IMG/VR virus record: IMGVR_UViG_3300042350_004528
Coordinates: 186,001-250,000 of that record
DNA length: 64,000 bases
Reading direction: 5' to 3' (one strand)
In this document: one piece after another, positions 1-64,000 of the stretch
Numbering within the stretch: position 1 is the stretch's first letter
Layout: every line of letters begins with the position of its first letter
Notes under the pieces: generated by a model
Told to the model about the DNA's origin: nothing
What the model saw: the letters and a program-made list of their open reading frames with translations, nothing else
Database searches by the model: none
Translations under genes and position numbers: made by a program

Positions 1-313
1 AGTACTCACACGATAGGTCGCTTTTCTTTGCTACGATAGAGCCGTTAAAGCCGTCATTTACGGGCGTAAACCAATTTTCTTTGGCTACGAAGTCAGCCTC
101 TTTACCCTCACGAATACGGGCGTTATTCACCATATTTTGATAGTTAGCGTTTAACAACATATTGTAGTCAACTAACTTGGTGATAACGGCACTACGCAAA
201 GGGTTGCCCGTCTTTAACATTTTTTGTTCAACCACTGCTAATACTTGGGCGAACTTTGCACTGCCTCCGTCATTGATAAGGCTTGCGATTACTTGTGATT
301 TTTTGTTTTGCAT
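1..313 (-). CDS. Hypothetical protein (3'-truncated by window), paralogue of 10169..10684
   Basis: Manual translation MQNKKSQVIASLINDGGSAKFAQVLAVVEQKMLKTGNPLRSAVITKLVDYNMLLNANYQNMVNNARIREGKEADFVAKENW..; array promoter upstream; absent from ORF track. Confidence 0.88.
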   Translation of the reverse strand, partial: MQNKKSQVIASLINDGGSAKFAQVLAVVEQKMLKTGNPLRSAVITKLVDYNMLLNANYQNMVNNARIREGKEADFVAKENWFTPVNDGFNGSIVAKKSDLSCEY

Positions 314-399
314 ATCTGTTTGTTTTGATTTGATGATACAAATGTAGGTGTAATTTTTTTAACCCGCAAATTTTAACGCAAATTTTTTTATCTTTTTTT

Positions 400-498
400 T
401 TGTTTAACTTTTCGGGCAAAACATTAAACACAAAAAGTATCGTGTAGGTTGGAGTATACTCTCCCGACTTGTTCAGCCCGCCCGTTGTCTTTAACAAC
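400..498 (-). ncRNA. Putative structured small RNA 1 (three-way junction)
   Basis: Array promoter at 503-534 with no ATG-initiated ORF; stem CGGGCGGGC/GUUUUGCCCG enclosing GGAG-AGUAUA-CUCC and ACAC..GUGU hairpins. Confidence 0.55.
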
Positions 499-502
499 AA
501 TA

Positions 503-534
503 CAAAGGTAAATGAAATAAATTTAACTTGCAAA
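503..534 (-). promoter_or_regulatory. Array promoter (representative copy)
   Basis: TTTG(534-531)-20 nt-TACCTTTG(510-503). Confidence 0.85.
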
Positions 535-691
535 CTTTAACACAAATTTCTTTGTTTTTTTTTTGACTCATTTTAAGCCGTTTTAAGACACTCTAACAAC
601 TAAACCATACGAACATATACCTTTGTTCCTTTCGTTTAATCTGAGCATAAAAAAAGGGGCGATTTGCCCCTTTCTTTGTTTCTTGTTTACC

Positions 692-925
692 TTACCAAAC
701 CAAAACCGCTGGGTCTTCCGTTTGGGCGATTTGTTCCGCCTTTGTTTTTAACTCGGTCATTTGAGCGATTAAAACCTCATAGGTCGGTCTTTGATTTGTT
801 TTGTAACCCAAAATTCGTTTGGCACAATCCCTCGCTGAAATTCGGCTCATTTTCATTCCTGTTTTTTTCTCGAACTCTAAGCCGCGAAGGCATACTACGA
901 TTTGAAAAAGTGATGTTGTTGTCAT
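692..925 (-). CDS. Hypothetical protein, 77 aa
   Basis: Start corrected to MTTT after promoter and A-rich leader; terminator ~650-672. Confidence 0.8.
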   Translation of the reverse strand: MTTTSLFQIVVCLRGLEFEKKTGMKMSRISARDCAKRILGYKTNQRPTYEVLIAQMTELKTKAEQIAQTEDPAVLVW

Positions 926-989
926 TGTTTGTTTGTTTTGATAGTTCAAAGATAAACGAAATAAATTTAACTTGCAAATTTTAACATAA

Positions 990-1016
990 AAAAAAGGGGA
1001 ATTTCTTCCCCTTTCT
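990..1016 (-). terminator. Intrinsic terminator GGGGAA-GAAA-TTCCCC + U tract (similar copies ~1240, 2801, 6661, 17538; + strand ~25958)
   Basis: GC stem, GAAA tetraloop, flanking A/T tracts. Confidence 0.85.
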
Positions 1017-1032
1017 TTGTTTCTTGTTTACC

Positions 1033-1173
1033 TTAAAAATTTCTTCCCGAAATTTTATATTTGTCTTCTTTTGGATTACCCCAAAACCAATTGTTAAGTT
1101 TACGAACTATAACTATTGATAGCCAAATGGTAAGAAAAAATATGGGCAATCCGATAATAAAGAAATCTTTCAT
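1033..1173 (-). CDS. Small membrane protein, 46 aa
   Basis: MKDFFIIGLPIFFLTIWLSIVIV TM segment; own promoter and terminator. Confidence 0.75.
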   Translation of the reverse strand: MKDFFIIGLPIFFLTIWLSIVIVRKLNNWFWGNPKEDKYKISGRNF

Positions 1174-1282
1174 AGGTTTGTTTGTTTTGTTGATATAAAG
1201 ATAAGTTAAATTTATTTCATTTGCAAGTTTTAACATAAAAAAAGGGGAATTTCTTCCCCTTTGTTTGCATTAGCACTTTTGT

Positions 1283-1348
1283 TTACATTAGCACAGCCAT
1301 GATTAACAAAGCACCGCAAAAAAGCGTTAAGACGAATAGAATACTCAT
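1283..1348 (-). CDS. 21-aa hydrophobic peptide MSILFVLTLFCGALLIMAVLM
   Basis: Only ORF between an array promoter (1371-1401) and a terminator (~1240-1262). Confidence 0.62.
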   Translation of the reverse strand: MSILFVLTLFCGALLIMAVLM

Positions 1349-1465
1349 TGTTTATTTTGATTTGTTGATACAAAGATAAGTTAAATTTATTTCATTTGCA
1401 AGTTTTAACATAAAAAAAAGGGAACTTTTTTTGTTCCCTCTCTTTTGATCCACAACCCTATTCTT

Positions 1466-2017
1466 TTAATATGAACAACCTTTTGATTTAACAAAGGGAA
1501 TAAAAACCCCGAAGTTTGCACTAACTTGTTTTTGTGTGTTTATATCAACCCTAACCCAACCAACATAATAGTTAAGATACAAACCCCCAACCAAAGTGTT
1601 TATGTTTTTGCGACAACTTAAAACGCTGAACTCCCCGACACTTGTTTTTGTGTAGTTTGTGTATGTTTCTCTTTGATTAAAGTTTAACCCTGCGTGAACC
1701 CCAACCCGAACTGCGTTATCATTGTTCAACACTTTACCAACCAACAACTTTGTGTTTGTTTCTTTTGTTGATATGTTTCTAACCTCGTAATTGTTGTATT
1801 GTGGGTGTTGTTCGGGTGCAACATAATCATATTGAAACAAAGGTGCTTGTTCCCCTTGTTTAATACAACCATAAGAAACTGAACCATAGTAACCCCAATT
1901 GTTTGCGTCAACCCCCAGGGTTATATCGTTTAACTTTGTGTTTGTTCCTACCAACATTTGTCCGTTTGCAACCATTGAAGAAACTCCGAGTGCGATTGAG
2001 AAAATTAACTTTTTCAT
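1466..2017 (-). CDS. Secreted, putative outer-membrane beta-barrel-like protein, 183 aa
   Basis: Signal peptide MKKLIFSIALGVSSMVANG; alternating hydrophobic/aromatic strands. Confidence 0.65.
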   Translation of the reverse strand: MKKLIFSIALGVSSMVANGQMLVGTNTKLNDITLGVDANNWGYYGSVSYGCIKQGEQAPLFQYDYVAPEQHPQYNNYEVRNISTKETNTKLLVGKVLNNDNAVRVGVHAGLNFNQRETYTNYTKTSVGEFSVLSCRKNINTLVGGLYLNYYVGWVRVDINTQKQVSANFGVFIPFVKSKGCSY

Positions 2018-2119
2018 TTGTTTTGTTTGATTTGATAACACAAAGATATGTTAAATTTATTTCATTTGCAAATTTTAACATAAAAAAAGGGGACTTTTTT
2101 GTCCCCCTTTTTTGTTCGG

Positions 2120-2185
2120 TTAATCTAACTTGTTGCTGACAAACGAACCGATAGCAACAAGAATTAAAGCTATTAATAGTCCCAT
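2120..2185 (-). CDS. 21-aa hydrophobic peptide MGLLIALILVAIGSFVSNKLD
   Basis: Between gene 2192..2404 and its terminator; manual translation. Confidence 0.55.
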   Translation of the reverse strand: MGLLIALILVAIGSFVSNKLD

Positions 2186-2191
2186 AGTTTT

Positions 2192-2404
2192 TTATATGTT
2201 ATTTGTTTGACAAAACCTATCAAAATAGGCTTCTTCTTGGGCTTGAACATAACGAGATTCATCCGTTATTGTTTCACTTGGGGAATAACTTGGGTGGTAC
2301 GCTAATTTACGATTTACATCATAAACAATTGTGTCCCCCTTTTGTAGTCTTTTACCACTTGCGGCACATTTGCTACTGAATTTGGCTACGATTATTTTTA
2401 ACAT
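2192..2404 (-). CDS. Hypothetical protein, 70 aa
   Basis: Start corrected to MLKII. Confidence 0.8.
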   Translation of the reverse strand: MLKIIVAKFSSKCAASGKRLQKGDTIVYDVNRKLAYHPSYSPSETITDESRYVQAQEEAYFDRFCQTNNI

Positions 2405-2518
2405 TGTTTGTTTGTTTTGATAGTTCAAAGATAAACGAAATAAATTTAACTTGCAAATTTTAACATAAAAAAAGGGTAAATTTCTTTACCCCCTTTTCAA
2501 ACATTATGAACAACAAAT

Positions 2519-2746
2519 TTATTTTATCTTTTCCGCGAAATAGTTTACAACATCGGGAATGTGTTTTTTGTAGTACGGCTGATTTTCCATGCACCACTTT
2601 TTAACCTCTTCTTTTGTTGTGAAACCTTTGTTACCCCAACTTGAAGCGTTTGATTGAATTTGATTGAATGTTGGCTCCAAGTCGTTGATGAAGTCGCGAA
2701 CTGTCCAACCCTCCCAAATGTGTTTGTCTAAATTTACTTTTGCCAT
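2519..2746 (-). CDS. Hypothetical protein, 75 aa
   Basis: Start corrected to MAKVN. Confidence 0.82.
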   Translation of the reverse strand: MAKVNLDKHIWEGWTVRDFINDLEPTFNQIQSNASSWGNKGFTTKEEVKKWCMENQPYYKKHIPDVVNYFAEKIK

Positions 2747-2830
2747 TGTTTGTTTGATTTGTTGATGCAAAGATAAATGAAATAAATTTAACTTGCAAAT
2801 AAAAAGGGGAATTTCTTCCCCTTTCTTTTT

Positions 2831-3019
2831 TTAGTTATAAGCATCGCAAGTGTGGTGCTTGTGTCTTTCAGGTTTAATCGGTGCATAGTGTGTTTTGTAC
2901 GCATCGCACTGAACATACTTTGTGCGTTTTTTATGTTTCTTTAACTTGATACCATCGTTTGCAAAACTTGTTCCCGTTGCCATAACTGAAACCAACAATA
3001 AAATAAATAACTTTTTCAT
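2831..3019 (-). CDS. Small secreted basic protein with two CDAY motifs, 62 aa
   Basis: Signal peptide ending TSFA; QCDAYK and TCDAYN. Confidence 0.75.
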   Translation of the reverse strand: MKKLFILLLVSVMATGTSFANDGIKLKKHKKRTKYVQCDAYKTHYAPIKPERHKHHTCDAYN

Positions 3020-3132
3020 AGGGTTTGTTTTTGATTATGATGTAAAAGTATATAGATTAAATTTAATGTGCAAATTTTTTGCAAAAAAAAAGGAAGAAAT
3101 TTCTTTCTTCCAATTTTCGTATCAAATCAAAC

Positions 3133-3510
3133 TTAATCTTTCGTTACTTGCATTGTCTTTTCAAGCAACAATATTCGTGGTACAATGTACTCAACATATT
3201 CGGGTGTAAGTTGTTTGTTGTATATCTCCATAACAAAATCAACCGAAGGTGTTGCACCATAGAATGTTCCCAGCAAAACATTTGTTTCTTTGTGTCTTAT
3301 CTCGGTGTAACTTTCCTTTGTGGTTTTCGCCACTTTAATATCAAAGACACAACAAAATTCGGGGTCGGACTGCAAAGCGTTTAGTTTGGCTATATCCGTT
3401 TCGTTTGTGTAGTGAACCTCCAAAACAAGTTTGGGCTCTTTCGGGTTTGTACTCGCTTTAACTCCAACAAAGGTAGTTAAGCAAATGAGTGTTAAAAGTA
3501 TTTGTTTCAT
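3133..3510 (-). CDS. Secreted hypothetical protein, 125 aa
   Basis: Signal peptide ending VKA; ATG 4 nt after -7 box. Confidence 0.8.
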   Translation of the reverse strand: MKQILLTLICLTTFVGVKASTNPKEPKLVLEVHYTNETDIAKLNALQSDPEFCCVFDIKVAKTTKESYTEIRHKETNVLLGTFYGATPSVDFVMEIYNKQLTPEYVEYIVPRILLLEKTMQVTKD

Positions 3511-3546
3511 ACTACAAATATAAACATTTTATTTTTAATATGCAAA

Positions 3547-3699
3547 TTAAACTCTCCCCTCAATGATTGCCGCGAACCAAAGTGATGCGTAAAGAAACGC
3601 AGACATAAAAATCATAAAGGCGACTGAACCATAAAACTCTTTCGGATCTTCCTTGCGAAAATCATTCAGCGTGATGAACATTTCTTTAATATCTTTCAT
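3547..3699 (-). CDS. Small membrane protein, 50 aa
   Basis: Manual translation MKDIKEMF..YGSVAFMIFMSAFLYASLWFAAIIEGRV; own promoter. Confidence 0.72.
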   Translation of the reverse strand: MKDIKEMFITLNDFRKEDPKEFYGSVAFMIFMSAFLYASLWFAAIIEGRV

Positions 3700-3761
3700 T
3701 GTTTGTTTGTTTTTGTTGATACAAAGATAAGTGAAATAAATTTAACTTGCAAATTTTAATT

Positions 3762-3922
3762 CAAAAAAAGGGGAAATTTCTTTCCCCAATTAAATGCATT
3801 TTGCCTTTTTCTGTTTATTGACGGATTACAAAAGACAAACGTCATCCGTTCTCACCCACCTTATAAATCCTTCCCGTGCACGAAACAAGAAACTGGGGCG
3901 GGATTGTTTCTACTTGTTATTT
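3762..3922 (-). ncRNA. Putative small RNA 3 (~160 nt)
   Basis: Array promoter 3927-3958 and terminator ~3762-3790 bracket a GC-richer segment with no ORF at a normal start position; helices AAUCC/GGAUU and ACGGAU/AUCCGU. Confidence 0.5.
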
Positions 3923-3962
3923 AATACAAAGATAAACGAAATAAATTTAATGTGCAAATTTT

Positions 3963-4160
3963 TTACCAAGTGAAATCATTTTTATTCGCATTCAAAGAAA
4001 GGAATAAAATGAATAGAAACAATAAACCTGTTCCGAAGAAGAATGCAAACTCTTCGTTCTTGATGTAACCCTTTGATTGCAGGGCAAGTCCAACGCTTAC
4101 TCCAATGGTTATCAAACCAAGGATTGAAAGCACGAATGGGATAACTTTAACTTTTTTCAT
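3963..4160 (-). CDS. Two-TM membrane protein, 65 aa
   Basis: Start corrected to MKKVK; two hydrophobic helices. Confidence 0.78.
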   Translation of the reverse strand: MKKVKVIPFVLSILGLITIGVSVGLALQSKGYIKNEEFAFFFGTGLLFLFILFLSLNANKNDFTW

Positions 4161-4200
4161 ATTTTTTTGTTTTGATAGTTCAAAGATAAACGAAATAAAT

Positions 4201-4344
4201 TTAACTTGCAAACTTTTGTTTAAGTTTTTTTCGGTTATATGTTTTACCCGAAGGTTTGCTCCTTGTTATCATATTCCTACGAATGATTTGAGCAATGTGT
4301 CTTTCTGACAAACCTTGTTTCCAATCTTGTGTTTCGTTTTTCAT
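4201..4344 (-). CDS. Small basic protein, 47 aa
   Basis: Manual translation MKNETQDW..KLKQKFAS; stop lies inside the next promoter. Confidence 0.68.
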   Translation of the reverse strand: MKNETQDWKQGLSERHIAQIIRRNMITRSKPSGKTYNRKKLKQKFAS

Positions 4345-4382
4345 AACACAAAGATAAATGAAATAAATTTAATGTGCAAATT

Positions 4383-4724
4383 TTATTCTGCAAAATTATC
4401 TTTACCACATTCAGGACAAACTTTTTCCTCATACAAAGTATGGTCTTGTGGATTATGTTCGTTGTCAACCATTACCGATTTCAACTCATCCTTACCACCA
4501 ATCCAACCACAATTTTCGCAATAAAGGTCGTATTCAATTTCAATAACCTCATCAAAAATTTCCTTGTATTCAGTAACCAATTCTTTATCGGTGAAATTCG
4601 CATACCCTTTCATCCCGTATTCAAATATACTGGCAACATAACTATTGTCACCTCGTTCGTGTTCCGATATGATTGTGTTGATGTCGTTATCTACCAACTT
4701 GTCTATGATTTCCTGTCTTTTCAT
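4383..4724 (-). CDS. Hypothetical protein with C-terminal Zn ribbon, 113 aa
   Basis: CENC..CPEC. Confidence 0.8.
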   Translation of the reverse strand: MKRQEIIDKLVDNDINTIISEHERGDNSYVASIFEYGMKGYANFTDKELVTEYKEIFDEVIEIEYDLYCENCGWIGGKDELKSVMVDNEHNPQDHTLYEEKVCPECGKDNFAE

Positions 4725-4751
4725 AACTTAAAAGTTTTTCTTATATTGTAC

Positions 4752-4802
4752 TCATCGCCAACCTTGTTTAACTATTACGTTCTTTCTACCTTGCTTTCGC
4801 CA
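4752..4802 (-). pseudogene. Start-less remnant of the 3' end of a paralogue of 16275..16508
   Basis: WRKQGRKNVIVKQGWR* versus WIKQGKKNVIIKQGWQ*. Confidence 0.7.
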
Positions 4803-4806
4803 TATT

Positions 4807-4917
4807 TTAGTTATATCGTTGTTTACAAATCACCCAAATGCTATAAAGAATAAGTGGTGAAAAAAGAATTAATTGCCCCAAACAAACCATTCTTTGTCTT
4901 GCTGTTAATCTTTTCAT
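4807..4917 (-). CDS. 36-aa membrane peptide
   Basis: MKRLTARQRMVCLGQLILFSPLILYSIWVICKQRYN; ATG 4 nt after variant -7 box TATCTTTA. Confidence 0.6.
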   Translation of the reverse strand: MKRLTARQRMVCLGQLILFSPLILYSIWVICKQRYN

Positions 4918-4941
4918 AGTTTAAAGATAAGTTAAATAAAT

Positions 4942-5106
4942 TTAACTTGCAAACTTTGTTTCAATTTTTTTATCCCCAACAAAGTTATACCCAGAGTTAA
5001 ACCACCATAGGGCCAAACGGATTGACCAGTAAATGCTTCGTTTTTGTTTCCTTCCATTCAGATAGCATTCCCACGCTTTCCGAATTCTAAACTTGTTTAT
5101 TCGCAT
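4942..5106 (-). CDS. Hypothetical protein, 54 aa
   Basis: Manual translation MRINKF..ETKFAS; overlaps stop of upstream gene. Confidence 0.6.
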   Translation of the reverse strand: MRINKFRIRKAWECYLNGRKQKRSIYWSIRLALWWFNSGYNFVGDKKIETKFAS

Positions 5107-5315
5107 AATTCAACCTCAATGATTTCACAATAGTTTTCCAACTCGTCTAACGGAATTCTACCATAGTTCGTTGATGAATAGTAACCTTGAAACTCGTAAC
5201 GCTTCTTCCATTCAGTTAAGGCGTTCTTTGCTTCCTCAACACTATTGTAAGTGTCGCTGAAATGAATGCTAAACCCATCGGGACTTAACACATCGTATTG
5301 CTTGTTTGATTTCAT
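5097..5315 (-). CDS. Hypothetical protein, 72 aa
   Basis: ORF with array promoter. Confidence 0.82.
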   Translation of the reverse strand: MKSNKQYDVLSPDGFSIHFSDTYNSVEEAKNALTEWKKRYEFQGYYSSTNYGRIPLDELENYCEIIEVELCE

Positions 5316-5418
5316 AGTTCAAAGATAAGTGAAATAAATTTAACTTGCAAATTTTAATACAAAAAAAAGGGGCAGATTTCTCCGCCCACCTTTTTCAAAT
5401 ATGAAAACAAATCAAGTT

Positions 5419-5793
5419 CTATGAAAAGTAAGGTTGTATAACCTCTTTGTCGCTCAAATTAGCTCTCATCTTTGCATACGCTTCCGCTTCTTTATCATCT
5501 TTGTTATAGATGAAATCAACATTGCTTGAAGCGATTGCAAATTGTCCGTTCGCAATACCCCAAAAGTAATAACGAACATTGTCATTCACATCAACTGCAT
5601 TCAATGCCCTCTCGCAAACCTCGTTCAGTTCGGGGAATAACTTAACGCTTCCCGTGATACTTGAAACGATTGCAAGTTTCATACTGCCGTTGGCGAATTC
5701 ATCAGCTACCTTGTTCTCACCAATGTTTCTTAAACCCTCAATAAGGATTTGTTTGTAGCTACCCGAAGGTGCTTTTGGAAATGGATTGTTCAT
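5419..5793 (-). CDS. Hypothetical protein, 124 aa
   Basis: ORF, promoter, terminator. Confidence 0.85.
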   Translation of the reverse strand: MNNPFPKAPSGSYKQILIEGLRNIGENKVADEFANGSMKLAIVSSITGSVKLFPELNEVCERALNAVDVNDNVRYYFWGIANGQFAIASSNVDFIYNKDDKEAEAYAKMRANLSDKEVIQPYFS

Positions 5794-5835
5794 ATCGTTT
5801 TGTTTTTTGATACAGCAAAGATAAGTGTAATAAAT

Positions 5836-6006
5836 TTAACTCGCAAGTATTTTTTTAATTTCTTTTAATCGATCCAAAACTTTATCCATTTCTTTTGAAA
5901 TCTTTGTGTGGGTTCTATGTTTGCTATTAGGTTCCCACAACTCGGACAAAGTTTTATATCGTTCTTTGAGCCGTATCTCCTCAACAATCAATACCGAATG
6001 TTCCAT
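5836..6006 (-). CDS. Hypothetical protein, 56 aa
   Basis: Start corrected to MEHS; ends ILAS inside next promoter. Confidence 0.72.
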   Translation of the reverse strand: MEHSVLIVEEIRLKERYKTLSELWEPNSKHRTHTKISKEMDKVLDRLKEIKKILAS

Positions 6007-6008
6007 TG

Positions 6009-6212
6009 TTAATTCAGTATTGATTGGTAAGGGATTGGAAATTCCAAGAAAGGTGCGGACAACCATTTGTCAATTTTGATTGTCTTGTCGGTAATCTTTT
6101 CCTTTCGGTAAACCTTTACGCAAGTTTCCAAGTTTTCATCAGCGAATATGGTTTCGGTGCTTTCATCATCATTTGTGCGAAATACCTCGTACCAAGTTTT
6201 TGTGTTTTCCAT
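6009..6212 (-). CDS. Hypothetical protein, 67 aa
   Basis: ORF with array promoter. Confidence 0.78.
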   Translation of the reverse strand: MENTKTWYEVFRTNDDESTETIFADENLETCVKVYRKEKITDKTIKIDKWLSAPFLEFPIPYQSILN

Positions 6213-6285
6213 TTTTTCTTTTTCCTAATTTTGTGAGTGCAAAGGTATATATAATAAATTTAACTCACAAGTTTTCAACACATTT

Positions 6286-6606
6286 TTACCAAGTTTTTGG
6301 ATATTTGTCCAATGTTTCTTGCGGATATAAAACTTCGTTTCCGTTGTTCAAAACATCTTCCCACCAACGAATACCAATCTGCAATCGTGGTACTGCGAAC
6401 TTCATAACATCTTCATCGTGGACACGAAAGAACAAATCGTTTCTTCCACCTGTTCCCTCTTCGCCAGGTGTTGGCAAAGTTAAAACTTCTTCGCAATAAA
6501 CTCCGCGAACATTAAACTCTTCTTTGAGCCAATTTTCAAAATCTTTGGCACAACTCTTTCCAACAATTGTTCCGTGCCAAACACATACTTGATTAAAATT
6601 TTCCAT
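6286..6606 (-). CDS. Hypothetical protein, 106 aa
   Basis: Start corrected to MENFN; GGRNDLFF motif. Confidence 0.85.
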   Translation of the reverse strand: MENFNQVCVWHGTIVGKSCAKDFENWLKEEFNVRGVYCEEVLTLPTPGEEGTGGRNDLFFRVHDEDVMKFAVPRLQIGIRWWEDVLNNGNEVLYPQETLDKYPKTW

Positions 6607-6694
6607 TTGTTTTGTTTTTGATATAACAAAAATAAATGAAATAAATTTAATGTGCAAATAAAAAGGGGAATTTCTTCCCCTTTCTTATCCACAA

Positions 6695-7099
6695 TTAGCG
6701 GTCAAAATATGTTTCTTTGATACCTTGTTTCTTTTCCATTGACTGCGACATAAGGTACATTGTTTCCCCCATTGGTTTATCGTGGTGAGAAATAACAACT
6801 TCAATGATACCCTTGTTGTCGGTCGGGTGAAACAACATTGTAAACTCCCCAGTGTTCGGTGCAAGTTTACGGATTAAAGTTTCTGCACTATCCGTTTCAA
6901 ATTCGGTGTACCCTGCAACATTTCTCCAAGTCAAAGAAAGTCCGTAACAAAAGAATTTCTTTGTACGCATTTTCTTCATCATTGTTTTTACTTCGTACAC
7001 AAAATCTTCCCAATAGATTTGTGCTTCCATTTCATCTTCAACTTCGGGCATATCCCAACCCGCTAAAATTCTTTTTGTTTCTTTGATTAAAGTTTCCAT
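6695..7099 (-). CDS. Hypothetical protein, 134 aa
   Basis: Start corrected to METLI; SHHDKPMGE motif. Confidence 0.85.
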   Translation of the reverse strand: METLIKETKRILAGWDMPEVEDEMEAQIYWEDFVYEVKTMMKKMRTKKFFCYGLSLTWRNVAGYTEFETDSAETLIRKLAPNTGEFTMLFHPTDNKGIIEVVISHHDKPMGETMYLMSQSMEKKQGIKETYFDR

Positions 7100-7210
7100 T
7101 TGCTTGTTTGTTTTTGTTGATACAAATATAAATGAAATAAATTTAACTTGCAAATTTTAACACAAAAAAAAAGGGCGGATTTCTCCACCCCTTTTTTCAA
7201 TCGGAAAGAA

Positions 7211-7567
7211 TTAAAGTTTATAGAATGTTATGACACACTTATTTTTTTTGTTGTCAATATCGGGTGCTGAACTATTATATTTACTACCCTTTGGTTGCCA
7301 CCTTTCATAATAATAGTTTATGTAGTTTTTAACCAACTCAATATCACTTTCTGCCAAATGCTTTGTGAATGTAGCAACTAATGTTCCGTTACTTGCGTTC
7401 CTTGAAATTGTCATTTCTTCGGAAATGTTTGTTGGCAAAGTAAGTTTGTTTTGTGCTAACTTTGAGCAAGTTTCAAGGGTGTCAACAACATCAACCTTGT
7501 TGGTTGTTTGTGCTTTTGCGGTTGTTACTCCGAACAACACAACTGCGATAAAGAATACTTTTTTCAT
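7211..7567 (-). CDS. Secreted hypothetical protein, 118 aa
   Basis: Signal peptide ending AKA-Q (Bacteroidota Q rule). Confidence 0.82.
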   Translation of the reverse strand: MKKVFFIAVVLFGVTTAKAQTTNKVDVVDTLETCSKLAQNKLTLPTNISEEMTISRNASNGTLVATFTKHLAESDIELVKNYINYYYERWQPKGSKYNSSAPDIDNKKNKCVITFYKL

Positions 7568-7629
7568 CTTGTTTATTTTTGATTATGATACAAAGATAAA
7601 TGAAATAAATTTAACTTGCAAATTTTACC

Positions 7630-7905
7630 TCAAAAATCTTCGGTTGAAAAATCAATGTTAAGTTCGCTAACCATTTGTATTGTTTCAAACTCCGTTTTAA
7701 GTTCATTAACTTCTTCGTTGATAAGACACATCTCAAAGTCCAGTGCGTGTACTTTCATAAGACAAAGAATAGGGTGTATGTGCCCGTTCTCCAACTTAAA
7801 CATCAATGTTGTTTTCTCACCCAAAATTTCTGTTGCTCGGTCATTAAACTTAACCAACTTACTCTTTAGCTCCATTAAACGAATGTCCGTTTGCTTGATT
7901 GCCAT
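7630..7905 (-). CDS. Hypothetical protein, 91 aa
   Basis: Start corrected to MAIKQ. Confidence 0.8.
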   Translation of the reverse strand: MAIKQTDIRLMELKSKLVKFNDRATEILGEKTTLMFKLENGHIHPILCLMKVHALDFEMCLINEEVNELKTEFETIQMVSELNIDFSTEDF

Positions 7906-8045
7906 TTTGTTTGTTTTTGTTGATACAAAGATAAATGAAATAAATTTAACTTGCAAATTTCAGGGATCTAAGTTATCCACATTGTTATAAACAAAAAAGG
8001 GTGGGGATTTCCCCCACCCAATCATCAAATAAACAAACAAGCAAT

Positions 8046-8285
8046 TTAACAAATCAATGATACTTCCATACTTTGAAGTTTTTTGATAAACTTCTCTTCA
8101 TCGGTATCAACCATAAGTTTAATTGTTGGATTGATACTTTGGGCATAACCCCATTTTTGTTTTACCGCCTCAAAGTAATTTCTTGCGGTTTTCAGTTGCA
8201 AAAAGTTGTTACAACTGCTCAACACTTTGAATGCCCTTTCTCGGTCATCGTGGTAATCTTTTGCGAAGTCGGTTACTTTTAACAT
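8046..8285 (-). CDS. Hypothetical protein, 79 aa
   Basis: Start corrected to MLKV. Confidence 0.8.
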   Translation of the reverse strand: MLKVTDFAKDYHDDRERAFKVLSSCNNFLQLKTARNYFEAVKQKWGYAQSINPTIKLMVDTDEEKFIKKLQSMEVSLIC

Positions 8286-8342
8286 ATTTGTTTGTTTTTG
8301 TTGATACAAAGATATGTGTAATAAATTTAACTCGCAAGTTTT

Positions 8343-8693
8343 TTAGTTAAATTGTGCAGCCCATCGGTCGCAAGTGGCTTTGTCCACCCAAATAACCATT
8401 GCTTCCAATTCTTCTTTTGTTGTGATTGGCTCGGTGCTTTCGCCATCATCATCAGTACCTTGTAAGATAGCGTTTCCTACAATAGGGTATTGCCAGTCCG
8501 CCATCATAAACCCACCATCAAACGGATGATACAACCCCTCATCATCGGTGTAGATTGTGTCGTTGTTCTCGAATGTTACAGGACAAGCGAAGGTTTCGCA
8601 ACCATTACCAATAGCAGGTGCAATGTCTTTCCAATCGTTGATTTCAATTTCTTCGATTTTGCGGTCAGCGGTGTTAATCTTAAATGCTTTCAT
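8343..8693 (-). CDS. DUF3846-like protein
   Basis: DDEGL..PIVGNAIL pattern. Confidence 0.65.
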   Translation of the reverse strand: MKAFKINTADRKIEEIEINDWKDIAPAIGNGCETFACPVTFENNDTIYTDDEGLYHPFDGGFMMADWQYPIVGNAILQGTDDDGESTEPITTKEELEAMVIWVDKATCDRWAAQFN

Positions 8694-8729
8694 ATCGTTT
8701 CGTTTTGTTGATACAAAGATAAATGTAAT

Positions 8730-8960
8730 TTATTTAACCTGCAAATTTTCATTCAATTTATTTGCAAAGTTTTCAGCACTTTGTTTATCGTGAAACCAAT
8801 AGTTAGCCAAGTCCTTACCTCTATAAGGTTTTAAGGTTTTGTGGCTTACCACTTGCCCTCGTTCGTTGGTAACATAATAGTATGTCGCACACATAGGCAT
8901 ACCACTCGGTGTGCTTTTACCCTTACGGGGTATGTATTGATTTGATTGTACTTGAAACAT
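8730..8960 (-). CDS. Hypothetical protein, 76 aa
   Basis: Leaderless-type start. Confidence 0.78.
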   Translation of the reverse strand: MFQVQSNQYIPRKGKSTPSGMPMCATYYYVTNERGQVVSHKTLKPYRGKDLANYWFHDKQSAENFANKLNENLQVK

Positions 8961-8984
8961 AATGCAAATATAAGTATAATAAAT

Positions 8985-9200
8985 TTAACTCGCAAATGGT
9001 TTCCAACTTAATGGTTCATCGGTTGAAAGGTCGCAAGCAATTTCAATGTTGTTTAAGTGTGTCCAACACTCGTCAGCCATTCCCGTTGGTTGCTCAAATT
9101 GTTTTGCCAACCCGTTCTCATAGATAAACTTTCGGATAACATCCAAGTCATCTTTAACCATTGCAAGGCGGTGCTTTAATTGATCGATTTCGTTTTCCAT
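8985..9200 (-). CDS. Hypothetical protein, 71 aa
   Basis: Leaderless-type start; ends PFAS. Confidence 0.78.
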   Translation of the reverse strand: MENEIDQLKHRLAMVKDDLDVIRKFIYENGLAKQFEQPTGMADECWTHLNNIEIACDLSTDEPLSWKPFAS

Positions 9201-9236
9201 ATCACAAAGATAAACGAAATAAATTTAATGTGCAAA

Positions 9237-9536
9237 TTAATCAACAACTCCGTTCCCGTAGTAAAGGTCAAACGATTTCTTTTTATAGTCATCGGACTTT
9301 AACCACGCTTGGTACTTTTGTTCCCACTCGTTGTCTTGAAACTTGTAATAACTCCCGTTGCAATATCTTAAACGATTATTCAGTTTATAGAATTGTTCAA
9401 ACAAACCTATCTCGGTTATGTCCGCAATTTCCTTTGTACTGGTGATAACCGATGTCTTATCAAGGTAACAAAAACCCGTTTCGGTTACAACCGTTTCGTT
9501 TCTTGGGTTCCAATAGTTCAATGTCGCTTTGTGCAT
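9237..9536 (-). CDS. Hypothetical protein, 99 aa
   Basis: ORF with array promoter. Confidence 0.82.
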   Translation of the reverse strand: MHKATLNYWNPRNETVVTETGFCYLDKTSVITSTKEIADITEIGLFEQFYKLNNRLRYCNGSYYKFQDNEWEQKYQAWLKSDDYKKKSFDLYYGNGVVD

Positions 9537-9589
9537 ATCGTTTGATTTCTTGATACAAAGATAAGTGTAGTTTTTTTAACTTGCAAATT

Positions 9590-9907
9590 TTATTTCAAAA
9601 TAATACCATCAACAATCAACACTCGGTCATACTTTAAAATCTTAATATCAGCCAATAGTTTAGTTGTTTTACGAAGATACTCCGCTTCAGTCATATTAGA
9701 ATACTCCAATTCATTTTCAATCTTACTTAACTTATTTTGACTTCTTTCGGCTTTTTTAACCATTTCGTGGTAAAGTTCGGAAAGGGTTTCCTTTGTGTCG
9801 CTTGGACTACCTGCGATAATATCTGTTTGTTGGTGGCGAACGCTTGAATAGTCGGTGTCATAAACTCCAACGCAGGTGTAGTCTGTTTTTAATCCGATTA
9901 ATAACAT
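9590..9907 (-). CDS. Hypothetical protein, 105 aa
   Basis: Start corrected to MLLIG. Confidence 0.8.
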   Translation of the reverse strand: MLLIGLKTDYTCVGVYDTDYSSVRHQQTDIIAGSPSDTKETLSELYHEMVKKAERSQNKLSKIENELEYSNMTEAEYLRKTTKLLADIKILKYDRVLIVDGIILK

Positions 9908-10038
9908 ATTGTTTGTTTGTTTTGTTGATACAAAGATAAACAAAATAAATTTAACTTGCAAACTTTATCACAAAAAAAAGATAAAAAAAACTTACATTAA
10001 AGTTTGCACATTAAAAAAAATACATTTACCTTTGTATT

Positions 10039-10150
10039 GTCCAATTAAGGAAGGGCGGGCACTCAAAAGGTGGCTGGGGTGTTCTAAGGGAACCTGCCCT
10101 TTACTCTCGTATTATGTTAAATAAAAAAAAAGGGGATTGCTCCCCTTTTC
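10039..10150 (+). ncRNA. Putative structured small RNA 2 (three-way junction)
   Basis: The only + array promoter in the - block (TTTG 10003, TACCTTTG 10027-10034); stem AAGGGCGGG(10051-59)/CCUGCCCUU(10093-101); internal GCACUC/GGGUGU and GUUC/GAAC hairpins; ends at bidirectional terminator ~10127-10150. Confidence 0.65.
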
Positions 10151-10168
10151 TTGTTTCGGCTTTCTCGC

Positions 10169-10684
10169 TTACTTGAAAGCGATTACATTCTTGTTGGCTC
10201 TCACTTCCTTAATGCCCTCAATCTTGATTGTGCGGAAGATTACTTCATCTGCAACACCTTGATTTGCGGCACTTGAAACTCGCTTAAAGTTCTTGATGAT
10301 TTCCACTTCTTCTGCGGTGGCTTCTTTGCCATCAACAAAGTATTGCAACACTTCTGCACTTTCAACAATGCCCGACAAATACATTTTGTCTTGTGCTTTC
10401 TTGCTTCTTACGATTGCACCATTCTTGCTATCGTAAACTTTCTCGTGCCAATTACTTTTGGCTTGAAAATCGGCTTCTTTGCCCTCACGAACACGCTGAT
10501 TGTTTACTGCATTTTGGTACACAGCATTAAGCAAAAACTTGTAGTTTACAAGTTTGGTAACATTCGCCTTACGCAAAGGATTACCTGTTTTTACCATGTC
10601 TTGTTCAACATTGGCAATGATTGTTGCGAAGGTGGCACTTCCGCCATCGTTAATCGCATTGAAGATGATTTGTTCTTTGTTCAT
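10169..10684 (-). CDS. Hypothetical protein, 171 aa, paralogue of 1..313
   Basis: Shared INDGGSA, KTGNPLR, TKLVxY, REGKEADFxAKxNW. Confidence 0.88.
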   Translation of the reverse strand: MNKEQIIFNAINDGGSATFATIIANVEQDMVKTGNPLRKANVTKLVNYKFLLNAVYQNAVNNQRVREGKEADFQAKSNWHEKVYDSKNGAIVRSKKAQDKMYLSGIVESAEVLQYFVDGKEATAEEVEIIKNFKRVSSAANQGVADEVIFRTIKIEGIKEVRANKNVIAFK

Positions 10685-10760
10685 ATTGTATCGTTTTTTG
10701 ATGATGCAAATATAAGTGCAATAAATTTAACTTGCAAATTTTACTGCAAAAAAATTAAAA

Positions 10761-11078
10761 TTATTCTTCAAGCAATTCCGTAACCTCAAATTCCTTTTCC
10801 TCAATCATCTTCAACAAACAAATAAGTTGGTCGGTTGAAAGGTCTTGCAAAGAAATGGTGTCCATATCGTGTCCACTATCAATAAACACTCGTTCATCAA
10901 GTGTAACCCCACCAATAACCTCGTTCATTTGGTCATCAATGTAGTTAAAGATAATACCACCATGCAGGTTTATCTCTTGTGCGTTGTTGCATATCATTTC
11001 GGTCTTAATATCCTCAATGATTTCCTTTCGTTGCAATTCAATGCGAAGATTGTGTCGGTATGATTTATCTTTGTTCAT
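10761..11078 (-). CDS. Hypothetical protein, 105 aa
   Basis: ORF between identical promoter copies. Confidence 0.82.
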   Translation of the reverse strand: MNKDKSYRHNLRIELQRKEIIEDIKTEMICNNAQEINLHGGIIFNYIDDQMNEVIGGVTLDERVFIDSGHDMDTISLQDLSTDQLICLLKMIEEKEFEVTELLEE

Positions 11079-11129
11079 AGGTTTGTTTTTGATGATGCAA
11101 ATATAAGTGCAATAAATTTAACTCGCAAG

Positions 11130-11369
11130 TTAAACTTCGATTTCACCACTTTTTATTTTCTCGTCAATCAGTTGTTCATACTCGGTTTGTATTTCCTTTG
11201 AACACTGGCTAACTTGGATCGCGACAAACTCACCATGAGGTAAACCCTCAAGTGCGTCATCAACGCTTCCCGCAAAAAACAATTTGTTATCGGACTTCCA
11301 ACGCAAGGGTTGGTCTGTTCCTCTTTCAAACACCAAATAGGTGTTTTCCTTTTTGTATATGTTGTTCAT
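11130..11369 (-). CDS. Hypothetical protein, 79 aa
   Basis: ORF track. Confidence 0.75.
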   Translation of the reverse strand: MNNIYKKENTYLVFERGTDQPLRWKSDNKLFFAGSVDDALEGLPHGEFVAIQVSQCSKEIQTEYEQLIDEKIKSGEIEV

Positions 11370-11547
11370 ACGCTTGGCGTTCTTCTTTGATTTTTATGAG
11401 AGTATTCAACTTGTTCTTTGCACATTCAATCGCTTCTTTCTTCGCACCCTTGTATTCAATAACCCACATTAAGTTTGCTTCTTCTTGGTGAAAGTTATTT
11501 GAACTCAAATTTCGCAACCAATAGTCATAGTTTGAATACATACTCAT
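11326..11547 (-). CDS. Hypothetical protein, 73 aa
   Basis: ORF track. Confidence 0.7.
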   Translation of the reverse strand: MSMYSNYDYWLRNLSSNNFHQEEANLMWVIEYKGAKKEAIECAKNKLNTLIKIKEERQAYEQHIQKGKHLFGV

Positions 11548-11551
11548 AGCG

Positions 11552-11668
11552 TTATAGTTTAGTTAATATACGAAAGATAAGGGCAATAAAATGTAGTGTT
11601 ATTACCAACACTCCAAATATCACAACAAAGTAATAAAAGTAATCGTGTGCTGTCCTTTTCAATTTCAT
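11552..11668 (-). CDS. 38-aa membrane peptide
   Basis: MKLKRTAHDYFYYFVVIFGVLVITLHFIALIFRILTKL; ATG 4 nt after -7 box. Confidence 0.65.
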   Translation of the reverse strand: MKLKRTAHDYFYYFVVIFGVLVITLHFIALIFRILTKL

Positions 11669-11705
11669 AATACAAAGATAAGTGAATTAAATTTAATGTG
11701 CAAAT

Positions 11706-11954
11706 TTACAAGTGAGTAACATGCCCACAATTTAAGCATTCAATATAAGGTTTTCCACCTTGTGCAACAATAACACTTTCTTTGGGAAACAACCACCATT
11801 CATTCTCGCCACATTGTTCACATTCTGCATTCTCACTCCCCATTCTCTCGGTCATTGTCATTTGTCCCTTTCCTTTCAAATGTGGGTACACCAGGTCAAG
11901 TACATTTCCATTCACTTCTTGAAGGACTGCTTGATAAAATTTCGGTTTGCTCAT
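11706..11954 (-). CDS. Zn-ribbon protein, 82 aa
   Basis: CEQC..CLNC. Confidence 0.8.
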   Translation of the reverse strand: MSKPKFYQAVLQEVNGNVLDLVYPHLKGKGQMTMTERMGSENAECEQCGENEWWLFPKESVIVAQGGKPYIECLNCGHVTHL

Positions 11955-12054
11955 ACTCGTTTTGTTTTTGATAGTTCAAAGATAAGTGAATTAAATTTAA
12001 TATGCAAATAAAAAGGGGACTTTCGCCCCCTTTTTTTACCCACAGTTTTATGGT

Positions 12055-12711
12055 TTAATCATCACTATCACTATACTCGTAAACCTCACAATCAACATAC
12101 AACTTCACATACAACTTGCCCTCTTGTTCAACAACCTCTAAACCATTCTCGCCCTCATCTTCTGCCGTATTGTAGTTTACGCTATCATCAGTAATTTCGC
12201 CCTTGTGTTCGGGTGTCCAATCGTTTGCACAATCTTGGAAACTTTCGTGCAACTGCTCAATCATTTGTTCGTTTTCTTCGGTAAGAATGAAATCCTTTTT
12301 GTAGTCAGTATTCTTTCCGTTCCAATTAGTGTGCGACATACCACCAATGTATTCAGTTAGAAAGTCGGCTTGTTCCTTTGTAACCTCACAAAGTACATTA
12401 CCACTATACCTTTCGCACCACTCCGATTGAGCCGATTTTGAGTAAGTGAAATCATCTTCTTCATCACTCAATTCAATACGGACAATACCACTTTCGCCCA
12501 TATAGTGTCCGTCAGACGCTTCATAAAACTGAACTTGGTTGTAAACCTCATTGTCAAAGTAGTCAGTTAAACCACTTTCATCATTCACAATCTCGCCCTT
12601 TTTATCGTGGAACAAAAGGTTTGTGTCATTCATACTATCGCCACCACAACTGAAATGAAATTCAGCGAAAGCGATTTTTTGGGCTTTCCATTTTTCAATA
12701 ATTTCTTGCAT
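12055..12711 (-). CDS. DUF6878-like acidic protein, 218 aa
   Basis: FSCGGDS motif; adjacent to DUF6915-like gene. Confidence 0.6.
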   Translation of the reverse strand: MQEIIEKWKAQKIAFAEFHFSCGGDSMNDTNLLFHDKKGEIVNDESGLTDYFDNEVYNQVQFYEASDGHYMGESGIVRIELSDEEDDFTYSKSAQSEWCERYSGNVLCEVTKEQADFLTEYIGGMSHTNWNGKNTDYKKDFILTEENEQMIEQLHESFQDCANDWTPEHKGEITDDSVNYNTAEDEGENGLEVVEQEGKLYVKLYVDCEVYEYSDSDD

Positions 12712-12754
12712 ATCGTTTTTGTTTTTGATTGGTACAAAGATAAATGAAATAAAT

Positions 12755-13171
12755 TTAACTTGCAAGTTCTTCGTTCTCTTTTCTTAATTTATCCAAGAAA
12801 ACATTTGCAGTTTCAATACTTTCGGGGTTGTCCACCAACTTAACCCCATTGTGTATCCAATCGGGCAAATCAAAGTGTTTAAGATAGTCCTGTGCAGTCG
12901 GCACAAACTTCATACGGAAATCTTCCAAGATATGCAACATAGCAATATCAATCGTGTCTACACTTCTACCACTTGAATTGGTTATATTGTAACCAAACAC
13001 CTTTGGAATGATTGTGTAAGCAAACCAAGTATTGTGTGTTAATACCCTTGCTGAATTGTTGTTCATAGTCGCTTTCGGACTATCAATAAGTTCGTGGATA
13101 GCCAAGTAATCTTCCACTTTACCACCCCAACGCTTAACGCTGGACTTTGAATGAATTAACGGATTAGCCAT
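12755..13171 (-). CDS. DUF6915-like protein
   Basis: MANPLIHSKSSVKRWGGKVEDYLAIH..HILED. Confidence 0.72.
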   Translation of the reverse strand: MANPLIHSKSSVKRWGGKVEDYLAIHELIDSPKATMNNNSARVLTHNTWFAYTIIPKVFGYNITNSSGRSVDTIDIAMLHILEDFRMKFVPTAQDYLKHFDLPDWIHNGVKLVDNPESIETANVFLDKLRKENEELAS

Positions 13172-13294
13172 ATTGTTTTGTTTTTTGATATTGCAAATGT
13201 AAGTGTAATAAATTTAACTCGCAAATTTTAACACAAAAAAAGGGGGAAATTTCTTTCCACCCTCTTTTCTTTATCAAATAAACAAACAAAATCC

Positions 13295-13564
13295 TCAATC
13301 CCAAATTCGTGTAACTTGTTGGCTGAATGGGTTGTACTCAACTTGTTTACCCATTTTCCAATCCCCTTTGTCCACTAACAAGGTTTTGTGTTCGTTACTC
13401 CACGCACCATTCGGTTTTTCGTGTTTCAGTTCACTATCCTCTTTGACAAGGACTTCGGGGAAATCGGTTTTCTCTTGCAAGTCCATAGCGAAATTGCCAT
13501 AGAGTGTGTGTTGGTTTGTTCCCTCGCCCACCAACAAAGTGTGCTTTGTTAAACTCTTTTTCAT
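13295..13564 (-). CDS. Small His-containing protein of the type that partners DUF6745-like proteins, 89 aa
   Basis: GEGTNQH..LKHE..EH..QVEYNP..RIWD. Confidence 0.65.
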   Translation of the reverse strand: MKKSLTKHTLLVGEGTNQHTLYGNFAMDLQEKTDFPEVLVKEDSELKHEKPNGAWSNEHKTLLVDKGDWKMGKQVEYNPFSQQVTRIWD

Positions 13565-13626
13565 ATCATTTATGTTTTTGATTGGTACAAAGATAAGTAT
13601 AATTTTTTTAATGTGCAAGTATTTTT

Positions 13627-14304
13627 TTAACTTTCTGCAACAAGTAATGTTTTGTACTCTTTCTCGGTCAAGTGTCTTGCACTACCCAAAGATTGGTATT
13701 TACCCTTTGGTTTAATCATAATACAATCCCCTTGTCGGATAATCTTCTCAATCTTACCCATTGGAATATCGGTTTGGATAGTCCACGCAATACATTGTAT
13801 AGCGTTTACTTTCTTTTTGTCAAACTTCCACATATCCCCCAAATCGTTTGTGCGATATACGGACTGCAAATCAACCCAAATAAGATATTCTCTATCGGTG
13901 CTTGTATCTTTGCAACGGACATAATGACAACTTTCCATACCCCTACCATTCAACCCCTCGTTAAAATAACTACCCTCAACCTCGTACAATTCATAAGTAT
14001 CGTTAAACTTGTGTTCAACCAATTTACCATTGGTATCAACCCAAGTGGTTGATTTTTTGAGTGTTTTTTTGGATAACAATTTTGGGTTTACATCAGCGAC
14101 AATTTTGTCCAAACCCAAATGTAAAACACCAATTCGCCTTTGTTCAAGGTTGTTTAATCGTGCAATCTCATTGAAAGACAAGGGAACAATATCGTTCCAA
14201 AAATCTTCAAGTTGTTCCATTGGACAATCCTCTTTGTGTTTCAGTTTTAGAACACGACACCCCAAGTCAAAGGGGAACTCTACATTGTTGATTACTAATT
14301 TCAT
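13627..14304 (-). CDS. DUF6745-like protein, 225 aa
   Basis: NLEQRR, CKDTSTDREY, IAWT, RQGD motifs. Confidence 0.55.
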   Translation of the reverse strand: MKLVINNVEFPFDLGCRVLKLKHKEDCPMEQLEDFWNDIVPLSFNEIARLNNLEQRRIGVLHLGLDKIVADVNPKLLSKKTLKKSTTWVDTNGKLVEHKFNDTYELYEVEGSYFNEGLNGRGMESCHYVRCKDTSTDREYLIWVDLQSVYRTNDLGDMWKFDKKKVNAIQCIAWTIQTDIPMGKIEKIIRQGDCIMIKPKGKYQSLGSARHLTEKEYKTLLVAES

Positions 14305-14452
14305 ATTGTTTCGTTTTTGATAGTGCAAATGTAAGTGTAATAAATTTAACTTGCAAGTATTCACAAAAAATAATTTGAAATACTTTTCTTTTCTCTGGCA
14401 ATCAAGTTAAAAAGAAAAAGGGGACTTTCGCCCCCTTATCTTGTTCATACTT

Positions 14453-15280
14453 TTAGTTATTCCAACAAGCGTTGAAAAATTCAAGGTAATCTTCTTTGCG
14501 ACCATAGGTTTTTCCGTTAAAGTCGCGTTTCTTCATACCCCTTTTAATACATTCAATAAACTTGTTTTGGCTCTTGTAGTATTTCTCAACTCCCAAGTTA
14601 CCCATAAAGTTAATCAACCCCGTTGTCGCATATTGACTGCGAACAAACCCCGTTGCATTGTAGAAGAAATCAATCGCATTGATACGCTTAATTGCTTCTT
14701 GCATATCAACAACTTTGAAACTCCCGTTTATGATTTGCTTCTTTGCCAAAGCGGTGGTTGAATTTGTGAGCAAAGCGGCAATCGTTGTGTGGGTGAGAGA
14801 GAAATCCTCCGTTAATTGACTAATAACTTTTACATCTTTGTTGAAATCCGACCAACCACAAATAAAGTCGGATATACCCCAATTACGAGAACTGCTATTT
14901 AATTTCGTTACAACAATCAACGCTTCCTTTTCGTCTTTCACCTCAATAAGTTTGCAACGAATAGGTAATTCAACACCCTTTAAGGCGGTGGTTAAATGTT
15001 GTCCATCAGCCACATTGTAAGACATACCGATTTTAACAACAACCACATCACGAAGAACTGCACCTAATTGTGTAACGCTTGAAGCCATTTTTTGGACATG
15101 AGAAGGTGATACTTTTCGGTTAAACTTTAATAGTTTTAACAACTCATAATTAGTTGTTTCAACAATCGCAGGGTAACAAATTACATTACCATTCACATCA
15201 TACTCAATCGTTTCTTTGAGTAAGGTTTTGAACGCAAAATTCCTTGAATTTTTACGCCCGATTTTCTCTGTTTTTTTCAT
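14453..15280 (-). CDS. ParB/Srx-like N-terminal domain protein, 275 aa
   Basis: FNRKV..HV and VADGQH (canonical DGQHR; R replaced by L). Confidence 0.7.
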   Translation of the reverse strand: MKKTEKIGRKNSRNFAFKTLLKETIEYDVNGNVICYPAIVETTNYELLKLLKFNRKVSPSHVQKMASSVTQLGAVLRDVVVVKIGMSYNVADGQHLTTALKGVELPIRCKLIEVKDEKEALIVVTKLNSSSRNWGISDFICGWSDFNKDVKVISQLTEDFSLTHTTIAALLTNSTTALAKKQIINGSFKVVDMQEAIKRINAIDFFYNATGFVRSQYATTGLINFMGNLGVEKYYKSQNKFIECIKRGMKKRDFNGKTYGRKEDYLEFFNACWNN

Positions 15281-15452
15281 AAAGAATTATTTTTTGTTTT
15301 TGATTGGTGCAAATATGAGTGTAATTTTTTTAACTCGCAAATTTTATCACAAAAAAATTTAAAAAACTTTTCAAACCTGGTGGATCCATAAAAAGAAAGG
15401 GGCAATGTTTCCACCGCCCCCTATTGTTGTAATCAAAAAACGCAACAATATA

Positions 15453-16058
15453 TTATTCTGTAAGGTCAAAAATGAACTCTGTATATCCTTTCGGTATTCT
15501 ATTTCCAACCGAAATTGAATGACGAGCCCAAACTCCAACCTGCCCTCTTTCATCCCCTCTAAAATCTCCACCGCCTCGCCCGTTGCCCTCGCAAGTTAGC
15601 AAAGGTAAAGGGTGAATTGTGAACGGCCACTTTTTCCCGTTCTTATCTTCCCAATAATCGCTAACGGGTACTTTTGTTTTATCAACATACTGCTTTTTGG
15701 TATGGTTGATAATGTACTGATACCTTGAACGATTAACACGGGTAGGTGCGAGCTCGTTATCATCATCGCAAAGGTCGTAAAGATTAACCTCTCTAACTTT
15801 CCCCTCTTCGTCTTGGTGAGTTAAACCTTTTTCCCCGTCTGCATAATCACCAGCCCAAACTACACGGGCTTTGTTAAACTTTCCTCTCGGTGATAACAAC
15901 TTTTCAAAAGTGTTCACAAAATCGTTACGCATCCACGAGTGCTCCATAAGTTTGAGCCCGTTGTTGTACTTGTGTGAATACATCCACCCTAAGACCGTTT
16001 CTTTTTCATCATCGCCCGTCTTTTCAGCGAGAATACAAGGTTTGTAATACTGTCCCAT
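15453..16058 (-). CDS. Phage hypothetical protein, 201 aa
   Basis: MGQYY, GLKLMEHSW, HPLPLLTCEGNGRGGGD. Confidence 0.85.
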   Translation of the reverse strand: MGQYYKPCILAEKTGDDEKETVLGWMYSHKYNNGLKLMEHSWMRNDFVNTFEKLLSPRGKFNKARVVWAGDYADGEKGLTHQDEEGKVREVNLYDLCDDDNELAPTRVNRSRYQYIINHTKKQYVDKTKVPVSDYWEDKNGKKWPFTIHPLPLLTCEGNGRGGGDFRGDERGQVGVWARHSISVGNRIPKGYTEFIFDLTE

Positions 16059-16113
16059 ATCTGTTTTGATTTATGAATACAAAGGTAAGTGTAATTTTTT
16101 TAATGTGCAAATT

Positions 16114-16278
16114 TTAATTCAATAATTTTATCCAACCTTGTGAGTGTGCTTCATTTATAAGATACTCATCACTAACACTATTATAGTTCTCATCACCTTG
16201 GGAACGCAAAAACTCTACCATTGCTTCATCACCTTTATAGGTAATCCCTGTGTTATTGTCTATCCAAATGTTCATCAT
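16114..16278 (-). CDS. Hypothetical protein, 54 aa
   Basis: Manual translation MMNIWIDN..; ATGA overlap with upstream stop. Confidence 0.65.
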   Translation of the reverse strand: MMNIWIDNNTGITYKGDEAMVEFLRSQGDENYNSVSDEYLINEAHSQGWIKLLN

Positions 16279-16508
16279 TGCCACCCTTGTTTTATTATTA
16301 CATTTTTTTTACCCTGTTTAATCCAGTGTTCAAACCATTCGCCCCATTCACCTCTCCTGTGTCGGTAAACGCAAATGTATTCATCAAAACTATCGTTCAT
16401 AAATGCATTCATACGCTTCTTAACTTCTGCGTATGTATTCACCCTCAAAGAAACATCTTTTCCTTGTTGGTTTCTATAACTCACCGAAGGTTTAAATGCT
16501 TTTGCCAT
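16275..16508 (-). CDS. Hypothetical protein, 77 aa
   Basis: RRGEWGEWFEHW motif. Confidence 0.82.
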   Translation of the reverse strand: MAKAFKPSVSYRNQQGKDVSLRVNTYAEVKKRMNAFMNDSFDEYICVYRHRRGEWGEWFEHWIKQGKKNVIIKQGWQ

Positions 16509-16509
16509 A

Positions 16510-16860
16510 TTACTTCCACAAATTTTCGTAAGACATCAATGAAGCGGTAATCCTTTCAATAAACAAATCACCCCACTCAACATCACTCATCGTTCCGATA
16601 CCCTTTTGGTTTTTGTAATCTTTCAAATCATTGTTCATTTCAAACAAAATAGTTTTACAAGCAATTAACCTTTCGGGTATTTCAAAATCGGTGCTTTCGT
16701 TACTCTCTCTGCGATAATACTCCGCAATGTTGATAACCTCATCAACCAATTGTTCATCGGACATCTTCGCATACTTAACCATATCTTGCGGTGTTTCGAT
16801 TTCATCCCCCGCCATATCCACAATGGCGTCTATTAGTTTTTCTCTCATTGTTTGTTTCAT
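16510..16860 (-). CDS. Hypothetical protein, 116 aa
   Basis: Leaderless-type start. Confidence 0.8.
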   Translation of the reverse strand: MKQTMREKLIDAIVDMAGDEIETPQDMVKYAKMSDEQLVDEVINIAEYYRRESNESTDFEIPERLIACKTILFEMNNDLKDYKNQKGIGTMSDVEWGDLFIERITASLMSYENLWK

Positions 16861-16953
16861 AGTACAAAGATAAGTGTAATAAATTTAATGTGCAAATTTT
16901 TTTACAAAAAAAAGGGATAATTTCTTATCCCCTTTGTATTCAATCGTTACGGA

Positions 16954-17469
16954 TTAATAAGCGTATTCAACTTCCCAACCCGCATTTGTTTTCTTCTTCT
17001 GCAAGAAAGGTTTAAGGTCTTTAATGAACTTCTTTTCCGCCTCGCTATCAAAGAATGAACCCAAAGCACTCTTAACCACTTCAAGTATCGGTGTGTTGGT
17101 TGTTGTATCAGCGAATGTGCAATACAAATCAGCACTCCAATCTTTTGGTATTGAGCCGTGTTCTTGGTGTGATACCTTTGCTTTCTTCAAACCTCTCTCA
17201 ATACGAACAATCGGTGTTTCGTAAATGTCGGTCATATCATCGTACCAATCAATTTCGCTGAATGATACTGACATTGACAACAACTTTTTGGTCTTGATTG
17301 ACTTCCAAAAGTTTTCAACTTCCTCAGCAATTCGTTTCTCGTTCACATACAACTGCGACTTGCGTGATGAACCCGAATAGTCCGAACTGATACATAAACG
17401 GATTTTGTTTTCATTCAATCGGTTCACGCTAACCGAAAGCGACTCCTTGGTGAAAAGATTTTTTATCAT
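16954..17469 (-). CDS. Hypothetical protein, 171 aa
   Basis: Start corrected to MIKNL. Confidence 0.82.
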   Translation of the reverse strand: MIKNLFTKESLSVSVNRLNENKIRLCISSDYSGSSRKSQLYVNEKRIAEEVENFWKSIKTKKLLSMSVSFSEIDWYDDMTDIYETPIVRIERGLKKAKVSHQEHGSIPKDWSADLYCTFADTTTNTPILEVVKSALGSFFDSEAEKKFIKDLKPFLQKKKTNAGWEVEYAY

Positions 17470-17575
17470 ATCTTGTTTTGTTTTTGTTGATGCAAAGATA
17501 AGTACAATAAATTTAATGTGCAAATTTTAAGATAAAAAAAAGGGGAATTTCTTCCCCTTTCTTTTCAATGTTTTA

Positions 17576-17908
17576 TTACTCAACCACTTCTTCTTCTTTT
17601 GTTTCAATGTTGCTGAACAACTCTCCGATGTCGTGTGTGATTGCATTCACATAATGTGATGCATCAAAATCGGCATCATCAATCTCAATCTCGTTTCCGT
17701 TGGTAATTCGGAATGTAGTGCGGTATCCACTGATTTCAATATCACTTGGATCCGCTTCCTCAACGATCGCGATAACTCTTTCGCGTAACTCGTTAAGGTC
17801 TACCGAACTTTCACCCTCAACCTTGTTAATAAGATTGATGACATCTTCCTTTGTGAACAATGAACCTGCGGACTCGTTCACTAACTTAATAACTTCATTT
17901 TTTTTCAT
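17576..17908 (-). CDS. Acidic hypothetical protein, 110 aa
   Basis: Start corrected to MKKNE. Confidence 0.82.
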   Translation of the reverse strand: MKKNEVIKLVNESAGSLFTKEDVINLINKVEGESSVDLNELRERVIAIVEEADPSDIEISGYRTTFRITNGNEIEIDDADFDASHYVNAITHDIGELFSNIETKEEEVVE

Positions 17909-17969
17909 AGGTATTATATGTTTTTGATTATGATACAAATATAAGTGCAATAAATTTAATGTGCAAATT

Positions 17970-18440
17970 TTAACCCAAAAACTTTGGGTTTAATTTGAAC
18001 TCCAATTTGTATGTAGGGTTATAGCGACCACCCGAACAAAAACCGCAAGAAGATGTATTGCGTGTTGCTCTATGTTTCTTATGAGTATGACCACAACCCG
18101 AACAAACTGCAATATAGCGTGATTCGGGCGTTGTAACACTCTTACCACTATAACATCTATCGCCTGAGCAACCAATTTCTTGTGCTTTGGCTTTCCATAC
18201 TCTATCGTGGTGATGACCTGGTGTGAGGGCGTGTGCAATCTCGTGTAGGATTGTATTTCTAACTTCTTTTTCATCGTTCAAATGTGTTAAATACTTTGAT
18301 AATGTAATTACCTTTGCTCGGTACTTGCAACAACCAAATCTGCGTCTTGCGTTGTCAAAGGTGAAACGCCAACCTTGTTGTTTGATACCATGCTTTTGCA
18401 TGAGTTCGTTTGCGAGTGTTTGTGCTTTGTATAAGTCCAT
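17970..18440 (-). CDS. SprT-like zinc metalloprotease
   Basis: HEIAH, H..W, C-terminal CSGC..CGFC ribbon. Confidence 0.88.
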   Translation of the reverse strand: MDLYKAQTLANELMQKHGIKQQGWRFTFDNARRRFGCCKYRAKVITLSKYLTHLNDEKEVRNTILHEIAHALTPGHHHDRVWKAKAQEIGCSGDRCYSGKSVTTPESRYIAVCSGCGHTHKKHRATRNTSSCGFCSGGRYNPTYKLEFKLNPKFLG

Positions 18441-18460
18441 TGCTTTGTTTTTTGATGATG

Positions 18461-18557
18461 CAAATATAAGTGTGATAAATTTAACTTGCAAATTTTACTG
18501 TAAAAAAAATTTTTTTGTAAAAAAGTTTGCGGGTTAAAAATATTGTATGTACATTTG
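18461..18557. promoter_or_regulatory. Back-to-back array promoters at the main strand switch
   Basis: - promoter ~18461-18492 and + promoter 18526-18557. Confidence 0.85.
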
Positions 18558-18785
18558 TATTACAAAACAATTAAAATGGATTTAAATCAAAAATCATCAG
18601 CAGACCACATTATCGAACATCTATTAGCTATTGATGTGGATGGGGAAACAATGGAATATATCATCAATGGGGTTTGTATGGATGAACAGGTATTCAGACA
18701 ATTATTTCTTAAAGCATCGCTCTCGCAAATTAATCAGTTGATGGATGTAAAAAAGTTTGCGGGTTAAAAATATTGTATGTACATT
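18516..18785 (+). repeat. Exact 40-bp direct repeat (18516-18555 and 18746-18785) flanking one gene
   Basis: TGTAAAAAAGTTTGCGGGTTAAAAATATTGTATGTACATT twice. Confidence 0.95.
18576..18767 (+). CDS. Hypothetical protein, 63 aa
   Basis: Start corrected to MDLNQ; ends KFAG in next promoter. Confidence 0.78.
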   Translation: MDLNQKSSADHIIEHLLAIDVDGETMEYIINGVCMDEQVFRQLFLKASLSQINQLMDVKKFAG

Positions 18786-18791
18786 CGCAAC

Positions 18792-19091
18792 ATGAAAACA
18801 AAAGACATAAACACGAGTATCGGTCTGTCAATCTATAAAGGTGATTGGGACGGGGCTGAATGGACGATAACGGGCTTTCCCAAAGCCGAGGTCATCGGAC
18901 ATAAATATGAAAGTGCATACGATTTCGAAGAAGCCGTTAAACGCAATGTGAATTGTAGCGGTATTAAGTTTGATAGTGAGATGTGCCAGTTCTTTGCATA
19001 CGCCAAAACCAAAGCAAGGTTGGTTAGTTTCGCGAAGCAAATTGAGAAGCACTACGCTAAAGCGAATGAGTTGAAAGAAAAAATGTTTTAA
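18792..19091 (+). CDS. Hypothetical protein, 99 aa
   Basis: Start corrected to MKTKD. Confidence 0.82.
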   Translation: MKTKDINTSIGLSIYKGDWDGAEWTITGFPKAEVIGHKYESAYDFEEAVKRNVNCSGIKFDSEMCQFFAYAKTKARLVSFAKQIEKHYAKANELKEKMF

Positions 19092-19144
19092 TACTTGCAC
19101 ATTAAATTTATTTCATTTACATTTGCCTCCAAATCAAAAACGCA

Positions 19145-19360
19145 ATGGAAGATATTATTAAAATCAACAAGTTGGAACTCGCAAGTGAGTTAGCCAACGA
19201 AGCCACAAAGGATGAGATGTTCTCAAAGGGTCTTATCGTGGATGAGGATGAAATGTATCGTGAGGACAATGGTTGCTCAATCTATACAGAGGAAGCACAA
19301 GACATCTTCAACGATTACTACGATTATTTCTTAACCAAGATTGAGGAGGTTGCGATATGA
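19145..19360 (+). CDS. Acidic hypothetical protein, 71 aa
   Basis: YTEEAQDIFNDYYD. Confidence 0.8.
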   Translation: MEDIIKINKLELASELANEATKDEMFSKGLIVDEDEMYREDNGCSIYTEEAQDIFNDYYDYFLTKIEEVAI

Positions 19361-19551
19361 GTAAGGTAGCAAAACTGGTTACAATATCCCTGATGACAAG
19401 AGTCATCGTGGATGAGAATGCAAGTGAGGAAGAGATTTTGAATTCTGCCAGACCTAAATTCATTCAGAAGGTTCAGGAAGAACTGAATGAAAACATCGAG
19501 GAAATTTGGTACGACAATGAATGTCCCTACGACCCTGAATTCGACAATTAA
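19357..19551 (+). CDS. Hypothetical protein, 64 aa
   Basis: ATGA-coupled. Confidence 0.78.
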   Translation: MSKVAKLVTISLMTRVIVDENASEEEILNSARPKFIQKVQEELNENIEEIWYDNECPYDPEFDN

Positions 19552-19605
19552 AATCTTTTTGTATTCAAATTTGCACATTAAAAAAATTATACTTATCTTT
19601 GCTGT

Positions 19606-19926
19606 ATGGAAAAATCAATGAGAACAGCGGCTGTATGTTCAAACTACGCCCTGAAAATAAAAGAAGCCCTTGTTCAAATGGCTGTTGAGGATAAACTCCC
19701 AATGGATATGACCACTTTGAATACGGATGAATTCGAAAACATTCTCGAACCGCTTGTTCGCAAGGTTGTCCGTGACGAGGACGAGAATGCAATCCCTGAG
19801 AGCATTCAGGTTGGTGTTTACTACTATGAGGATGATGAAACAGGGAAGCCTGTGTTTGATACTGATAGTATGATGGATGAATTCGAAAATGAGTTGAAAA
19901 AACTTGAAGACAAGTTTGCGAGTTAA
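19606..19926 (+). CDS. Acidic hypothetical protein, 106 aa
   Basis: Leaderless-type start; ends KFAS. Confidence 0.8.
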   Translation: MEKSMRTAAVCSNYALKIKEALVQMAVEDKLPMDMTTLNTDEFENILEPLVRKVVRDEDENAIPESIQVGVYYYEDDETGKPVFDTDSMMDEFENELKKLEDKFAS

Positions 19927-19955
19927 ATTAAATTCACTTATATTTGCATAACACA

Positions 19956-20258
19956 ATGACAAACTATACTGATTTCAATGAAGAGGTTGGCAAGATTCGG
20001 GTGAGGCTAGCCCAACAAACCGAAGCTTTACTTAAGCCCGCGATTCCGCCAGCCATTTACAACTGCAAGAACGAAGGCATTGCCATATCGACAGCAGAAG
20101 GTACGATGAAAGTTGAAACCATTGGTTACGACAACGGCGGAGTATTCGTTAAAACCGAAACAGGTGAGGTATGGGATTACATGGATTTGGACACTGATGA
20201 TATGGTCGCGATTTACGAGCATGTTTGGTACCAAATTAATTCCGCACCTATGAGGTGA
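19956..20258 (+). CDS. Hypothetical protein, 100 aa
   Basis: Start corrected to MTNYT. Confidence 0.8.
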   Translation: MTNYTDFNEEVGKIRVRLAQQTEALLKPAIPPAIYNCKNEGIAISTAEGTMKVETIGYDNGGVFVKTETGEVWDYMDLDTDDMVAIYEHVWYQINSAPMR

Positions 20259-20405
20259 GTCTTTGTGTGATGTTTTGTTTTGATGATGAAGAGGAGACCT
20301 AGTGTCTCCTTTTCTGATTATACCAGGATCAACAGCAAAAAAAGTTGATTTCAGATTTGCACATTAAATTTAATTCATTTATATTTGCATTCAAAACAAA
20401 ACGAA

Positions 20406-20621
20406 ATGGCTAAACCAAAATTTTACGAGTGTGTGATTTCATTTACATACGAAGCGGAGAACCCAACAGACGCCGCGAGGCAGTTTATCGCAAACATTCA
20501 GAACAATCCAAACTGGAATGTACTGGTGAAAGATTGTGAGAACTTTGAGAACACCTTTAATGTTGATACGGAAACAGGTGAGTGTGAAACCAATTCAATC
20601 GAGGATTATGACGACCTGTAA
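20406..20621 (+). CDS. Hypothetical protein, 71 aa
   Basis: Start corrected to MAKPKFY. Confidence 0.8.
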   Translation: MAKPKFYECVISFTYEAENPTDAARQFIANIQNNPNWNVLVKDCENFENTFNVDTETGECETNSIEDYDDL

Positions 20622-20820
20622 AGCCCTGACAGCACATATTGTTGAAGAAGGAAACCTGATCGACAGGTGGCCCTGTGATGTTAACGAAGAGAATGAGATG
20701 CAATCAAACGGGTCTCAGGAATTTCTTTATGAATATAACGGGAACAAGTACTGTGTCTGGATGGACTGGAACGACAATCCAATCCTACCTGGTGAAATTT
20801 TATCACCAATTCCTGAATAA
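20608..20820 (+). CDS. Hypothetical protein, 70 aa
   Basis: Start corrected to MTTCK. Confidence 0.7.
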   Translation: MTTCKALTAHIVEEGNLIDRWPCDVNEENEMQSNGSQEFLYEYNGNKYCVWMDWNDNPILPGEILSPIPE

Positions 20821-20875
20821 AATTTGCAGGTTAAAAAAATTATACTTATATTTGCATCATTAAATCAAAACAAAT

Positions 20876-21160
20876 ATGTCAAAGCCCACAGCAAAAGAAA
20901 CGGTAGAAACCGTAACCAATTACCTGAACAGTTTCTCGAGCAAAGAGAAGGAATTCATTGAGGAAATGAACAGGGAACATCGCACACTTCAACAGTCATT
21001 CACAAAACTATGTCTGGCATGGCTTGAGAACTGCGCCAATGAAGAATATCGTTTTGATGGAAGGAATGAAGCGAGTCACACTGTATCGAAGGAACTCGTT
21101 GAGAACTTCAAGTGGAACAAGGATGGTTTCAAACCATCTGAATTCTTACCCTGTATATAA
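20876..21160 (+). CDS. Hypothetical protein, 94 aa
   Basis: EHRTLQQSF..DGRNEAS. Confidence 0.85.
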   Translation: MSKPTAKETVETVTNYLNSFSSKEKEFIEEMNREHRTLQQSFTKLCLAWLENCANEEYRFDGRNEASHTVSKELVENFKWNKDGFKPSEFLPCI

Positions 21161-21193
21161 AAAAAAGAGGGGACTTTTACATCCCCTCATTTT

Positions 21194-21364
21194 TTATTGT
21201 ACCGAGTCTGTGGTTGTGGAAACATTCGTAGTGTCTACGCTTGTGGTATCGGTAACAACAGCGGTTGAGTCCGTAGCTGTTGTTGACTCGGTGGATTCCG
21301 ATCCGCAAGATACAACTGTCAACATTGAAGCGACAATTGCAAGTGTCATGAGAATTCTTTTCAT
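21194..21364 (-). CDS. Short Thr/Ser/Asp-rich lipoprotein, 56 aa
   Basis: Lipobox VVSC; four D-(S/T)-(T/V) sequons. Confidence 0.8.
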   Translation of the reverse strand: MKRILMTLAIVASMLTVVSCGSESTESTTATDSTAVVTDTTSVDTTNVSTTTDSVQ

Positions 21365-21470
21365 GTCCACAATATTAAACAAAAAATAGATAAATGTCAA
21401 GCAAATTAGACAAAAAAAAATTTGCAGGTTAAAAAAATTACATTTACATTTGTATTCAAAATCAAAAGCA

Positions 21471-21815
21471 ATGAAATATAAACAGCAAGCTCCAATTGAT
21501 GATTGGTCAGACATCGACAAGTGCATCAAGAATTCTGAAATCAACCTGAAACATTTACAGGACATTGACAAAGCTCAGGAAGCCAAAGGTGAACCCTTAC
21601 TTTACCGTTACTTTTACAGGCCTGTCGCTGACGGTCGAGCTTGGTATCAGGTGACGAAGGTTACATCTAGAACAGCTACCGTCACATGGTGCGCAGGGAT
21701 TTGTCTTGACGACTATGTTGATATGATGTTGGGTGAGGAAGCTACGATATCTCGCGGCATGATTGAGAACATGGTGAATGGAAGAATTGCACTTGAAAAA
21801 TTATTTGCACATTAA
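21471..21815 (+). CDS. Hypothetical protein, 114 aa
   Basis: PVADGRAWYQV; ends LFAH. Confidence 0.83.
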   Translation: MKYKQQAPIDDWSDIDKCIKNSEINLKHLQDIDKAQEAKGEPLLYRYFYRPVADGRAWYQVTKVTSRTATVTWCAGICLDDYVDMMLGEEATISRGMIENMVNGRIALEKLFAH

Positions 21816-21860
21816 ATTTTTTCCATTTATATTTGTATTCATAAATCAAAAACAAAATAT

Positions 21861-22484
21861 ATGCACAAAGGAGTAATCTTATTAGTAAAAGCGGATGACC
21901 GCGATGACGCCATTGGCCAAGCCAACGAGTTTCTTGACCACTATGGGGATGGCGATGTATGGGATTGGTTCGTAATCGGTGGCCGTTGGAGCGGTAACCT
22001 GAACACCCTATCGAAAACTTTCTACGAGAAAGCAAAGGTTCTTTTCGAACAAGCATATCCAAATGAGGATAGCCCATTCTTGTCAACCAAAATGGTTGAG
22101 GAGCAAGCACAGGGTTTGCAAGAGATTTGGGAAAGCATTGGCGGGAAAGGTCAGAACCCATATTCTCGCAGCAGTTATATCAGTGACGGATTTGAGGATG
22201 ATTGTCTCCCGTTGACTGATTGCATTCCCGTCATTCAGGATTGGAAGAAAGATATGGTGGCGGAGGCTGAAACCATTTGGAATAAAATGATTGAGGCCAA
22301 GAAAGATAGTGCGGACAAGTACGATATGTCAGGGTACTACGCAGGTATCTATCGTGACTTAAAGTATGATAATTTCTCTTTCGAGAGTAATGTCTACGAT
22401 GTCGTCAATCACACGAACGACCCCTCGCAGGCTTTGGAGAACCCCGAGCAGTGGTGGGCGGTTCAAATTGATATGCACAATTAA
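21861..22484 (+). CDS. Phage hypothetical protein, 207 aa
   Basis: WDWFVIGGRWSG..IDMHN. Confidence 0.87.
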   Translation: MHKGVILLVKADDRDDAIGQANEFLDHYGDGDVWDWFVIGGRWSGNLNTLSKTFYEKAKVLFEQAYPNEDSPFLSTKMVEEQAQGLQEIWESIGGKGQNPYSRSSYISDGFEDDCLPLTDCIPVIQDWKKDMVAEAETIWNKMIEAKKDSADKYDMSGYYAGIYRDLKYDNFSFESNVYDVVNHTNDPSQALENPEQWWAVQIDMHN

Positions 22485-22572
22485 TATTCCTCTTATCATT
22501 CCACAAAGGGGAGGTTTTTAAAATCTCCCTTTTTTTTTATCACATTTGTAAAATCAATTAATAACAGAGCAT

Positions 22573-22680
22573 ATGTCTAAGTCAGTAAAAGTAAAAATCA
22601 CGAAGAGTACATTCAAGTATGTAAGCAAACCAACAACTAAACAGGGCCGTGTGCCAAAACCCTCATCCAAAAAAAGATAG
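22573..22680 (+). CDS. 35-aa Lys-rich peptide
   Basis: MSKSVKVKITKSTFKYVSKPTTKQGRVPKPSSKKR. Confidence 0.55.
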   Translation: MSKSVKVKITKSTFKYVSKPTTKQGRVPKPSSKKR

Positions 22681-22740
22681 ATTCACATTTGCAAGTTAAA
22701 AAAATTATACTTATCTTTGTCCCAATCAAAACAAAATAAT

Positions 22741-22995
22741 ATGGAACTTTTAGTTGGAACCAACCTTGAGGTTATGAGTAGGACAATTTACATCGCCGTT
22801 GATGTACAATTTGACAAGAACGGTGAAACCTACGAGGCTAATCTCACCTGTTGTTTATCGGAAGATATAAACATTGGATTTGATTCCTGGGATATCACAA
22901 TTGCAAACGAGGAAGAACTTCCTGAGTTAACGGCGGAAGAAACTGAGCAACTTAAAGAATTTGCAAAAAAATATGCCCAAGTACTTGCAAATTAA
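22741..22995 (+). CDS. Hypothetical protein, 84 aa
   Basis: Start corrected to MELLV; ends VLAN. Confidence 0.8.
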   Translation: MELLVGTNLEVMSRTIYIAVDVQFDKNGETYEANLTCCLSEDINIGFDSWDITIANEEELPELTAEETEQLKEFAKKYAQVLAN

Positions 22996-23034
22996 ATTTA
23001 TTACACTTATATTTGTAACCTAAATCAAAACAAT

Positions 23035-23649
23035 ATGTCAAAAGTATTCAAAGTAACTTCAGGTACAATGGTGTGTTCCGACCCTTGTTACGAAATCCCG
23101 ACTTGGTGTCAGGGTATCGTGAGTAATGTGAAAAACGGAAATTGGGAAGCGGGTATTGAAACTTCCGATGAAGGCTCTTGGGGTGAGCGTATCGCTCGTC
23201 TTTGGGTTTACAACTTGGAAGCGGCTATCAAAGACCCAAGTATAGTTAAAGCCATTGAGAATGGTGGTGGACACGAAATGCCTTTCAGTGCGGGTGTTGA
23301 TAGTGGTCAGTTCGGTTTCTTCGACCACGCCAACTATCGCAAAGATGATAGTGCGAAAGATTTACCACAATACGACTTCGGTGGTGACTTTGGAATGGGT
23401 ACTAACGAGGGTGATGCTTGGTATGGTGCTTGTTGTCATTTAACACTTGGTGAAGAAAATTGGGGTGTCCTACCAAATGGTGTTGTTTCTTCTTCAGGAT
23501 ATGGTGATGGCTCTTATGCAGTCACAGGTATCAAGAACGATGAGGGTGAGTATGTTGCGTTCTGCATTGTCTTTATCGGTAACGATGATGAGGAGGATAA
23601 CGATGATTTGGATTGGGGTGATTGGAACGAAACTACCGATGAGGATTAA
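23035..23649 (+). CDS. DUF4241-like protein
   Basis: SDPCY, GVDSGQ, SSGYGDGSY. Confidence 0.72.
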   Translation: MSKVFKVTSGTMVCSDPCYEIPTWCQGIVSNVKNGNWEAGIETSDEGSWGERIARLWVYNLEAAIKDPSIVKAIENGGGHEMPFSAGVDSGQFGFFDHANYRKDDSAKDLPQYDFGGDFGMGTNEGDAWYGACCHLTLGEENWGVLPNGVVSSSGYGDGSYAVTGIKNDEGEYVAFCIVFIGNDDEEDNDDLDWGDWNETTDED

Positions 23650-23763
23650 ATTGGGTTTTTAGGTTGGAGCCTCCTGATCAATTCAGGGGGCTTTTTTTTT
23701 CTTAAAAAATTTGCATATTAAATTTATTTCATTTATCTTTGCATTCATAAAATCAAAAACAAA

Positions 23764-24342
23764 ATGAATATTTTACCAAAATCAATTACTGACCGAGTGT
23801 CAATCAAGAATGTGAAAGAAAACTTCGGACACGACTTGGGTGGTTTCTTCTGCGACATCTACTTCGACAACAAGAAAGTAGGTTACCTGAACAATGATGG
23901 TTGGGGTGGTTGCCCTGACATTCGTACCTATGGTTTCGATGCAAAGCACAAAGCGATGATGAAATCATTTGAGGACTTCCTGACCGAGCAGAACTTCGCC
24001 CAGTTTGTTGCTGATGATTACAACAAACCGCACCCGCAAATGCCCAATGGTAAGAATGATTGGGTTGCTGATGATTTCAGGTTTGACAGCCAAGTTGAAT
24101 TCCTTTGTGAACGCCTGAACTTTATGAAAAGTATTGAACGCCAAACAAAGAAAGCAATCCTTTATGGTAACCCTCGTTCAACCAATTACAAGATAGTATC
24201 TTGGAAAGGTGCAAAGACACTTGAAGATGTTGTGAAGAGTATCGGTAATGCTCGTTTCAAGGTTGTTGTTGATGGTATCAAAGCCAAACTTGTTGAGGGG
24301 GAAATGATTTACAACACAAACCTCGAAAAGTTTTTGCAATAA
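23764..24342 (+). CDS. Hypothetical protein, 192 aa
   Basis: NDGWGG motif. Confidence 0.87.
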   Translation: MNILPKSITDRVSIKNVKENFGHDLGGFFCDIYFDNKKVGYLNNDGWGGCPDIRTYGFDAKHKAMMKSFEDFLTEQNFAQFVADDYNKPHPQMPNGKNDWVADDFRFDSQVEFLCERLNFMKSIERQTKKAILYGNPRSTNYKIVSWKGAKTLEDVVKSIGNARFKVVVDGIKAKLVEGEMIYNTNLEKFLQ

Positions 24343-24398
24343 AATTTGCACATTAAATTTATTTCACTTATCTTTGTACCAACAAAATCAAAAAACAT

Positions 24399-25016
24399 AT
24401 GGGATATTCAACCGATTTCTTTGGCTCATTGTCTTTGAGCCGACCAGCGACCATCGTAGAGAAGAACTACTTGGATAAACTCGCTGACACTCGCAGAATG
24501 AAACGCGATGTTAACAAACTCATGGAACTCTACAAAGGGGAACATGGCAATCCATTTGCTAAAGACAAGAACAACCCTGACGATATCTATGGTTTCAAAG
24601 GGGAATACTTTGTTGGGGCAGATGGTTTCAAGGGTCAGAATGGCGATGATAGTGTTATCGACCACAACAGCGCCAGTGGCGAGATTGGATGGGGAGAATA
24701 CAAAGGCGATTGGGTTTTGCGTGATAAATTACAAACCGAACTCAACGCTGATAAAATCAAACAGCCAGGTCTTTGGTTGCAATGGGTGCTTAACGAGGAT
24801 GGTACTGAACTATCATGGGATGGTAACGAAAAGTTTTACCACTACACCGAATGGTTGCAGTATCTTATCGCCCATTTCTTTGAGCCATGGGGTATCAAAC
24901 TCAATGGCGAGATTGAATGGGTTGGCGAGGACAGCAATGACCGAGGAAAGATTGTTGTGTCCGACAACCATGTTGAAATTCTTGACGCTGTTATAGGATA
25001 TCAGAAGAGGGGTTAA
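24399..25016 (+). CDS. Phage hypothetical protein, 205 aa
   Basis: MGYSTDF, QPGLWLQW, WDGNEKFY. Confidence 0.87.
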   Translation: MGYSTDFFGSLSLSRPATIVEKNYLDKLADTRRMKRDVNKLMELYKGEHGNPFAKDKNNPDDIYGFKGEYFVGADGFKGQNGDDSVIDHNSASGEIGWGEYKGDWVLRDKLQTELNADKIKQPGLWLQWVLNEDGTELSWDGNEKFYHYTEWLQYLIAHFFEPWGIKLNGEIEWVGEDSNDRGKIVVSDNHVEILDAVIGYQKRG

Positions 25017-25123
25017 TCCCCTCTTTTCCTGAATTCTGGATCGGATCAAAAAAAAATGTAAAAAAGTTTGCGTATTAAATTTATTCCACTTATCTTTGTA
25101 TCATAATTAAAAACCAAAATAAA

Positions 25124-25936
25124 ATGTACGAACTCGAAAAAATCAAAGAACTTGCACCTGCGGCTTTCCGTATGCCTGAAGACGGTGCTCAGGACGGTGT
25201 GTCAAAGCACTACCAATTCATGACCACCGCTGAAATCATTGACGGTCTTGGTGGAATGGGTTGGGATGTTCACTCGGCTATGCAACAAAAGTCGAAGAAG
25301 AACCCTGAAACCACAAAGCACATGTTGCGCTTCCGTAATGACAACTACGGTTCACTGGGTGTTAAGGGGAATGTTCCTGAAATCCTGTTAGTGAATTCTC
25401 ACGACCGCACAACCTCATTGAACTTTCATGTGGGTATCTTCCGCATCATCTGTTCGAACGGCTTGGTGGTTGCTGATGAAACATTCAACAAGTTCCGTAT
25501 TCGTCACATGGGTACAACATTCGATGAGGTTAAGGGATTAATCAACAACATCACTGAGAACCTACCAACTGTGTTCAATACAATCAACCGCTTCGAGGGT
25601 GTGATTATGAGTGAGGAGGCACAAACCGAGTTCGCTATGCGAGCATTCGCTATCCGCTTCCCTGAGTACATCAACCCAAAGACAAACGCTTTGGACACCA
25701 AGAAAGTAATGAAGAATGTATCAGTTGATGAAATCCTGAAAGCAGTTCGTCCTGAGGACAATGGCCCTGACTTGTGGAGAGTTTACAACCGAGTTCAGGA
25801 GAAACTCATCAAGGGTGGCTTCCAACATCAAGGCGAGGGGCAGAAGCCTCGTGCTTCACGCCCTATCAGCAACATTCGTATGAATGTCCTGATTAACAAA
25901 GGCCTGTGGAACTTGGCGGAGGAGTTCGCTAACTAA
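25124..25936 (+). CDS. DUF932/DUF945 family protein
   Basis: KHMLRFR, NSHD, GIFRIICSNG, LWRVYNRVQE. Confidence 0.85.
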   Translation: MYELEKIKELAPAAFRMPEDGAQDGVSKHYQFMTTAEIIDGLGGMGWDVHSAMQQKSKKNPETTKHMLRFRNDNYGSLGVKGNVPEILLVNSHDRTTSLNFHVGIFRIICSNGLVVADETFNKFRIRHMGTTFDEVKGLINNITENLPTVFNTINRFEGVIMSEEAQTEFAMRAFAIRFPEYINPKTNALDTKKVMKNVSVDEILKAVRPEDNGPDLWRVYNRVQEKLIKGGFQHQGEGQKPRASRPISNIRMNVLINKGLWNLAEEFAN

Positions 25937-26037
25937 CTCACAATACACTTGAAAGAAAGGGGGAAGAAATTCCCTCTTTTTTTTTGCACATTAAATTTAA
26001 TTTACTTATCTTTGTTATCGAAATCAAAAACAATAAT

Positions 26038-26607
26038 ATGAAGTTACTTAATTTTGTGATGGTCGCCAAACACCTGACAGGTGACAGCGAAGTTTATTTC
26101 TTTCCTACAAAGGAGGAAGCAAGAACATTCTACAACAACAGAGTTAAACCGCTGTTGGATATTTGTATGAAGAACGAATTGGAGGAAGATGAGGCGTACT
26201 CATTCGGACAAACCAAAGATTGTGTTCGTTTCGATTGTGGTTACGATGAGGAACTTGATGCGATGCTTAACGAGTGTAATCATTACTATCGTGTGGACAG
26301 CGTTGAAGTTCCTGAAAATGTTACACACTATGTGGCTGACTTTTCCGAGTGGGTTGATGAGAGTGTTATCGAGTTCCACACCGAACAACAGGCAAAGGAA
26401 GTTTGGAACGATAAGATTGATGAGGAAATCAGGTTGGCTTCCGAGTATCATGGGATTGAGATTAGCAGACATCACCAAGAAACTTGGGAAGATAAATCAG
26501 GTATGACCTTGTTTCAGGAAACACATTACAGCGATATGTATTCCGATGCTTACTTTGGTCATTCAATGGATATGACTTGGACATTCAGGATTGGACAAAT
26601 AAATTAA
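26038..26607 (+). CDS. Hypothetical protein, 189 aa
   Basis: Start corrected to MKLLN. Confidence 0.83.
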   Translation: MKLLNFVMVAKHLTGDSEVYFFPTKEEARTFYNNRVKPLLDICMKNELEEDEAYSFGQTKDCVRFDCGYDEELDAMLNECNHYYRVDSVEVPENVTHYVADFSEWVDESVIEFHTEQQAKEVWNDKIDEEIRLASEYHGIEISRHHQETWEDKSGMTLFQETHYSDMYSDAYFGHSMDMTWTFRIGQIN

Positions 26608-26611
26608 TCTT

Positions 26612-26839
26612 ATGGCGATAAAAATCATTTACTACTCGGAGGTTATAGATAACTGGGGTAGAACAGAAAGTTCAATGAAAGGTGATATCATCTTCGCGGC
26701 CCTGAACAATGTTGAGGACTGGACTGACGATATGATGTTCGAGGGTGATGACGGTCGCAAGTATTCAATAGATGAGCTTGCAGGTAAAGAAGTTTGTGTA
26801 CCAGACATCGGGATATTCACCGTACCAGAAGAAGAATAA
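26612..26839 (+). CDS. Hypothetical protein, 75 aa
   Basis: ORF track. Confidence 0.78.
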   Translation: MAIKIIYYSEVIDNWGRTESSMKGDIIFAALNNVEDWTDDMMFEGDDGRKYSIDELAGKEVCVPDIGIFTVPEEE

Positions 26840-26896
26840 TTAACGGGGCTTAAAAGCCCCTTTATTTTTTTATCTGGGACGTTATATTTATCATGG

Positions 26897-27379
26897 ATGG
26901 TGAAGTCCCAGATTTTAAATGAGAGATCTTTTGATATAACAGACGGTGAACGATATTTAATTGTCGTGATCACCCCAGATAGATCGTACTCAGTTTTCAC
27001 CAGAAAGTACCAGAGCAAACCAGTTGTCTCTGTGGAATTCAAAGAAGCAAAACTTTATAAGGAGCTGAAGACAGCTCAGAATGTTGTGAAGGAAATCTTC
27101 CAGAACAATGAACACTACCAGGAATCTGTAATAAAGATATTCCAGGTGAAGGATCTATTCGAACCCAGATATTTTGTACAGTATATTAAAAAAGCTTACA
27201 TGAATTCTCCTGAGCTTAAGTGTTACATCGACTGGTACGTGATCGGCGAGAACCAGGTTGATACTTATCTGGATTACAGCGAAGCTCAAAAACATCTGGA
27301 CAAATACAAACGCGATCTACTTGAATTCTATTACAGCCAGATCATGAACATCAGGAGCTTCGACTTAAAAAAAATATAA
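26897..27379 (+). CDS. Hypothetical protein, 160 aa
   Basis: Preceded by TATTTAT rather than the array promoter. Confidence 0.8.
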   Translation: MVKSQILNERSFDITDGERYLIVVITPDRSYSVFTRKYQSKPVVSVEFKEAKLYKELKTAQNVVKEIFQNNEHYQESVIKIFQVKDLFEPRYFVQYIKKAYMNSPELKCYIDWYVIGENQVDTYLDYSEAQKHLDKYKRDLLEFYYSQIMNIRSFDLKKI

Positions 27380-27435
27380 AAAAAAACGGCTCCATTTCTG
27401 GAACCGTCTCTTCACCACTAAATCAAAAACAAAAA

Positions 27436-27702
27436 TCAATACTGGTAGTATGTGTATTCAATTGTGTCCCCCACCCTGTAACGGGCATGTTGAGGATCAA
27501 CTGTAACTGGAGCTGTGCTGTCCCAGAATTCATATCGGTAGCGCTTCTTGTAATTCAGTGTTGTTGGATCGTACTGTTCGATCGTGTCAACTTTCTTAAT
27601 CACATGTGGCACCACATGAATTGACTTCGGTGGTCTCTGGACACACCCTGTCACCAGGACAGTGAATACAAATATTAGTTTACGCACCTTTGGTAAATAC
27701 AT
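27436..27702 (-). CDS. Putative lipoprotein (start uncertain)
   Basis: LIFVFTVLVTGC lipobox. Confidence 0.65.
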   Translation of the reverse strand: MYLPKVRKLIFVFTVLVTGCVQRPPKSIHVVPHVIKKVDTIEQYDPTTLNYKKRYRYEFWDSTAPVTVDPQHARYRVGDTIEYTYYQY

Positions 27703-27913
27703 CTGGGTTTTCAAAATCAGTTTCAGTATCCAGAAACATGAATGAATCCTCCAACTCCTCATCGGTGAGTTTAACATCTTCCGACAAAGAATTCAGAAAG
27801 TCCATTGCTTCCCGTTTGCTGTTGAAATACTTGTAGTCTGTGTTGTCCTCATTCATAAGGTACTCCAAACCATTTAACGATATGCCCTCAATGGGTCTTC
27901 CAATTATTATCAT
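27680..27913 (-). CDS. Hypothetical protein, 77 aa
   Basis: GRPIEGISLNGLEYL; leaderless-type start. Confidence 0.82.
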   Translation of the reverse strand: MIIIGRPIEGISLNGLEYLMNEDNTDYKYFNSKREAMDFLNSLSEDVKLTDEELEDSFMFLDTETDFENPDVFTKGA

Positions 27914-27991
27914 ATGACAAAGGTAATTTAAATTTATTTAATATGCAAGAAACTGGGGAAGTTTTTTTCTCCCCCAGTTAATTTTATTACA

Positions 27992-28837
27992 TTATTCCCA
28001 AGGTGTATCAAAGTTATCGAATGGGTTTTCTGGGAAGCAAGAGTTCTCATCATTCCATTCTTCTTCCGAAATTACATTTCCGTCCTCACCAACATAAACT
28101 CTTTGTTCAACATTGTAGTTATATACAACGCCATCCAAAACATATTCTGGTTCACCCTCCGCTAACATAAGTTCACCATCCTCGCTGTAAGCACAACCCG
28201 CGAACCAGTTTCCAGTTTCCATAAACACCAGTTTGAAGTTCAAGTTCGGAAACATTTTGATAACTTTTCCCAACCAGTTGATTGGTGGCGACCAGGCGGA
28301 GTTGAAGTTAATTGTAATATAGTTTTCGTTATCTGTATCGAAACCCATTTCCTCTGACGAGCAATCCCACTTTGTTCCCCAGTTCATAACATTCCAGTCG
28401 TACCAGTTGTCAGTCCCATACTCTTCAATAAGAGCCTCTCGCTTCTCTTCTGTACCATTGGCACATTCAATTAGTTCTGGAATTTCAATTGGTATCTTTG
28501 CTTCATTCAATTGGTTGTTGATGAAGTCCCTGTCGGTTTTGTCTGTGGTCTCCAGAAGTTTTTTCTCCAGATCAGCGATCAACTCTTGTTGTTTCTCGAT
28601 ACGATTTTTTGCGTGGTTCACATCCCACTCGTTCACCCATTCACAATCACGAGGTGGTGATATGGTTCTGGAAAGTGGTTCTGGTGTCGGTAAGTAGTTC
28701 GACATTCTCCAGACAAGTTCTGTTTCACCTGTTTTGCTGTAACGCACAGGTTCTTCGGTAATTCCCATTGCAAGGAATTGTTTGAATTCTTTGGTATCAC
28801 CCGATACCTCTAAACGATTTTCGCACCAGTTTGGCAT
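27992..28837 (-). CDS. YubB/DUF1281 ferredoxin-like domain protein
   Basis: MPNWCEN, WYDW..NWGTKW, FNSAWSPP. Confidence 0.82.
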   Translation of the reverse strand: MPNWCENRLEVSGDTKEFKQFLAMGITEEPVRYSKTGETELVWRMSNYLPTPEPLSRTISPPRDCEWVNEWDVNHAKNRIEKQQELIADLEKKLLETTDKTDRDFINNQLNEAKIPIEIPELIECANGTEEKREALIEEYGTDNWYDWNVMNWGTKWDCSSEEMGFDTDNENYITINFNSAWSPPINWLGKVIKMFPNLNFKLVFMETGNWFAGCAYSEDGELMLAEGEPEYVLDGVVYNYNVEQRVYVGEDGNVISEEEWNDENSCFPENPFDNFDTPWE

Positions 28838-28979
28838 AGTATATTGTTTTTGATTTCGAGAGCAAATATACACCATATATTTTTAACTCGCAAACTTTAT
28901 CACAAAAAACTTTTTTCATTTTTATTTGCACATTAAATTTATTGCACTTATCTTTGTGTCGAAATCAAAAATAAAAATC

Positions 28980-29723
28980 ATGTTTAATCTAGGGTACACG
29001 TACAAGAAGCCTACCACACTGTTTGGTACGCAGAATGCAAAGACAAAGAAAGGTGAAAAACTGGGGTATACAACCTATATCCTGTATATGTCACCAGAAA
29101 AACAAAACACGCTTGGCAAGAACATTTGCCCGAAAGCCACAGCAGGCTGTTCGAAGTCATGTCTCTTCACAGCGGGTCGTGGCAAGTTTAGCAATGTCAT
29201 GAAAGGTCGTCTGAATAAGACTGAATACTTTCTTCGTGACAAGGTGAACTTCATGGACGATGTTGTTAAGGAAATTAAAAAGGGTATTAAAAAACATGGT
29301 GCGGGTGCAATGTGCGTTCGTCTCAATGGTACCTCTGATATTCCTTACGAGAACATTCCAGTGGGTGGTTTTAAAAATGTCATGGAAATGTTTCCTGATG
29401 TGCAATTTTACGATTACACAAAGATCTATTCAAGGTTGACAAAGCAATTGCCTGCGAACTATCACCTTACCTTTTCCAGGGCGGAGACAGAGGACAACCA
29501 ACGCGAAGCGGACAAAGCACTCGCACTTGGTTTCAATGTCGCTGTTGTTTTCGCTGTTAAGGACGAGACAGAACTTCCCGCTGAATACAACAATGCAAAG
29601 GTTATCAATGGTGACGAGCACGATCTTACTTTCTTACATGGCAATGGTGTTGTCGTGGGGTTGAAAGCAAAGGGTGAAGCAAAGAAAGATGATACAGGTT
29701 TCGTAGTAAGGGGTTGTAACTAA
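28980..29723 (+). CDS. Gp88-like phage protein (Cys cluster, radical-SAM-like)
   Basis: CPKATAGCSKSCL, RLNGTSD, FYDYTK, NYHLTFS, GLKAKG. Confidence 0.78.
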   Translation: MFNLGYTYKKPTTLFGTQNAKTKKGEKLGYTTYILYMSPEKQNTLGKNICPKATAGCSKSCLFTAGRGKFSNVMKGRLNKTEYFLRDKVNFMDDVVKEIKKGIKKHGAGAMCVRLNGTSDIPYENIPVGGFKNVMEMFPDVQFYDYTKIYSRLTKQLPANYHLTFSRAETEDNQREADKALALGFNVAVVFAVKDETELPAEYNNAKVINGDEHDLTFLHGNGVVVGLKAKGEAKKDDTGFVVRGCN

Positions 29724-29784
29724 CCCCTTATTTTTTTTTGCATTCAGACTTGCAAGTTAAATTAAATTCATATACCTTTGTCAT

Positions 29785-30102
29785 ATGAAAGCAAAACAAA
29801 ACAATTATCCAAAGTTTATCATCCGTTGGAACGGTCGATTCCATAAGGGTCTGATAACCGAAGACTTCGTCTTCTACTGTAACTACCAGGAAGGAGATGA
29901 TAACGGCAATGTTGAGATGTATCGCAGGGTTGAATCTAACCCGCATGACAGGGACAACAGCGGGCTAGAATTGGTATCGAACAATTACTTTGCTAGCGTT
30001 GGTCTCTTCGAAGCGCTCGAGGCGGGCGTCTGGGAATACATCTCACCAACCATGAAACTGAATTATAAACTAGCAAAAGAAGCGGGACAATTCGATGAGT
30101 AA
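29785..30102 (+). CDS. Hypothetical protein, 105 aa
   Basis: Leaderless-type start. Confidence 0.8.
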   Translation: MKAKQNNYPKFIIRWNGRFHKGLITEDFVFYCNYQEGDDNGNVEMYRRVESNPHDRDNSGLELVSNNYFASVGLFEALEAGVWEYISPTMKLNYKLAKEAGQFDE

Positions 30103-30406
30103 GAAAGAAAGAAAAATATACGAGACCTCTGTAATATACAGAGGGTACCAGACATTTAAACTGTGCTGGGCCACCTCATATGCTGAAGCTGCCAGGATCT
30201 TGGATGTGGCCCCTAGTTACCTTAAGAATTACGGCCTGTCTTATAAACGCGATCGGGATTTTGACTTCGAGGGTTGTTATGGGTATATCGATTCAGGTGA
30301 GATCATCTTTGGTGAACCAGGACGACCTGATCTGATGAGAAAACTTATGCCATGGGCGGAGTTGACGGAGATCGTTGATACTTATATTAAAGAGAAATAC
30401 GAATGA
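30095..30406 (+). CDS. Hypothetical protein, 103 aa
   Basis: Coupled ORF. Confidence 0.75.
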   Translation: MSKKERKIYETSVIYRGYQTFKLCWATSYAEAARILDVAPSYLKNYGLSYKRDRDFDFEGCYGYIDSGEIIFGEPGRPDLMRKLMPWAELTEIVDTYIKEKYE

Positions 30407-30768
30407 GACCAGAATTCAAGATATACAGGAATCTACACAGAGACTGTTTCAGTGTGATGAGATGGAACCAGGAGAAGAGAGGGTACCGTCTGTATCAGCA
30501 TGTCAAGGATCTAGAAGCTTACGGCGTAACGTTCAGGGTATCTCAGGCTGGACGGGCCAGGGTTCTGGAGACGAAGCAAAAGAATGTACATGCATTCGTA
30601 TGCTGCCAAGAATTCAAGCTTGCTTCTGGGGCCGCGAACCTGGGTGAGGAGATCTACTACAATCCATACAAGATGGAAACGTTCAGGATCAAGAGCTCGG
30701 ACGAATCGATTCTGAATGCAGATTCGGTTATCATGACGAATAATAAATGTTATTTAAATGTGATCTGA
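30403..30768 (+). CDS. Phage hypothetical protein, 121 aa
   Basis: YRNLH..FSV, KNVHAFV, YNPY. Confidence 0.82.
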   Translation: MRPEFKIYRNLHRDCFSVMRWNQEKRGYRLYQHVKDLEAYGVTFRVSQAGRARVLETKQKNVHAFVCCQEFKLASGAANLGEEIYYNPYKMETFRIKSSDESILNADSVIMTNNKCYLNVI

Positions 30769-30772
30769 ATTC

Positions 30773-31324
30773 ATGGGCGGAGATGAGAGAAGCGCGATAG
30801 AAGTGATCGCTGAATTCACGTCACCATTTGAGGATTCACTTAACGTGTTAATCCTAGGTGATCATATAGATGATCTTGAGGCTGCTGAAGTAAAGGCGGC
30901 GTTCGATCGAACCAGGAATGAATTCCTGAGTCTGCCATCGGTGGACGAGGAGAAGATGGCCCCGATCAAATATATTAAAATTAATACATCCGAATTTTTC
31001 AGGGGGAAGATCAGTAATAAAATTAAGAAGGAACCCTGTGTTGTATATCTGGATCACGAGCTCAGCAAAAATGCTTTGAACATCCTCACCAATAATAACA
31101 GTGAGGTGGATGATCTGGAGGAAATGCTTCTGGAGAAATATCTTTTCGGGATCAACCAGGAAAAATTTATTCTGGATCTCACCAGCTGTCTGGATGAAAG
31201 GATCGAACTTCTCATGAGTGCCATGGACGCCAGAGCTGGGGAATTCAATTATGTTCTGGTGGAAAAGTATCTGGCGATCTGGATATATGCGCTTGACGAA
31301 TTCGCCCCATTTCAGTTCGATTAA
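30773..31324 (+). CDS. Hypothetical protein, 183 aa
   Basis: ORF track. Confidence 0.75.
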   Translation: MGGDERSAIEVIAEFTSPFEDSLNVLILGDHIDDLEAAEVKAAFDRTRNEFLSLPSVDEEKMAPIKYIKINTSEFFRGKISNKIKKEPCVVYLDHELSKNALNILTNNNSEVDDLEEMLLEKYLFGINQEKFILDLTSCLDERIELLMSAMDARAGEFNYVLVEKYLAIWIYALDEFAPFQFD

Positions 31325-31386
31325 AAAAAAGATAAAAAAAGTTTCAAAAAAACTTGCATAATAAAAAAAGTTGTATTACATTTGTA

Positions 31387-31470
31387 GTCCTTAAGAGTTC
31401 AGGCCTGGGAGGCAACCCTTTCTCTCTGTTTTGTTTTTGATTTCAAAAAGTCCTCCCAGGTTCTGTTCTC
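31387..31470 (+). ncRNA. Putative small RNA 4 (hairpin with anti-leader loop)
   Basis: Array-type promoter 31353-31384 with no ORF; CCUGGGAGG(31404-12)/CCUCCCAGG(31452-60) stem; loop UUUUGUUUUUGAUUUC. Confidence 0.62.
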
Positions 31471-31609
31471 GAATTCAAGTTTAAGTTTCTACTAGAATTC
31501 AACCCCGTATAATTTTTAGAATTCATATTGCTGGATCTTCCAGAATTCATATCCGTAACTTTTTTAGAATTCATATATAAATAAAAAAGGTGAACCCTTT
31601 TAGAATTCA
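31471..31609. repeat. GAATTCA repeats at 24-bp period
   Basis: GAATTCA at 31471, 31495, 31519, 31543, 31567, then 31603. Confidence 0.9.
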
Positions 31610-31634
31610 CCTTTCAGTTTTTTTATGTATTCAC

Positions 31635-31892
31635 TTATTCGTCATCCGCTTCTTTCTTGCGTCTGGTCTTTCTGGTTGGTAAACCTCTTTTCTCACGTAT
31701 CCTGTCCCTGAGTTCCATCACCTTCAGGATGGCTGTGATCACCGCGATGAAAAGACCGAGGATCACACCGATCAATTGTAGGAGATCTGTTGCACTCATG
31801 GTGATTGATAACATTGATGATAATATTCCGTATTCAGGTTTTTTAGTTAGTGTATCCGTTAATTGGGTGATGAGTGTGTCCTTCATTTTCAA
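31635..31892 (-). CDS. Holin-like small membrane protein
   Basis: TM helix followed by very basic tail; ACTATTTAT upstream. Confidence 0.5.
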   Translation of the reverse strand: MKMKDTLITQLTDTLTKKPEYGILSSMLSITMSATDLLQLIGVILGLFIAVITAILKVMELRDRIREKRGLPTRKTRRKKEADDE

Positions 31893-32037
31893 TACTGTTT
31901 TTGTTTATTTTTTTGTATACAAATAAATAGTATGAATGAATAGAAAACGCCCGTTGTTAACTCGAATACATTATTTTTTTTTAAAAAAATTTGCACATTA
32001 AATTTTAATGTGTTATCTTTGATTAAATTAAAATAAT

Positions 32038-32331
32038 ATGAATGCAATAAATACAGCCTATACATTGGGTTTGGTCGCCATGTATTTTATCATGGGCGGA
32101 GAATTCACATTCTGGGTGTTCATGACCTCGGTCTTGATCGCACTGATTCCACTGACAACTTCGAACCTGTTATTCGCGACCCCGATCGTGGTTCTGATCT
32201 GGTGTTTCTTTTTCACCAGCAGTACAGTTTACGATTCCGACTTCGCGTGGTTATGCATCCTGTATGCACCCTTCCATTACACCTCATTCATATCCCATGT
32301 CATAGACGCCATCGAGGGCATTTTCGATTAA
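32038..32331 (+). CDS. Multi-TM membrane protein, 97 aa
   Basis: Hydrophobic; last array promoter 31990-32021. Confidence 0.78.
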   Translation: MNAINTAYTLGLVAMYFIMGGEFTFWVFMTSVLIALIPLTTSNLLFATPIVVLIWCFFFTSSTVYDSDFAWLCILYAPFHYTSFISHVIDAIEGIFD

Positions 32332-32409
32332 ATTTACGCCGTTTTTTTAATAATTTAAAAAAAATATATCGAAAACTGTCGAGGGGCTCAAATTTTTTTC
32401 ACTTGTTCC

Positions 32410-32462
32410 TGGGTGGGAAATGGGATTTTGTGGGGGTAAGTGGGGGATTGTGGGAAATAGTG
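32410..32462 (+). repeat. TGGG repeats at 10-bp period
   Basis: TGGG at 32421, 32431, 32441, 32451, plus 32410 and 32414. Confidence 0.85.
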
Positions 32463-32608
32463 TAAGTAACTGATTATCAGGTAATTCAGTGACTGTCAGT
32501 GAGTTATCTGAATGCACTCATTTTCAGTCAGTTGCGGGTATGTGTGTTTCTCGGCAGAATTCACATGGGATCCTGGGCAATATAATGTAAAATGAATGCA
32601 TTTTAAGG

Positions 32609-32905
32609 CTATTTAAGCGCACTTCGTGCTGCTGTGGTAGCCTCTATCATTTTATTGTATTCAATCCACTGAAGGTATGTTTTCTCCTCGAATACTCTGG
32701 TGTATTTATTACAGTTTTTCACTCCGTACTTCCATACAACCTTCATGATATTTTCATCCTCAGCCAGAGAGCTGTACCATGTGAGTATTCTTTTTTTACC
32801 CTTCATGTATACAAACTCATCTCCTTCTTTCAGACTGTGAATTCCATTCTCAAGCTCCTGAAGAATGAATACACCTTTCATATGATTCACTCTTATTGTA
32901 TTCAC
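32609..32905 (-). CDS. Hypothetical protein, 98 aa
   Basis: Last gene of the - strand block. Confidence 0.75.
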   Translation of the reverse strand: MNTIRVNHMKGVFILQELENGIHSLKEGDEFVYMKGKKRILTWYSSLAEDENIMKVVWKYGVKNCNKYTRVFEEKTYLQWIEYNKMIEATTAARSALK

Positions 32906-33132
32906 TTCTTCTGTACGATATCAATATATTCTTTTAATCTATTCGCAGCCCTCTGACTCGGTTTTCCATTCTCAACCGTGAACAAATACTTCTCAAAGAA
33001 ATACCTCAGCGCTTCCACGTCCGATAGTTTTGCATCTGGCAATGTTTCCTTGTTCGATTCCTTACATTCTCCTGTGCAAGATTCCCCACAACTGTAAAGA
33101 CATCCTTGCGTTCCTGAATAACCTATACCCAT
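32902..33132 (-). CDS. Hypothetical protein with Cys-rich N-terminus
   Basis: CLYSCGESCTGEC. Confidence 0.75.
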   Translation of the reverse strand: MGIGYSGTQGCLYSCGESCTGECKESNKETLPDAKLSDVEALRYFFEKYLFTVENGKPSQRAANRLKEYIDIVQKK

Positions 33133-33272
33133 ATCTTATTATTTTACATTGGATGTATTTCATTTATTATAGCTTTAACAAGTAATCCATAAGTTATAAT
33201 TAATGATATAACTATAATTATCTCAAATAGATTTTGCCACTTTTTTGGTGTTTTTCTTACCCACATAATTTT

Positions 33273-33551
33273 TTAATATTCGGTTATTGTATAATTGTTG
33301 CAGACGATGCGTTTAATTCCAAATCCATCCTTAAAGGTAATGCACCCGCTCTTTTCATCCCTGGTATATTCTCTGGTGAAATATGTCTCCATGGTTTGAA
33401 AATTGTTCACGCTTACCTGATACAAGGTTTCGTTTGACTTGACCCCCTTGTAAATAAAATATGCTCTGGAGCCCACCAAAGCAATCACGGCGATGATCGT
33501 GAATACCATAATCATCTTAATCAACGAATGTGTTCTGTCGTATGTTCTCAT
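33273..33551 (-). CDS. Membrane-anchored hypothetical protein
   Basis: N-terminal TM. Confidence 0.75.
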   Translation of the reverse strand: MRTYDRTHSLIKMIMVFTIIAVIALVGSRAYFIYKGVKSNETLYQVSVNNFQTMETYFTREYTRDEKSGCITFKDGFGIKRIVCNNYTITEY

Positions 33552-33568
33552 TGTTTTTATTTATTTTT

Positions 33569-33865
33569 TTAATCCATTGGAATCTCAAGAACTCTCCCCC
33601 CAGAAATATCAACCCAGGTTTTGCATACAATCAGATCCAATCCAATCATATAACCCCTGACATGATTATCTTTGCTGAACACCTTCTTCGCCACCCATGG
33701 GCCAGTTGGTTTTCCAACCGCAAGATATGGTTTTACCCAGATACCCAGTTCATATTCCTTTCTGAGTTTCCATACGGTGTAATTATCCATACCCTTGTTC
33801 TTCTCCCACCTGTGTCTCAACACAAAGGTCATTCTAAACCACTTTGTTCTTATTCTTCCAATCAT
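33569..33865 (-). CDS. Hypothetical protein, 98 aa
   Basis: ORF track. Confidence 0.75.
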   Translation of the reverse strand: MIGRIRTKWFRMTFVLRHRWEKNKGMDNYTVWKLRKEYELGIWVKPYLAVGKPTGPWVAKKVFSKDNHVRGYMIGLDLIVCKTWVDISGGRVLEIPMD

Positions 33866-33868
33866 CCT

Positions 33869-34117
33869 TTATTGTTTCATTCCATACACACCCATCACCA
33901 ACAACATCAAGATCAACCCAGCCGTCACCAACATTGATAATACGGATATCTTCTCGCTATCCTCAACTTGTTGTGGTGTTCTTCCTTGGTACTCCACGGT
34001 GTTATCCTTTGGTTTATTATTGTCAACCAGACTGCGAACCTTTTCACCCAATTCGGAATCATTTGGTGTCTCCCACACCATCTCCGTTAATTTCTTCATT
34101 AATTCTTGATTATCCAT
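33869..34117 (-). CDS. Membrane-anchored hypothetical protein
   Basis: PNDSELGEKVR; C-terminal TM. Confidence 0.78.
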   Translation of the reverse strand: MDNQELMKKLTEMVWETPNDSELGEKVRSLVDNNKPKDNTVEYQGRTPQQVEDSEKISVLSMLVTAGLILMLLVMGVYGMKQ

Positions 34118-34123
34118 GTGTTT

Positions 34124-34348
34124 TTATTTTTTATCTATTTTAATATTTTGACTGAAATAATATTTTCCGCAAGTATCAATAAACTCATCTCTGTATGGCA
34201 AACCAACCTTAACCCATTGAACCACCATGTATTCGCATTGGTTGTCACCAATATCTTTGATTCCAACAACCTCCCACGGTTTATTCGGGTCTGGTTGCGA
34301 ACAGGAAACCAAGAACAAAATTAATAACGATGCAAATTTTTTTGTCAT
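34124..34348 (-). CDS. Putative lipoprotein
   Basis: LFLVSC lipobox. Confidence 0.72.
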   Translation of the reverse strand: MTKKFASLLILFLVSCSQPDPNKPWEVVGIKDIGDNQCEYMVVQWVKVGLPYRDEFIDTCGKYYFSQNIKIDKK

Positions 34349-34358
34349 AACCAAATTT

Positions 34359-34628
34359 TTATTGTTTTACTTTTACCATATGATCGTTGAAACTATCCAC
34401 ATCCACAAACTCCCGCTCAAGATATTCAATCACCTCACGCATTGCCTTGGCATCATTGTCAGAACTCTTTATTGTCAGAGCGACTGCACCAGCCAGAATC
34501 ATTCTTATCTCATGAAGAGTTAATTCATCCTGTTCTTTGGGTTGTACAATATTAAAATAAGACATCCCATCCCTTCGTGTCATCTGAACAACAACCGTCC
34601 GTGTCGTTTCATCGAATTTACTGTCCAT
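34359..34628 (-). CDS. Hypothetical protein, 89 aa
   Basis: ORF track. Confidence 0.78.
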   Translation of the reverse strand: MDSKFDETTRTVVVQMTRRDGMSYFNIVQPKEQDELTLHEIRMILAGAVALTIKSSDNDAKAMREVIEYLEREFVDVDSFNDHMVKVKQ

Positions 34629-34804
34629 GTTTTATTTATTGTTCAAACGTTTTTGCTTCTCGTAATAAATCGAATCGTGCTTTCCTTTCCAAGCCACCCA
34701 TTGCACATCACCCCTCTTTATATCCCTGTGCGTTTTCCTCGCACCAAGATAACTCAACCCCACGATGAAACCAATTCCAATTTTAAACCATAGCGCTGCC
34801 ATAA

Positions 34805-35032
34805 TTATTTCCTTAAATGTTCTGGGTGAATGGGATTCTTGCAATTACCCTTATGTTCAAAGATCGCCCCCCTATCATAATCAGCAAAGAAATATTCACA
34901 ACCCTCAATCTCAACAATGTTTAATTTGGAATGTCCGTTGTTGATCACAATGTTTGTTTGTCTCTTCTCAACCGTTGATTGTGTGCAAGAAACCAATCCG
35001 ATTAAAATCACCGCAATTAATATCTTTCTCAT
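34805..35032 (-). CDS. Putative lipoprotein
   Basis: LVSC lipobox; EGCEY..HKGNCKNPIH. Confidence 0.8.
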   Translation of the reverse strand: MRKILIAVILIGLVSCTQSTVEKRQTNIVINNGHSKLNIVEIEGCEYFFADYDRGAIFEHKGNCKNPIHPEHLRK

Positions 35033-35889
35033 GCTGTTTCCCTTTCCGCATTAAGAGACTTCAATTTCAATCCTGGTGTGGACAACCATTTGATGATTTC
35101 CTCAGCGGTGTACCAACCAAAGTTATCATCATCGTCAGAGTAGTTCACCCAAAACATAATATCATACTCCGTGTTCGCTTTTCTCTTCTTCTCTTCCCTC
35201 GCAACAGCATCCTTATAATCAATCCACCTCGGTGAACAAGCCATAAAATACTTATTACCTTTGTAACCACTGTTACGTCTTGTCTCCTCCTTCAACTTGG
35301 TGACGCCAATCTCTTTCTCATACTCAATGAGATCATATGCTTCCTTATCCACGTTGTACATCTCATCCAATACGTCTTGTGGCAACTTATCCAGAATGAG
35401 AACGGACAATGATGAATTTGAGAACGCTGGCACCTCAGACTTTAGAAATGTGATGGCGATGTTCTTATTCTTGAACGCCTCATACAACTCCCTCATCTTA
35501 GGGAAATCTTCCTTGTTCTTGCTAGCGATACAAAAGTCACCCTCGTCCCAAGCGCACTCAAGGTCGTTGTAAACATTCTTAATGTCATAGCCCAAAAGAT
35601 CCTTGGCCTTATACTTCTCCTTCAACCCATATGGTCTTTCAGATGTCAACACACAAAGGTCTTTATCTTCTTTGAACAGAACCTCACCGATTGTCATTCT
35701 TCGGTTATCAATCCCAAGCAATGGTTTCTTAATCCCCAAGATGTTTGTCTTGTCGGACTTCAATCCAAACTTGTTTTTGATTCCCCTGATTCCCCATTCG
35801 TGTTCCGATGTGAAATCCCAACCGAGTGATACCCCATAAAAGTTATCACCCTCAACGATGAACGATACGTTTTGATATGCTCTTCTCAT
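35029..35889 (-). CDS. Phage hypothetical protein, 286 aa
   Basis: GWDFTSEHEWGI. Confidence 0.87.
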   Translation of the reverse strand: MRRAYQNVSFIVEGDNFYGVSLGWDFTSEHEWGIRGIKNKFGLKSDKTNILGIKKPLLGIDNRRMTIGEVLFKEDKDLCVLTSERPYGLKEKYKAKDLLGYDIKNVYNDLECAWDEGDFCIASKNKEDFPKMRELYEAFKNKNIAITFLKSEVPAFSNSSLSVLILDKLPQDVLDEMYNVDKEAYDLIEYEKEIGVTKLKEETRRNSGYKGNKYFMACSPRWIDYKDAVAREEKKRKANTEYDIMFWVNYSDDDDNFGWYTAEEIIKWLSTPGLKLKSLNAERETA

Positions 35890-36106
35890 GATATATTATT
35901 TTTTTGTGTATTTTTTTAAATCCTTTGCTGAAATATTCAACTCACAATTTCCGTGTGCTTTCAATGAAACGAAAATTTCGCCACGCTCGGTTATCCAGAC
36001 ATTGGTTGCCTTGGTTTTCACACCATCGATGTAAAAATCCTTATCCTTTATGTTTGTTGCGTCTCGCATGTCGCAAATATATAACAGGAATTTTTAATAC
36101 GCAAAT

Positions 36107-36343
36107 TTATTTCGTTAATTTTATAAAGATTCCAGCTGGCCCATGTGATACATGATAACCACAACATCTATTGTCCAAAGTCATACCATACGATTTAAGA
36201 CGAAATATTATCGCGGACTCAGCCTCACCATAAAAAATAGCGTGAACCGTGCTATCAGCGTAATCAATTGAAACGCCAATTATTTTATTTATTGCCCAAG
36301 ATGGGTTTATGTCCAACTCTTCAACTGGTATGTGTACTAACAT
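36107..36343 (-). CDS. Hypothetical protein, 78 aa
   Basis: ORF track. Confidence 0.7.
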   Translation of the reverse strand: MLVHIPVEELDINPSWAINKIIGVSIDYADSTVHAIFYGEAESAIIFRLKSYGMTLDNRCCGYHVSHGPAGIFIKLTK

Positions 36344-37167
36344 TGTATTCTTTTTAATACGTCTAATATTCTTGAGTATGCTTCAACACCAACTGGTATC
36401 GACATTAATGAGACCAAAAAGTTACTGATGTATGAGTACATTGCGATGATATCCCCTTGAGATAACTTGTCAGATGTCTTGATGAAGACAATCAAAGCTG
36501 TCACAAGAAATGTATATTTAACCGCATTCACCCAGAACCAATTCTTTCCTTGTAATGTTGAACCGTATATCCATAACTTTCTTCTTCTGTTAAAGAAACT
36601 TGTTATCTCATCCTTATTGGAACGATTGATAACATCAACTTTTTTCTCATATTGATTGTTCCCAACAACAGTTGCTTGTTTTATCTTCTTGTAAAACTTA
36701 AACACAATAAACATAATTGGGAACACACAACCCAACACAATGAAACCTGTTATCAAACTTCCCCTCATCACAAAAACCAAACTACCCAGAACCGTGACAA
36801 TAACGGAAATGTAATAATGAACGTAACTCTCGAGAACATCCACAATCTGGTGAGCCATATCTGTCCTGGCTACCTTAGATGAGTTATCAACATCGGTCTT
36901 ATGTATAAACTCCATCACGATGTTGTTATATATCTTTGTGTATACCTTTGTGTCATAAACCATTCTCTTGTATATGAACATGGTTGATCCAGCGTAAACC
37001 AGAACCAAACCAATCAACCAATTCCAGTTACCAACCAACAAACCATCAATCGTCTTTCCAAGAAAATAGGGTTGCAATAAAAGCAAACCCTCGGCAATTA
37101 ACATGTAAGTGTATATTAATAATAACTCATACTTATATTGCTTAAATATATTAATCAGATGTTTCAT
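36337..37167 (-). CDS. ABC transporter six-TM domain protein (no ATPase domain)
   Basis: PYFLGKTIDGLL, RMVYDTKVY, six hydrophobic segments. Confidence 0.75.
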   Translation of the reverse strand: MKHLINIFKQYKYELLLIYTYMLIAEGLLLLQPYFLGKTIDGLLVGNWNWLIGLVLVYAGSTMFIYKRMVYDTKVYTKIYNNIVMEFIHKTDVDNSSKVARTDMAHQIVDVLESYVHYYISVIVTVLGSLVFVMRGSLITGFIVLGCVFPIMFIVFKFYKKIKQATVVGNNQYEKKVDVINRSNKDEITSFFNRRRKLWIYGSTLQGKNWFWVNAVKYTFLVTALIVFIKTSDKLSQGDIIAMYSYISNFLVSLMSIPVGVEAYSRILDVLKRIQC

Positions 37168-37717
37168 CGTTTTCAGTTTCCCCTTTCAGTTTTTCATAAT
37201 AATCTTTTAGTTCACATAAGCTATACCAGTCCTTATCGAATGTCGGTTCCATTTCCTTTATGTTCTCAACCAGCTCGGCTTTGTAGCCTCTGTGATATAC
37301 ATAATGTTCTATCGCATCAGCCAAATCCTGAAGATGCTTCGGTGCCCCTATGCTTATTCTCAAATCGTAATCAGACCATTTAGTTTTATAATCCCACATT
37401 CGAATCCCCTTGGTTATTTTTCTCTCAATATTATGTAAGAACCTGTTCCTTACTCTAACGATTGAGTTATCCGATCCAAATAAATGCAAGAACCTTAGGA
37501 ACCACCTTGGGCACCACCAGGGTTTGGCTTCAGCATCCATTGCCATTACCAATGCGTGAATCATTCCACGCTTCTCGTAAGCATCCTCGAAAGGAACATA
37601 GCCTAGGTAGCCATACTTTTCATGGAAATTCTTTGGAAAGAAAACCGCTCGCAGGTCATCCAACCTTATATCCATTGTGTGGATCATCCCTTTATTTTTA
37701 CCCTTGAATATTTTCAT
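37151..37717 (-). CDS. Hypothetical protein, 188 aa
   Basis: ORF track. Confidence 0.82.
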   Translation of the reverse strand: MKIFKGKNKGMIHTMDIRLDDLRAVFFPKNFHEKYGYLGYVPFEDAYEKRGMIHALVMAMDAEAKPWWCPRWFLRFLHLFGSDNSIVRVRNRFLHNIERKITKGIRMWDYKTKWSDYDLRISIGAPKHLQDLADAIEHYVYHRGYKAELVENIKEMEPTFDKDWYSLCELKDYYEKLKGETENDETSD

Positions 37718-38054
37718 TTCGAATGTTGTTAAATTCTTCTCTTATTCTTCTGATTATTTCAGCATCGATATTTCTCATTAGTTCTTCTGTCAATGCTCTG
37801 GTCAATTCTTTCTCAACATCTTCATCACATCTAACACGAGTTATTAATTTATCTTTCTCATAAAACCAAATAACCTTGAATCTTTCATATGAAAAGTTCG
37901 ATTTGATTTTTGGATATCTAAACTCTTCGGTTTTGGGAAATGGTTCTTCAAGTTCATTGTTGAATAAAATAACATAATGGTCACCAACATCAATGATATC
38001 ATCACACAATAGGTAGGTTCCATACTCATCATTTAATAACCATTCTTTAGACAT
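37698..38054 (-). CDS. Hypothetical protein, 118 aa
   Basis: ORF track. Confidence 0.78.
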   Translation of the reverse strand: MSKEWLLNDEYGTYLLCDDIIDVGDHYVILFNNELEEPFPKTEEFRYPKIKSNFSYERFKVIWFYEKDKLITRVRCDEDVEKELTRALTEELMRNIDAEIIRRIREEFNNIRNENIQG

Positions 38055-38057
38055 AAA

Positions 38058-38423
38058 TTACTTCTTAGTGTCATCCTTTATGACAATACTGTAATCCAAT
38101 TTATTTAGTTCATCAGATAATCTTTTCAAGAAAGTTTCTTCACCATCATCACCAGACAATAACCAATCAACACGCTGTGCGTATATCTCAGCAATTCTCA
38201 AAATCTTTACAGCATCCCTGAATTTTTTGATGACCTCATCGGGATATTTGTGGTGGGTTCTCTCATCTGGGTATCTTTCAAAATACTCAACGCCATACCA
38301 TCTAACCTTTTCTCTGAACTCCTCATCGGTTAAAGGTCTGCCACTTCGTTCTATTTCACTTTCAATGCTATCAGCAATGTTGCGAATCTTATATTGGTCG
38401 TAATCAAATGCTCCTCCACTCAT
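38058..38423 (-). CDS. Phage hypothetical protein
   Basis: MSGGAFDY..DWLLSGDDGEE. Confidence 0.85.
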   Translation of the reverse strand: MSGGAFDYDQYKIRNIADSIESEIERSGRPLTDEEFREKVRWYGVEYFERYPDERTHHKYPDEVIKKFRDAVKILRIAEIYAQRVDWLLSGDDGEETFLKRLSDELNKLDYSIVIKDDTKK

Positions 38424-38974
38424 ATTTTATTTGTATAAATTTCTTTTATTGTACCATCTTTATAAAAAATTCTGCAATCAGGTTTTGTCCACCCATAGAG
38501 GTTAGCCATAACTTGCGCATACTGCTCAATGCTATCCAATTTAAGTCTACCAACAACTCTTGTTGAACTATATTTATTTTCAACAATTGGTTCAACCAAC
38601 CAAGTGGCGCCAGGATATTGGCTCTTCAAGTTTTTAATAGCGACATCTTTCTGAATGGTTCCTTTTTTACCATCGGTCAGCCATTGAGAAACCTCGTAAC
38701 CATTCCATTTTGTGTTCATCTCCTCGATGTTGGTGGCATAAGATGCTGGGTACCAACGATCGCCACAGCAAGGGCAATCCATACCCTCATCACAACCATT
38801 CCAATAACAACCCAAGTCCTCGGCAATTCTTAGAGCCTCATCCTCCGAAACGGCCTCAATGTACAATCTGTGGCATAGTTTATCATCGGTGATGAATGAA
38901 CCACCACTGTTGTTCTGTGTAATTTCGTAAAATTCGGTTGATTTTGCCTTAATCGCTGATTTTTCGCTGACCAT
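38420..38974 (-). CDS. Phage hypothetical protein with CPCCGDRW motif
   Basis: QNNSGG..DCPCCGDRW. Confidence 0.85.
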   Translation of the reverse strand: MVSEKSAIKAKSTEFYEITQNNSGGSFITDDKLCHRLYIEAVSEDEALRIAEDLGCYWNGCDEGMDCPCCGDRWYPASYATNIEEMNTKWNGYEVSQWLTDGKKGTIQKDVAIKNLKSQYPGATWLVEPIVENKYSSTRVVGRLKLDSIEQYAQVMANLYGWTKPDCRIFYKDGTIKEIYTNKI

Positions 38975-39039
38975 AATTTTTATTTTAGGTCACAAATATA
39001 AAGAAATATTTTTAAATATCCAAATCTTATTGAAACATT

Positions 39040-39300
39040 TTAATCAAAATTATATTTGACTGTAACCAGATAATTTTTTTTGATATCTTCTGGTATAAAA
39101 CACCAGACAATATTAATCATCTTGTGGCGCGAAAAAAATGTTGATGGTTTCTCATCTATTTGTTTCAACGCATCGGAATTTTCTATAATATGTTTCTCAT
39201 CGTTTGATATCCAAACGTATTGATCACCGATTCTATTTGGTTTTTTATCATCAACCAAAAGAACCATCTTGTCAAGCATTATAAATCTCTCATTCAGCAT
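39040..39300 (-). CDS. Hypothetical protein
   Basis: ORF track. Confidence 0.7.
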   Translation of the reverse strand: MLNERFIMLDKMVLLVDDKKPNRIGDQYVWISNDEKHIIENSDALKQIDEKPSTFFSRHKMINIVWCFIPEDIKKNYLVTVKYNFD

Positions 39301-39329
39301 AATCGTATTGAAAATCTAAGTAAAACAAT

Positions 39330-39578
39330 TCACCCCCTTGGGCTGTCCATTGGTTGGACAGCCACTAAATCTTGTGAAATAAATGTATGCGTAACACCAG
39401 TCGCATAAGGCATAAAGATCATGTCATAGTAAACGGAAACGTGTGTACCGAATGTTTCGTAATACCAAACTACTTTGTGGTTTACACCATCGATTGTGAT
39501 GTACTCATCACCATCTTTTAATTGATCATCCGTAACAATATAATGATTGCCCTGGTACTTTATGAACTCACCAATCAT
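39330..39578 (-). CDS. Hypothetical protein
   Basis: ORF track. Confidence 0.72.
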   Translation of the reverse strand: MIGEFIKYQGNHYIVTDDQLKDGDEYITIDGVNHKVVWYYETFGTHVSVYYDMIFMPYATGVTHTFISQDLVAVQPMDSPRG

Positions 39579-39829
39579 ATTGAAATGTCATCATTCTTTG
39601 GGGATGCGAAAGTATAATTAGCTGCCATAGCAACTTCAAACTTAGTTAAAAGTTCTTTTATATCAGTCGCACCCCAACCCGTACCAACCGTTCTGTTTTT
39701 TGCGGTGTGTTCGATTGTGTATCGCACAACTCTATCGTGTGTTACACTAACGGACACTCGGAAGTCAGACCTATCAGTGTATTTCCTTTCAATCTCAGCA
39801 ACTTTATCCGCTAGTTCAAGTAATGTCAT
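39575..39829 (-). CDS. Hypothetical protein
   Basis: ORF track. Confidence 0.72.
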   Translation of the reverse strand: MTLLELADKVAEIERKYTDRSDFRVSVSVTHDRVVRYTIEHTAKNRTVGTGWGATDIKELLTKFEVAMAANYTFASPKNDDISI

Positions 39830-39830
39830 A

Positions 39831-40070
39831 TCAGTCCCACTCTGTTATGTCCATATCTCTGTCGTTGATCACACAATCTAATGCTCTTTCAATGTCCCAA
39901 AAATATGTAACGAAATTACCATCAATCATTGTAATTGTGTTCACACCAAGTGCAGTGTAAAACTTGTCTGGGTCAATATCGTTATCGACTAACATTGTGA
40001 CGATCTCATCACTAGTGAAACCGACCTCATATTTTCTTTTGCTATTTTTAATTATTTCTTCTGCCGTCAT
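39831..40070 (-). CDS. Hypothetical protein, 79 aa
   Basis: Start corrected to MTAEE. Confidence 0.75.
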   Translation of the reverse strand: MTAEEIIKNSKRKYEVGFTSDEIVTMLVDNDIDPDKFYTALGVNTITMIDGNFVTYFWDIERALDCVINDRDMDITEWD

Positions 40071-40148
40071 ATTATTTCTTATTTTTACGAGCATTCGGTA
40101 GCACCAGGAAAAAATACCATAGTATTACCAGTATCGTTAATGTATGCA

Positions 40149-40754
40149 TTAATTAATTTTTTCTATGTAACTTAAAACCTCTTCTTTAGTATTAACCCAA
40201 TCCAATAGTTCGTAGTGTTCGCCTTTGGCGTTTATAAACTCGGCGTTGATTATTTGCAAACTATCTTCAACATTGTGAATGTTTCCGATGTATCGCTCAC
40301 GTGCTTCATCGTCATATTCAAAAAGACAACCATCGGAATCTTCCTCAACTCTGATCGTGCTTCCCCATTTAACAATGTTCCAGAAAGCGCCACCCTCGGA
40401 TATTGATGTTGCAAAATCATCCACATCGAATGATTCAGCATCTTCTTTGATTGGCATGTCCCAAGTTTCTTTCAACATTGGTAGCAACTCGTTCCACCAT
40501 TTAACATCACCATCAAAATTATCCTCAACGGTAACAACAACCTCGGCAATACCATGCTCTTCTTCATCATCCCAGTATAATTCATCACCCTCGGTGGATA
40601 TCCATTTCTTGGTGAAATCCTCTGAGAATCTGATTGAATCGAGTAGTTCTGTTAAAAATCTAACCCACGCTGACTCATCCGATTCTAACTCCTCAAACAA
40701 ATCGTAATCAGTAATTTTGTAAGTTAATGTGTAGGATACTTTAAACTTTTTCAT
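40149..40754 (-). CDS. Acidic hypothetical protein, 201 aa
   Basis: ORF track. Confidence 0.8.
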   Translation of the reverse strand: MKKFKVSYTLTYKITDYDLFEELESDESAWVRFLTELLDSIRFSEDFTKKWISTEGDELYWDDEEEHGIAEVVVTVEDNFDGDVKWWNELLPMLKETWDMPIKEDAESFDVDDFATSISEGGAFWNIVKWGSTIRVEEDSDGCLFEYDDEARERYIGNIHNVEDSLQIINAEFINAKGEHYELLDWVNTKEEVLSYIEKIN

Positions 40755-40758
40755 TGTA

Positions 40759-42210
40759 TTAAATTTTAATCTTTATGTTTTCGATAATTAAATCACCAGT
40801 GTGAATACCGTTATGTTTATAAATTTCAACATGGTATCTGTTAGATGAGTTGACCTCAAATTCAAATTGCATTGTTGGTCTACCGTCAGCGTTGAGTGTT
40901 CTACAACAACCCTTTTCACAAGACTCACCAGGCATTTTATGATCGGCTCCGAAGAAAGACATATAACCCGCGAAGCTCTCAACCATATTCGGGTGTGCTG
41001 TTGTTAATTTATTTCGATTAACGTAAACCTCATAGACACCTTTAGGTATCTTCGTGAATGAAACGGTTAATACTAATTTAACTCTATTTGGCGCACCTAG
41101 CTGGCCACTTGTTGGCGTAACCTGTGTGACAGCATCTGTGATTTGACCATTAATTGGTATGCTGAAATTATTGCTATGTAAAACATTGTTGTATGCTCTA
41201 GCCATCATCGGTTGATCAGCTTTTTCATATACCTCAACATCATCATAATCATAATCAAGTTTGTATATTATCTTTATCACATCTTCCATTGTATAGGTAA
41301 CTTTCTTACCATTCTCATCGAAGAAAACATAAGACCAGTCAGCTGATTTTAACATCTCCAATGTAACTTTCTCCCCATTCGGAGAATTAGTCCATTGCTG
41401 CCATAGTCTATCAATGTTTGAGTGATGTGTCCAGAAAACTGGATCAAACCCAGCTGTCGGAACCCAACCCATCAACCCTGTCTCACTAATTTTACCAGTG
41501 ATTGGGTTGTTGAACAACTTACCAGTTTGTACATTACCAGCGCCGATGTAATCGTGCATCGCACCATGTGGGGCATTGTTAATCTGCGAGTTAAACATTT
41601 CGTATGAGGTGTAACTCATTAATTTATCTGTCTCCAAAGCTCTTTGGATTTCACCTGCAATAGGATAACCATAGTTCAAGCTATCAAATCTACAACGTTC
41701 ATATAGGGATGATTTCGGATCTCTGAATTTTTCTTGTAAAAATTTGTCGTAGTCAAAATTATTTGTGTAGCCCCAATAAGGTAATGCGAAATCTTTATAT
41801 CCAGACAATTTTCTAACTATCTTTTCTAAATGGTGAATGTATAATCTATGCCAAACCAAGAAATGAATTTTTTCTTTACCACTTGGTGTATGTGTACAAT
41901 TATCCCAAGCTTCTTTTAAATCGGCTGGGGTCTTATAGCTTGGGCACAGTGGGTTATATAAGATTGTGTCGGGAACCCAATGAATTGCACCTTGATAATA
42001 CCAACTCAATGGGTTATCACAAGGCATATTACGCATAATTTTAAAGGCTTTGTCCATGGCTTCAACGTCCATTTGTGCCTCTGGTGTGTGAATTTCTTTT
42101 CGGAGATATCGTTTTCCAACAACATCTCCAACGCTTTCGGTTCTGTCTTTACATGATATTAGCCATAATAGGCCAAACATCAAAATGAATAGTATTAATA
42201 TTTTTTTCAT
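40759..42210 (-). CDS. Tyrosinase / polyphenol oxidase (type-3 copper), lipoprotein
   Basis: CuA AIHW..CTH..FLVWHRLY; LPYW; CuB PHGAMH..DPVFWTHHSNIDRLW; LISC lipobox. Confidence 0.93.
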   Translation of the reverse strand: MKKILILFILMFGLLWLISCKDRTESVGDVVGKRYLRKEIHTPEAQMDVEAMDKAFKIMRNMPCDNPLSWYYQGAIHWVPDTILYNPLCPSYKTPADLKEAWDNCTHTPSGKEKIHFLVWHRLYIHHLEKIVRKLSGYKDFALPYWGYTNNFDYDKFLQEKFRDPKSSLYERCRFDSLNYGYPIAGEIQRALETDKLMSYTSYEMFNSQINNAPHGAMHDYIGAGNVQTGKLFNNPITGKISETGLMGWVPTAGFDPVFWTHHSNIDRLWQQWTNSPNGEKVTLEMLKSADWSYVFFDENGKKVTYTMEDVIKIIYKLDYDYDDVEVYEKADQPMMARAYNNVLHSNNFSIPINGQITDAVTQVTPTSGQLGAPNRVKLVLTVSFTKIPKGVYEVYVNRNKLTTAHPNMVESFAGYMSFFGADHKMPGESCEKGCCRTLNADGRPTMQFEFEVNSSNRYHVEIYKHNGIHTGDLIIENIKIKI

Positions 42211-42220
42211 AATTTTTAAT

Positions 42221-42397
42221 TTATTTTACAACATTAAGTAAAAAAAGTGTGATGTAAACCATAGATACAACTGTCATAAATTTAATTGTCATGGCGATGA
42301 TGGGTTTAGTACCGTTAACTTTAGCAACAAGCATGAAGGATCCTGTTGCATAGAACCAAATGATGGTTATGATCTTAGCAATGTCTAATATGTTCAT
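42221..42397 (-). CDS. Two-TM small membrane protein
   Basis: Hydrophobic, 58 aa. Confidence 0.65.
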   Translation of the reverse strand: MNILDIAKIITIIWFYATGSFMLVAKVNGTKPIIAMTIKFMTVVSMVYITLFLLNVVK

Positions 42398-42401
42398 AGT
42401 T

Positions 42402-42965
42402 TTAATTTTTAAATAAATCACTCAGGTATTGAAACATTTCAAAGTAAGGTTCGGTGGCATACCAAGTAAACCCCAACTTAGTCATGAATTCCTCATTTTC
42501 TTTTTTATACATCTCAAACATACGACTACCAGTCATCTTAGAGTATTGTACATTAGCGATACGATCACATAATTTAACAAATACAGCGCCTTTGGTATTA
42601 CGAATACCCTCATAGTATTTGTCATTGGCACGTTCCTTACGGTTCTTACCCTTTTCATTGGTTACAGCATAAATAATCTCAGCCGCTTCCTGACCCAAAA
42701 TATCTTTAACATCGTTATATGACACACGACAATCTTCGATCAAATCGTGGCCCCAACAAGCAAGCATACATGCGTGTTTAGTCGAAACCTGTGTGGTTGG
42801 ATTAACAACCACATCACCAGTAAAGTATTCTTTATCGTCTAAAAGATGGTTGTACTTCTCACCGACATGGGCCACCATTCTCAAGTGGAACTCATACGGT
42901 AAGTATGTGTCGTACATGTGGTTTGTTTCATTGTGCTTCTCAATGCACCATTTTTTCTTATCCAT
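42402..42965 (-). CDS. HD-domain (p)ppGpp hydrolase-like protein (SpoT/Mesh1 type)
   Basis: PYEFHL, HDLIED, VKLCDRIAN. Confidence 0.82.
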   Translation of the reverse strand: MDKKKWCIEKHNETNHMYDTYLPYEFHLRMVAHVGEKYNHLLDDKEYFTGDVVVNPTTQVSTKHACMLACWGHDLIEDCRVSYNDVKDILGQEAAEIIYAVTNEKGKNRKERANDKYYEGIRNTKGAVFVKLCDRIANVQYSKMTGSRMFEMYKKENEEFMTKLGFTWYATEPYFEMFQYLSDLFKN

Positions 42966-43064
42966 AATTTCTCTTGTTGTTACAAAGGTAAGAAAGAAAA
43001 ATTTAATAACCAAAAAAAGGGGATAATTATTTCTAATTACCCCCCAGCACTTGACATGGCATGC

Positions 43065-43421
43065 TTAAGATTTTTTGTAATAGATCGTATCAGGTAAAGA
43101 CCCAAACACGAACTTGGTTACGTCACATAACCACATTTTAATATCAAATGGTATACCCATGTAAGACTCAACCTTATATGTGGCACCAGAACCATTCCCC
43201 TCATCATACAACCAACCATCCGAAATTTTTTTGAGCTCCTCAGCACCCTCAAATGGTTTATCGGACAATGCTATCCAAATATACCACTCACCTTCACATA
43301 GCAAATCAAGCCAGGTGTCAGCACCAAGAACCATTTGTAGATCGGCTTTAGATCCTTCCCATTCTGGAAGATCAACAAACCAACCATTAAATTCTTTATC
43401 AAATCTTAATCTTTGTTTCAT
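43065..43421 (-). CDS. DUF6717-like protein
   Basis: WFVDLP..MVLGAD..WLCDVTKFVFG. Confidence 0.7.
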   Translation of the reverse strand: MKQRLRFDKEFNGWFVDLPEWEGSKADLQMVLGADTWLDLLCEGEWYIWIALSDKPFEGAEELKKISDGWLYDEGNGSGATYKVESYMGIPFDIKMWLCDVTKFVFGSLPDTIYYKKS

Positions 43422-43804
43422 AAACTACATTTAAACATATAGTTAAATATCTCACAATTTGAATTTAGTTTAGATAAATCTGGAAAGGTCACATCACCTA
43501 TATAGTTATTATCTATATGTGATATGTGTAACTCGGTGAACATGTGTGCATATTTTTCATATGTTTTTTTGCCACCAATGCACCAATCAATAACTTCGAT
43601 ATCTGGATTCCAAAGTCCCCTGGTATCGATTACAACTTCACGACCCTTCAATGGTGGTAACTCTAGTGATGTGTTGTAGCCAACGAGTAATCTACCACCC
43701 ATGGTTTTTTCTTTGAAATGTTTGAAATCTTCGGAACTACGCCATAGCATTTTATTACCGATTCCTATGAACCCGAGATTATTTACAGCAATTATAGCTT
43801 TCAT
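43418..43804 (-). CDS. folA: Dihydrofolate reductase (short)
   Basis: AVNNLGFIG..LW..EDFKHFKEKT, PLKGR, IGG, GDVTFP. Confidence 0.88.
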   Translation of the reverse strand: MKAIIAVNNLGFIGIGNKMLWRSSEDFKHFKEKTMGGRLLVGYNTSLELPPLKGREVVIDTRGLWNPDIEVIDWCIGGKKTYEKYAHMFTELHISHIDNNYIGDVTFPDLSKLNSNCEIFNYMFKCSL

Positions 43805-44115
43805 TTTGATAATAAATCAATTAGTATGTAAGACAATTTATAACCAGCGAATGCACCTAAAGCTGATGGTATTGGAAACACAATTAACTTACCAAGTGAT
43901 GTAACATACTTCGGTCGGTTAACAATTCTACCCATATAAAAGTAGTAGGTTATATAACCAAGAAGAACCGCTAGATCTGTTTTGGTTGCGATAAACACAA
44001 CCAACATAGCACCGATAAAACCAAACGTAAAATTGTCTCTGGACTCGGTAAAAACCTCACCAGGAGTTGCATCTTTATATTCTTTAACTATTTGTTTTAT
44101 CGTTGTCTTGCCCAT
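43801..44115 (-). CDS. Membrane protein, 104 aa
   Basis: Three hydrophobic segments. Confidence 0.78.
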   Translation of the reverse strand: MGKTTIKQIVKEYKDATPGEVFTESRDNFTFGFIGAMLVVFIATKTDLAVLLGYITYYFYMGRIVNRPKYVTSLGKLIVFPIPSALGAFAGYKLSYILIDLLSK

Positions 44116-44371
44116 TTTGTTTTATTTTCTCAAGATATTCAATCATAGTTTCGGCGTCTTTTGGGTTAATGATTATTTCATCAAATGCGCCGTAATTTGA
44201 CTGTCTACCGAATATATAATCAATAGCATATAAAATCCTATCACGCAATGATTTACGTTTCAAGTGTGGCTCGATGTATAGCGTATTATCTTCATCATCA
44301 TACCAAATGGCAAATTGATGTTCGAGCGATTCACATTCACACACCAAGATTTCTCTATTAATCTTTTCCAT
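44084..44371 (-). CDS. Hypothetical protein
   Basis: CECESLEH. Confidence 0.8.
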   Translation of the reverse strand: MEKINREILVCECESLEHQFAIWYDDEDNTLYIEPHLKRKSLRDRILYAIDYIFGRQSNYGAFDEIIINPKDAETMIEYLEKIKQNGQDNDKTNS

Positions 44372-44588
44372 CTTCTTTTTTAATATCCTCTCGAGTTAAT
44401 TCTTTTTCAGCTTGGTGCATGAAGATAATCTCTTTTGTTTGTTCATCAACTGTGCAAGCGGCAATTGGTTTATCAACTCGGTAATGATATTCTTCTCCTA
44501 GCATACCAACTTCTCCGTTGACAACTTCAAAGGCATCAAACTCCTCTGGTAGGGTGTTGAGCCACGTTTTTAATTCTCCTAAATTCAT
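44358..44588 (-). CDS. Hypothetical protein
   Basis: ORF track. Confidence 0.75.
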   Translation of the reverse strand: MNLGELKTWLNTLPEEFDAFEVVNGEVGMLGEEYHYRVDKPIAACTVDEQTKEIIFMHQAEKELTREDIKKEDGKD

Positions 44589-45592
44589 ATATCGTAAGGT
44601 GTTGTACTGAATGTTATCTTCTCGATACTCAAACAGTTTGTGTTTATTATTTTTTCGATAAACATAATAAAATCAGAAACAATATCAAATGATTTTATTT
44701 GTTTGTTCAGGTATAGGTTGTAAACCCCAATTTCTTGAAGAACATCTGATTTATTGATTATTAAATCAGTCACACCGTTGATGTTAATTGCTTTGATCAT
44801 ATCGTCCAAGTCCAACCAATCAACTTGCCTCGGTCTACCAGTTGTTGCACCAAACTCATTACCAACTTCTCTTATCTTCACAAACAATGGGTCTGCACCT
44901 TCAAAGTTTTTGGCACCAACATATGTGCGATAAGCTTTTGCAACGCCGTACACTCTGTCAATTTTTTGTGCTGGTATTCCATTAAGGATGGCCCCACCAA
45001 TTGTGCAATGTGATGATGTAACATATGGGTAATCACCCCAATCAATATCCAACTCAAAACCCTGAGCCCCTTCGCAAAGTATACTACAACCGTCTTGCCC
45101 ATTAAATAATCCGTATGTATCAACAACCATGTCGGCTAACATAGGAACATCAACAGCTCTAAGACCTTTTCGATAATACTTATCTCGGTAAGCTGGGCCA
45201 TTCCCAGTTTTAGTCGTACCGATTTTACTATCCAAACTATCTTCGTGTAGATGTTGCTCGGTGATGATGTGAACACGTTTATCAATCAATAAGTTCTCAC
45301 GAACTTTAAATCCAGCTAATTCGAGTTCATCAATTTCTTGAATAAGTTTGTCTGGGTTGACCACACAACCAAGTCCAATAATTGATTTGATTCCATACAA
45401 TACACCAACTGGTATGAAATGTGTTACATATTTTTCACCATTGTGATATATCGTGTGACCAGCATTACCACCACCATTGTAGCGCATAACATAATCATAC
45501 TCATCTGGCTTCTTAGCCAGAGCGTGGGCAACCTTGCCCTTTCCAGTGTCACCCGCTTGCAGGTCAACAATTACATCAGCTTTGCGTATCAT
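44585..45592 (-). CDS. purA: Adenylosuccinate synthetase (short form, 335 aa)
   Basis: GDTGKGK, GGGNAGHT, GTTKTGNGPAY, EGAQG, YPYVTSS, EFGATTGRPR, NKSD. Confidence 0.92.
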   Translation of the reverse strand: MIRKADVIVDLQAGDTGKGKVAHALAKKPDEYDYVMRYNGGGNAGHTIYHNGEKYVTHFIPVGVLYGIKSIIGLGCVVNPDKLIQEIDELELAGFKVRENLLIDKRVHIITEQHLHEDSLDSKIGTTKTGNGPAYRDKYYRKGLRAVDVPMLADMVVDTYGLFNGQDGCSILCEGAQGFELDIDWGDYPYVTSSHCTIGGAILNGIPAQKIDRVYGVAKAYRTYVGAKNFEGADPLFVKIREVGNEFGATTGRPRQVDWLDLDDMIKAININGVTDLIINKSDVLQEIGVYNLYLNKQIKSFDIVSDFIMFIEKIINTNCLSIEKITFSTTPYDI

Positions 45593-46047
45593 AGTGCGTG
45601 GTTTTCCCAATAACCGTTAGGGTAATCAATATTAACATAAAGCATATAAGTTGTGTAACCTTTGCGCTCATCTTTTTTATAGTGATTCCAGGTAGCATCT
45701 TCATCCATAAATGGTCGCAAACCAATAGCTTTGAATTTCTCAACAAACCACTTACAAAGTTCATGGTGAATGACCATATCTTTTGTCTCGAGTTCAAAAC
45801 GAACACAAACCCATGGTGTTGTCATATAACCATCGGATCCCCCACCATAACTCAAAAGTTCTGGATATAAAACGATACCGATTTTTGGTTTCCATTCGTC
45901 ATTTTTAGAGTCTGGGTTAATCAAAAAAGGTGTTTTAACTTCCAAGTAATGTTCATCAACCTGTTTAAAATTTGGGTCGTGTAATTGTAATCGATCAATA
46001 ATTTGGTCGATTTCTTTGTCGATTTGTTCTCTTATATTTACTAACAT
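45589..46047 (-). CDS. Hypothetical protein
   Basis: Start corrected to MLVNI. Confidence 0.75.
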   Translation of the reverse strand: MLVNIREQIDKEIDQIIDRLQLHDPNFKQVDEHYLEVKTPFLINPDSKNDEWKPKIGIVLYPELLSYGGGSDGYMTTPWVCVRFELETKDMVIHHELCKWFVEKFKAIGLRPFMDEDATWNHYKKDERKGYTTYMLYVNIDYPNGYWENHAL

Positions 46048-46099
46048 AATTTTATTTAAAATAGGATTGGGTTGTTTCCAACCCAATCCATTGTTTTAA

Positions 46100-47962
46100 T
46101 TATTTTACCTCGGTTACAGTACCCTGTTCAGATTCTTTTTTCTCTTGGATTTGCTTTAACAATTCCATTCCAAGTAAGCCATTGATTGGGCTACTATCAC
46201 CACTACCTGTGATAAGAATCTCAGGGATGATTTTGATACCATTTGTACCAATCATTTCGGTAACTTTAAGTTTACCAAAGTTTTCAACACCCATAGCTTT
46301 AACTTGCTTTTCGTAAGCCTCAGCAGTTGATTTACCAATCGCGGAAATCTTAGATGCTTCAGCATCACCAGTCAATTTAATCTGCGTAGCATCAGCTTCA
46401 GCGTTCAATTTCTTAGCTTCAGCTTGAGCGGCAGCTTTTAATTTCAAGGCTTGTGCTTCACCCTCAGATTTCTTAACAGCGGCCTCAGCTTCACGTTGAG
46501 AAATCTCAACCGATTGTTGTGCTGACACCATTTGTCCTTGCATATCGGCAAGTGCTTTAGCCGATTCAAGCGTCTTACGTTTATCTTGAGCTTTGCGTTG
46601 AGTGTCAAATGTTACCTCTTCTTCTTGTGCAATCTTACGGTCAGTAAGAGTTTTCATCAGAGAGTCTGGTGGTGTGATGTCACCAATAAGCGTATCAACC
46701 GCATGCACGTTGTATTCTTCAAGAACCGTGCTGATCTTATCTTTAGCAGCATTCTGTCTTTGTTGACGAGTTGATAAGAACGCAATCACATCAGAATCTT
46801 GTGCCGAGTTACGGAAATAGTTACCGATGGTTGGTTCAAGAACTTGTGACACAAGGTTCTGCATTGAGCCGAAACGAGCAATTACTTTAGGCGCTTCGGT
46901 TGATGGGATGTGGATAATCTGTGAAACATCCAAATTGAATGGGAAACCGTCTTGTGAACGTACTGTGATGGTACTCAAGTTCTTATCAAGATTGTGTGAT
47001 TCATTACGAGCATTTGCCCAGTTAAGAACCAAGTTTGTTGTTGGTACTATCTCAATCTTCTGTGTATAAGGATTGATTGCGTATTTACCTGGATCCAATG
47101 GGGTTGCCCACACACCTTTCTGACCTTTTTTAACGATGTTACCGTGTTTAAAATCACTTCCAGTGGTGTCTTCACCATCTTCACCAACATAAGAGATAAC
47201 AACACCAACATGACCGATAGGAATGGATGTCATTTCTTTCTTCTCAACTTCGATTGCCCATGGGTTCAATGAATAAGAACCAGCTTGAATAACTTGGATT
47301 TGTAAACCCCTTTGTCCACCATTAGCCAAAAACTTATCAAAGTCTTGGAAATTATTGTGACCGCTAACCACAGAACCAGCGATTGAACCAATCTCAAGTG
47401 GTGTACCATCAAGTGCTGTAACAACGCCAACCATACCATCTTCAATGTATGTGATGTCAGCGAGGAATATCTCGAATAAATGGGTATTAACACGATACAC
47501 ACCGTTGTTTAAATAACCAACTTGTTTACCACGTTGTCCACCTGTTGATAAAAACGCTCTAGCATCTTGGTAATCATCACAATCAACGTGTCGAGCCAAG
47601 ATAGCACCCTTTGGTAACTGTGCGCCATCTTTAGCTGATAACAAGCCGATCTTACCTTTAGGTATTGTTGTTAAAGGGGCTTGTTCGATTTCGAATTGCC
47701 ATATCCAGTAAGCCCAATATAAACCTGGGGCTAATGTGTCGGCCTGAAAGCCTGGTTCATTGTTTAAGGCGATAATCTTACCATCGGGTAATTGTTTATT
47801 GGGGCCAAAAAGTACAAATTTTTTGGTCACCAAACCAATTTTGTCTTCAGGTATGATAACCATACCAAAGAACACTCGTAGTACGAACTTGTAGAATACT
47901 ACCATGAGGATCGGGATTAAAACCCATGCGTAACCCAATACGCTAGTTAATTGTTCTGTCAT
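46100..47962 (-). CDS. SPFH/band-7 flotillin-like membrane protein, 620 aa
   Basis: N-terminal TM, repeated GQRG..PG.Y units, VRSQDGF SPFH core, Ala/Glu coiled coil. Confidence 0.9.
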   Translation of the reverse strand: MTEQLTSVLGYAWVLIPILMVVFYKFVLRVFFGMVIIPEDKIGLVTKKFVLFGPNKQLPDGKIIALNNEPGFQADTLAPGLYWAYWIWQFEIEQAPLTTIPKGKIGLLSAKDGAQLPKGAILARHVDCDDYQDARAFLSTGGQRGKQVGYLNNGVYRVNTHLFEIFLADITYIEDGMVGVVTALDGTPLEIGSIAGSVVSGHNNFQDFDKFLANGGQRGLQIQVIQAGSYSLNPWAIEVEKKEMTSIPIGHVGVVISYVGEDGEDTTGSDFKHGNIVKKGQKGVWATPLDPGKYAINPYTQKIEIVPTTNLVLNWANARNESHNLDKNLSTITVRSQDGFPFNLDVSQIIHIPSTEAPKVIARFGSMQNLVSQVLEPTIGNYFRNSAQDSDVIAFLSTRQQRQNAAKDKISTVLEEYNVHAVDTLIGDITPPDSLMKTLTDRKIAQEEEVTFDTQRKAQDKRKTLESAKALADMQGQMVSAQQSVEISQREAEAAVKKSEGEAQALKLKAAAQAEAKKLNAEADATQIKLTGDAEASKISAIGKSTAEAYEKQVKAMGVENFGKLKVTEMIGTNGIKIIPEILITGSGDSSPINGLLGMELLKQIQEKKESEQGTVTEVK

Positions 47963-48031
47963 TTTTTTATTTTTTTAAATGTTGTACAAAGGTAAGTTAA
48001 AATTTTTAAATCACCAAATTTTTTTATAAAA

Positions 48032-48286
48032 TTATTTAATGGTTTTGTTGAGTGAATCAATCATATGCATCGCATCATTCCAAGTAACTTCTTTTGAAAG
48101 CTGGATTGTGTAATCAGCGGCATTTTCAACATTTACGTTGATGGCTGGTACTCCGTGTGAGTACCTACCATCAAGTTCGTATGCTACAACTTTTTTTGGT
48201 GATAGAATAAAATAAATCCCAACCGATAGGACTGATGCTACAACTAGCATCAAAAAGTATAACCAAGATTTTTCCATTGTGCTCAT
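48032..48286 (-). CDS. Membrane-anchored hypothetical protein
   Basis: N-terminal TM. Confidence 0.72.
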   Translation of the reverse strand: MSTMEKSWLYFLMLVVASVLSVGIYFILSPKKVVAYELDGRYSHGVPAINVNVENAADYTIQLSKEVTWNDAMHMIDSLNKTIK

Positions 48287-48287
48287 C

Positions 48288-49817
48288 TTATAATTTATTT
48301 AAACGTTCACGAATTTCAGTTAATGTTGTTTGGTTGTGGAACTTACCATCTTCATAAATGGTTTGTAAGATTCCAGTTCCCTCTTGCTCCCAAGTACATT
48401 GAGTTAATACCTCATGGTCTTCAGTTACACAGATCAAACCTTTCAAAGATTTCTTGGTACCATCATCAGTTACTGGATCTTTGTAGATGTTGTAACCAAC
48501 CTTTCCTTTTGGAATTAAAGCACTTCCCAAAAGTCCATCGGCTGAAGGTATAGTATCAAACTCCTCAACTTCAAACCAAGCACCTTTGGCTGCGAAACCT
48601 AAAGTGTCACGGGTATTCATTTGGTAAGTAAATGAACCAACACCCAATACAATGTTTGTTGCCGCAAATCCTTTTGCTTCCAATCTCTTGTAGATTTCAA
48701 TTTGACGGTCTAATGTGATTGAATCTCCGTAGATTGCTCCGATGTGTGGGTCAAGAACCTTGTAACCTTGTTCATTGATTGTTCCACCAAAGATGTCCCA
48801 AAGTAATTCTATTACCCCGACTTCAGCAGGTGTTTTATACTCACCAGGCGCATCGGATAATTGTTCTTCTCTACCACAAATAATATCAACTGGATCACCA
48901 GAGTCAGGACGAATTACTAACTTACCGTCACGAGCCATGATAGCTTCTTTGTTTGCTGGTAAGTATTCAGTAATCAACTTCCACAAATCAAATGTGTCAG
49001 ATACAATTGATAGGATTCCATTCGGAAAATCTACCAACCAATCGGCAATCATTTGTTGTTCACCAACAGTAAAGATTTTTGTTGTTGATACAGAGTGTTC
49101 AGATGCGTTAACCGAGTTAATGCACACTTCGTCTTTTGGTTCATTATAGAAATAACGAGCCCCTGGAATACAGATGATTGTATCTGAACCACGGAACGAT
49201 GTTGCATGTCCCATTCCACTAGTCAACATATCCCATGGTGATAAACCACGTGCTGAAAAGTCATGACACATAAAAGGAATTAACCAAGCTGTTGATGGGT
49301 CGGTTTTCATAACCCACTCAACAACATTACGTTTGTATTGCAATGCTATTGTTGCTGATGTGGATGGTTTCCAAGCCAACGAACTGATAATTGTTTCCAA
49401 ATACAATGTCAACCACGCAAACCCATCGACAGTATTGATGAAAGTCATGTGTGGAACATTTGGGTTTGTTTCAATACCTTCAGGTAGTGCTTTAACACGA
49501 ATAGGTAAGTAACCTAATCTGTGTAGTGCAACGAAGTGTGATGCATCGTAATCCATTCCAAGATACAATGACATATCTTTTCCAAAGTTAACCGCAACTT
49601 CCTCGGGTAAACTGAAAAAGTTCTCTTGAAATTCATCATGTAACCATTTAACAACCAATTGTTGTCCGAATGAAACGATTTTTGACACGCCTTTAGGTGC
49701 ATACTTAACACTACGTGGAATCCATGTGCCGTACAAACGGGTGGTTCCAGGAGCTAACATTTTCTTGTGACCGATCTTATATCCGTCAGTGTAAAATAAA
49801 CTTGTTGGTTTGAACAT
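48288..49817 (-). CDS. Nicotinamide phosphoribosyltransferase-like (NadV/Nampt; probable Namat)
   Basis: TDGYKIGH, HDFSARG, ASEHSV, SIVSDTFD, VIRPDSGDP, IYGDSIT, KKSLKG. Confidence 0.92.
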   Translation of the reverse strand: MFKPTSLFYTDGYKIGHKKMLAPGTTRLYGTWIPRSVKYAPKGVSKIVSFGQQLVVKWLHDEFQENFFSLPEEVAVNFGKDMSLYLGMDYDASHFVALHRLGYLPIRVKALPEGIETNPNVPHMTFINTVDGFAWLTLYLETIISSLAWKPSTSATIALQYKRNVVEWVMKTDPSTAWLIPFMCHDFSARGLSPWDMLTSGMGHATSFRGSDTIICIPGARYFYNEPKDEVCINSVNASEHSVSTTKIFTVGEQQMIADWLVDFPNGILSIVSDTFDLWKLITEYLPANKEAIMARDGKLVIRPDSGDPVDIICGREEQLSDAPGEYKTPAEVGVIELLWDIFGGTINEQGYKVLDPHIGAIYGDSITLDRQIEIYKRLEAKGFAATNIVLGVGSFTYQMNTRDTLGFAAKGAWFEVEEFDTIPSADGLLGSALIPKGKVGYNIYKDPVTDDGTKKSLKGLICVTEDHEVLTQCTWEQEGTGILQTIYEDGKFHNQTTLTEIRERLNKL

Positions 49818-49836
49818 AATAATTATTATTTTGGGG

Positions 49837-50808
49837 TTAAAATACGTTTAATTGTTTAACTAATGAGTGAATTGTTTTGTGCCTTGAAAGCGTGTCAACG
49901 ATAGTTCCGTCTTGAACATCCTTCACACTATTTGTTGTGTAGATACCATCAAAATATTCACTTAGGAAATCAAACCCAGCGCTGAAGATGCCATGAGTAA
50001 CTATCAAATAGTTTTTACCGTGGTGTTTTGGGTGAACAGTACTTGATATTTTTCTGGCATCATTGACAGCTTTAGCGATTTCAATGAATGTTCTACCACC
50101 ATCGCAGATGTCATCAATAATGAAAATATCTTTGTCGGCATCGTTTACTGAAATTGGTACGTTAGTGTAATCAATCTTACCAGTTTCAATATTACGATGT
50201 TTTGATGCGATGATAACTTCATGTCTATATTTGAGTTGTTCAGCACAATGAAACACTTTTTTCAAAGCACCAGCATCGGGTGATACTAAACGTACACCAT
50301 CGAAATTCATGGAGTCCCAAATTTCAAATCCTTTTGATAAAAAGTAATCTTTAAATGCGAAATAAAGTAAAACGGTATTGTCCCGTTTCTCAAAGTTATT
50401 GATGCATGCCTCAAGAACATCTGAGTGTGGGTCAAGGACTGTTACCTTTTCGTAACCCTGTGAGTTAATGATTGGTGCGATTACGTTCTTAACATAATTG
50501 ATACCACCTTCCGTAAACTTACGGTCGCTTCTAGCACCCATACAATAAGGAATGTAAAGACGAATACGATTAACACCAACCTCTTTTAACGCTTGTGTTG
50601 CACAGATAATAATTTCCAAATCCTGGAATGTATTTAAACGAGATTTGATTGTTATACCTTGCGAATTATCTTTAAGTGAACAAAAGGTATTGTATCCATT
50701 TTCAACCAATCTCAATGATTGTTGTCCATCGGGAAAACGACTAATCTCATATTTGAATGATAGCTTATCGTTATCGTTATGGTTAACTAAATTTAAAAGT
50801 TCCGCCAT
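49837..50808 (-). CDS. Ribose-phosphate pyrophosphokinase-like (probable Adps)
   Basis: FPDGQ, PYCMGARSDR, DPHS, SPDAGA, IDDICDGGRTF, VTHGIFS. Confidence 0.9.
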   Translation of the reverse strand: MAELLNLVNHNDNDKLSFKYEISRFPDGQQSLRLVENGYNTFCSLKDNSQGITIKSRLNTFQDLEIIICATQALKEVGVNRIRLYIPYCMGARSDRKFTEGGINYVKNVIAPIINSQGYEKVTVLDPHSDVLEACINNFEKRDNTVLLYFAFKDYFLSKGFEIWDSMNFDGVRLVSPDAGALKKVFHCAEQLKYRHEVIIASKHRNIETGKIDYTNVPISVNDADKDIFIIDDICDGGRTFIEIAKAVNDARKISSTVHPKHHGKNYLIVTHGIFSAGFDFLSEYFDGIYTTNSVKDVQDGTIVDTLSRHKTIHSLVKQLNVF

Positions 50809-50865
50809 TTTTTTATTTTCTTTAAATGTTGTACAAAGATAAGTTAAAATTTTTAAACCACCAAA

Positions 50866-51375
50866 TTATTTAATTTTTCCAATGATATCCAACATTCTTT
50901 CGAGTTGTGGATTCTTGTGGGCTGTGGACTCATTTAAATTTGAAGTGCCCTTGGAGATGTTAACTGGTGCTATGTTCGCACCGCTACTGAGTAAGTCTTG
51001 TAATTCACTATCCGATAATTTTTCAGCATCTATTTCTACAAATGTACGTGGGTCATACCTTCTACCACGAAAAGATATTGGTCTATCGTAAGACTGTTGA
51101 TATGCTGTACTTGCGAATGGCATCATGGACGTCCCATTATTACCAATAGTTTCAGATCTAACCATGGTTGTTGCCCCAGTTAAAATATCACCACTAGTGC
51201 CAGTTTTTTTACTTATGAACTCCTGTGACGCAGCGCTAGTTTGCTTTGGGTTATTGTTCTTTATTTTTATCGCAGATACAGTTTCGTGATTTATAGTTGC
51301 ACTCGAACTCTTGGGTTCGCCAGTTTGATTTATCAACTTGATAAATTTTGCAAGTAATCTAAAAAGAATATTCAT
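50866..51375 (-). CDS. Hypothetical protein, 169 aa
   Basis: ORF track. Confidence 0.72.
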   Translation of the reverse strand: MNILFRLLAKFIKLINQTGEPKSSSATINHETVSAIKIKNNNPKQTSAASQEFISKKTGTSGDILTGATTMVRSETIGNNGTSMMPFASTAYQQSYDRPISFRGRRYDPRTFVEIDAEKLSDSELQDLLSSGANIAPVNISKGTSNLNESTAHKNPQLERMLDIIGKIK

Positions 51376-51495
51376 TTAATCTCTATCAAAAAATGTTGTA
51401 AATACCGATAAAATAAAAATACAAACGACAATACCAATAACTATTATCGCTGTGACTTGAGCTGCTGGGTGTAAACTTTCCATATTATTAATTTT

Positions 51496-52050
51496 TTAAT
51501 TATCAAACCAAACTATCATTCTAGAAACATAACCATTTTCCTCAAAGGTTTTCATGGCCGATAGCAAAACCACATACTCAATAGGTGCACCAAAATCATA
51601 CTCAGATGATGAGCAATATTTAGTGTAGCGATTGATTGCGGTTTCAAATTCTTTTGTGGTTAACCAAGTGTGTGAGTGCCAATCAGGATGTTCGACCCAA
51701 CAAGGTTTATCATTTCTGTCCTTGATTATTTTAAGACGACCACTCTCAGCCCATCTCATCGCAGTTTCTAATGTAACGCTATTCTCAGATGGCGAATCAC
51801 TTATGTAACAAACAGAATCGTTCCTCGAATAGTAACCAAGTTCCTCAAATGGTGGTAATCCTTTAGGTAATAATCCATTTTTATGATTGGATCTAACACC
51901 CTGTGAGATAAAGCCAAACATATCATAGTTTCTACCTGGATTAATGGCACCAGCAAAATCACGCCAATATGCTGGTTTACCAGTTTTTTTAGCTTCTTTT
52001 AATTCTTCTTTTGTGGTGTACTCAAGGTACATATGAATATCACATCCCAT
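51496..52050 (-). CDS. Phage hypothetical protein
   Basis: MGCDIH..RNY..HSHTWLT..WFDN. Confidence 0.87.
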   Translation of the reverse strand: MGCDIHMYLEYTTKEELKEAKKTGKPAYWRDFAGAINPGRNYDMFGFISQGVRSNHKNGLLPKGLPPFEELGYYSRNDSVCYISDSPSENSVTLETAMRWAESGRLKIIKDRNDKPCWVEHPDWHSHTWLTTKEFETAINRYTKYCSSSEYDFGAPIEYVVLLSAMKTFEENGYVSRMIVWFDN

Positions 52051-52065
52051 ATTATTTTCTATTAG

Positions 52066-52139
52066 TGGGCCCTGCTGGGTTCGAACCAGCGACCACCTGA
52101 TTATGAGTCAGACGCTCTAACCGACTGAGCTAAGGGCCC
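52066..52139 (-). tRNA. tRNA-Ile2 (CAT anticodon, lysidine type), CCA not encoded
   Basis: Cloverleaf GGGCCCT..TAGCTCAG..GACTCATAATC..GGTTCGAA..AGGGCCCA; resembles ileX-type rather than Met tRNAs. Confidence 0.88.
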
Positions 52140-52169
52140 TAATTTTATACAAAGATAGTAATTAATTTT

Positions 52170-52673
52170 TTATTTTCCAAATCCAGTATCGGTAAAAAAT
52201 CTGAGCGTCTCGGCCATAAATGTATTTGTATCAAAATTTGGGTCGAATGTTAAATTATCATCCACAATAATATTATCATCCTCATCAACTTTATATTGGT
52301 ACATTTCAAAACTGTTTGGGGTAGTTTTTATAGGATCAACTTTAATAATATCACCCTCAAATTGAACCCCACATAGTTCACAAAAATGTACAACTTTATA
52401 ACTATTCGTATCAGGCATTGGGATTAGAATGTCTTTATGTGTTAAACTCATCGCCTTTGAACCATCTTCATTTGTGTGATTGCAACTCAATTTTATCTCA
52501 TAAATTTGTTTTTCATACGAAGTTATGTGATTATTTTTCGATTCGATTAAAATATCAACTTTTTTCTTGAGCTCTCGTTCAATGGAGTTTAGATCTCGAG
52601 TAACCTTTTCTTTATTAATCTCAAGTTCGATTATTTTTTTACGGCCCTCTATAAACGGATTCTTTGATTCCAT
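52170..52673 (-). CDS. Hypothetical protein, 167 aa
   Basis: Coiled coil, CNH..CELC. Confidence 0.78.
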   Translation of the reverse strand: MESKNPFIEGRKKIIELEINKEKVTRDLNSIERELKKKVDILIESKNNHITSYEKQIYEIKLSCNHTNEDGSKAMSLTHKDILIPMPDTNSYKVVHFCELCGVQFEGDIIKVDPIKTTPNSFEMYQYKVDEDDNIIVDDNLTFDPNFDTNTFMAETLRFFTDTGFGK

Positions 52674-52678
52674 AAAGA

Positions 52679-53113
52679 TTAACCATTTGTATTTTTTAAT
52701 TCTAATTCATAATATTTTACCATCAGAGATGCGCTGGCATAATTGGTGGCAAGTGGTATGTTATGTACATTACATATCCTCAAAAGCATGCTCACATCCA
52801 CCTGATGTGGGTGGGCTTCAAGTGGGTCGATGAAAAAAACAACACCGTCAATTTTACCGTTAACAATCATAGATGCTATCTCCGCATCACCACCGTAAGG
52901 CCCAGAGTTTAACTTGGTTACATTCGTCAAACCAGCGTGTTCAACGTGTTTACCTGTGGTTCCAGTAGCATATATGTTTACGTTGTTTTTAAAGAAATCG
53001 AGACGTTTCATAATGAATGAGACCATATCCGCTTTCTTACCATCATGTGCGATAATAGCAACATTAAGTTTTTTCCGATTCTCTTTGTCAGCTAAAAATT
53101 TATTCAACAACAT
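52679..53113 (-). CDS. mgsA: Methylglyoxal synthase
   Basis: IAHDGKK, ATGTTG, SGPYGGD, FFIDP..HPHQVD, IPLATN. Confidence 0.94.
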   Translation of the reverse strand: MLLNKFLADKENRKKLNVAIIAHDGKKADMVSFIMKRLDFFKNNVNIYATGTTGKHVEHAGLTNVTKLNSGPYGGDAEIASMIVNGKIDGVVFFIDPLEAHPHQVDVSMLLRICNVHNIPLATNYASASLMVKYYELELKNTNG

Positions 53114-53115
53114 AA

Positions 53116-53637
53116 TTAAAATTTAATTCTAAGACCCATTTTTTGCATAGCCAATAATGCCTCGGCGTTACCCATAGCATCATCAACGGGATTGTGAGTA
53201 TGTTTTGTTTTTCTATACAAACGTTTCCACTCCTGGTTCTTACTAGCATCCTTAACCAAACCACAATACAAATCACCGATACGTCTGCCAGAAAACCCGA
53301 ATGGGTTTCTACCGCAGTACTTATGCATGTACCAGTTAATCCACTGCCAATCAAAGGCTAAGTTATCGCTGATAAAGGTTGGTTTACCTTCGGAATTTTT
53401 AACTAACCATTTTTCGAACTCGCTCATAACCTCATATGGTTCCCCAAACTGTTCATGCTCAGACCTTGAAAACCCACTGACAGCTAACGCATCTGGTTTG
53501 TATTGATCAGTTAATGGTCTGATCTTACCATAAAACGTTTTTGATGTGTCGGACACTTTAACAACACCGAAACATACAATTGAATGTGTACCAACTAATT
53601 CACCATCAGCCTCAACATCCACTACAAAATAACTCAT
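53116..53637 (-). CDS. DEDDh 3'-5' exonuclease
   Basis: VDVEADG, FD, HNPVDDA. Confidence 0.85.
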   Translation of the reverse strand: MSYFVVDVEADGELVGTHSIVCFGVVKVSDTSKTFYGKIRPLTDQYKPDALAVSGFSRSEHEQFGEPYEVMSEFEKWLVKNSEGKPTFISDNLAFDWQWINWYMHKYCGRNPFGFSGRRIGDLYCGLVKDASKNQEWKRLYRKTKHTHNPVDDAMGNAEALLAMQKMGLRIKF

Positions 53638-54068
53638 ATCTTTACTAATTTTTTAATTTCTCTGTCAATATCGCGCTTTTTAATTGTCTCGCGTTTATCG
53701 TAATTCTTTTTACCCCTAGCAATAGCGATTCTACATTTTATCTTACCAGAACCATTCAAGTAAAACCAAAACGGAACGATTGTTAAACCTTTTGTCAAAC
53801 TGTTCTGAATCTTTCGGATTTCTGTTCTGTGTAAAAGTAATTTTTTATCACGATTCTCATCATGACCAAAAAATTCGCTATTTGTGGTTATTTTAAAATT
53901 TTTGATGAACATTTCGTCATCCTTGATATAGCAAAACGCATCAACTATGCTAATTTTACCATCCTTAATTGCTTTAACTTCAGAGCCAAAAAGAATAATA
54001 CCAGCCTCATACTCTTGAAGGTATTCATAATCAAATTTTGCTTTTCTATTTGTAACTAAAGTTTTCAC
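53634..54068 (-). CDS. smpB: SsrA-binding protein SmpB
   Basis: NRKAKFDY, EAGI.L.GSEVK, KLLLH, ARGKK.YDKRE. Confidence 0.94.
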   Translation of the reverse strand: MKTLVTNRKAKFDYEYLQEYEAGIILFGSEVKAIKDGKISIVDAFCYIKDDEMFIKNFKITTNSEFFGHDENRDKKLLLHRTEIRKIQNSLTKGLTIVPFWFYLNGSGKIKCRIAIARGKKNYDKRETIKKRDIDREIKKLVKI

Positions 54069-54154
54069 AATACAAATATAGTAAATGATTTGAATAAAAA
54101 CAAAAAAACCCCGTAATTTTTTACGGGGTTTAGTTTATTCGATGATACGCTCGA

Positions 54155-54790
54155 TTAAAAGTAAGTTTGTTCGAAATACAATACTTCAAATTTGTTCTCT
54201 TCGTTAATTAATTCAATTGCATTAATTAAATCATTATATTCAACGACAGATTCTTTTTGACCAGTTCTATAAGTTTGTAAGAAATCAAATGTAGTTAAGT
54301 CATTCCCGAATAGTTTTGAAGATGTTGTGTTGTACTTCATCATCAAACCTAACTCTAACTTATAAGCTTCTCTAACTATCTCACATAATCCAGAGAAAGT
54401 TCTCTTAGTATCAACTGATGGTATAGTTGGGATAATATTAAATCCAACCATATACTCTTGTAACCCTTTAGCGTGTACTAATTCGGTATCAGCCTCAGCG
54501 TCAAAGAAAGCGCCAGCTTTTTTATAGTTTCTATCGTGACACCAGTTAGCGGCGTTTCTATAAAAATAATGGGCTTCATATTCATCGGCAATTCTACTAG
54601 TCAATTCAGCGACAGTTTCGCCAGGTAAGTTATACAACATTTGGCCCTCATCTTCCATCGGTTCAACGGAAACAGCAACGGGGGTGACATCTTCAGCATC
54701 TGGTGTCATTGTAACCTCAGCCTCAGGTAATTTATTATCCCTTGCAATGTTCATAATCTTACTTTTCATTTCTTCTTTTGTAACATTCAT
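54155..54790 (-). CDS. Ferritin-like protein
   Basis: E..AHYFY, E..HA, EAYKLE, TFDFLQ. Confidence 0.8.
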   Translation of the reverse strand: MNVTKEEMKSKIMNIARDNKLPEAEVTMTPDAEDVTPVAVSVEPMEDEGQMLYNLPGETVAELTSRIADEYEAHYFYRNAANWCHDRNYKKAGAFFDAEADTELVHAKGLQEYMVGFNIIPTIPSVDTKRTFSGLCEIVREAYKLELGLMMKYNTTSSKLFGNDLTTFDFLQTYRTGQKESVVEYNDLINAIELINEENKFEVLYFEQTYF

Positions 54791-54835
54791 GATTAAATCT
54801 TTTACATAAATAGTTTGATTTTATAATAAATCCCC

Positions 54836-55603
54836 TTACAAATCATTAAATAACTTGATCATATCCGAGATATCAACAACACCCTTTTTCTGAATCACAT
54901 GAGTTGCACATTCGTTTGCAAAGAAAATGCTAGTCTCAACATGCCTTGTTTTAATTAACGCAGCGGTGAACGCGGCGATAAAAGTATCACCAGCCCCAGC
55001 CACATCCCTAACATCAACCTTTTTTGTTGGATAGTTATTGCCATTAAGGTCACAACCATCACCACCTTTAGTGATTAATAATTTATTACTTATCTTATTG
55101 ATAACGTTATTATTATGCGCTGGGTTCTTACTTTCTGAATGATTAACTTTGATATATGTTGCATTAGTTATCCACGACCCGAAAGGTTTCTTAGTGTCAA
55201 CTGTCGATATGTTGCTATTCGCTATGATATACTCAATCATCTCTGTCGTTAAAAATCCCTTGTCGTAATCGGATATAATAACAGCATCATAGTTAGCAAA
55301 CTCAACGCTTGATATTTTACTGAAAACCAGCGGTTCAACAACATCACCATCATCAACTCTCAATAAAATGTAATTGGATTTCTCATCTACATAACGAGTC
55401 TTAACCATGTTTGTTTCTTGGTAAATAAAATCAACATCAATACCCAATGATTTTAAATTAGCAACAACATTACCAGCCATACCTGGATTAGTTTTGGTAT
55501 CGATTGGTTTAAATACTGGTGTGGGGGCTTCTGGGTTTAACCTGGAACACTCTCCATAGATAAATTTATCTATACAAATTTCACCGATAACTAAAATTTT
55601 CAT
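54836..55603 (-). CDS. PfkB-family kinase similar to HldE heptose-7-phosphate kinase domain
   Basis: RLNPEAPTP, GMAGNV, SDYDKG, DVAGAGDT. Confidence 0.85.
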   Translation of the reverse strand: MKILVIGEICIDKFIYGECSRLNPEAPTPVFKPIDTKTNPGMAGNVVANLKSLGIDVDFIYQETNMVKTRYVDEKSNYILLRVDDGDVVEPLVFSKISSVEFANYDAVIISDYDKGFLTTEMIEYIIANSNISTVDTKKPFGSWITNATYIKVNHSESKNPAHNNNVINKISNKLLITKGGDGCDLNGNNYPTKKVDVRDVAGAGDTFIAAFTAALIKTRHVETSIFFANECATHVIQKKGVVDISDMIKLFNDL

Positions 55604-55785
55604 ATTAAATAACAAAATTGCGATTCTTTTTCTGAAGACCTAACCTGATGAATTATACCTCGGTCTGTCCTCACAACTAATTTATTTTCTTTTGGTAGCA
55701 CTTCTAAAACTACACCTGTTTTATGTTCACCGAGGAACGAGAAATTAACTGGATCCCCAACTTTATAGTCCGAAATCTTTTTCAT
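55600..55785 (-). CDS. Small beta-barrel hypothetical protein
   Basis: KVGD.V..GVV. Confidence 0.7.
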   Translation of the reverse strand: MKKISDYKVGDPVNFSFLGEHKTGVVLEVLPKENKLVVRTDRGIIHQVRSSEKESQFCYLI

Positions 55786-56430
55786 TTAATCCCACCAACC
55801 TCTAATGTCTCTGTTTAATAACTTGAACAAAATATCCTGAGCCCTTTTTTCGTTGTAGTGACTAAGATTCATCGCCAATCTTCTTTTATATTCATCTTTG
55901 GTTAATTCAAAAATTTGATGTTTTTTATTGGCCAAAACTTTCCTAACAGCAGCTTTATGTTGATTAAAATACTCGTCATATCTCTCAGAGACCTCAACAA
56001 TTTCTAGTTCCTTGTAATCAGGTTTATCATCCATATCCAACCAATTGTAATTTGATTCGTGATAATCCATGTATTCCATTGAATAATATTCTTCTTGAAT
56101 TTTATCAATAAGCCTAACACATAACATCATTCTTTGAGCATCGTATTTGGCTGATGTATGGATATCCCTATCACCAATATATTTGGATTGATTTTTAAGT
56201 TTAAACTTTAATATCTCCCAGATAAAATGATCATCCCAATCCCTATCTTTCCAGATAACTGGGAACCATCTGACTAAATTTTTAATGTTACGCGAAAATT
56301 CCCTGAATCTCCACCCCAGGTTTTTCCAATAATAATCGTAAGTTTTATCCCATAAAACTTTTAATTTATTGGGTTCCTTAACATTTTCATCAGTATCAAA
56401 ATCAATATTTAGTTTATGGCTATTTCTCAT
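55786..56430 (-). CDS. Phage hypothetical protein
   Basis: WFPVIWKDRDWD..GWWD. Confidence 0.85.
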   Translation of the reverse strand: MRNSHKLNIDFDTDENVKEPNKLKVLWDKTYDYYWKNLGWRFREFSRNIKNLVRWFPVIWKDRDWDDHFIWEILKFKLKNQSKYIGDRDIHTSAKYDAQRMMLCVRLIDKIQEEYYSMEYMDYHESNYNWLDMDDKPDYKELEIVEVSERYDEYFNQHKAAVRKVLANKKHQIFELTKDEYKRRLAMNLSHYNEKRAQDILFKLLNRDIRGWWD

Positions 56431-56811
56431 TCAGTTAAATAATTTAAGTTTTGTGTGTTTAAATGTTTTCTTTGTGTAAATACTTACTCGGCGTTTAAAA
56501 CAACGGAATCTAATTTTCAACTCATCAATACCATCAACACCAGCACAAACTGTTTTGTGAAACTTTAGTAGTTCTCTGATCATTTGTGGCCTCTTCTTAG
56601 CTGACTTTAAAAAGACATCGTTAAACTTACCAAAGTGCTTAATTTCGTACTTGCAACCATCAAAGTCAGCCACATTGTATGTGATGGAAAATTGATGGTC
56701 TGTGACCATAATTGATGTGGTGTCAGGTACATTTGACGTAATCCAAACGGTTAACCCATCTTCCGTATGAAAGATAGATTTGGAAACTTTTTGATTTACA
56801 TTACTTTCCAT
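56431..56811 (-). CDS. Hypothetical protein
   Basis: ORF track. Confidence 0.72.
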   Translation of the reverse strand: MESNVNQKVSKSIFHTEDGLTVWITSNVPDTTSIMVTDHQFSITYNVADFDGCKYEIKHFGKFNDVFLKSAKKRPQMIRELLKFHKTVCAGVDGIDELKIRFRCFKRRVSIYTKKTFKHTKLKLFN

Positions 56812-56819
56812 TTTTATAT

Positions 56820-57428
56820 TTATATTAGATGTTTCAATATTTTTTCTTTAATACCAGATTGTTTTATACCCTCGAAATCTCTAGGCGTCCAGACAAAATT
56901 TTCTAAACCCCAATCGCGATCAAATGGGCCATATGAACTATTCTCAACATGTATACCCATGTGTAAATCATCAACAGCGACCCAATGAGTAACTTCTGGA
57001 TGATCTCTTAACCAACGAAGGATTTCAAAATGTCTTTCTTGCTCCCTATCAGAGGTTCGAGTCCACGGAAAATCGTTATGGTCAGGGACAAACCCTTCCT
57101 CTAACCAATTTGTAAAATGAAACACCTCTGTTCCATCAATTGGTCTTTTAATAATACCTTTAGATTCATAGTAGTCACCTAATTCTTCAATTGTCGCGTG
57201 TAATCGCCAATCGGAACTAACAACAATTTCAGCGCCAGTTTCTTCAAGTATTTCATTGAGCACTTTAACAGCTTTATCGTCAAAATTATCGAACCTATAT
57301 TCAACAGGAATCTCTTTCGAGGTCATGGACAACTTTCTACCACCCCACTTTTCTTGTTTTTTGTATCGACTACCCCAATTGTTTGACAAACAAATGACCC
57401 CGTCATTATCTAAAAATATAACTTTCAT
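56820..57428 (-). CDS. HAD-superfamily phosphatase (HAD_SAK_2-like)
   Basis: FLDNDGV, IVVSSDWR, AVDD. Confidence 0.85.
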   Translation of the reverse strand: MKVIFLDNDGVICLSNNWGSRYKKQEKWGGRKLSMTSKEIPVEYRFDNFDDKAVKVLNEILEETGAEIVVSSDWRLHATIEELGDYYESKGIIKRPIDGTEVFHFTNWLEEGFVPDHNDFPWTRTSDREQERHFEILRWLRDHPEVTHWVAVDDLHMGIHVENSSYGPFDRDWGLENFVWTPRDFEGIKQSGIKEKILKHLI

Positions 57429-57429
57429 C

Positions 57430-58002
57430 TTAATAATTTAAATCAATGATATCTTTTTCCAACATTGCTTTTGCAATTTCATAGTAATGTTGGTTAAACC
57501 CATCTTTATTTCTTGGTGATGGTAATACATGCACAAAATGATTACGTTGCCCGTAAAGCATATCAGAATCATCATCTATGATGATATAGTTTTCAACACC
57601 AGACTTATCCATGTACTCTTGCTGTACAACTTCATCCCAATTAATATGGTGGAATTGTAGATCGTTATTTAGGTAATACTCTATCTCCATTCCTCGCGGA
57701 ATTGAATAACCTTTGGCTCTCATACTAGGCGTGATGCCAATGATTTTACCTGCCATCTCTTCCATCTCCCAAACCTTTCTCATAAAGTCTATACCACCGT
57801 GTCTCCAGGTTGAACTAACGACAATTTCGGCGCCAGTTTCAAGAATTAATTTGTTCATTAACTCTTTACTCCAAGAGCAAAATGTTTGATAATGATCTTT
57901 GCGGCCATCTTCCCAAACCCATTCTTTGTATTGACACTCACCACTTCGATAAGCATTCTCGCAGTTCAACACACCGTCTATGTCAAGGAATATTACTTTC
58001 AT
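57430..58002 (-). CDS. HAD-superfamily phosphatase (HAD_SAK_2-like)
   Basis: FLDIDGVLN, IVVSSTWR, RGMEI, IIDDDSD. Confidence 0.87.
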   Translation of the reverse strand: MKVIFLDIDGVLNCENAYRSGECQYKEWVWEDGRKDHYQTFCSWSKELMNKLILETGAEIVVSSTWRHGGIDFMRKVWEMEEMAGKIIGITPSMRAKGYSIPRGMEIEYYLNNDLQFHHINWDEVVQQEYMDKSGVENYIIIDDDSDMLYGQRNHFVHVLPSPRNKDGFNQHYYEIAKAMLEKDIIDLNY

Positions 58003-58211
58003 TTTTTATCATTTGATGAGAGTGAAGAATAACCGAGCAAACCAATTAATACTTTGATACCAAGAGCTTGCCAAAACCCAATCTTTACTAAGATAGTGGG
58101 CATAGCTGGAACCAAACAAAAGTTCCATAACCACATTATAGGTAACGCCAAGATAACCGCTAAAAGAAGCAGTAATCCGATCACAATCAAGAACGCTAAT
58201 AATTTTTCCAT
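57999..58211 (-). CDS. Small membrane protein
   Basis: MWLWN..IGFWQALG. Confidence 0.8.
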   Translation of the reverse strand: MEKLLAFLIVIGLLLLLAVILALPIMWLWNFCLVPAMPTILVKIGFWQALGIKVLIGLLGYSSLSSNDKK

Positions 58212-58254
58212 GTTACAAATATAATATTTTTTTATTTAACAACAAAATTTATTT

Positions 58255-58584
58255 TTATTTTATAGTTACTTTTATGCTAACACCAATCGTATCTATTTGA
58301 TAATCCGAATATATCTTGATTGTTTTTTCATTATCTTCGTAGGTACCAGCATCACCATTAAAAAACAAAATAAACTTTTCACCAAAATAAACCTCGTTAG
58401 ATTTATAATTTGTATCTTTATTGATTATCTCGTACTTATATTCTAGTTTGTCTTTTTTATGATGGTTGTATAATAAAAAAGAAAATCCTATCAATATATG
58501 CACTGATAGGAACACACTTAAAATGAGTTTAAAATTTTCTTTGAAAAATTCTAAGATTCGATTAGTTTTCGTCTCCTGGTTCAT
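58255..58584 (-). CDS. Membrane-anchored hypothetical protein
   Basis: One TM. Confidence 0.7.
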   Translation of the reverse strand: MNQETKTNRILEFFKENFKLILSVFLSVHILIGFSFLLYNHHKKDKLEYKYEIINKDTNYKSNEVYFGEKFILFFNGDAGTYEDNEKTIKIYSDYQIDTIGVSIKVTIK

Positions 58585-59107
58585 AATTCAATTGTTTAAG
58601 TATTATATAGTCGTTCGTTTGAATGTATAAGTTGTTTTTACGCATCAGGGTAATAAATGAGTCTAACGGACTTGTTAATGGGAAATATTCGATGACATCG
58701 GATGGTATCCCATAATTTATATAATTAAACCCAGATAATCTGCGATATTTCTTCTCTCTACCCATTTGTTTATAAGGTCGACCAGAATCATCAATAAAAT
58801 TAAACTCTTCCCAGCCATCTGGATCGCGTTTAGGTATATCCCAAGTTTCCTCGTATTTTGGTAACTTTTCAATAACCTCATTCAATAATTCTGGGTTTTC
58901 ACCACATTGTGTGACAGTACCCATTAGTTTGTAATTTTTCGATTCCCCTGGATTAAATTCAAACAAGATGTTACCATCGCTGGTGATTTTGCCCCATGCG
59001 TGATCCATTGTGATGTTTTCTCTAGGTGAATCAATCTCTATCAACAATAATTTGTTCTTTATTGTGTATACTTCAATTGGATTCCATATCGCTTTTAAGT
59101 CTTGCAT
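58562..59107 (-). CDS. Hypothetical protein
   Basis: ORF track. Confidence 0.78.
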   Translation of the reverse strand: MQDLKAIWNPIEVYTIKNKLLLIEIDSPRENITMDHAWGKITSDGNILFEFNPGESKNYKLMGTVTQCGENPELLNEVIEKLPKYEETWDIPKRDPDGWEEFNFIDDSGRPYKQMGREKKYRRLSGFNYINYGIPSDVIEYFPLTSPLDSFITLMRKNNLYIQTNDYIILKQLNYEPGDEN

Positions 59108-59108
59108 A

Positions 59109-59570
59109 TTAACTATTCTTTAATGTACTATCCCAAGCTACATAACAAACTAGATCGTAATTAACTTTACTGGCATCATTGTTCAATATATATGGTTCAC
59201 TTGGTTTAAATTTAACGTATTCGAGTATATCCTCAGCGGGTAATAACTCACTAAGTTGTACTAATTGTTTTAAACTTAATGACTTAAAAACCAATTTACT
59301 CAACATCAAATTCTCTGGATGGAGTCTACTTGAGAAGTGATAAAAGATATTGTCTTTAGTTACTAAGTGTTCGTTTAAACAATAGTCAACCAAATACATG
59401 AACCTCAGATCTTTGAACCATTTCGGTATTGCCTGATCATTCACATCAATACCATGGACAATCTTAAATTGAATCTGGTCAATATAAACACCACGCTCAA
59501 ATTTACCAGCAGTCAAGCCGTTAAATGATGGGTTTTTGGGATTCGTGGTTATGTAATTGTTTAAATCCAT
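59109..59570 (-). CDS. Hypothetical protein
   Basis: Leaderless-type start. Confidence 0.78.
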   Translation of the reverse strand: MDLNNYITTNPKNPSFNGLTAGKFERGVYIDQIQFKIVHGIDVNDQAIPKWFKDLRFMYLVDYCLNEHLVTKDNIFYHFSSRLHPENLMLSKLVFKSLSLKQLVQLSELLPAEDILEYVKFKPSEPYILNNDASKVNYDLVCYVAWDSTLKNS

Positions 59571-59597
59571 ACCACAAATATAATCAAAATTTTTTAA

Positions 59598-60221
59598 TTA
59601 CAAAACTTTAATGACATTTTCTGGACTAATTGCATGATAATTAGTGCCAACCGTTATTATCTTAATCCCATCAATCTCCATAATAATAGGTTTTGGGGCA
59701 TCGTTTGATAAAATCATTAACTCGGAATCATGGGTGTAGCCACACTCAACCAAAGCGGTTGTTAGCCTATGAATAATATAAACGCTGAGGTAATAATCTA
59801 AAACTTTCATATGGTAATTATAATCAAGCTCCTTTTTACCCGTCATACTACCCTGTCCGCTACCATCACATTCTTTACAATCAACAATACTCTCGCAACA
59901 TTCGCACTCAATCTTACCATCACCATCACATGCATAACAATCATCGTATTCATCAATCATTGGAACCGTGTTCAACTTAGTAATTAAATCACCTAATTTT
60001 ACTGGTACATTATTATCCAGTTTCTGGTTCTTTAATACAAATGAAAAATCTGGCATACCATCGGTTTTAATTGTGATCTCATCATCTGGTATTTGCTCTT
60101 TTGGTACCATAATTAAAAGTCGAGAGTCTGTTGCGCAATAATAATCTTCGTACTCAAAATACGCATTTAGTTTGTCCGCTGCAAACATTTTAGCTGCATC
60201 TAGTAATTTAATCTTACTCAT
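59598..60221 (-). CDS. Protein with DnaJ-type CxxCxGxG zinc finger
   Basis: CYACDGDG..CECC..CKECDGSG; start corrected to MSKIK. Confidence 0.8.
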   Translation of the reverse strand: MSKIKLLDAAKMFAADKLNAYFEYEDYYCATDSRLLIMVPKEQIPDDEITIKTDGMPDFSFVLKNQKLDNNVPVKLGDLITKLNTVPMIDEYDDCYACDGDGKIECECCESIVDCKECDGSGQGSMTGKKELDYNYHMKVLDYYLSVYIIHRLTTALVECGYTHDSELMILSNDAPKPIIMEIDGIKIITVGTNYHAISPENVIKVL

Positions 60222-60504
60222 GTTGTCTTTTATTTTTAAATTCTTCAAGTTGTTTTTCCACAATTCTATTCCAATCCATTTCATCGTACTTTGAGCCAAT
60301 GGTTCCAAAATCTTTCTTATACTCGAATATTTCTTTAACCATTAAATCTTTATCAATTGGTGTAAACTTGTCCCAGTTTGTTAATATCATATCAACCGTT
60401 CGGCTAACAATAGGGGTTCTTCTCCCTAATGCATATCTAAAAGCTGATATCATTATAACAGAGTCGACTCTAAATATTTTTCTAAATCTCGGATCTTTCG
60501 TCAT
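60214..60504 (-). CDS. Phage hypothetical protein
   Basis: AFRYALGRRT. Confidence 0.8.
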   Translation of the reverse strand: MTKDPRFRKIFRVDSVIMISAFRYALGRRTPIVSRTVDMILTNWDKFTPIDKDLMVKEIFEYKKDFGTIGSKYDEMDWNRIVEKQLEEFKNKRQHE

Positions 60505-60505
60505 G

Positions 60506-60907
60506 TTATTCTCTATAATAATCGTTTTTTATATGAATATGGCCATTATATATTGGTGAAAACCCATCGAAAGATTCAGCAGGTTCTTCCAATGCAAATC
60601 CCAGTAAAACCAATTTGACATCAAATTTATCGTTCACCGATGAGTAAACCAATTCTTTACCACAAAAAAATAAACAATTTTCTAAAAAATCTGGTATTAT
60701 TTTTTTAAAATCGTAAGAAGCATCAAATGCTTCAATCACATCAATACCCACCCTATCAACAATATAATCAATTTTAACACCGAAATAATTTTTTCTAATC
60801 GATGTTAATGACTTAAGTGATAAAACATAAGCACCCAGTTTACCTGTGAGTTTGTTTAATGGATCGTCTATATTAAAATTAGTATCAAGATAATGAAAAA
60901 TATTCAT
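60506..60907 (-). CDS. Hypothetical protein
   Basis: ORF track. Confidence 0.72.
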   Translation of the reverse strand: MNIFHYLDTNFNIDDPLNKLTGKLGAYVLSLKSLTSIRKNYFGVKIDYIVDRVGIDVIEAFDASYDFKKIIPDFLENCLFFCGKELVYSSVNDKFDVKLVLLGFALEEPAESFDGFSPIYNGHIHIKNDYYRE

Positions 60908-61205
60908 GGTTTTTTATTACAATGTAATTTATAATCTTATGTTTCAACACCAAATCGACAATATTTTTTTTCAAAACAAGTTTTTTAACTTTAGATTTGG
61001 ATCCATCATATATGTGAAAATAAAAATCAAAGATTTCTTTATCATAGTAATGGTAGGGCCCGATTAAATCCACCAACCCAGCTTTTTTTAGCGCCAGATA
61101 GTATTCCTCGATTTTTTCATAGTCACTTTCAGATAACGGATTCTTTATGTTATCTAACAAAATTTTGTTGACAGAAACTTCTCTTTCTATTTCTAATACA
61201 TCCAT
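60885..61205 (-). CDS. Hypothetical protein
   Basis: ORF track. Confidence 0.72.
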   Translation of the reverse strand: MDVLEIEREVSVNKILLDNIKNPLSESDYEKIEEYYLALKKAGLVDLIGPYHYYDKEIFDFYFHIYDGSKSKVKKLVLKKNIVDLVLKHKIINYIVIKNHEYFSLS

Positions 61206-61206
61206 A

Positions 61207-61803
61207 TTAAATTATTTGATCGATAACACCATTTTTCAAAGCTTCTTCTGCCGAAAAATACCAATCTTTTTTAAGATTTTTGATTTGGTCAAGTTGTTTC
61301 TGTTTCAGACGAGTACAATCAATTAAATGTGCGTCATAAACCATCATAATCCTTTTGGTTTCTTCAAGATTTTCCTTCAATATACTAAGTTTATCGTATG
61401 GCATTTGATCCAAACACTCATGATACATGTATGTCGATAACTTGTGTCCGTATCTTTTATCCCCAGATACTAATACAAGTAGAGCCATCGACATAGCAGA
61501 ACCAAAACAATAAGTATAGACCTCGGTATTCGAACTCTCTATTGCCGCGATTAAAGCAAAGCCATCATATACCGATCCCCCAAAGCTATTCACAATCAAT
61601 TTTATTGGCTTACGTTCATAATCAACCAAATTCTCTTGGTTCTCGTCATCATACTCATTAATCTCAGCAATATATTGGATTATATCGCCTACGGAAGATT
61701 CATCTATCTCGCTACTTAGTGTGATCGTCCTTGATGGATTTTCCCTATCAAAAGAAAAATACCTATTCTTCTTTTTGTTCTGGTTTTTTAATTTCATATT
61801 CAT
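61207..61803 (-). CDS. clpP: ClpP-like protease subunit
   Basis: VNSFGGSV, AMSM (Ser), MYH (His), DWYFSAEEA. Confidence 0.87.
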   Translation of the reverse strand: MNMKLKNQNKKKNRYFSFDRENPSRTITLSSEIDESSVGDIIQYIAEINEYDDENQENLVDYERKPIKLIVNSFGGSVYDGFALIAAIESSNTEVYTYCFGSAMSMALLVLVSGDKRYGHKLSTYMYHECLDQMPYDKLSILKENLEETKRIMMVYDAHLIDCTRLKQKQLDQIKNLKKDWYFSAEEALKNGVIDQII

Positions 61804-62101
61804 ATGTCAACCATGGTTTTTTTTGTTGGGTGTTTAGTGCCTCAACTATCTTATTATAATTTTCTTCATAAAATCTTTCACCGTCTTCCGAATTTGCCCA
61901 AAATAGAAATCCTGGTTCAGTCTGCGTCCTCCCCAGGATTTCTTTTGTTGCTCTTCTATCTTTTTTAAGAAATGAAATACTAACATAGTTCAGTATAAAC
62001 TTCCCATCAGTCTTTGACCAATACGCCAGTTGGCCAAATTTTTGTTTGTTCTTTACTCTGGCATTTTCAATAATCTCTATTAAAAATTTAACATTTCCCA
62101 T
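61763..62101 (-). CDS. Hypothetical protein
   Basis: ORF track. Confidence 0.72.
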   Translation of the reverse strand: MGNVKFLIEIIENARVKNKQKFGQLAYWSKTDGKFILNYVSISFLKKDRRATKEILGRTQTEPGFLFWANSEDGERFYEENYNKIVEALNTQQKKPWLTYEYEIKKPEQKEE

Positions 62102-63432
62102 TAACTAGATTCTTCCATATCAACCACACCCGAGTCTTTAACTATACCCTCAAGAACCTTAAACTCAAAAGATTTGTGTTTGTAAATTCTAGGTACCAGA
62201 CCAGATTCTAATCTGACACATACACCCTCACGGATATGGGTATCATCGAGCATTGATTTACCTTTAGAATAAATATCAACAAGTTCAGTAATCTTGTCAT
62301 TAAAATCCCTATCACCGTTTATACTTGGATAGGTTAATTCCATTTCAATTCTTCTGAAACGTGTTATCTCTGGAACATGTTTTACACCTATCTCATTACA
62401 TCTTTTAACAACATCATCCCAAGTGTAATCAACTGATTGGCCATCTGGGTTGGTCATTGTCATACGGTACACATAAAAGTCTTGTTGGGCTGTCGAACAA
62501 CCATATGAGTAAACCATGTGCTTTTTATCGCCCATGTTGGAATACTGTTTCGTGAATTCCTTATCACCCATTTTACTTGTATCAACAGATGGCATGATTG
62601 GCGTATTCTCATTCTCATAACCAACAATCTCAAGATAAACAGTCTCACCTTTTCTTAGATTACCTTTGAAAAGAGCGAAAGCTTTATCTCTTATGGTTGG
62701 ATCATGGAATTGGGTTGCATTTGATTTAGCCTCCTCCAAAACAACTCTGCGTGTACCAGTTAAATAAGCCCATTCAGTCTCGTTTATCTTGATACCAAGC
62801 TTAATCAATAATCTTTCAAACCAATTTAAATCACGGTCAACCAACACATGCCCAACTCTATGAGAAGTTCCGTGTAGTTTTTCTGTGATGACAACCAAAT
62901 CCTCACGATTTATTTGATGTACATTCTTACCAAAATGTTCGGTATCAATATGTTCCTTGAACATAACCGAAGTTTTTGCCACTCTGGTTTTTTTACCTTG
63001 GTTTTGTTGAGCGGCTTTTATTGTGTTCGGGTTGATGTACTTATTACAAATTGGTACACCACCCCATTCATCAATCTCAAGACCCTCATCAACCAGACCA
63101 GTCACATAAATGAAACCAAAACTGTGTAATGGTGTCCAGAAACCATCTGAGATTTCCCCACGAAATCTCTGGGCCCTAACCCTACGGTTATCATCAAACA
63201 TACCAGCTTTATCATCTGGGAATTTGTTCTTTGTTTTATCTCGATATAAGTTATTCGCATGGCAAAACTCATGAGATAACTGACCATCACATGGGAAGTA
63301 TACCCCCCAATGATCTTCTTTGCAATCTAAACCAACCACCACTTGATTACCGTGGCATGTCGCTAATTGCACCTTATCCGCATTAGGATGCGGTCTAACG
63401 TTTTTAAGTTTTGTTACTATTCCTTTATACAT
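62101..63432 (-). CDS. RNA ligase (DRB0094-like: OB fold + Rnl2-type domain)
   Basis: HPNADKV, TEKLHGTS, EIVG, REGVCVR, YKHKS. Confidence 0.85.
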   Translation of the reverse strand: MYKGIVTKLKNVRPHPNADKVQLATCHGNQVVVGLDCKEDHWGVYFPCDGQLSHEFCHANNLYRDKTKNKFPDDKAGMFDDNRRVRAQRFRGEISDGFWTPLHSFGFIYVTGLVDEGLEIDEWGGVPICNKYINPNTIKAAQQNQGKKTRVAKTSVMFKEHIDTEHFGKNVHQINREDLVVITEKLHGTSHRVGHVLVDRDLNWFERLLIKLGIKINETEWAYLTGTRRVVLEEAKSNATQFHDPTIRDKAFALFKGNLRKGETVYLEIVGYENENTPIMPSVDTSKMGDKEFTKQYSNMGDKKHMVYSYGCSTAQQDFYVYRMTMTNPDGQSVDYTWDDVVKRCNEIGVKHVPEITRFRRIEMELTYPSINGDRDFNDKITELVDIYSKGKSMLDDTHIREGVCVRLESGLVPRIYKHKSFEFKVLEGIVKDSGVVDMEESS

Positions 63433-63437
63433 ATTTT

Positions 63438-63719
63438 TTACTTTGATTCTACCATTACGTAAGTACCCTCTACCATACCCCATGAAGATTCTTCATGAAA
63501 GTAATATGTTTCTGGTACGTCTTTGTCTGTCATAGGTCTTGTCAGATACCATAATTGTGACCCTTTCCAAGTGACATTTAACAATTTTTGACCTTTTGGT
63601 AAATGCAATGTGGCCTCACCGCCCCAGTTTTTAACCCGAGAGTTATCAGTACAGGATGTAAATAAACAAACTGAAATAATGGCCGCCCAAATAGATGCGA
63701 TGATAATAATTTTTCTCAT
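63438..63719 (-). CDS. Putative lipoprotein
   Basis: LFTSC lipobox; KL.NVTWK..LWYLTRPM. Confidence 0.82.
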   Translation of the reverse strand: MRKIIIIASIWAAIISVCLFTSCTDNSRVKNWGGEATLHLPKGQKLLNVTWKGSQLWYLTRPMTDKDVPETYYFHEESSWGMVEGTYVMVESK

Positions 63720-63818
63720 ATTATTTTTATTAAGGTACAAAGATAGTGATTATTTTTTTAATTCGCAAATAAAAAAACCCCACAGAGGGGGTTTTTTAAA
63801 AAAAAATTCATATTAAAT

Positions 63819-64000
63819 TTAAATAGAGAATATTTCTGCGAGTTGATCTATGAATTTATTCTTTGGTACATAACCGCTTTTAGTAGCGATTTTTGCCCCA
63901 TTCTTGTAATATAAAAGGGTTGGAATTCCTCTTACATTATTTTTTGCAGCTAACTCTGGACAATTATCCACGTTAACTTTGCATATTTTAACGATACCAA
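63819..64000 (-). CDS. Thioredoxin, C-terminal part (5'-truncated by window)
   Basis: Manual translation KVNVDNCPELAAKNNVRGIPTLLYYKNG. Confidence 0.8.
   Translation of the reverse strand, partial: GIVKICKVNVDNCPELAAKNNVRGIPTLLYYKNGAKIATKSGYVPKNKFIDQLAEIFSI

What the first reader, a model, noticed from the sequence alone, without database searches (positions are those of the whole stretch)
1..32600. Stepwise gradient of GATC, CCAG/CTGG and GAATTC usage along the array
Seen (manual, approximate): about 9 GATC in 1-18.5 kb versus about 21 in 30.1-31.3 kb alone. CCAG/CTGG is rare on the left and dense from ~26.8 kb, while CCTG/CAGG dominates 19-26 kb. Inference: restriction-site avoidance in first-injected DNA (as in staged-entry phages), and/or deliberate enrichment of a methylation or binding motif peaking at the 31.5-kb hub.
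Basis: partly seen in the sequence, partly recalled or inferred. Interest (0 to 1): 0.6.

Follow-up and report, generated by a model that had tools for sequence, protein, structure and literature searches.

The report
Restriction-site desert in phage early genes
In a 299-kb uncultured lake-water phage, a block of about 65 small early genes has been stripped, in sharp steps, of the short palindromes that restriction enzymes cut; this most likely marks DNA that must survive in the host before the phage's counter-defences work.

Summary
The window is part of a 298,833-bp IMG/VR jumbo-phage contig from lake metagenomes.

Window 1-31,400 is an array of about 70 small unrelated genes. Each has its own Bacteroidota-type promoter, and many have a terminator hairpin.

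Against synonymous-codon shuffles, nine G/C-containing 4-mer palindromes scored per gene fall in steps:
- Block A (to 18.44 kb): observed/expected 0.17
- Block B (18.5-26.84 kb): 0.51
- Block C (26.9-31.4 kb): 1.06
- Rest of the genome: 0.86

In A the nine most depleted of 136 tetramers are all palindromes. Interrupted palindromes (ACNGT, GANTC, CTNAG and others) and many hexamers are purged too. B lacks mainly GATC and ACGT. CCGG is absent from the whole genome.

The edges are sharp. They recur in relatives of 70-80% identity, including in cassettes with no homologue here.

Best reading: selection by Type II restriction on pre-early DNA, as in T5 first-step-transfer DNA and T7-like leading regions, but far stronger and tiered. 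Entry order itself is unproven, because only contigs were available.

The proposed "enrichment" is weak for GATC and CCWGG. A phased AGAATTCA iteron cluster at 31.5 kb is real and conserved.

The parts
1..18440 (-). Block A. It starts about 208 bases left of the window. It holds 47 small, mutually unrelated minus-strand genes, each behind its own Bacteroidota-type promoter, many followed by a G-rich terminator hairpin. It is a near-complete desert for 10 tetranucleotide palindromes, for 6 interrupted palindromes and for many hexamer palindromes.
   Evidence: depletion: 39 observed vs 228.5 expected for nine palindromes; 26 of 47 genes have none, 4.5 expected. (41-copy promoter repeat). (no paralogy apart from one pair). 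(51 terminator-like sites vs 11.7 in shuffles).
18441..18575 (.). Back-to-back divergent promoters between blocks A and B. Several IMG/VR contigs of relatives end within about 1 kb of this point.
18576..26839 (+). Block B. It holds 18 plus-strand small genes behind the same promoter type. GATC (6 vs 27.3) and ACGT (0 vs 16.3) are purged, and AGCT and GCGC are partly purged. TCGA, CATG and GGCC are tolerated. CCTG/CAGG are over-represented through CTG and CAG codon contexts, and GAATTC is over-represented (11 vs 5.3).
   Evidence: DUF932 at 25,124-25,936 and DUF4241 at 23,035-23,649.
26840..26896 (+). The sharp right-hand step: a terminator hairpin after the last B gene. The next gene has no canonical early promoter.
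26897..31324 (.). Block C. It has mixed-strand genes at GC 0.41-0.45 and includes homologues of mycobacteriophage L5 gp88 and gp82 and an Api92-like protein. There is no palindrome avoidance except CCGG. GATC is at 1.65-fold and CCAGG at 3.1-fold of the codon-corrected expectation.
29785..31324 (+).
   Evidence: (21 vs 12.0 +/- 2.4).
31330..31634 (.). Non-coding 'hub' where the plus-strand B-C block meets the long minus-strand block. It has GAATTC(A) sites at 31,471, 31,495, 31,519, 31,543 and 31,567 (24-bp phase) and at 31,603.
   Evidence: The same phased array is present in relative G001.
31635..32600 (.). Hub-proximal small genes and a G-rich non-coding stretch. GATC is still dense, there are three more GAATTCA sites, and the last array-type plus-strand promoter lies at about 31,976.

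Best explanation
The gradient is the footprint of selection by host Type II restriction enzymes on the phage's pre-early DNA.

The array (window -208 to 31,400) is a T4-style hyperplastic region built of promoter-gene-terminator cassettes, read by the host's sigma-A RNA polymerase. Blocks A and B are DNA that is exposed, and must work, before the phage's counter-defence is in place. Any restriction site there is lethal and has been removed by synonymous and non-synonymous change.

Sites elsewhere are tolerated because something made early shields the rest of the genome. The avoidance falls into three tiers:
- Whole genome: CCGG, CTGCAG, CGTACG, ACGCGT, CTATAG.
- A and B: GATC and ACGT, and partly AGCT and GCGC.
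- A only: TCGA, CATG, CTAG, GGCC, CGCG, plus ACNGT, AGNCT, CGNCG, CTNAG, GANTC, GGNCC and many hexamers.

The tiers would then reflect which enzyme classes are neutralised never, late or early.

My favoured sub-mechanism, at about 0.4 on its own, is ordered DNA entry as in T5 or T7-like phages, with A leading. The likeliest physical end is the sharp left edge at genome position about 185.5-185.8 kb.

Shown: the depletion, its palindrome specificity, its sharp edges, its conservation, and the host-type promoters.
Inferred: restriction as the selective agent, the entry order, and an early anti-restriction function.
For: 1. Depletion survives codon-preserving shuffles and Markov correction.
2. 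It is specific to palindromes. In A the nine lowest of 136 tetramers are all palindromes (Mann-Whitney p = 5e-7). Interrupted palindromes are hit selectively: ACNGT 5/32.5, CGNCG 0/15.5, GANTC 5/26.2 and CTNAG 7/28.4, but not CANTG, TCNGA or TGNCA. Hexamers are hit too, for example GTTAAC 0/9.3. A selective list of this kind is what particular enzyme specificities predict.
3. The array genes are unrelated to one another, so the desert is not one duplicated site-poor unit.
4. The desert is unique in the genome. The lowest 8-gene window elsewhere scores 0.51, against 0.06 inside A.
5. Relatives at 70-80% identity with shuffled gene order keep the desert and its left edge at the syntenic gene. 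Their cassettes with no match here are also depleted, 55 vs 187.
6. 55 of the 61 genome-wide matches to the extended promoter (TTGC N3 TTAAA N9-13 TAnnTTTG) lie in window -400 to 32,100. TAnnTTTG is the flavobacterial sigma-A -7 box (PMC9723704).
7. Position matters, not promoter class. Genes behind the same promoter in C and at three sites elsewhere are not depleted.
8. The principle is established experimentally for T5 and for T7-like Murciavirus (PMC12455610).
9. The layout mirrors T5 first-step-transfer DNA: a leftward block, then a rightward block, then a repeat-rich non-coding stop region.
10. No methyltransferase or TGT-type modification gene was found that could protect the bulk genome instead.
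Against: - No genome end could be determined. The contig closes on itself and only contigs of public runs were available.
- The large terminase belongs to the T4 gp17 family, whose classical members package headfuls with random ends. PMC12455610 itself notes that leading-region avoidance should not apply to such phages. This is softened by phage CBB, whose terminase is related (E = 3.5e-22) and which has a 22.5-kb terminal repeat.
- Block C carries the same promoters but shows no avoidance.
- The first 3 kb of B is less depleted than the rest of B, so the pattern is not a smooth function of distance from any single end.
- No recognised anti-restriction gene was found. ArdA is absent. Only DUFs, a SprT-like protein and a ParB-like protein were detected.
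- Neither comparator with a small-gene array (CBB terminal repeat, Flavobacterium phage immuto) shows such a desert.
Confidence: 0.6

Rival explanations
1. There is no ordered entry. The phage packages headfuls, so any part can enter first. The purge protects the cassettes whose products are needed first. Each self-contained promoter-gene-terminator unit without sites stays expressible even after the genome has been cut elsewhere. This buys time for inhibitors, end protection and religation.
For: - The terminase is of the T4 gp17 type and the assembly is circular.
- Every array gene is an independent unit.
- Many array proteins are strongly acidic and are possible DNA mimics, for example net charge -38 at 12,058-12,711.
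Against: - Genes behind the same early promoter in C and elsewhere are not purged.
- The block edges are sharp and positional.
- Rescue of a 299-kb genome cut at hundreds of sites has no precedent that I know of.
Confidence: 0.2
2. It is a compositional legacy. The cassettes of A and B circulate by promoter-mediated recombination in a gene pool shared with other phages or elements that are under strong genome-wide avoidance. On this view the tiers record different donors, not a position-specific pressure in this phage.
For: - Gene order inside the array is shuffled between relatives.
- A-C have higher GC (0.35-0.41) than the genome (about 0.32).
- The pattern inside B is patchy.
Against: - All detected homologues of A cassettes in relatives again lie in the A-type array.
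- The depletion is uniform over 47 unrelated genes, and 26 of them have no site at all.
- The whole-genome CCGG ban also holds inside A-C, so these genes have long evolved in this lineage.
- A pool-wide purge would itself still need a selective cause.
Confidence: 0.1
3. The gradient is driven by enrichment, not depletion. GATC, CCWGG and GAATTC are placed around the 31.5-kb hub as methylation or protein-binding sites.
For: - Codon-corrected excess in C: GATC 35 vs 21.2 (z 4.3), CCAGG 13 vs 4.2 (z 5.2), GAATTC 13 vs 8.3.
- AGAATTCA sites are phased at 24 bp and conserved in G001.
- 15 of the 18 GAATTC sites in 27.5-32.6 kb are followed by A (p = 4e-6).
Against: - The enrichment cannot explain the 4- to 20-fold deficits in A and B.
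- Individual GATC sites are conserved at the neutral rate, and no CCWGG site is conserved.
- No phage methyltransferase was found.
- The left flank of A is GATC-rich only through its composition (27 vs 23.7).
- Only the GAATTCA cluster looks like a real binding array, and that is a separate feature.
Confidence: 0.08
4. It is an artefact of base composition, amino-acid content or codon usage.
For: A-C differ in GC content and strand from their surroundings.
Against: Two independent null models fail to remove the pattern. Non-palindromic tetramers in A have a median observed/expected of 1.02.
Confidence: 0.02

Closest known systems
First-step-transfer (FST) DNA of phage T5
   Same: - It is a pre-early block of small genes behind strong host-type promoters.
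- A leftward block faces the end, followed by a rightward block and then a repeat-rich non-coding stop region.
- Its size is about 8% of the genome, against 6.3% for A and 10.6% for A-C.
- It lacks EcoRI sites. Gaining one makes T5 restriction-sensitive (as cited in PMC12455610).
   Different: - T5 FST shows only mild overall depletion: 12 G/C-containing tetramer palindromes at 301 vs 382, or 0.79. By the same measure A scores 201 vs 468, and the total would be far lower without TGCA, which sits in the promoter.
- T5 has proven fixed ends inside a 10-kb terminal repeat. Here the ends are unknown.
- No A1 or A2 homologues were found here.
Leading-region motif avoidance in T7-like Murciavirus (PMC12455610)
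   Same: The location of a restriction motif, not its presence, decides sensitivity. The leading region is hypervariable and presumed to carry anti-defence genes.
   Different: That case involves one Type I motif in a 40-kb podovirus with transcription-driven entry. Here at least 20 Type II-like words are purged over 19-27 kb of a 299-kb genome, in tiers.
PeSL (promoter-early stem-loop) hyperplastic regions of T4-like phages (PMC2839356, PMC4122927)
   Same: - Small ORFan genes are separated by a conserved composite of terminator hairpin and early promoter.
- Cassette order is shuffled between relatives.
- The terminase is of the T4 type.
   Different: A term search of the 2014 PeSL paper found no mention of site avoidance. 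The host here is a Bacteroidota member, with TTTG/TAnnTTTG promoters.
Terminal-repeat small-gene arrays of Rak2/CBB-like jumbo phages
   Same: About 50 small spaced genes lie in a 22.5-kb terminal repeat, including a DUF932 homologue of the B gene at 25,124-25,936. The terminase is related.
   Different: The CBB repeat has no general palindrome deficit (808 vs 813), only a ban on GCGC seen throughout the 50 kb examined. A terminal repeat is not demonstrated here.
Leading regions of conjugative plasmids
   Same: They are the first DNA to enter and are rich in anti-defence genes (PMC11541004).
   Different: A survey of 1,751 plasmids found no consistent palindrome depletion in leading regions (PMC13478746). 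The signal here is extreme.

Membership tests
Leading-region (FST-type) restriction-site avoidance | Restriction-type sites are depleted in one region relative to the rest of the same genome, after composition and codon correction | tested here: met
   A 0.17, B 0.51, C 1.06, rest 0.86.
Leading-region (FST-type) restriction-site avoidance | The region lies at a fixed physical end of virion DNA and enters first | not testable with these tools
   The contig is circular by a 126-nt overlap. All 24 public runs are kept as contigs. Contig depth rises 1.7-2.1-fold at A's left edge in three runs, but alternative joins are present and no right edge was seen.
Leading-region (FST-type) restriction-site avoidance | The region is transcribed by unmodified host RNA polymerase immediately after entry | tested here: inconclusive
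   By sequence only. 55 of the 61 extended TTTG/TAnnTTTG promoters cluster here, and the consensus matches flavobacterial sigma-A. No expression data exist for the array. The one RNA contig that was laid fell outside it.
Leading-region (FST-type) restriction-site avoidance | The region encodes a function that protects the later DNA | tested here: inconclusive
   No ArdA and no named anti-restriction family. Only SprT-like, ParB-like, DUF932, DUF3846, DUF6915 and DUF4241 were found. Many proteins are acidic. PDB and Atlas look-ups were uninformative.
PeSL-type hyperplastic region of T4-like phages | A conserved terminator-hairpin plus early-promoter composite lies between small ORFs | tested here: met
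   (families D1-D6 and D11, in which the hairpin directly abuts the promoter). (51 terminator-like sites vs 11.7 expected).
PeSL-type hyperplastic region of T4-like phages | Cassettes are shuffled, gained or lost between close relatives | tested here: met
   (G002 has a different order and 34% unmatched sequence)..
PeSL-type hyperplastic region of T4-like phages | The phage belongs to the T4 superfamily | tested here: inconclusive
   Only the terminase was tested. It has 26-30% identity to gp17-type terminases of cyanomyoviruses and of Flavobacterium phage immuto.
Methylation-motif cluster (Dam/Dcm-type, as at origins) | A cognate methyltransferase is encoded by the element | tested here: not met
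   PF01555, PF00145, PF02086 and PF05869 are all absent. A host enzyme cannot be excluded.
Methylation-motif cluster (Dam/Dcm-type, as at origins) | Sites are conserved in position beyond the neutral rate | tested here: not met
   GATC 11/35 (the neutral expectation at 75% identity is about 0.31). CCWGG 0/14.
Long direct terminal repeat of jumbo phages | Two-fold read depth with sharp edges, and read starts at the repeat ends | tested here: inconclusive
   Depth steps up at the left edge (X1 8.3 to 17.4, X2 6.8 to 11.3, X16 about 3.3 to 5.2). The higher depth continues past the hub, and strain-variant joins exist.

The most novel reading that the evidence does not exclude
The phage has no fixed leading end, consistent with headful packaging by its T4-type terminase. 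The desert then reveals a different principle: a restriction-proof early programme. It would be built of about 65 autonomous, site-free promoter-gene-terminator cassettes that keep being expressed even after the incoming 299-kb genome has been cut. The tiers would rank the cassettes by how soon their products are needed.
Probability: 0.15. Interest if true: 0.8.

Novelty: new variant of a known kind. Interest (0 to 1): 0.6.

Why it matters
It would extend sub-genomic restriction avoidance, so far shown for T5 and small T7-like phages, to a jumbo phage of freshwater Bacteroidota. It does so in a form strong enough to read from sequence alone: at least 20 site classes removed from 19 kb, with base-sharp edges.

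If the edges mark entry stages, sequence statistics could predict:
- the leading end and the injection pauses of uncultured phages;
- the restriction enzymes they meet most often;
- where their unknown anti-restriction genes lie, among about 65 ORFans.

If the phage turns out to package headfuls, the pattern needs a new explanation.

Tried and rejected
- **Codon and composition artefact.** Rejected by two null models.
- **Duplication of one site-poor unit.** Rejected, because the array genes are not paralogous.
- **A discrete long motif behind CCTG/CAGG in B.** None found. The occurrences are CTG and CAG codon contexts.
- **CCAG/CTGG depletion in A as CCWGG avoidance.** Not supported: CCAGG 3/2.4 and CCTGG 2/3.4. 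It is spread over several pentamers.
- **Genome ends.**
  - There is no terminal repeat in the contig apart from a 126-nt assembly overlap.
  - IMG/VR contig ends are scattered, with a loose cluster at 18.4-19.5 kb and two near the left edge.
  - Read laying gave only contig depths. Its loose ends at the left edge lead to sequences not in this genome.
- **Protection of the bulk genome by modification.** No methyltransferase and no TGT were found. A ThyA-family enzyme scores as an ordinary thymidylate synthase.
- **Function of the array proteins.** Pfam and PHROGs gave DUFs only. PDB sequence searches and the protein atlas gave nothing usable.
- **Distant relatives via the ParB-like protein.** Only near-identical strains were found.
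- **Generality.** The CBB terminal repeat and 50 kb of Flavobacterium phage immuto show no desert.
- **Other checks.** Rfam finds only a tRNA in the window. Megablast against phage isolates finds only an NAMPT gene fragment.
- **Not run.** The large protein searches, structure prediction and complex prediction were not used. They would not bear on the k-mer claim.

Full report
**What the window is.** The window is bases 186,001-250,000 of a single 298,833-bp IMG/VR virus record with a CheckV completeness of 100%. Nineteen lake or freshwater metagenome runs hold this stretch nearly letter for letter. The contig closes on itself through a 126-nt overlap followed by an adapter-like tail. GC is 34% overall. 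The only nucleotide match to an isolated phage is a fragment of an NAMPT gene.

**Check of the observation.** There are 9 GATC in 1-18,500 and 21 in 30,100-31,300. The CCAG/CTGG, CCTG/CAGG and GAATTC steps are also present.

I tested the steps against a maximal-order Markov expectation. I also tested them against 200 shuffles that permute synonymous codons within each gene, which keeps every protein sequence, each gene's codon usage and all intergenic DNA. The steps remain:

| Block | GATC observed / expected | Ratio |
|---|---|---|
| A | 9 / 37.0 | 0.24 |
| B | 6 / 27.3 | 0.22 |
| C | 35 / 21.2 | 1.65 |
| Elsewhere | - | about 0.8 |

**The pattern is much wider than the three words noticed.**

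In block A (window -208 to 18,440), ten of the sixteen tetranucleotide palindromes are depleted:

| Word | Observed / expected |
|---|---|
| ACGT | 2 / 35.8 |
| AGCT | 6 / 27.5 |
| CATG | 9 / 29.3 |
| CCGG | 0 / 10.8 |
| CGCG | 9 / 20.8 |
| CTAG | 0 / 10.1 |
| GATC | 9 / 37.0 |
| GCGC | 0 / 14.3 |
| GGCC | 2 / 8.2 |
| TCGA | 7 / 40.9 |

GTAC, TGCA and TTAA are not depleted, and AATT only slightly (0.82).

- Ranked among all 136 strand-merged tetramers, the nine most depleted are all palindromes. Non-palindromes have a median ratio of 1.02.
- Interrupted palindromes are hit selectively: ACNGT 5/32.5, AGNCT 5/25, CGNCG 0/15.5, CTNAG 7/28.4, GANTC 5/26.2 and GGNCC 1/5.6. CANTG, TCNGA and TGNCA are not.
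- Many hexamer palindromes are missing, for example GTTAAC 0/9.3.

Block B (18.5-26.84 kb) lacks GATC and ACGT (0/16.3) and partly lacks AGCT and GCGC, but it keeps TCGA, CATG and GGCC. Block C (26.9-31.4 kb) avoids only CCGG.

The whole genome has no CCGG (247-290 expected), no CTGCAG, CGTACG or ACGCGT, and a single CTATAG.

Summed per gene over nine palindromes:

| Block | Observed / expected | Ratio |
|---|---|---|
| A | 39 / 228.5 | 0.17 |
| B | 79 / 155.7 | 0.51 |
| C | 120 / 113.7 | 1.06 |
| Other 315 genes | 3488 / 4066 | 0.86 |

No other part of the genome comes close. The steps fall between adjacent genes, at window -355/-208 and at 26,839/26,897.

**Anatomy of the array.** Window -208 to 31,400 holds about 70 small genes. 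There are 47 on the minus strand (A). These are followed by 18 on the plus strand (B), diverging from back-to-back promoters at 18.44-18.58 kb, and then by a mixed block (C).

- Nearly every gene has its own copy of a 35-nt promoter, TTGC N3 TTAAA N9-13 TAnnTTTG. Of the 61 genome-wide matches, 55 lie in this 32 kb. TAnnTTTG is the -7 box of flavobacterial sigma-A (PMC9723704). The host is therefore a Bacteroidota member and these are host-polymerase (early) units.
- G-rich hairpin terminators directly abut the next promoter. There are 51 terminator-like sites against 11.7 in shuffles.
- The proteins are unrelated to one another and almost all are of unknown function. The only family hits are SprT-like, ParB-like, DUF932, DUF3846, DUF6915 and DUF4241. 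In C there are homologues of mycobacteriophage L5 gp82 and gp88 and an Api92-like domain.
- Many array proteins are strongly acidic.
- The architecture is that of the promoter-early stem-loop (PeSL) hyperplastic regions of T4-like phages (PMC2839356, PMC4122927). The large terminase is of the gp17 family.

**Relatives.** A promoter pattern search in IMG/VR returned near-identical strains and relatives of 70-80% nucleotide identity.

- The relatives have the same desert.
- In a 71.7-kb contig (G002) the gene order inside the array is shuffled. The desert nevertheless ends abruptly at the gene syntenic with our left edge.
- Stretches of the relatives' arrays with no nucleotide match to this genome are equally poor in sites, 55 observed against 187 expected.
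- The purge is therefore actively maintained in the array context across the lineage, not inherited once.

**Mechanism.** Selective loss of palindromes and interrupted palindromes, with some spared, is the classical signature of avoiding particular Type II restriction enzymes.

The loss is confined to one block while hundreds of the same sites are tolerated elsewhere. So the rest of the genome must be shielded by something that does not cover A and B. The established precedent is temporal.

- In T5, the first-step-transfer DNA lacks EcoRI sites, and gaining one makes the phage sensitive.
- In T7-like Murciavirus, only motifs in the leading region matter (PMC12455610).

The T5 record shows the same layout at one-third scale: a leftward pre-early block facing the end, a rightward block, and then a repeat-rich injection-stop region. 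Here that corresponds to A, then B-C, then the non-coding hub at 31.33-31.63 kb.

Position rather than promoter class decides the purge. Genes behind the same promoter in C and at three other sites are not depleted.

I therefore favour restriction-driven purging of pre-early DNA, with ordered entry led by A as the most likely sub-mechanism.

**What weakens this reading.**
- Entry order is not shown. No ends could be mapped, and gp17-type terminases classically give random ends. However, phage CBB has a related terminase. It also has a 22.5-kb terminal repeat made of about 50 small spaced genes, including a DUF932 homologue of a B gene.
- Contig depths from three runs rise 1.7-2.1-fold exactly at A's left edge. 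This fits a collapsed terminal repeat. But the higher depth continues past the hub, and alternative joins lead to sequences absent from this genome. A strain-variable left flank explains it as well.
- The pattern is not a smooth gradient. The first 3 kb of B is less depleted than its remainder, and C is not depleted at all.
- No known anti-restriction gene was recognised.

- In C, GATC (1.65-fold), CCAGG (3.1-fold) and GAATTC (1.6-fold) exceed codon-corrected expectation. About half of the raw GATC excess is amino-acid and codon content.
- Individual GATC sites are conserved in a 75%-identical relative only at the neutral rate (11/35). No CCWGG site is conserved (0/14), although the densities persist.
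- No DNA methyltransferase family is encoded.
- GAATTC behaves differently. It is depleted genome-wide (0.23-0.35), yet 33 of its 64 sites lie in window 19.4-32.9 kb.
- From 27.5 kb on it is nearly always GAATTCA (15 of 18; p = 4e-6).
- Five copies are phased at exactly 24 bp in the hub. The same phased array exists in the relative.
- That is a credible protein-binding array, but it is a separate feature from the desert.

**How unusual is it?** By the same Markov measure:

| Comparator | Result | Call |
|---|---|---|
| T5 first-step-transfer DNA | 0.79 of expectation | 72 |
| CBB terminal repeat | No general deficit | 94 |
| 50 kb of the closest cultured relative by terminase and DUF932 (Flavobacterium phage immuto), including its small-gene array | No desert | 98 |
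| 1,751 conjugative plasmids, leading regions | No consistent palindrome depletion | PMC13478746, |

The principle is known. The magnitude, the number of specificities, the tiering and the setting (a T4-related jumbo phage of Bacteroidota) are not.

**Verdict.**
- The restriction-avoidance interpretation is well supported.
- "First-injected DNA" is plausible but untested.
- "Methylation-motif enrichment" is not supported.
- The finding is a new variant of a known kind and of moderate to high interest.

Noticed in passing
whole genome (G000), including window 1-64000: CCGG is completely absent from 298,833 bases (247-290 expected). CTGCAG, CGTACG and ACGCGT are also absent, and CTATAG occurs once. 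This is a genome-wide ban, distinct from the regional desert.
   Followed up: partly
window 31471-31609: GAATTC(A) sites lie at 31,471, 31,495, 31,519, 31,543 and 31,567 (exact 24-bp phase) and at 31,603, in the non-coding convergence point. The same 24-bp-phased AGAATTCA array is present in a 75%-identical relative. It may be an iteron or operator array.
   Followed up: partly
window 19400-32900 versus the rest of the genome: GAATTC is under-represented genome-wide (0.23-0.35 of the codon-corrected expectation) but over-represented in B and C. In total, 33 of the 64 genomic sites lie in 13.5 kb.
   Followed up: partly
L038:5355-5800 (genome 185,355-185,800; window about -645 to -200): The left edge of the desert carries several features. 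There are three copies of a CCCCAGAAATTTTTT motif found nowhere else in the genome, a G-tract-rich stretch, and an inverted pair of perfect DnaA-box-like nonamers that forms the terminator of the last array gene. Contig depth steps up 1.7-2.1-fold here in three runs.
   Followed up: partly
genome 139,000-156,000 (outside the window): A segment with GC 0.42-0.47 has internal repeats of about 72-76% identity spanning some 10 kb. It is extremely rich in CCTG/CAGG and GTAC and nearly free of TTAA and AATT. It is probably one giant repetitive gene.
   Followed up: no
genome ends (positions 1-126 and the last 144 bases): The first 126 bases recur near the contig's end, followed by about 20 bases resembling an Illumina P5 adapter. 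IMG/VR classes the record as linear, but it assembles as a circle.
   Followed up: partly
window 32390-32470: A non-coding stretch of repeated GTGGG/GGGG units lies just right of the hub. There is no Rfam match.
   Followed up: no
window 48288-49817 and 52066-52139: A nicotinamide phosphoribosyltransferase gene shares 75% nucleotide identity over 340 bases with Tenacibaculum phages PTm1 and PTm5. A tRNA-Met (CAT) is also present.
   Followed up: no
window 12058-12711, 23035-23646, 26038-26604, 27995-28876: These array proteins are unusually acidic (net charge -24 to -38, pI about 4.1-4.5). They are candidate DNA mimics, and no family or structure match was found for the one examined further.
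   Followed up: partly
L038:3070-3282 (genome 183,070-183,282): The one freshwater metatranscriptome run that was laid on the stretch placed a single 213-nt contig here, inside a 618-aa gene left of the array. The same run also shares about 8% of the sampled words of window 22-32 kb, and that part was not located.
   Followed up: no
NC_041878 (Pectobacterium phage CBB) 1-50000: GCGC is absent from the 50 kb examined (0 vs 44.7 expected in the terminal repeat alone), while other palindromes are at expectation.
   Followed up: no

What the first reader, a model, noticed from the sequence alone, without database searches (positions are those of the whole stretch)
1..10684. Two paralogous unknown proteins each paired with a related structured ncRNA (candidate RNA-protein system)
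Seen: ORFs 1..313 and 10169..10684 are clear paralogues (INDGGSA, KTGNPLR, REGKEADF). Each is adjacent to an ORF-less cassette, 400-498 (-) and 10039-10150 (+). Both cassettes have the same -7 context TACCTTTG-TATTGT and a GGGCGGGC...UGCCC closing stem holding two internal hairpins with different sequences. The second RNA has the only + promoter in an 18-kb - block and converges on the protein gene at a shared terminator. Inference: a conserved protein + ~100-nt RNA module with a constant scaffold and variable interior, such as a guide, decoy or antitoxin-like RNP. I recognise no family for the protein.
Basis: partly seen in the sequence, partly recalled or inferred. Interest (0 to 1): 0.82.

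Follow-up and report, generated by a model that had tools for sequence, protein, structure and literature searches.

The report
Multi-copy small RNA genes in lake phages

Summary
The two ORFs are paralogues (65% identity, E 4e-41). Each has an ORF-less cassette beside it with the same promoter context. The octamer GGGCGGGC occurs only at these two places in 64 kb.

The window is part of a ~300-kb freshwater phage with Bacteroidota-type promoters. A covariance model built only from RNAs of other phages finds both cassettes, and nothing else credible, in the window.

The family has 41 distinct members. Its core is about 60 nt, starts right after a -33/-7 promoter, and has three tandem hairpins:
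- P1.
- P2, where all six pairs covary.
- P3, GGAG-GUAUA-CUCC.

Rfam 15 has no match. The protein family (about 1,500 clusters) matches no Pfam, NCBIfam, PHROG, PADLOC or PDB entry.

The pairing is enriched but not obligatory:
- Of 47 RNA copies, 10 adjoin this protein family, 13 adjoin DUF932, 5 GP88 and 4 SprT-like genes.
- About a third of copies face away from both neighbours.
- About half of the protein lineages have no RNA within 4-5 kb.

Best reading: stand-alone, trans-acting small RNA genes of the phage early region, function unknown. The RNP idea remains a minority possibility. No usable transcript data were found.

The parts
1..313 (-). Paralogue A, the N-terminal 104 codons. The gene runs off the left end of the window. 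It belongs to the uncharacterised 'INDGGSA' phage protein family.
   Evidence: The full 167-173 aa copy is seen in L044/L017. A family HMM hits it at 2e-57.
339..375 (-). Paralogue A's own Bacteroidota-type promoter (TTTG ... TACATTTG), lying between RNA1 and the gene.
   Evidence: Sequence; pattern scan (site ending at 339).
400..500 (-). RNA1, a small RNA gene. The covariance-model core is 439-497. P1 is 484-498, P2 466-478 and P3 451-464. The 3' extension 400-438 holds a weak hairpin and U-rich stretches, with no strong terminator.
   Evidence: R1 (built without it) scores 20.6 bits, E about 3e-5. R2 scores 42.6 bits, but R2's seed contains RNA1. Alignment; fold.
503..535 (-). RNA1 promoter. 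The -7 box TACCTTTG is at 503-510, with TTTG about 20 nt upstream.
10005..10034 (+). RNA2 promoter (TTTG ... TACCTTTG at 10027-10034). It is the only convincing + strand promoter in the 18-kb minus-strand block.
10037..10102 (+). RNA2 core, a divergent family member. P1 is about 10040-10051. P2 is 10057-10075 with loop UCAAAAG. The usual P3 is replaced by a different hairpin at about 10076-10094. The family's tail AACCUGCCCUUU is kept.
   Evidence: R1 scores 12.8 bits, E about 0.03. R2, with filters off on the whole window and not trained on RNA2, scores 17.1 bits, E 0.0025. The cassette is 98.6% identical between lineages whose neighbouring CDS is 89.5% identical.
10125..10152 (.). Bidirectional intrinsic terminator shared by RNA2 (+) and paralogue B (-).
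   Evidence: found on both strands; sequence.
10169..10684 (-). Paralogue B, 171 aa, pI 9.3. It has a confident alpha/beta model with no known structural relative.
   Evidence: (pLDDT 88, pTM 0.82).
10707..10745 (-). Promoter of paralogue B.
   Evidence: site ending at 10707; sequence.

Best explanation
Both cassettes are independent small-RNA genes of one multi-copy family. The family is carried by large freshwater phages that use Bacteroidota-type promoters.

Shown:
- Each copy starts a few bases after a host-type -33/-7 promoter.
- The core is about 60 nt and folds into three consecutive hairpins: P1, J1/2 GGGA, P2, P3 and a tail (N)ACCUNCC.
- Most copies end at a U-run or a terminator.
- Copies sit in the early, one-gene-one-promoter region in any orientation.

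Inferred:
- The RNA is made early by the host polymerase.
- It acts in trans as a stable structured RNA.
- Its near-invariant junction and P3 nucleotides are a docking site for a protein or RNA partner, so it works as a decoy or scaffold and not as a programmable guide.

Its frequent place beside the INDGGSA paralogues and DUF932 reflects membership of the same early-gene module. A direct physical partnership with the paralogue protein is possible but is not required by the data.
For: Family membership without circularity: model R1 was built from 10 RNAs of other phages. It finds RNA1 and RNA2, and only them, in the window. R2 with filters off gives the same result.

Structure: on 41 distinct sequences, 90% of cells are paired. 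All 6 P2 pairs change on both sides. There are 66 double-change cells against 22.5 +/- 3.6 in shuffles, and at most 17 in slid controls. The covariation score is 0.311 against 0.117. P2 lay in the unconstrained N-gap of the search patterns, so this signal is not ascertainment.

Promoter: all 42 distinct copies have an nAnnTTTG box at a fixed short distance upstream; 32 of 42 also fit a strict -33/-7 pattern. A U-run lies within 40 nt in 25 of 42. RNA2 has a strong terminator.

Selection: the RNA2 cassette is 98.6% identical where the adjacent CDS is 89.5% and other neighbours are 48-79%.

Independence from neighbours: about a third of copies are antisense to both flanking genes, and neighbour families are diverse. 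There are several copies per genome, at least 5 on one 135-kb contig.

Not coding: copies have no start codon, and copy lengths differ by non-multiples of three.
Against: - No transcript was seen. RNA-labelled runs hold only a few low-depth contigs of nearby coding DNA and none over RNA2.
- P3 shows no covariation because its 3' strand is invariant. The invariance of P1 and P3 is partly built in, because the retrieval patterns demanded those sequences.
- RNA1 has no clear terminator and could read into paralogue A.
- Within this window both copies flank the two paralogues. With about 100 intergenic slots that would be rare by chance (roughly 1e-3, my estimate).
- Ten of 47 copies adjoin a family that makes up 1-2% of genes, so some functional link to the protein is not excluded.
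- The trans-acting decoy or scaffold mechanism is inference only.
Confidence: 0.55

Rival explanations
1. Dedicated RNA-protein module. The INDGGSA-family protein binds the neighbouring RNA and works with it as an RNP: a guide, decoy or antitoxin-like pair.
For: - Both copies in this window flank the two paralogues.
- Adjacency within 200 nt recurs in diverged lineages: L034, L042 on both sides, L045/46, L047, L052 on both sides, L123.
- All three type-2 lineages adjoin a family member.
- The protein is mildly basic, pI 9.3.
- It has a confident fold of unknown function.
Against: - 37 of 47 RNA copies adjoin other genes.
- Loci L056/L064, L057 and L069 carry 1-3 RNAs and no family member in 5-14 kb.
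- About half of the protein lineages lack the RNA within 4-5 kb: L005/L007, L030, L032/L121, L048, L051, L053-55, L122, L124.
- RNA subtype, side and strand vary within one protein clade, so there is no sign of co-evolution.
- The protein family is far wider than the RNA: 1,523 clusters at 50% identity.
- No RNA-binding domain was detected.
Confidence: 0.2
2. Cis-acting, promoter-proximal RNA element. The nascent hairpins would modify the transcribing polymerase (processive antitermination, as with the put RNAs of phage HK022). Alternatively they would act as an attenuator or insulator for the local transcription unit.
For: - Every copy begins within a few bases of its promoter.
- Hairpins are followed by U-runs and then genes on the same strand in roughly half of the copies.
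- The region is densely punctuated by terminators: 36 against 7.7 expected.
- If RNA2 were read through, it would run antisense into paralogue B.
Against: - Downstream genes have their own promoters.
- About a third of copies point away from or against both neighbours.
- Nothing here tests antitermination.
Confidence: 0.12
3. A DNA-level element, such as a mobile promoter cassette, a recombination or replication signal, or a binding-site cluster. Any transcript would be incidental.
For: - Cassettes differ in place and orientation between related phages.
- One lineage shows a local inversion of the 3' flank.
- Promoter repeats do recombine: a contig in run X16 joins 10694 to 11086.
Against: - Compensatory changes keep P2 paired on one strand, downstream of a promoter.
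- The cassette is conserved from promoter to terminator as one unit.
Confidence: 0.06

Closest known systems
Orphan structured-RNA motifs of phages and metagenomes (Rfam 'motif' families; the catalogues in PMC2864571 and PMC10690425)
   Same: It is a short intergenic RNA defined by comparative covariation, phage-borne, known mainly from environmental contigs, and of unknown function.
   Different: No Rfam 15 family matches, even at permissive E-values. I could not check whether it is one of the roughly 8,500 unnamed IMG/VR candidates of PMC10690425, because no supplement is held.
UG27 reverse-transcriptase ncRNA arrays of Bacteroidota/Bacillota phages (bioRxiv 10.64898/2026.09.22.753630)
   Same: Both are multi-copy, structurally conserved and sequence-diverse ncRNA units in phages of Bacteroidota. 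Both lie next to accessory proteins with no recognisable domain. Units are gained and lost between relatives.
   Different: UG27 units are 135-167 nt, single long interrupted hairpins in tandem arrays beside a 380-450-aa RT. Here the core is about 60 nt with three hairpins, copies are dispersed, and each has its own promoter. No ORF longer than 236 aa lies in window 1-13.6 kb, and no RT is among the neighbours.
put RNAs of phage HK022 (from my own knowledge, not tested)
   Same: Two or more hairpins lie directly downstream of early promoters, with more than one copy per phage genome.
   Different: put elements lie in the leaders of long operons and act in cis. Here many copies are isolated or antisense to their neighbours.
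Type III toxin-antitoxin antitoxin RNAs (ToxI and relatives; from my own knowledge)
   Same: A small RNA lies next to a protein gene of about 170 aa, with a terminator between them in some arrangements.
   Different: There are no tandem repeats. The protein has no PADLOC or Pfam ToxN-like match and no structural match in the PDB. The RNA often lies downstream of, or antisense to, the gene.

Membership tests
Any Rfam 15 RNA family | Score at or above the family's gathering threshold. | tested here: not met
   Only tRNA-Met at 52066-52139 passes in the window. Permissive scans of both cassettes and of five related loci give only chance-level hits far below threshold.
tRNA / tmRNA | Cloverleaf or tmRNA architecture recognised by ARAGORN. 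| tested here: not met
   ARAGORN finds only tRNA-Met at 52065-52139. The 5' end forms its own hairpin, not an acceptor stem.
Type III toxin-antitoxin (ToxIN-like) | Tandem direct repeats of the antitoxin RNA immediately upstream of the toxin gene. | tested here: not met
   No tandem array lies at 400-500 or 10037-10150. Each site holds a single copy.
Type III toxin-antitoxin (ToxIN-like) | Toxin protein of the ToxN/CptN/TenpN endoribonuclease families. | tested here: not met
   No Pfam, NCBIfam or PADLOC hit. There is no PDB fold match: best E 0.15, TM below 0.22.
UG27 RT-ncRNA system | A reverse transcriptase (PF00078, 380-450 aa) co-located with the RNA array. | tested here: not met
   The largest ORF in window 1-13.6 kb is 236 aa. 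Neighbour families are DUF932, GP88, SprT-like and PcfJ-like, with no RT.
UG27 RT-ncRNA system | ncRNA units of about 135-167 nt, one long interrupted hairpin each, in tandem arrays. | tested here: not met
   The core is about 60 nt with three short hairpins. Copies are dispersed and each has its own promoter.
put-like processive antiterminator RNA | Acts in cis on the polymerase that made it, giving readthrough of downstream terminators. | not testable with these tools
   Only position can be assessed. All copies are promoter-proximal, but about a third have no co-oriented downstream gene.
Protein family 'INDGGSA' (unnamed) | Full-length similarity, with the conserved NDGG, GNPL, LNxxYxNxVN, REGKExDF, NW, DxxNG and NQG motifs. 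| tested here: met
   98 homologues lie at E from 1e-100 to 1e-29. The profile search gives 1,523 clusters at E <= 1e-3. Both window genes hit the family HMM.
New three-hairpin phage RNA family (models R1/R2) | A promoter-proximal core with P1, a covarying P2, P3 (GGAG-GUAUA-CUCC) and the tail ACCUNCC. | tested here: met
   RNA1 meets all features. RNA2 meets P1, P2 and the tail but has a different third hairpin. It scores 17.1 bits, E 0.0025, so its membership is that of a divergent subtype.

The most novel reading that the evidence does not exclude
The three-hairpin RNAs, the INDGGSA-family protein and perhaps the neighbouring DUF932 protein form a previously unknown early-expressed ribonucleoprotein system of large Bacteroidota phages. 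The several RNA isoforms, with their differing P2 hairpins, would give it different specificities, for example in host takeover or counter-defence.
Probability: 0.15. Interest if true: 0.8.

Novelty: new member of a known kind. Interest (0 to 1): 0.55.

Why it matters
Large environmental phages are full of short genes and intergenic elements with no assigned role. This work defines a concrete RNA family with strong covariation. It gives the family's promoter, boundaries, copy number and preferred neighbourhood: INDGGSA-family, DUF932, GP88 and SprT-like early genes. It also provides a covariance model that can be run on complete genomes.

If the RNA proves to bind one of these widespread uncharacterised proteins, it would give a first functional handle on a protein family of about 1,500 clusters, and on DUF932. 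If not, it is still a new phage small RNA, made by the host polymerase early in infection, in a phylum whose RNA biology is poorly known.

Tried and rejected
- Nucleotide search of the GenBank phage collection: no match.
- Protein libraries: Pfam, PHROGs, NCBIfam and PADLOC give nothing, apart from a chance-level PHROG hit.
- PDB by sequence: nanobody noise only.
- Foldseek against PDB: nothing, TM below 0.22.
- Foldseek against BFVD: only uncharacterised phage proteins.
- ESM Atlas: sub-threshold winged-helix leads at 0.79, treated as noise.
- Closing-stem fold: thermodynamic z-scores are weak. An all-against-all column scan of the alignment found no further helix. The 85/102 and 39/102 correlations look like subfamily coupling.
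- Third candidate copy at 15427-15548: it lies inside a coding ORF, has no promoter, and scores E 0.35, so it was rejected.
- Cellular genomes: the strict core pattern in 185,579 species gave 14 hits, none supported by the model.
- Target search: complements of the invariant P3/tail segment are not enriched in the window (11 against 6.6 +/- 2.5).
- RNA-seq: four RNA-labelled runs hold only sparse contigs of coding DNA.
- Literature: DUF932 has no described function in the held library. The bS21 huge-phage paper says nothing on non-coding elements.
Full report
**What the region is.** The window has no nucleotide match among GenBank phages. It is 100% identical in the tested genes to IMG/VR contigs, one of them 298,833 bp long, and it recurs in many lake-water metagenomes.
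- From 1 to about 18.5 kb the minus strand carries about 38 matches to the Bacteroidota promoter pattern (TTTG, about 20 nt, TAnnTTTG). The plus-strand block starts near 18.5 kb.
- Terminator-like hairpins are about five times enriched: 36 against 7.7.
- The region is therefore a string of short one-gene units, typical of an early region.
- Elsewhere the window encodes NAPRTase, a phosphoribosyltransferase, adenylosuccinate synthetase, an RNA ligase, a tyrosinase-domain protein, an SPFH protein and a tRNA-Met.

**Checking the observation.** The two ORFs are paralogues (65% over 93 aa, E 4e-41). The cassettes contain no credible ORF.
- The 14-mer TACCTTTGTATTGT occurs only at these two sites.
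- The octamer GGGCGGGC also occurs only at these two sites, against 0.18 expected.
- RNA2 and paralogue B converge on a bidirectional terminator at 10125-10152.
- The closing-stem fold appears in single-sequence predictions, but its energies are unremarkable (z -2.0, -1.1, -0.3).

**Conservation.** In four contigs whose paralogue B is 91% identical, the stretch from the RNA2 promoter to its terminator is unchanged apart from one A in a run. Measured against L003:

| Segment | Identity |
|---|---|
| RNA2 cassette | 98.6% |
| Paralogue B CDS | 89.5% |
| Gene on one side | 79% |
| Gene on the other side (replaced) | 48% |

RNA2 is therefore the best-kept segment of the neighbourhood.

**A wider RNA family.**
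- Flanks of more distant homologues (48-57% protein identity) hold similar promoter-driven non-coding units with the core ...GGAG-GUAUA-CUCC....
- Pattern scans of viral and metagenomic contigs added many more. These patterns left the middle of the RNA free.
- Model R1 was built from ten such RNAs, none from the window. It finds RNA1 (20.6 bits, E about 3e-5) and RNA2 (12.8 bits, E about 0.03) and nothing else in the window.
- Model R2, built from 46 sequences without RNA2 and run with filters off, again finds only these two (42.6 and 17.1 bits; E 0.0025 for RNA2). A third hit lies inside a coding ORF with no promoter and was rejected.

**Structure.** On 41 distinct sequences, 90% of cells are paired.
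- All six P2 pairs change on both sides.
- There are 66 double-change cells against 22.5 +/- 3.6 in shuffles, and at most 17 when partners are slid.
- The covariation score is 0.311 against 0.117.
- P1 is GUC/GAC in most copies and a longer stem of different sequence in others, including RNA1.
- P3 pairs in 88% of cells, but its 3' strand never varies, so it is uninformative.
- No further helix emerged from an all-column scan.

Two caveats apply. The alignment is fitted to the model. The sameness of P1 and P3 is partly built in by the retrieval patterns. P2 is free of that bias.

RNA2 keeps P1, P2 (loop UCAAAAG, like UCACAAG and UCCAAAG in others) and the tail AACCUGCCCUUU, but it has another hairpin in place of P3. 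Two further 'type 2' lineages share its AAGGGCGG segment. They are not detected by the models.

**Gene-like features.**
- All 42 distinct copies have an nAnnTTTG box at a fixed short distance upstream; 32 of the 42 also fit the strict -33/-7 pattern, so 10 are only near-matches to it.
- 25 of 42 have a U-run within 40 nt of the core.
- Copies lack start codons and differ in length by non-multiples of three.
- Rfam 15 has no matching family, and ARAGORN sees nothing.
- A strict core pattern found no model-supported copy in 185,579 cellular species genomes.

**Is it paired with the protein?** Counting the nearest genes of 47 copies:

| Neighbour family | Copies |
|---|---|
| DUF932 / TIGR03299-like | 13 |
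| INDGGSA family | 10 |
| GP88 | 5 |
| SprT-like | 4 |
| Assorted small genes | the rest |

- About a third of copies are antisense to both neighbours.
- One 135-kb contig has at least five copies, only two of them beside the protein.
- Loci L056/L064, L057 and L069 hold one to three RNAs and no family member in 5-14 kb.

Starting from the protein gives a similar picture.
- An RNA lies within 200 nt in the two window lineages, L034, L042, the L037 type, L045/46, L047, L052 and L123.
- No RNA lies within 4-5 kb in L005/L007, L030, L032/L121, L048, L051, L053-55, L122 and L124.
- Within the paralogue-A clade the RNA is type 1 upstream (window, L034), type 2 upstream plus type 1 downstream (L042), or type 2 downstream and antisense (L037 type).

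The association is therefore well above chance but neither obligatory nor co-evolving.

In this window the GP88-like, SprT-like and weak DUF932-like genes (28887-29720, 17973-18494, 25079-25933) have no RNA beside them. The cassettes seem to move among one recurring set of early genes.

**The protein.**
- It has 98 close homologues, all 'hypothetical' apart from three loose regulator labels.
- A profile search gives 1,523 clusters at 50% identity.
- No Pfam, NCBIfam, PHROG or PADLOC family matches.
- The AlphaFold model is confident (pLDDT 88, pTM 0.82). It has no PDB relative and only uncharacterised phage relatives in BFVD.
- Its function remains unknown.

**Expression.** Four RNA-labelled runs hold only a few low-depth contigs of nearby coding DNA and none over RNA2. 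This neither supports nor refutes transcription.

**Comparison with known systems.**
- The nearest published analogue is the UG27 reverse-transcriptase ncRNA array of Bacteroidota phages. Its units are 135-167 nt long hairpins in tandem next to an RT, none of which applies here.
- There are no tandem repeats or ToxN-like protein, so it is not a type III toxin-antitoxin.
- A put-like cis role cannot be tested. It fits the promoter-proximal position but not the isolated or antisense copies.

**Verdict.** This is a real, conserved and structured small-RNA gene family, new to Rfam, multi-copy in large freshwater Bacteroidota phages. It most likely acts in trans.
- The RNP mechanism is unproven, at about 0.15-0.2.

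Noticed in passing
window 1-18500 (- strand) and 18500 onward (+ strand): About 38 Bacteroidota-type promoters (TTTG ... TAnnTTTG, embedded in a repeated AATAAATTTAACTTGCAAA-like cassette) drive single short genes, most with their own terminator. Divergent blocks meet near 18.5 kb.
   Followed up: partly
window 10694-11086: A contig in RNA-labelled run X16 joins 10694 to 11086, skipping gene 10761..11078. The joint lies in a 38-nt repeat formed by two promoter cassettes. This looks like a strain variant made by recombination between promoter repeats.
   Followed up: no
window ~566-585 (- strand); also L005 ~6095-6115 and the flanks in L030 and L032: A conserved intergenic motif, CTTAAAACGGCTTAAAA (two CTTAAAA half-sites), lies next to INDGGSA-family genes in several lineages. 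Some of these lineages have no RNA cassette. It may be a protein-binding site.
   Followed up: partly
L044 4560-4900 (just left of the window's position 1); also L007 3600-3950, L030 and L032: A long C-rich non-coding stretch with repeated AAAAATTTCTGGGG-like units follows the last INDGGSA gene. It may be a genome end or a replication or packaging region.
   Followed up: no
window 40759-50808, 52065-52139, 62101-63483: Auxiliary genes: a tyrosinase-domain protein, adenylosuccinate synthetase, an SPFH/Band-7 protein, NAPRTase plus a phosphoribosyltransferase (NAD salvage), tRNA-Met, and an RNA ligase with an OB-fold domain.
   Followed up: partly
L042 3830-3880 against window 400-440: The type-2 RNA upstream of the L042 homologue is followed by the reverse complement of RNA1's 3' tail (GTTTAATGTTTTGCCCGAAAAGTTAAAC). 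This points to a local inversion or cassette exchange between lineages.
   Followed up: partly
L046/L052 downstream of DUF932 (e.g. L052 6293-7669): The RNA-bearing modules also carry a PcfJ-like protein. Together with DUF932, this recalls gene sets of conjugative elements.
   Followed up: no

What the first reader, a model, noticed from the sequence alone, without database searches (positions are those of the whole stretch)
339..32331. 32-kb array of self-contained promoter-gene-terminator cassettes built on one repeated promoter
Seen: ~60-65 copies of one ~32-bp promoter, each followed by an A-rich leader (or directly by ATG), one or two small unrelated ORFs, and often the same GAAA-loop terminator. 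Cassettes run - over 1-18.5 kb, + over 18.5-27.4 kb, then alternate. Established: the motif is the Bacteroidota housekeeping promoter, and T4-type phages have analogous promoter/stem-loop cassettes (PeSLs) linked to modular shuffling. Inference: this is an integron-like but integrase-free platform for gene capture and exchange, where the promoter is both the expression signal and the recombination joint. It may also act as a sink for host RNA polymerase.
Basis: partly seen in the sequence, partly recalled or inferred. Interest (0 to 1): 0.85.

Follow-up and report, generated by a model that had tools for sequence, protein, structure and literature searches.

The report
Repeated-promoter gene cassette array in phage
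A 32-kb stretch of a very large lake-water phage of Bacteroidota carries 64 copies of one strong host-type promoter, each driving its own small unrelated gene, and comparison with related phages shows that these repeated promoter/terminator units are also where genes get deleted, swapped, moved and flipped, much as in the promoter/stem-loop cassettes already known from T4-type phages.

Summary
A 34-nt matrix finds 64 copies between 339 and 32021 (0.05 expected). There are 42 on the - strand up to 18494, 15 on the + strand from 18524 to 26014, then a mix. The motif fits the Bacteroidota promoter (-33 TTTG, AT-rich -28 to -17, -7 TAnnTTTG).

59 copies are followed by an ATG ORF: 12 at exactly +5 (leaderless) and 46 after a 17-30 nt leader (60% A, 3% G). 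About a third are preceded by a hairpin terminator, often with a GAAA loop. The 66 ORFs have no paralogues among themselves and almost no known function.

The window belongs to a huge freshwater phage. Relatives at 75-99% identity carry the same promoter. Of 13 structural differences from close relatives, 5 are whole-cassette indels flanked by 23-102 nt repeats of the regulatory unit, and 2-3 are gene replacements with chimeric promoters. More distant relatives show translocations and inversions ending at oppositely oriented promoters.

Two limits apply. The right half (21.8-32.3 kb) keeps its gene order. Junctions are no more promoter-centred than intergenic positions in general.

There is no integrase and no fixed crossover point, so this is PeSL-like homologous shuffling, not an integron. 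Early timing, mini-circles and an RNA polymerase sink remain untested.

The parts
339..18494 (-). Left arm of the array: 42 promoter copies on the - strand, each driving one (sometimes two) small ORFs of 36-275 aa. This is the plastic half.
   Evidence: Matrix scan. The low coordinates of the copies are 339, 503, 947, 1196, 1371, 2041, 2426, 2768, 3043, 3515, 3722, 3927, 4181, 4349, 4922, 5320, 5816, 6240, 6627, 7123, 7591, 7926, 8307, 8714, 8965, 9205, 9556, 9931, 10707, 11098, 11673, 11977, 12735, 13194, 13588, 14326, 15310, 16080, 16865, 17493, 17936 and 18461. Each is 34 nt long.
18524..26014 (+). Right arm: 15 promoter copies on the + strand driving ORFs of 63-270 aa. From about 21.8 kb onwards the gene order is conserved in relatives.
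   Evidence: Copies start at 18524, 18754, 19092, 19568, 19913, 20354, 20821, 21419, 21802, 22686, 22982, 23708, 24343, 25065 and 25981.
27918..32021 (.). Mixed-orientation end of the array: copies at 27918(-), 28863(-), 28923(+), 29747(+), 31351(+, weak) and 31988(+). The copy at 29747 heads a four-gene operon.
3722..3755 (-). Best-scoring single promoter copy (50.6 bits). It has TTTG at -36 to -33, an AT-rich spacer at -28 to -17, and TATCTTTG at -12 to -5.
   Evidence: Position numbering follows PMC6847099.
993..1014 (-). Example of the recurrent GAAA-loop intrinsic terminator (9-bp stem followed by a T-run). Near-identical copies lie at 1241-1262, 2803-2824 and 17539-17560.
979..1227 (-). 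Event E1: a whole cassette (promoter 1196-1229, 46-aa ORF 1033-1173, terminator 993-1014) that is absent from two 96% relatives. It is flanked by direct repeats of about 91-94 nt made of leader, promoter and terminator.
   Evidence: Base-level alignment with L015. HSP overlaps in L015 and L029.
1449..2115 (-). Event E2: a cassette (promoter 2041-2074 and 183-aa secreted-looking ORF 1466-2017) absent from L015. The junction lies on the 3' side of two similar terminator hairpins, with a repeat of about 102 nt. A different, larger deletion (about 1268-2113) is seen in L047.
2190..2521 (-). Event E3: a terminator-promoter-gene unit (ORF 2192-2404) absent from L066. The junction runs from a stop codon to the next start with no flanking repeat, so this is a counter-example.
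4389..4935 (-). Event E5: a slot whose genes (113-aa ORF 4383-4724 and 36-aa ORF 4807-4917) are replaced by an unrelated gene in relatives at 96-99% identity and in the 75% lineage. The edges lie at the upstream edge of promoter 4349-4382 and in the middle of the spacer of promoter 4922-4955.
9575..9917 (-). Event E6: a slot whose 105-aa ORF (9590-9907) is replaced by an unrelated 328-bp gene in L066. The edges lie in the spacer of promoter 9556-9589 and in the leader of promoter 9931-9964.
16865..16954 (-). Event E7 site: relative L073 carries one extra leaderless cassette here, flanked by a 23-nt exact repeat of the -33 half of the promoter.
17936..19125 (.). Divergence zone. It contains back-to-back promoters 18461-18494(-) and 18524-18557(+). 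The segment bounded by the oppositely oriented promoters 17936-17969(-) and 19092-19125(+) is inverted in the L058, L052 and L061 lineage, and a further promoter-bounded inversion explains R1.
10001..10152 (+). The only + strand copy inside the left arm. It drives an ORF-less unit of about 115 nt that ends in a GCAA-loop terminator. This is a candidate small RNA.
   Evidence: The unit is 100% identical in the 75% lineage. No Rfam family matches.
373..536 (-). Promoter 503-536 followed by a second ORF-less unit of about 125 nt. It shares a GGGCGGGC stretch with the 10035 unit.
   Evidence: Fold z-score is -2.3. No Rfam match.
36074..63771 (-). Outside the array: 7 weaker copies with the same -33 and -7 boxes but a different spacer, at 36074, 38993, 42983, 47987, 50834, 52150 and 63738. 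Each heads a long operon, or in one case tRNA-Met (52065-52139). They serve as a contrast class.

Best explanation
This is the accessory, probably early, gene region of a very large lytic phage of a freshwater Bacteroidota host. It is built from monocistronic cassettes.

**Structure of a cassette.** Each cassette consists of:
- an optional intrinsic terminator that insulates it from the gene upstream;
- a short AT-rich stretch;
- a near-ideal host primary-sigma promoter (-33 TTTG, AT-rich -28 to -17, -7 TAnnTTTG);
- either a G-poor, A-rich unstructured leader of about 22 nt or no leader at all (ATG at +1);
- one small ORF.

**Expression (inferred).** The unmodified host RNA polymerase reads all 64 promoters as soon as the DNA enters the cell. 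This yields many small proteins, presumably for host takeover or counter-defence.

**Recombination.** The regulatory unit is repeated every 200-900 bp with 20-70 nt exact matches, so it also serves as a substrate for ordinary homologous recombination.
- Exchange between direct copies deletes or inserts one cassette.
- Double exchange with a co-infecting relative swaps the gene in a slot.
- Exchange between inverted copies flips segments around the divergence point.
- Every product keeps a working promoter in front of every gene, so recombinants are viable.

This is the mechanism proposed for PeSLs of T4-type phages, here with a different promoter type in an unrelated phage.

**Shown versus inferred.** Shown here: the motif, its layout, its match to the host-type consensus, and the cassette-level differences between relatives with repeat-flanked or chimeric junctions. 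Inferred: promoter activity and strength, early timing, the recombination enzyme, and whether plasticity is selected for or a by-product.
For: **Motif and layout.** There are 64 copies against 0.05 expected, with correct orientation and a fixed distance to ATG in 59 of 64.

**Match to host-type promoters.** F. johnsoniae promoters mapped from RNA-seq-predicted transcription start sites have T-12, A-11, T-8, T-7, T-6 and G-5, a start site 4-5 nt after the element, and AT-rich motifs near -18 and -28 (PMC6847099). The same -33 and -7 boxes with a different spacer precede the phage tRNA and the metabolic operons.

**Phage identity.** Identical contigs are filed as viral, one of them 298,833 bp. 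The SPFH protein is 64% identical to one in the 642-kb uncultured phage LR756502.1. The extended motif is almost absent from 185,579 bacterial and archaeal genomes: 4 single hits, 3 of them in Bacteroidota.

**Recombination at the repeats.**
- E1, E2, E2b, E4 and E7 are clean one- or two-cassette indels flanked by 23-102 nt direct repeats of the unit.
- E5 and E6 are replacements by unrelated genes inside backgrounds that are 96-99% identical, with breaks inside promoter spacers or leaders.
- 6 of 23 orthologous genes carry a different promoter spacer subtype in the 75% lineage.
- 6 of 37 shared genes are displaced in R1, and reshuffling is heavy in L052, L078 and L090.
- Three arrangements of the divergence zone can be interconverted by inversions between oppositely oriented promoters.
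- Event density follows repeat homogeneity: the median longest exact match is 30, 25 and 20 nt in the three thirds of the array.

**Precedent.** The PeSL mechanism and comparable evidence (10 of 14 differential ORFans next to a PeSL) are described in PMC2839356.
Against: - No transcript data exist, so start sites, promoter strength and timing are unproven.
- Junction edges are enriched near promoters only against random positions (16 of 25 within 50 nt, 32% expected). They are not enriched against intergenic positions (78% expected). Selection against breaks inside genes could therefore explain much of the pattern.
- E3, E10 and E11 have junctions unrelated to the repeat, and E13 is a diverged allele rather than a replacement.
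- The right half has about 20 promoters but a stable gene order.
- Orthologous promoters are only slightly more alike than random pairs (0.86 against 0.81), and there is no lineage-specific consensus. Conservation therefore looks like selection on function rather than homogenisation.
- All relatives are metagenome contigs. Assemblers can skip or switch strains at repeats, so events seen in a single contig (E2, E2b, E4, E6, E7) could be artefacts. E1, E5 and the translocations are seen in several independent assemblies.
Confidence: 0.72

Rival explanations
1. The repeat is only a strong promoter kept similar by selection. Gene gain, loss and movement occur by ordinary rare recombination anywhere, and only events with junctions between genes survive. 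The association with the promoter is then a by-product of one promoter per gene.
For: - Junction edges are no closer to promoters than intergenic positions in general.
- E3, E10 and E11 do not use the repeat.
- The right half is stable despite about 20 promoters.
- Promoter sets of two lineages share one consensus without lineage-specific changes.
Against: - Five indels are flanked by 23-102 nt direct repeats of the unit, with the crossover inside the repeat. This is the signature of homologous exchange, not of random joining.
- Chimeric promoters occur at E5 and E6.
- Spacer subtype switches of three adjacent bases occur in 6 of 23 orthologues.
- Event density follows the length of exact matches.
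Confidence: 0.18
2. This is a dedicated gene-capture platform in the integron sense. Cassettes excise as promoter-bounded circles and are inserted at a defined site in the repeat by a phage-encoded or host-encoded site-specific enzyme that recognises the conserved spacer.
For: - The spacer is conserved well beyond the -33 and -7 boxes and contains the palindrome TAAATTTA.
- Non-array promoters of the same phage work with a different spacer.
- Three copies carry the spacer as an exact reverse complement.
- PeSL mini-circles were detected physically in T4-type phages (PMC2839356).
Against: - No integrase, transposase or nuclease family was found among the 69 array ORFs in Pfam, NCBIfam or PADLOC.
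- Crossover intervals differ between events: terminator, -33 half, mid-spacer and leader.
- Every cassette has its own promoter, and there are no attC-like sites.
- The AT-rich spacer sits where F. johnsoniae promoters also have AT-rich motifs.
Confidence: 0.07
3. The motif is read by a phage-specific sigma factor or phage RNA polymerase rather than by the unmodified host enzyme, so the array need not be early.
For: - Huge phages often encode their own transcription factors.
- The 34-nt conservation is far tighter than in host promoters.
- The extended motif is virtually absent from bacterial genomes.
Against: - The conserved boxes coincide position by position with the host consensus.
- No sigma or polymerase gene is seen in the window.
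Confidence: 0.08
4. The array also acts as a sink that titrates host RNA polymerase away from host genes.
For: The only support is the number and near-consensus quality of the promoters. PeSL promoters were too strong to clone intact in E. coli (PMC2839356).
Against: There are no data. 64 sites on one or a few entering genomes are few compared with the number of polymerase molecules in a cell, so the effect would depend on replication.
Confidence: 0.1

Closest known systems
PeSLs (promoter-early stem-loops) in the hyperplastic regions of T4-type phages (Arbiol et al. 2010, PMC2839356; Comeau et al. 2014, PMC4122927)
   Same: - Both are composite repeats of about 100 bp made of a terminator hairpin, an AT-rich stretch, a host primary-sigma promoter and a translation start.
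- Both are concentrated upstream of small ORFans in a plastic region.
- In both, close relatives differ by indels and replacements bounded by the repeats.
- The proportion of repeat-associated events is similar: about 8 of 13 here, 10 of 14 there.
   Different: - The promoter is the Bacteroidota -33/-7 type, not sigma-70.
- There is no Shine-Dalgarno sequence. Translation starts from an A-rich leader or a leaderless ATG.
- The hairpin lies upstream of the promoter and is present in only about a third of copies, whereas PeSLs have five hairpin placements.
- The 64 copies form one contiguous 32-kb block with divergent arms.
- The phage is an unrelated huge phage from lake water.
- Promoter and terminator activity and mini-circles were shown for PeSLs but not here.
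Early promoter sets of large lytic phages that rely on host polymerase, such as the T4 early promoters (review PMC2988021) and the SPO1 host-takeover module (from my own knowledge)
   Same: Both have many strong promoters that are more conserved than the consensus requires, in front of small non-essential genes and read by the unmodified host enzyme. The conservation extends beyond the two boxes.
   Different: Density here is about one promoter per gene over 32 kb. The promoter type and host phylum differ. Timing has not been measured here.
Bacteroidota primary-sigma promoter (TTTG / TAnnTTTG; Baez et al. 2019, PMC6847099)
   Same: The -7 box positions, the -33 box, the AT-rich motifs near -18 and -28, and the A-rich G-poor leaders all match.
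   Different: In host promoters the -33 box is weak and the spacer is variable. The phage copies fix nearly all 34 positions. 12 copies are leaderless, whereas 87% of the predicted F. johnsoniae transcripts have a leader longer than 10 nt.
Integrons
   Same: Both are arrays of small unrelated single-gene cassettes whose content differs between close relatives.
   Different: There is no integrase, no attC or attI site and no common promoter. Cassettes here carry their own promoters, and exchange looks like general homologous recombination.

Membership tests
PeSL-type regulatory cassettes | A repeated intergenic motif containing the host primary-sigma promoter consensus | tested here: met
   64 copies were found against 0.05 expected. 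The boxes match the Bacteroidota consensus position by position. The promoter type differs from the sigma-70 type of the original family.
PeSL-type regulatory cassettes | A stem-loop (terminator or attenuator) as part of the motif | tested here: inconclusive
   Hairpin plus T-run sites number 53 against 13.8 expected in 1-20000. However, only 19 of 64 promoters have a strong hairpin in the 45 nt upstream, so the stem-loop is a frequent but not constant component.
PeSL-type regulatory cassettes | Concentrated in a plastic region, immediately upstream of ORFans | tested here: met
   59 of 64 copies sit directly before an ORF. Only 9 of 69 ORFs have a Pfam hit, and most of those hits are domains of unknown function. 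Outside the array the density falls from 2 per kb to 0.2 per kb.
PeSL-type regulatory cassettes | Indels and replacements between close relatives bounded by the motifs | tested here: met
   About 8 of 13 events are bounded by the motifs: E1, E2, E2b, E4, E5, E6 and E7, plus one edge of E13. Caveat: the enrichment does not hold against intergenic positions.
PeSL-type regulatory cassettes | Excised mini-circles carrying one chimeric motif | not testable with these tools
   Only assembled contigs of public runs were available. They end at the repeats, and their joints have sides of about 30 nt.
PeSL-type regulatory cassettes | Host genome is a T4-type myovirus | tested here: not met
   No nucleotide match to any deposited phage. 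The only protein-level relative found among deposited phages is the 642-kb uncultured phage LR756502.1, plus weak Vibrio phage hits to the SPFH domain. No T4 core gene was seen among the window proteins scanned. I therefore file this as working like PeSLs, not as a member of that family.
Bacteroidota primary-sigma promoter | -7 element TAnnTTTG (no G at the two n positions) and -33 TTTG about 20 nt upstream | tested here: met
   All 64 copies carry TA at matrix positions 27-28 and TTTG (occasionally TTTA or TTCG) at positions 31-34. The n positions are T, C or A. TTG is at positions 4-6. The consensus is from PMC6847099.
Bacteroidota primary-sigma promoter | Transcription starts 4-5 nt after the -7 element | not testable with these tools
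   No RNA run holds the sequence. Indirect support: 12 ORFs start at exactly +5 after the final G, which is where a leaderless mRNA would begin.
Integron | Tyrosine-recombinase integrase next to the array | tested here: not met
   No integrase family was found among the 69 array ORFs in Pfam, NCBIfam or PADLOC, nor among the 10 large ORFs scanned in the rest of the window.
Integron | Promoterless cassettes bounded by attC sites and expressed from one common promoter | tested here: not met
   Each cassette has its own promoter. The repeated unit is that promoter, and the crossover positions vary.

The most novel reading that the evidence does not exclude
The array is a selected gene-exchange device rather than a by-product of promoter reuse. 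In this reading, the spacer, which is conserved beyond what promoter function needs and is exactly inverted in three copies, is recognised by a dedicated factor. Cassettes would then circulate as promoter-bounded mini-circles among the co-occurring lake phages that share this promoter. That would make it an integrase-free functional counterpart of an integron in a huge phage.
Probability: 0.12. Interest if true: 0.8.

Novelty: new variant of a known kind. Interest (0 to 1): 0.52.

Why it matters
- It extends promoter/terminator-mediated modular shuffling, known only from T4-type phages of Proteobacteria, to an unrelated huge phage of Bacteroidota with a completely different promoter grammar. 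This suggests that the shuffling is a general consequence, or a general strategy, of reusing one strong regulatory unit.
- The family of lake phages found here spans identities from 75% to 100% across many samples. That makes it a natural series for measuring rates of cassette turnover.
- The array is a ready catalogue of 64 natural variants of a near-ideal Bacteroidota promoter, with matched leaders, leaderless starts and compact GNRA-loop terminators. Such parts are useful for genetic tools in a phylum where E. coli parts do not work.
- The roughly 66 small unrelated ORFs are candidates for host-takeover or counter-defence functions in Bacteroidota.

Tried and rejected
- **Nucleotide search of 1-25000 against deposited phages:** no match. 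A 61-nt promoter-plus-leader query gave only two chance-level hits.
- **LR756502.1, the closest deposited phage:** no copy of the motif in 42 kb around the shared SPFH gene or in 555-605 kb. The array is not a shared trait of that relative.
- **Search for circles and inversions in reads:** all 24 runs are kept as assembled contigs. Laid on 1-6000, they end at the repeats, and every 'joint' has a side of about 30 nt, which is just the promoter matching another copy. This is uninformative and was not counted as evidence.
- **RNA evidence for start sites:** no metatranscriptome holds the sequence.
- **Global alignment of a rearranged stretch with MAFFT:** it misaligned around large indels. I replaced it with HSP chaining and ungapped edge views.
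- **Junction statistics:** significant only against a random-position null, not against an intergenic null. I therefore do not use this as proof that the promoter itself is the joint.
- **Concerted evolution:** rejected as the main cause of similarity. There is no lineage-specific consensus, and within-genome and between-genome identities are about 0.79-0.82.
- **Rfam, PADLOC and NCBIfam on the array:** nothing beyond one tRNA outside the array and two marginal hits.
- **Mobile-element reading (a MITE, or an integron with a recombinase):** rejected for lack of any recombinase or transposase and because the crossover points vary.

Full report
**1. What is in the sequence**

Reading 1-6000 shows the same sequence of about 34 nt before nearly every small gene on the - strand. 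I built a position matrix iteratively from the first matches. Its consensus is AATTTGCAAGTTAAATTTATTTCAnTTATCTTTG.

- The matrix finds 64 copies scoring at least 19 bits between 339 and 32021. Most score 35-50 bits. Markov-shuffled sequence gives 0.05 copies.
- A plain 31-nt pattern with up to three mismatches gives 30 matches against none in 100 shuffles.
- The left boundary is sharp. A 96% relative that extends 10 kb further left has no copy there.
- To the right of 32 kb only seven weaker copies occur. They keep the two boxes but have another spacer, and each heads a long operon or the tRNA-Met gene.

**2. Anatomy of a cassette**

- 59 of the 64 copies are followed within 45 nt by an ATG that opens an ORF of at least 25 codons.
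- The ATG lies at exactly +5 after the final G in 12 cases. In 46 cases it lies 17-30 nt downstream, after a leader that is 60% A, 20% C, 18% T and 3% G.
- Five copies have no such ORF: 503, 1371, 3927, 10001 and 31351. The copy at 1371 drives a very short peptide, the others none.
- Terminator-like hairpins followed by a T-run number 53 in the first 20 kb, against 13.8 +/- 3.4 expected.
- About 17 distinct hairpins lie on the transcribed strand just upstream of a promoter. Roughly 14 of these have a GAAA or other GNRA loop, including four near-identical copies with a 9-bp stem.
- 19 of 64 promoters have a hairpin of -10 kcal/mol or stronger in the 45 nt upstream, against 10% of random 45-mers.
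- The full composite is therefore terminator, AT-rich stretch, promoter and leader, about 100 nt in all. It is complete in about a third of cassettes, mainly in the first 4 kb.

The ORFs are unrelated to each other: no pair among 66 gives a BLASTP hit. Only nine have a Pfam match, each to a different family:

| Pfam family | ORF |
|---|---|
| GP88 | 28980-29723 |
| DUF932 | 25124-25936 |
| DUF4241 | 23035-23649 |
| DUF1281_C | 27992-28876 |
| SprT-like, with a weaker overlapping YgjP-like hit | 17970-18440 |
| DUF6915 | 12755-13171 |
| DUF3846 | 8343-8693 |
| Phage_L5_gp82 | not located |

28 ORFs match 28 different PHROG families, nearly all without a known function. PADLOC and NCBIfam add nothing.

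**3. What the motif is**

With the final G set to -5, the copies place TA at -12/-11, TTTG at -8 to -5, TTTG at -36 to -33, and the conserved TTAAATTTATTT at -28 to -17.

Baez et al. mapped F. johnsoniae promoters from start sites predicted from RNA-seq and report the following (PMC6847099):

- T-12, A-11, T-8, T-7, T-6 and G-5 are nearly invariant.
- There is no G at the two middle positions of the -7 box.
- The start site lies 4-5 nt after the element.
- AT-rich motifs near -18 and -28 are more pronounced than the -33 box.
- Leaders are A-rich and unstructured, in place of Shine-Dalgarno sequences.

The phage copies fit every one of these points. An ATG at +5 after the G would be the first base of the transcript, so the 12 such cassettes are predicted to be leaderless. 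Activity itself has not been tested.

The non-array promoters of the same window keep the boxes but use another spacer. The array-specific spacer is therefore either a class determinant, for strength or timing, or a trace of common descent. This cannot be decided here.

**4. Whose DNA it is**

- The first 25 kb has no nucleotide match among 50,697 deposited phages.
- The 620-aa SPFH protein (46100-47962) is 64% identical over 96% of its length to a gene of LR756502.1, a 642-kb uncultured phage.
- The rest of the window encodes nucleotide and cofactor enzymes: NAPRTase, a phosphoribosyltransferase, adenylosuccinate synthetase and a PfkB kinase. It also encodes a tyrosinase and an RNA ligase.
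- Searching IMG/VR for 20 nt of the promoter returns contigs that are 100% identical to the window from five different metagenomes, one of them 298,833 bp long.
- Public runs that hold the sequence are lake-water metagenomes.
- In one genome for each of 185,579 bacterial and archaeal species, the extended motif occurs four times, once each. Three of these are in Bacteroidota assemblies.
- The closest deposited phage does not have the array.

**5. The comparative test**

The promoter searches also returned relatives at several distances:

- about 75% nucleotide identity: R1 (L023 plus L008), L019, L002, L009, L052, L078, L037 and L058;
- 92-97% identity: L015, L029, L066, L073, L056, L040, L041, L057, L059 and L087 (short fragments L028 and L067 are at 88-93%);
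- about 99% identity: L047 and L075.

All carry the same promoter. R1 has 42 copies in 18.5 kb.

I chained HSPs between each close relative and the window and inspected every break. This gave thirteen events inside the array.

*Whole-cassette indels flanked by direct repeats of the regulatory unit, with the crossover inside the repeat (five events):*

| Event | Window position | What differs | Flanking repeat |
|---|---|---|---|
| E1 | 979-1227 | Absent in L015 and L029 | 91-94 nt |
| E2 | 1449-2115 | Absent in L015 | 102 nt; junction beside the terminator hairpins |
| E2b | about 1268-2113 | Absent in L047 | 102 nt |
| E4 | about 2800 | Extra 209-bp cassette in L066 | 72 nt |
| E7 | 16903 | Extra leaderless cassette in L073 | 23-nt exact repeat of the -33 half |

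*Replacements of the gene in a slot by an unrelated gene (two to three events):*

- **E5** covers 4389-4935. Its edges lie at the upstream edge of promoter 4349-4382 and in the spacer of promoter 4922-4955. The alternative allele is the one found in all other lineages, so the window allele is the derived one. A 53% homologue of the window gene sits in another slot in L052.
- **E6** covers 9575-9917. Its edges lie in the spacer of promoter 9556-9589 and in the leader of promoter 9931-9964. Both alleles are unique to their lineage.
- **E12** replaces gene 7211-7567 in L028. Its edges lie 31-41 nt from the nearest promoters.

*Other events:*

- **E13** is a diverged allele with one edge at a promoter.
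- **E3** is a terminator-promoter-gene unit inserted between a stop codon and the next start codon, with no repeat.
- **E10** is a promoterless ORF inserted at a 7-nt microhomology around a start codon.
- **E11** is an internal deletion in gene 16510-16860.
- These last three events do not involve the repeat.

**6. More distant relatives**

- Of the 47 window genes between 692 and 20258, 37 have a homologue in R1. Six of those lie in a different relative position, and ten are missing.
- L052, L078 and L090 show still more reshuffling of single cassettes.
- Six of 23 orthologous genes have a promoter of another spacer subtype in R1, for example AAATTTATT against AAAAAAATT. That is three adjacent changes, which is more easily explained by exchange than by point mutation.
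- Around the divergence point the window, the L058/L052/L061 type and R1 have three different arrangements. Inversion between the oppositely oriented promoters 17936-17969 and 19092-19125 converts the window into the L058 type. A second promoter-to-promoter inversion gives R1. In each arrangement every gene keeps a correctly oriented promoter.

**7. Limits of that evidence**

- The right half of the array (about 21.8-32.3 kb, larger genes, about 20 promoters) is collinear in L037 and L058. L041 aligns over 13.3 kb as one 95.9% HSP without an indel. A promoter per gene does not by itself make a region plastic.
- Plasticity follows the homogeneity of the composite. The median longest exact match between copies is 30 nt in 339-10000, 25 nt in 10000-18500 and 20 nt beyond. 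Cause and effect cannot be separated here.
- Sixteen of 25 junction edges lie within 50 nt of a promoter, against 32% for random positions but 78% for intergenic positions. The statistics alone cannot tell a preferred joint from selection against breaks inside genes. The argument rests on the repeat-flanked indels and the chimeric promoters.
- All relatives are metagenome contigs. Assemblers can skip or switch strains at repeats, so events seen in a single contig need confirmation. E1, E5 and the translocations are supported by several independent assemblies.
- Promoter sets of the window and R1 share one consensus. Orthologous promoters are 0.86 identical, against 0.81 for random pairs. The similarity is therefore maintained mainly by selection on function.

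**8. Mechanism and comparison**

The best reading is a hyperplastic accessory, probably early, region built from self-contained cassettes. The repeated regulatory unit is first of all an expression signal for the host polymerase. Secondarily it is a portable stretch of homology that lets general recombination delete, insert, swap and invert cassettes without producing dead chimeras.

This is the mechanism proposed for PeSLs of T4-type phages. There, about 50 composite sigma-70 promoter/stem-loop motifs per genome lie mostly before ORFans. In that work, 10 of 14 differential ORFans adjoin a PeSL, and mini-circles were detected (PMC2839356; PMC4122927).

The differences here are:

- the promoter grammar;
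- the absence of Shine-Dalgarno sequences;
- the leaderless subset of cassettes;
- the hairpin lying upstream of the promoter and being optional;
- the single 32-kb block with divergent arms;
- an unrelated huge phage.

The array is not an integron. It has no integrase, no attC site and no common promoter, and the crossover points vary. A literature search found no description of such an array in a phage of Bacteroidota.

**9. What could not be tested**

Start sites, timing, promoter strength, circles and the polymerase-sink idea all remain untested. The public runs that hold the phage are available only as assembled contigs. These end at the repeats, and their apparent joints are promoter-to-promoter matches of about 30 nt.

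**10. Verdict**

The integron analogy and the sink idea are not supported by any data. I rate this a new variant of a known kind, of moderate interest.

Noticed in passing
window 10001-10152 (+): A promoter copy on the opposite strand inside the left arm drives an ORF-less unit of about 115 nt that ends in a GCAA-loop terminator. The first 95 nt or so are 100% identical in the 96% lineage (L066) and in the 75% lineage (L008), where the flanking genes differ by about 25%. No Rfam family matches and the fold z-score is only -0.85. It is a candidate conserved small RNA.
   Followed up: partly
window 373-536 (-): This is a second promoter-driven ORF-less unit of about 125 nt. It starts with the same TATTGT and shares a GGGCGGGC stretch with the 10035 unit. 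The fold z-score is -2.3 and there is no Rfam match. It is conserved with a few changes in relatives at 96-98% identity.
   Followed up: partly
window 1196-1229, 1371-1404, 2041-2074 (-): Three neighbouring promoter copies carry the 16-nt spacer as the exact reverse complement of the usual one (ATGAAATAAATTTAAC instead of GTTAAATTTATTTCAT), between unchanged -33 and -7 boxes. The spacer core TAAATTTA is a palindrome. Possible causes are template switching at a quasi-palindrome or exchange with an inverted copy. The cause is unexplained.
   Followed up: no
window 31471-31609 (+): AGAATTCA, which contains the palindrome GAATTC, occurs at 31494, 31518, 31542 and 31566, an exact 24-bp period. A further copy lies at 31602 and a near copy at 31471. 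The whole window has 18 copies against 4.7 expected. The cluster follows a weak promoter copy and a long hairpin (about 31406-31463). It looks like an iteron-type or regulator-binding array.
   Followed up: partly
window 52065-52183 (-): A tRNA-Met (CAT anticodon) at 52065-52139 is preceded by its own weak copy of the -33/-7 promoter at 52150-52183.
   Followed up: partly
window 40759-63483 (-): Long operons encode auxiliary enzymes: a tyrosinase/polyphenol-oxidase-like protein (40759-42210), adenylosuccinate synthetase (44585-45610), an SPFH/band-7 protein (46100-47962), NAPRTase (48288-49817), a phosphoribosyltransferase-like protein (49837-50808), a PfkB kinase (54836-55615) and an RNA ligase (62101-63483). 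A tyrosinase is an unusual gene to find in a phage.
   Followed up: partly
window 1279-1296: An 18-bp in-frame tandem duplication inside the very small ORF downstream of promoter 1371-1404. It is present in the window and absent from L015.
   Followed up: no
window 19355-19363; L059: A 97-99% relative has an extra promoterless ORF of about 63 codons inserted exactly between two translationally coupled genes, at a 7-nt repeat (ATATGAG) that spans the start codon. This is gene gain without the promoter repeat.
   Followed up: partly
window 1-313 (-) and 10169-10684 (-): The gene that runs off the left end of the window, driven by the first promoter copy at 339-372, is about 70% identical at the nucleotide level to the gene at 10169-10684. 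It is the only paralogous pair seen. Both members also occur in the 75% lineage.
   Followed up: partly
window 9931-10034, 18461-18557, 28863-28956: Three back-to-back divergent promoter pairs, with 27-37 bp between the two -33 ends.
   Followed up: no
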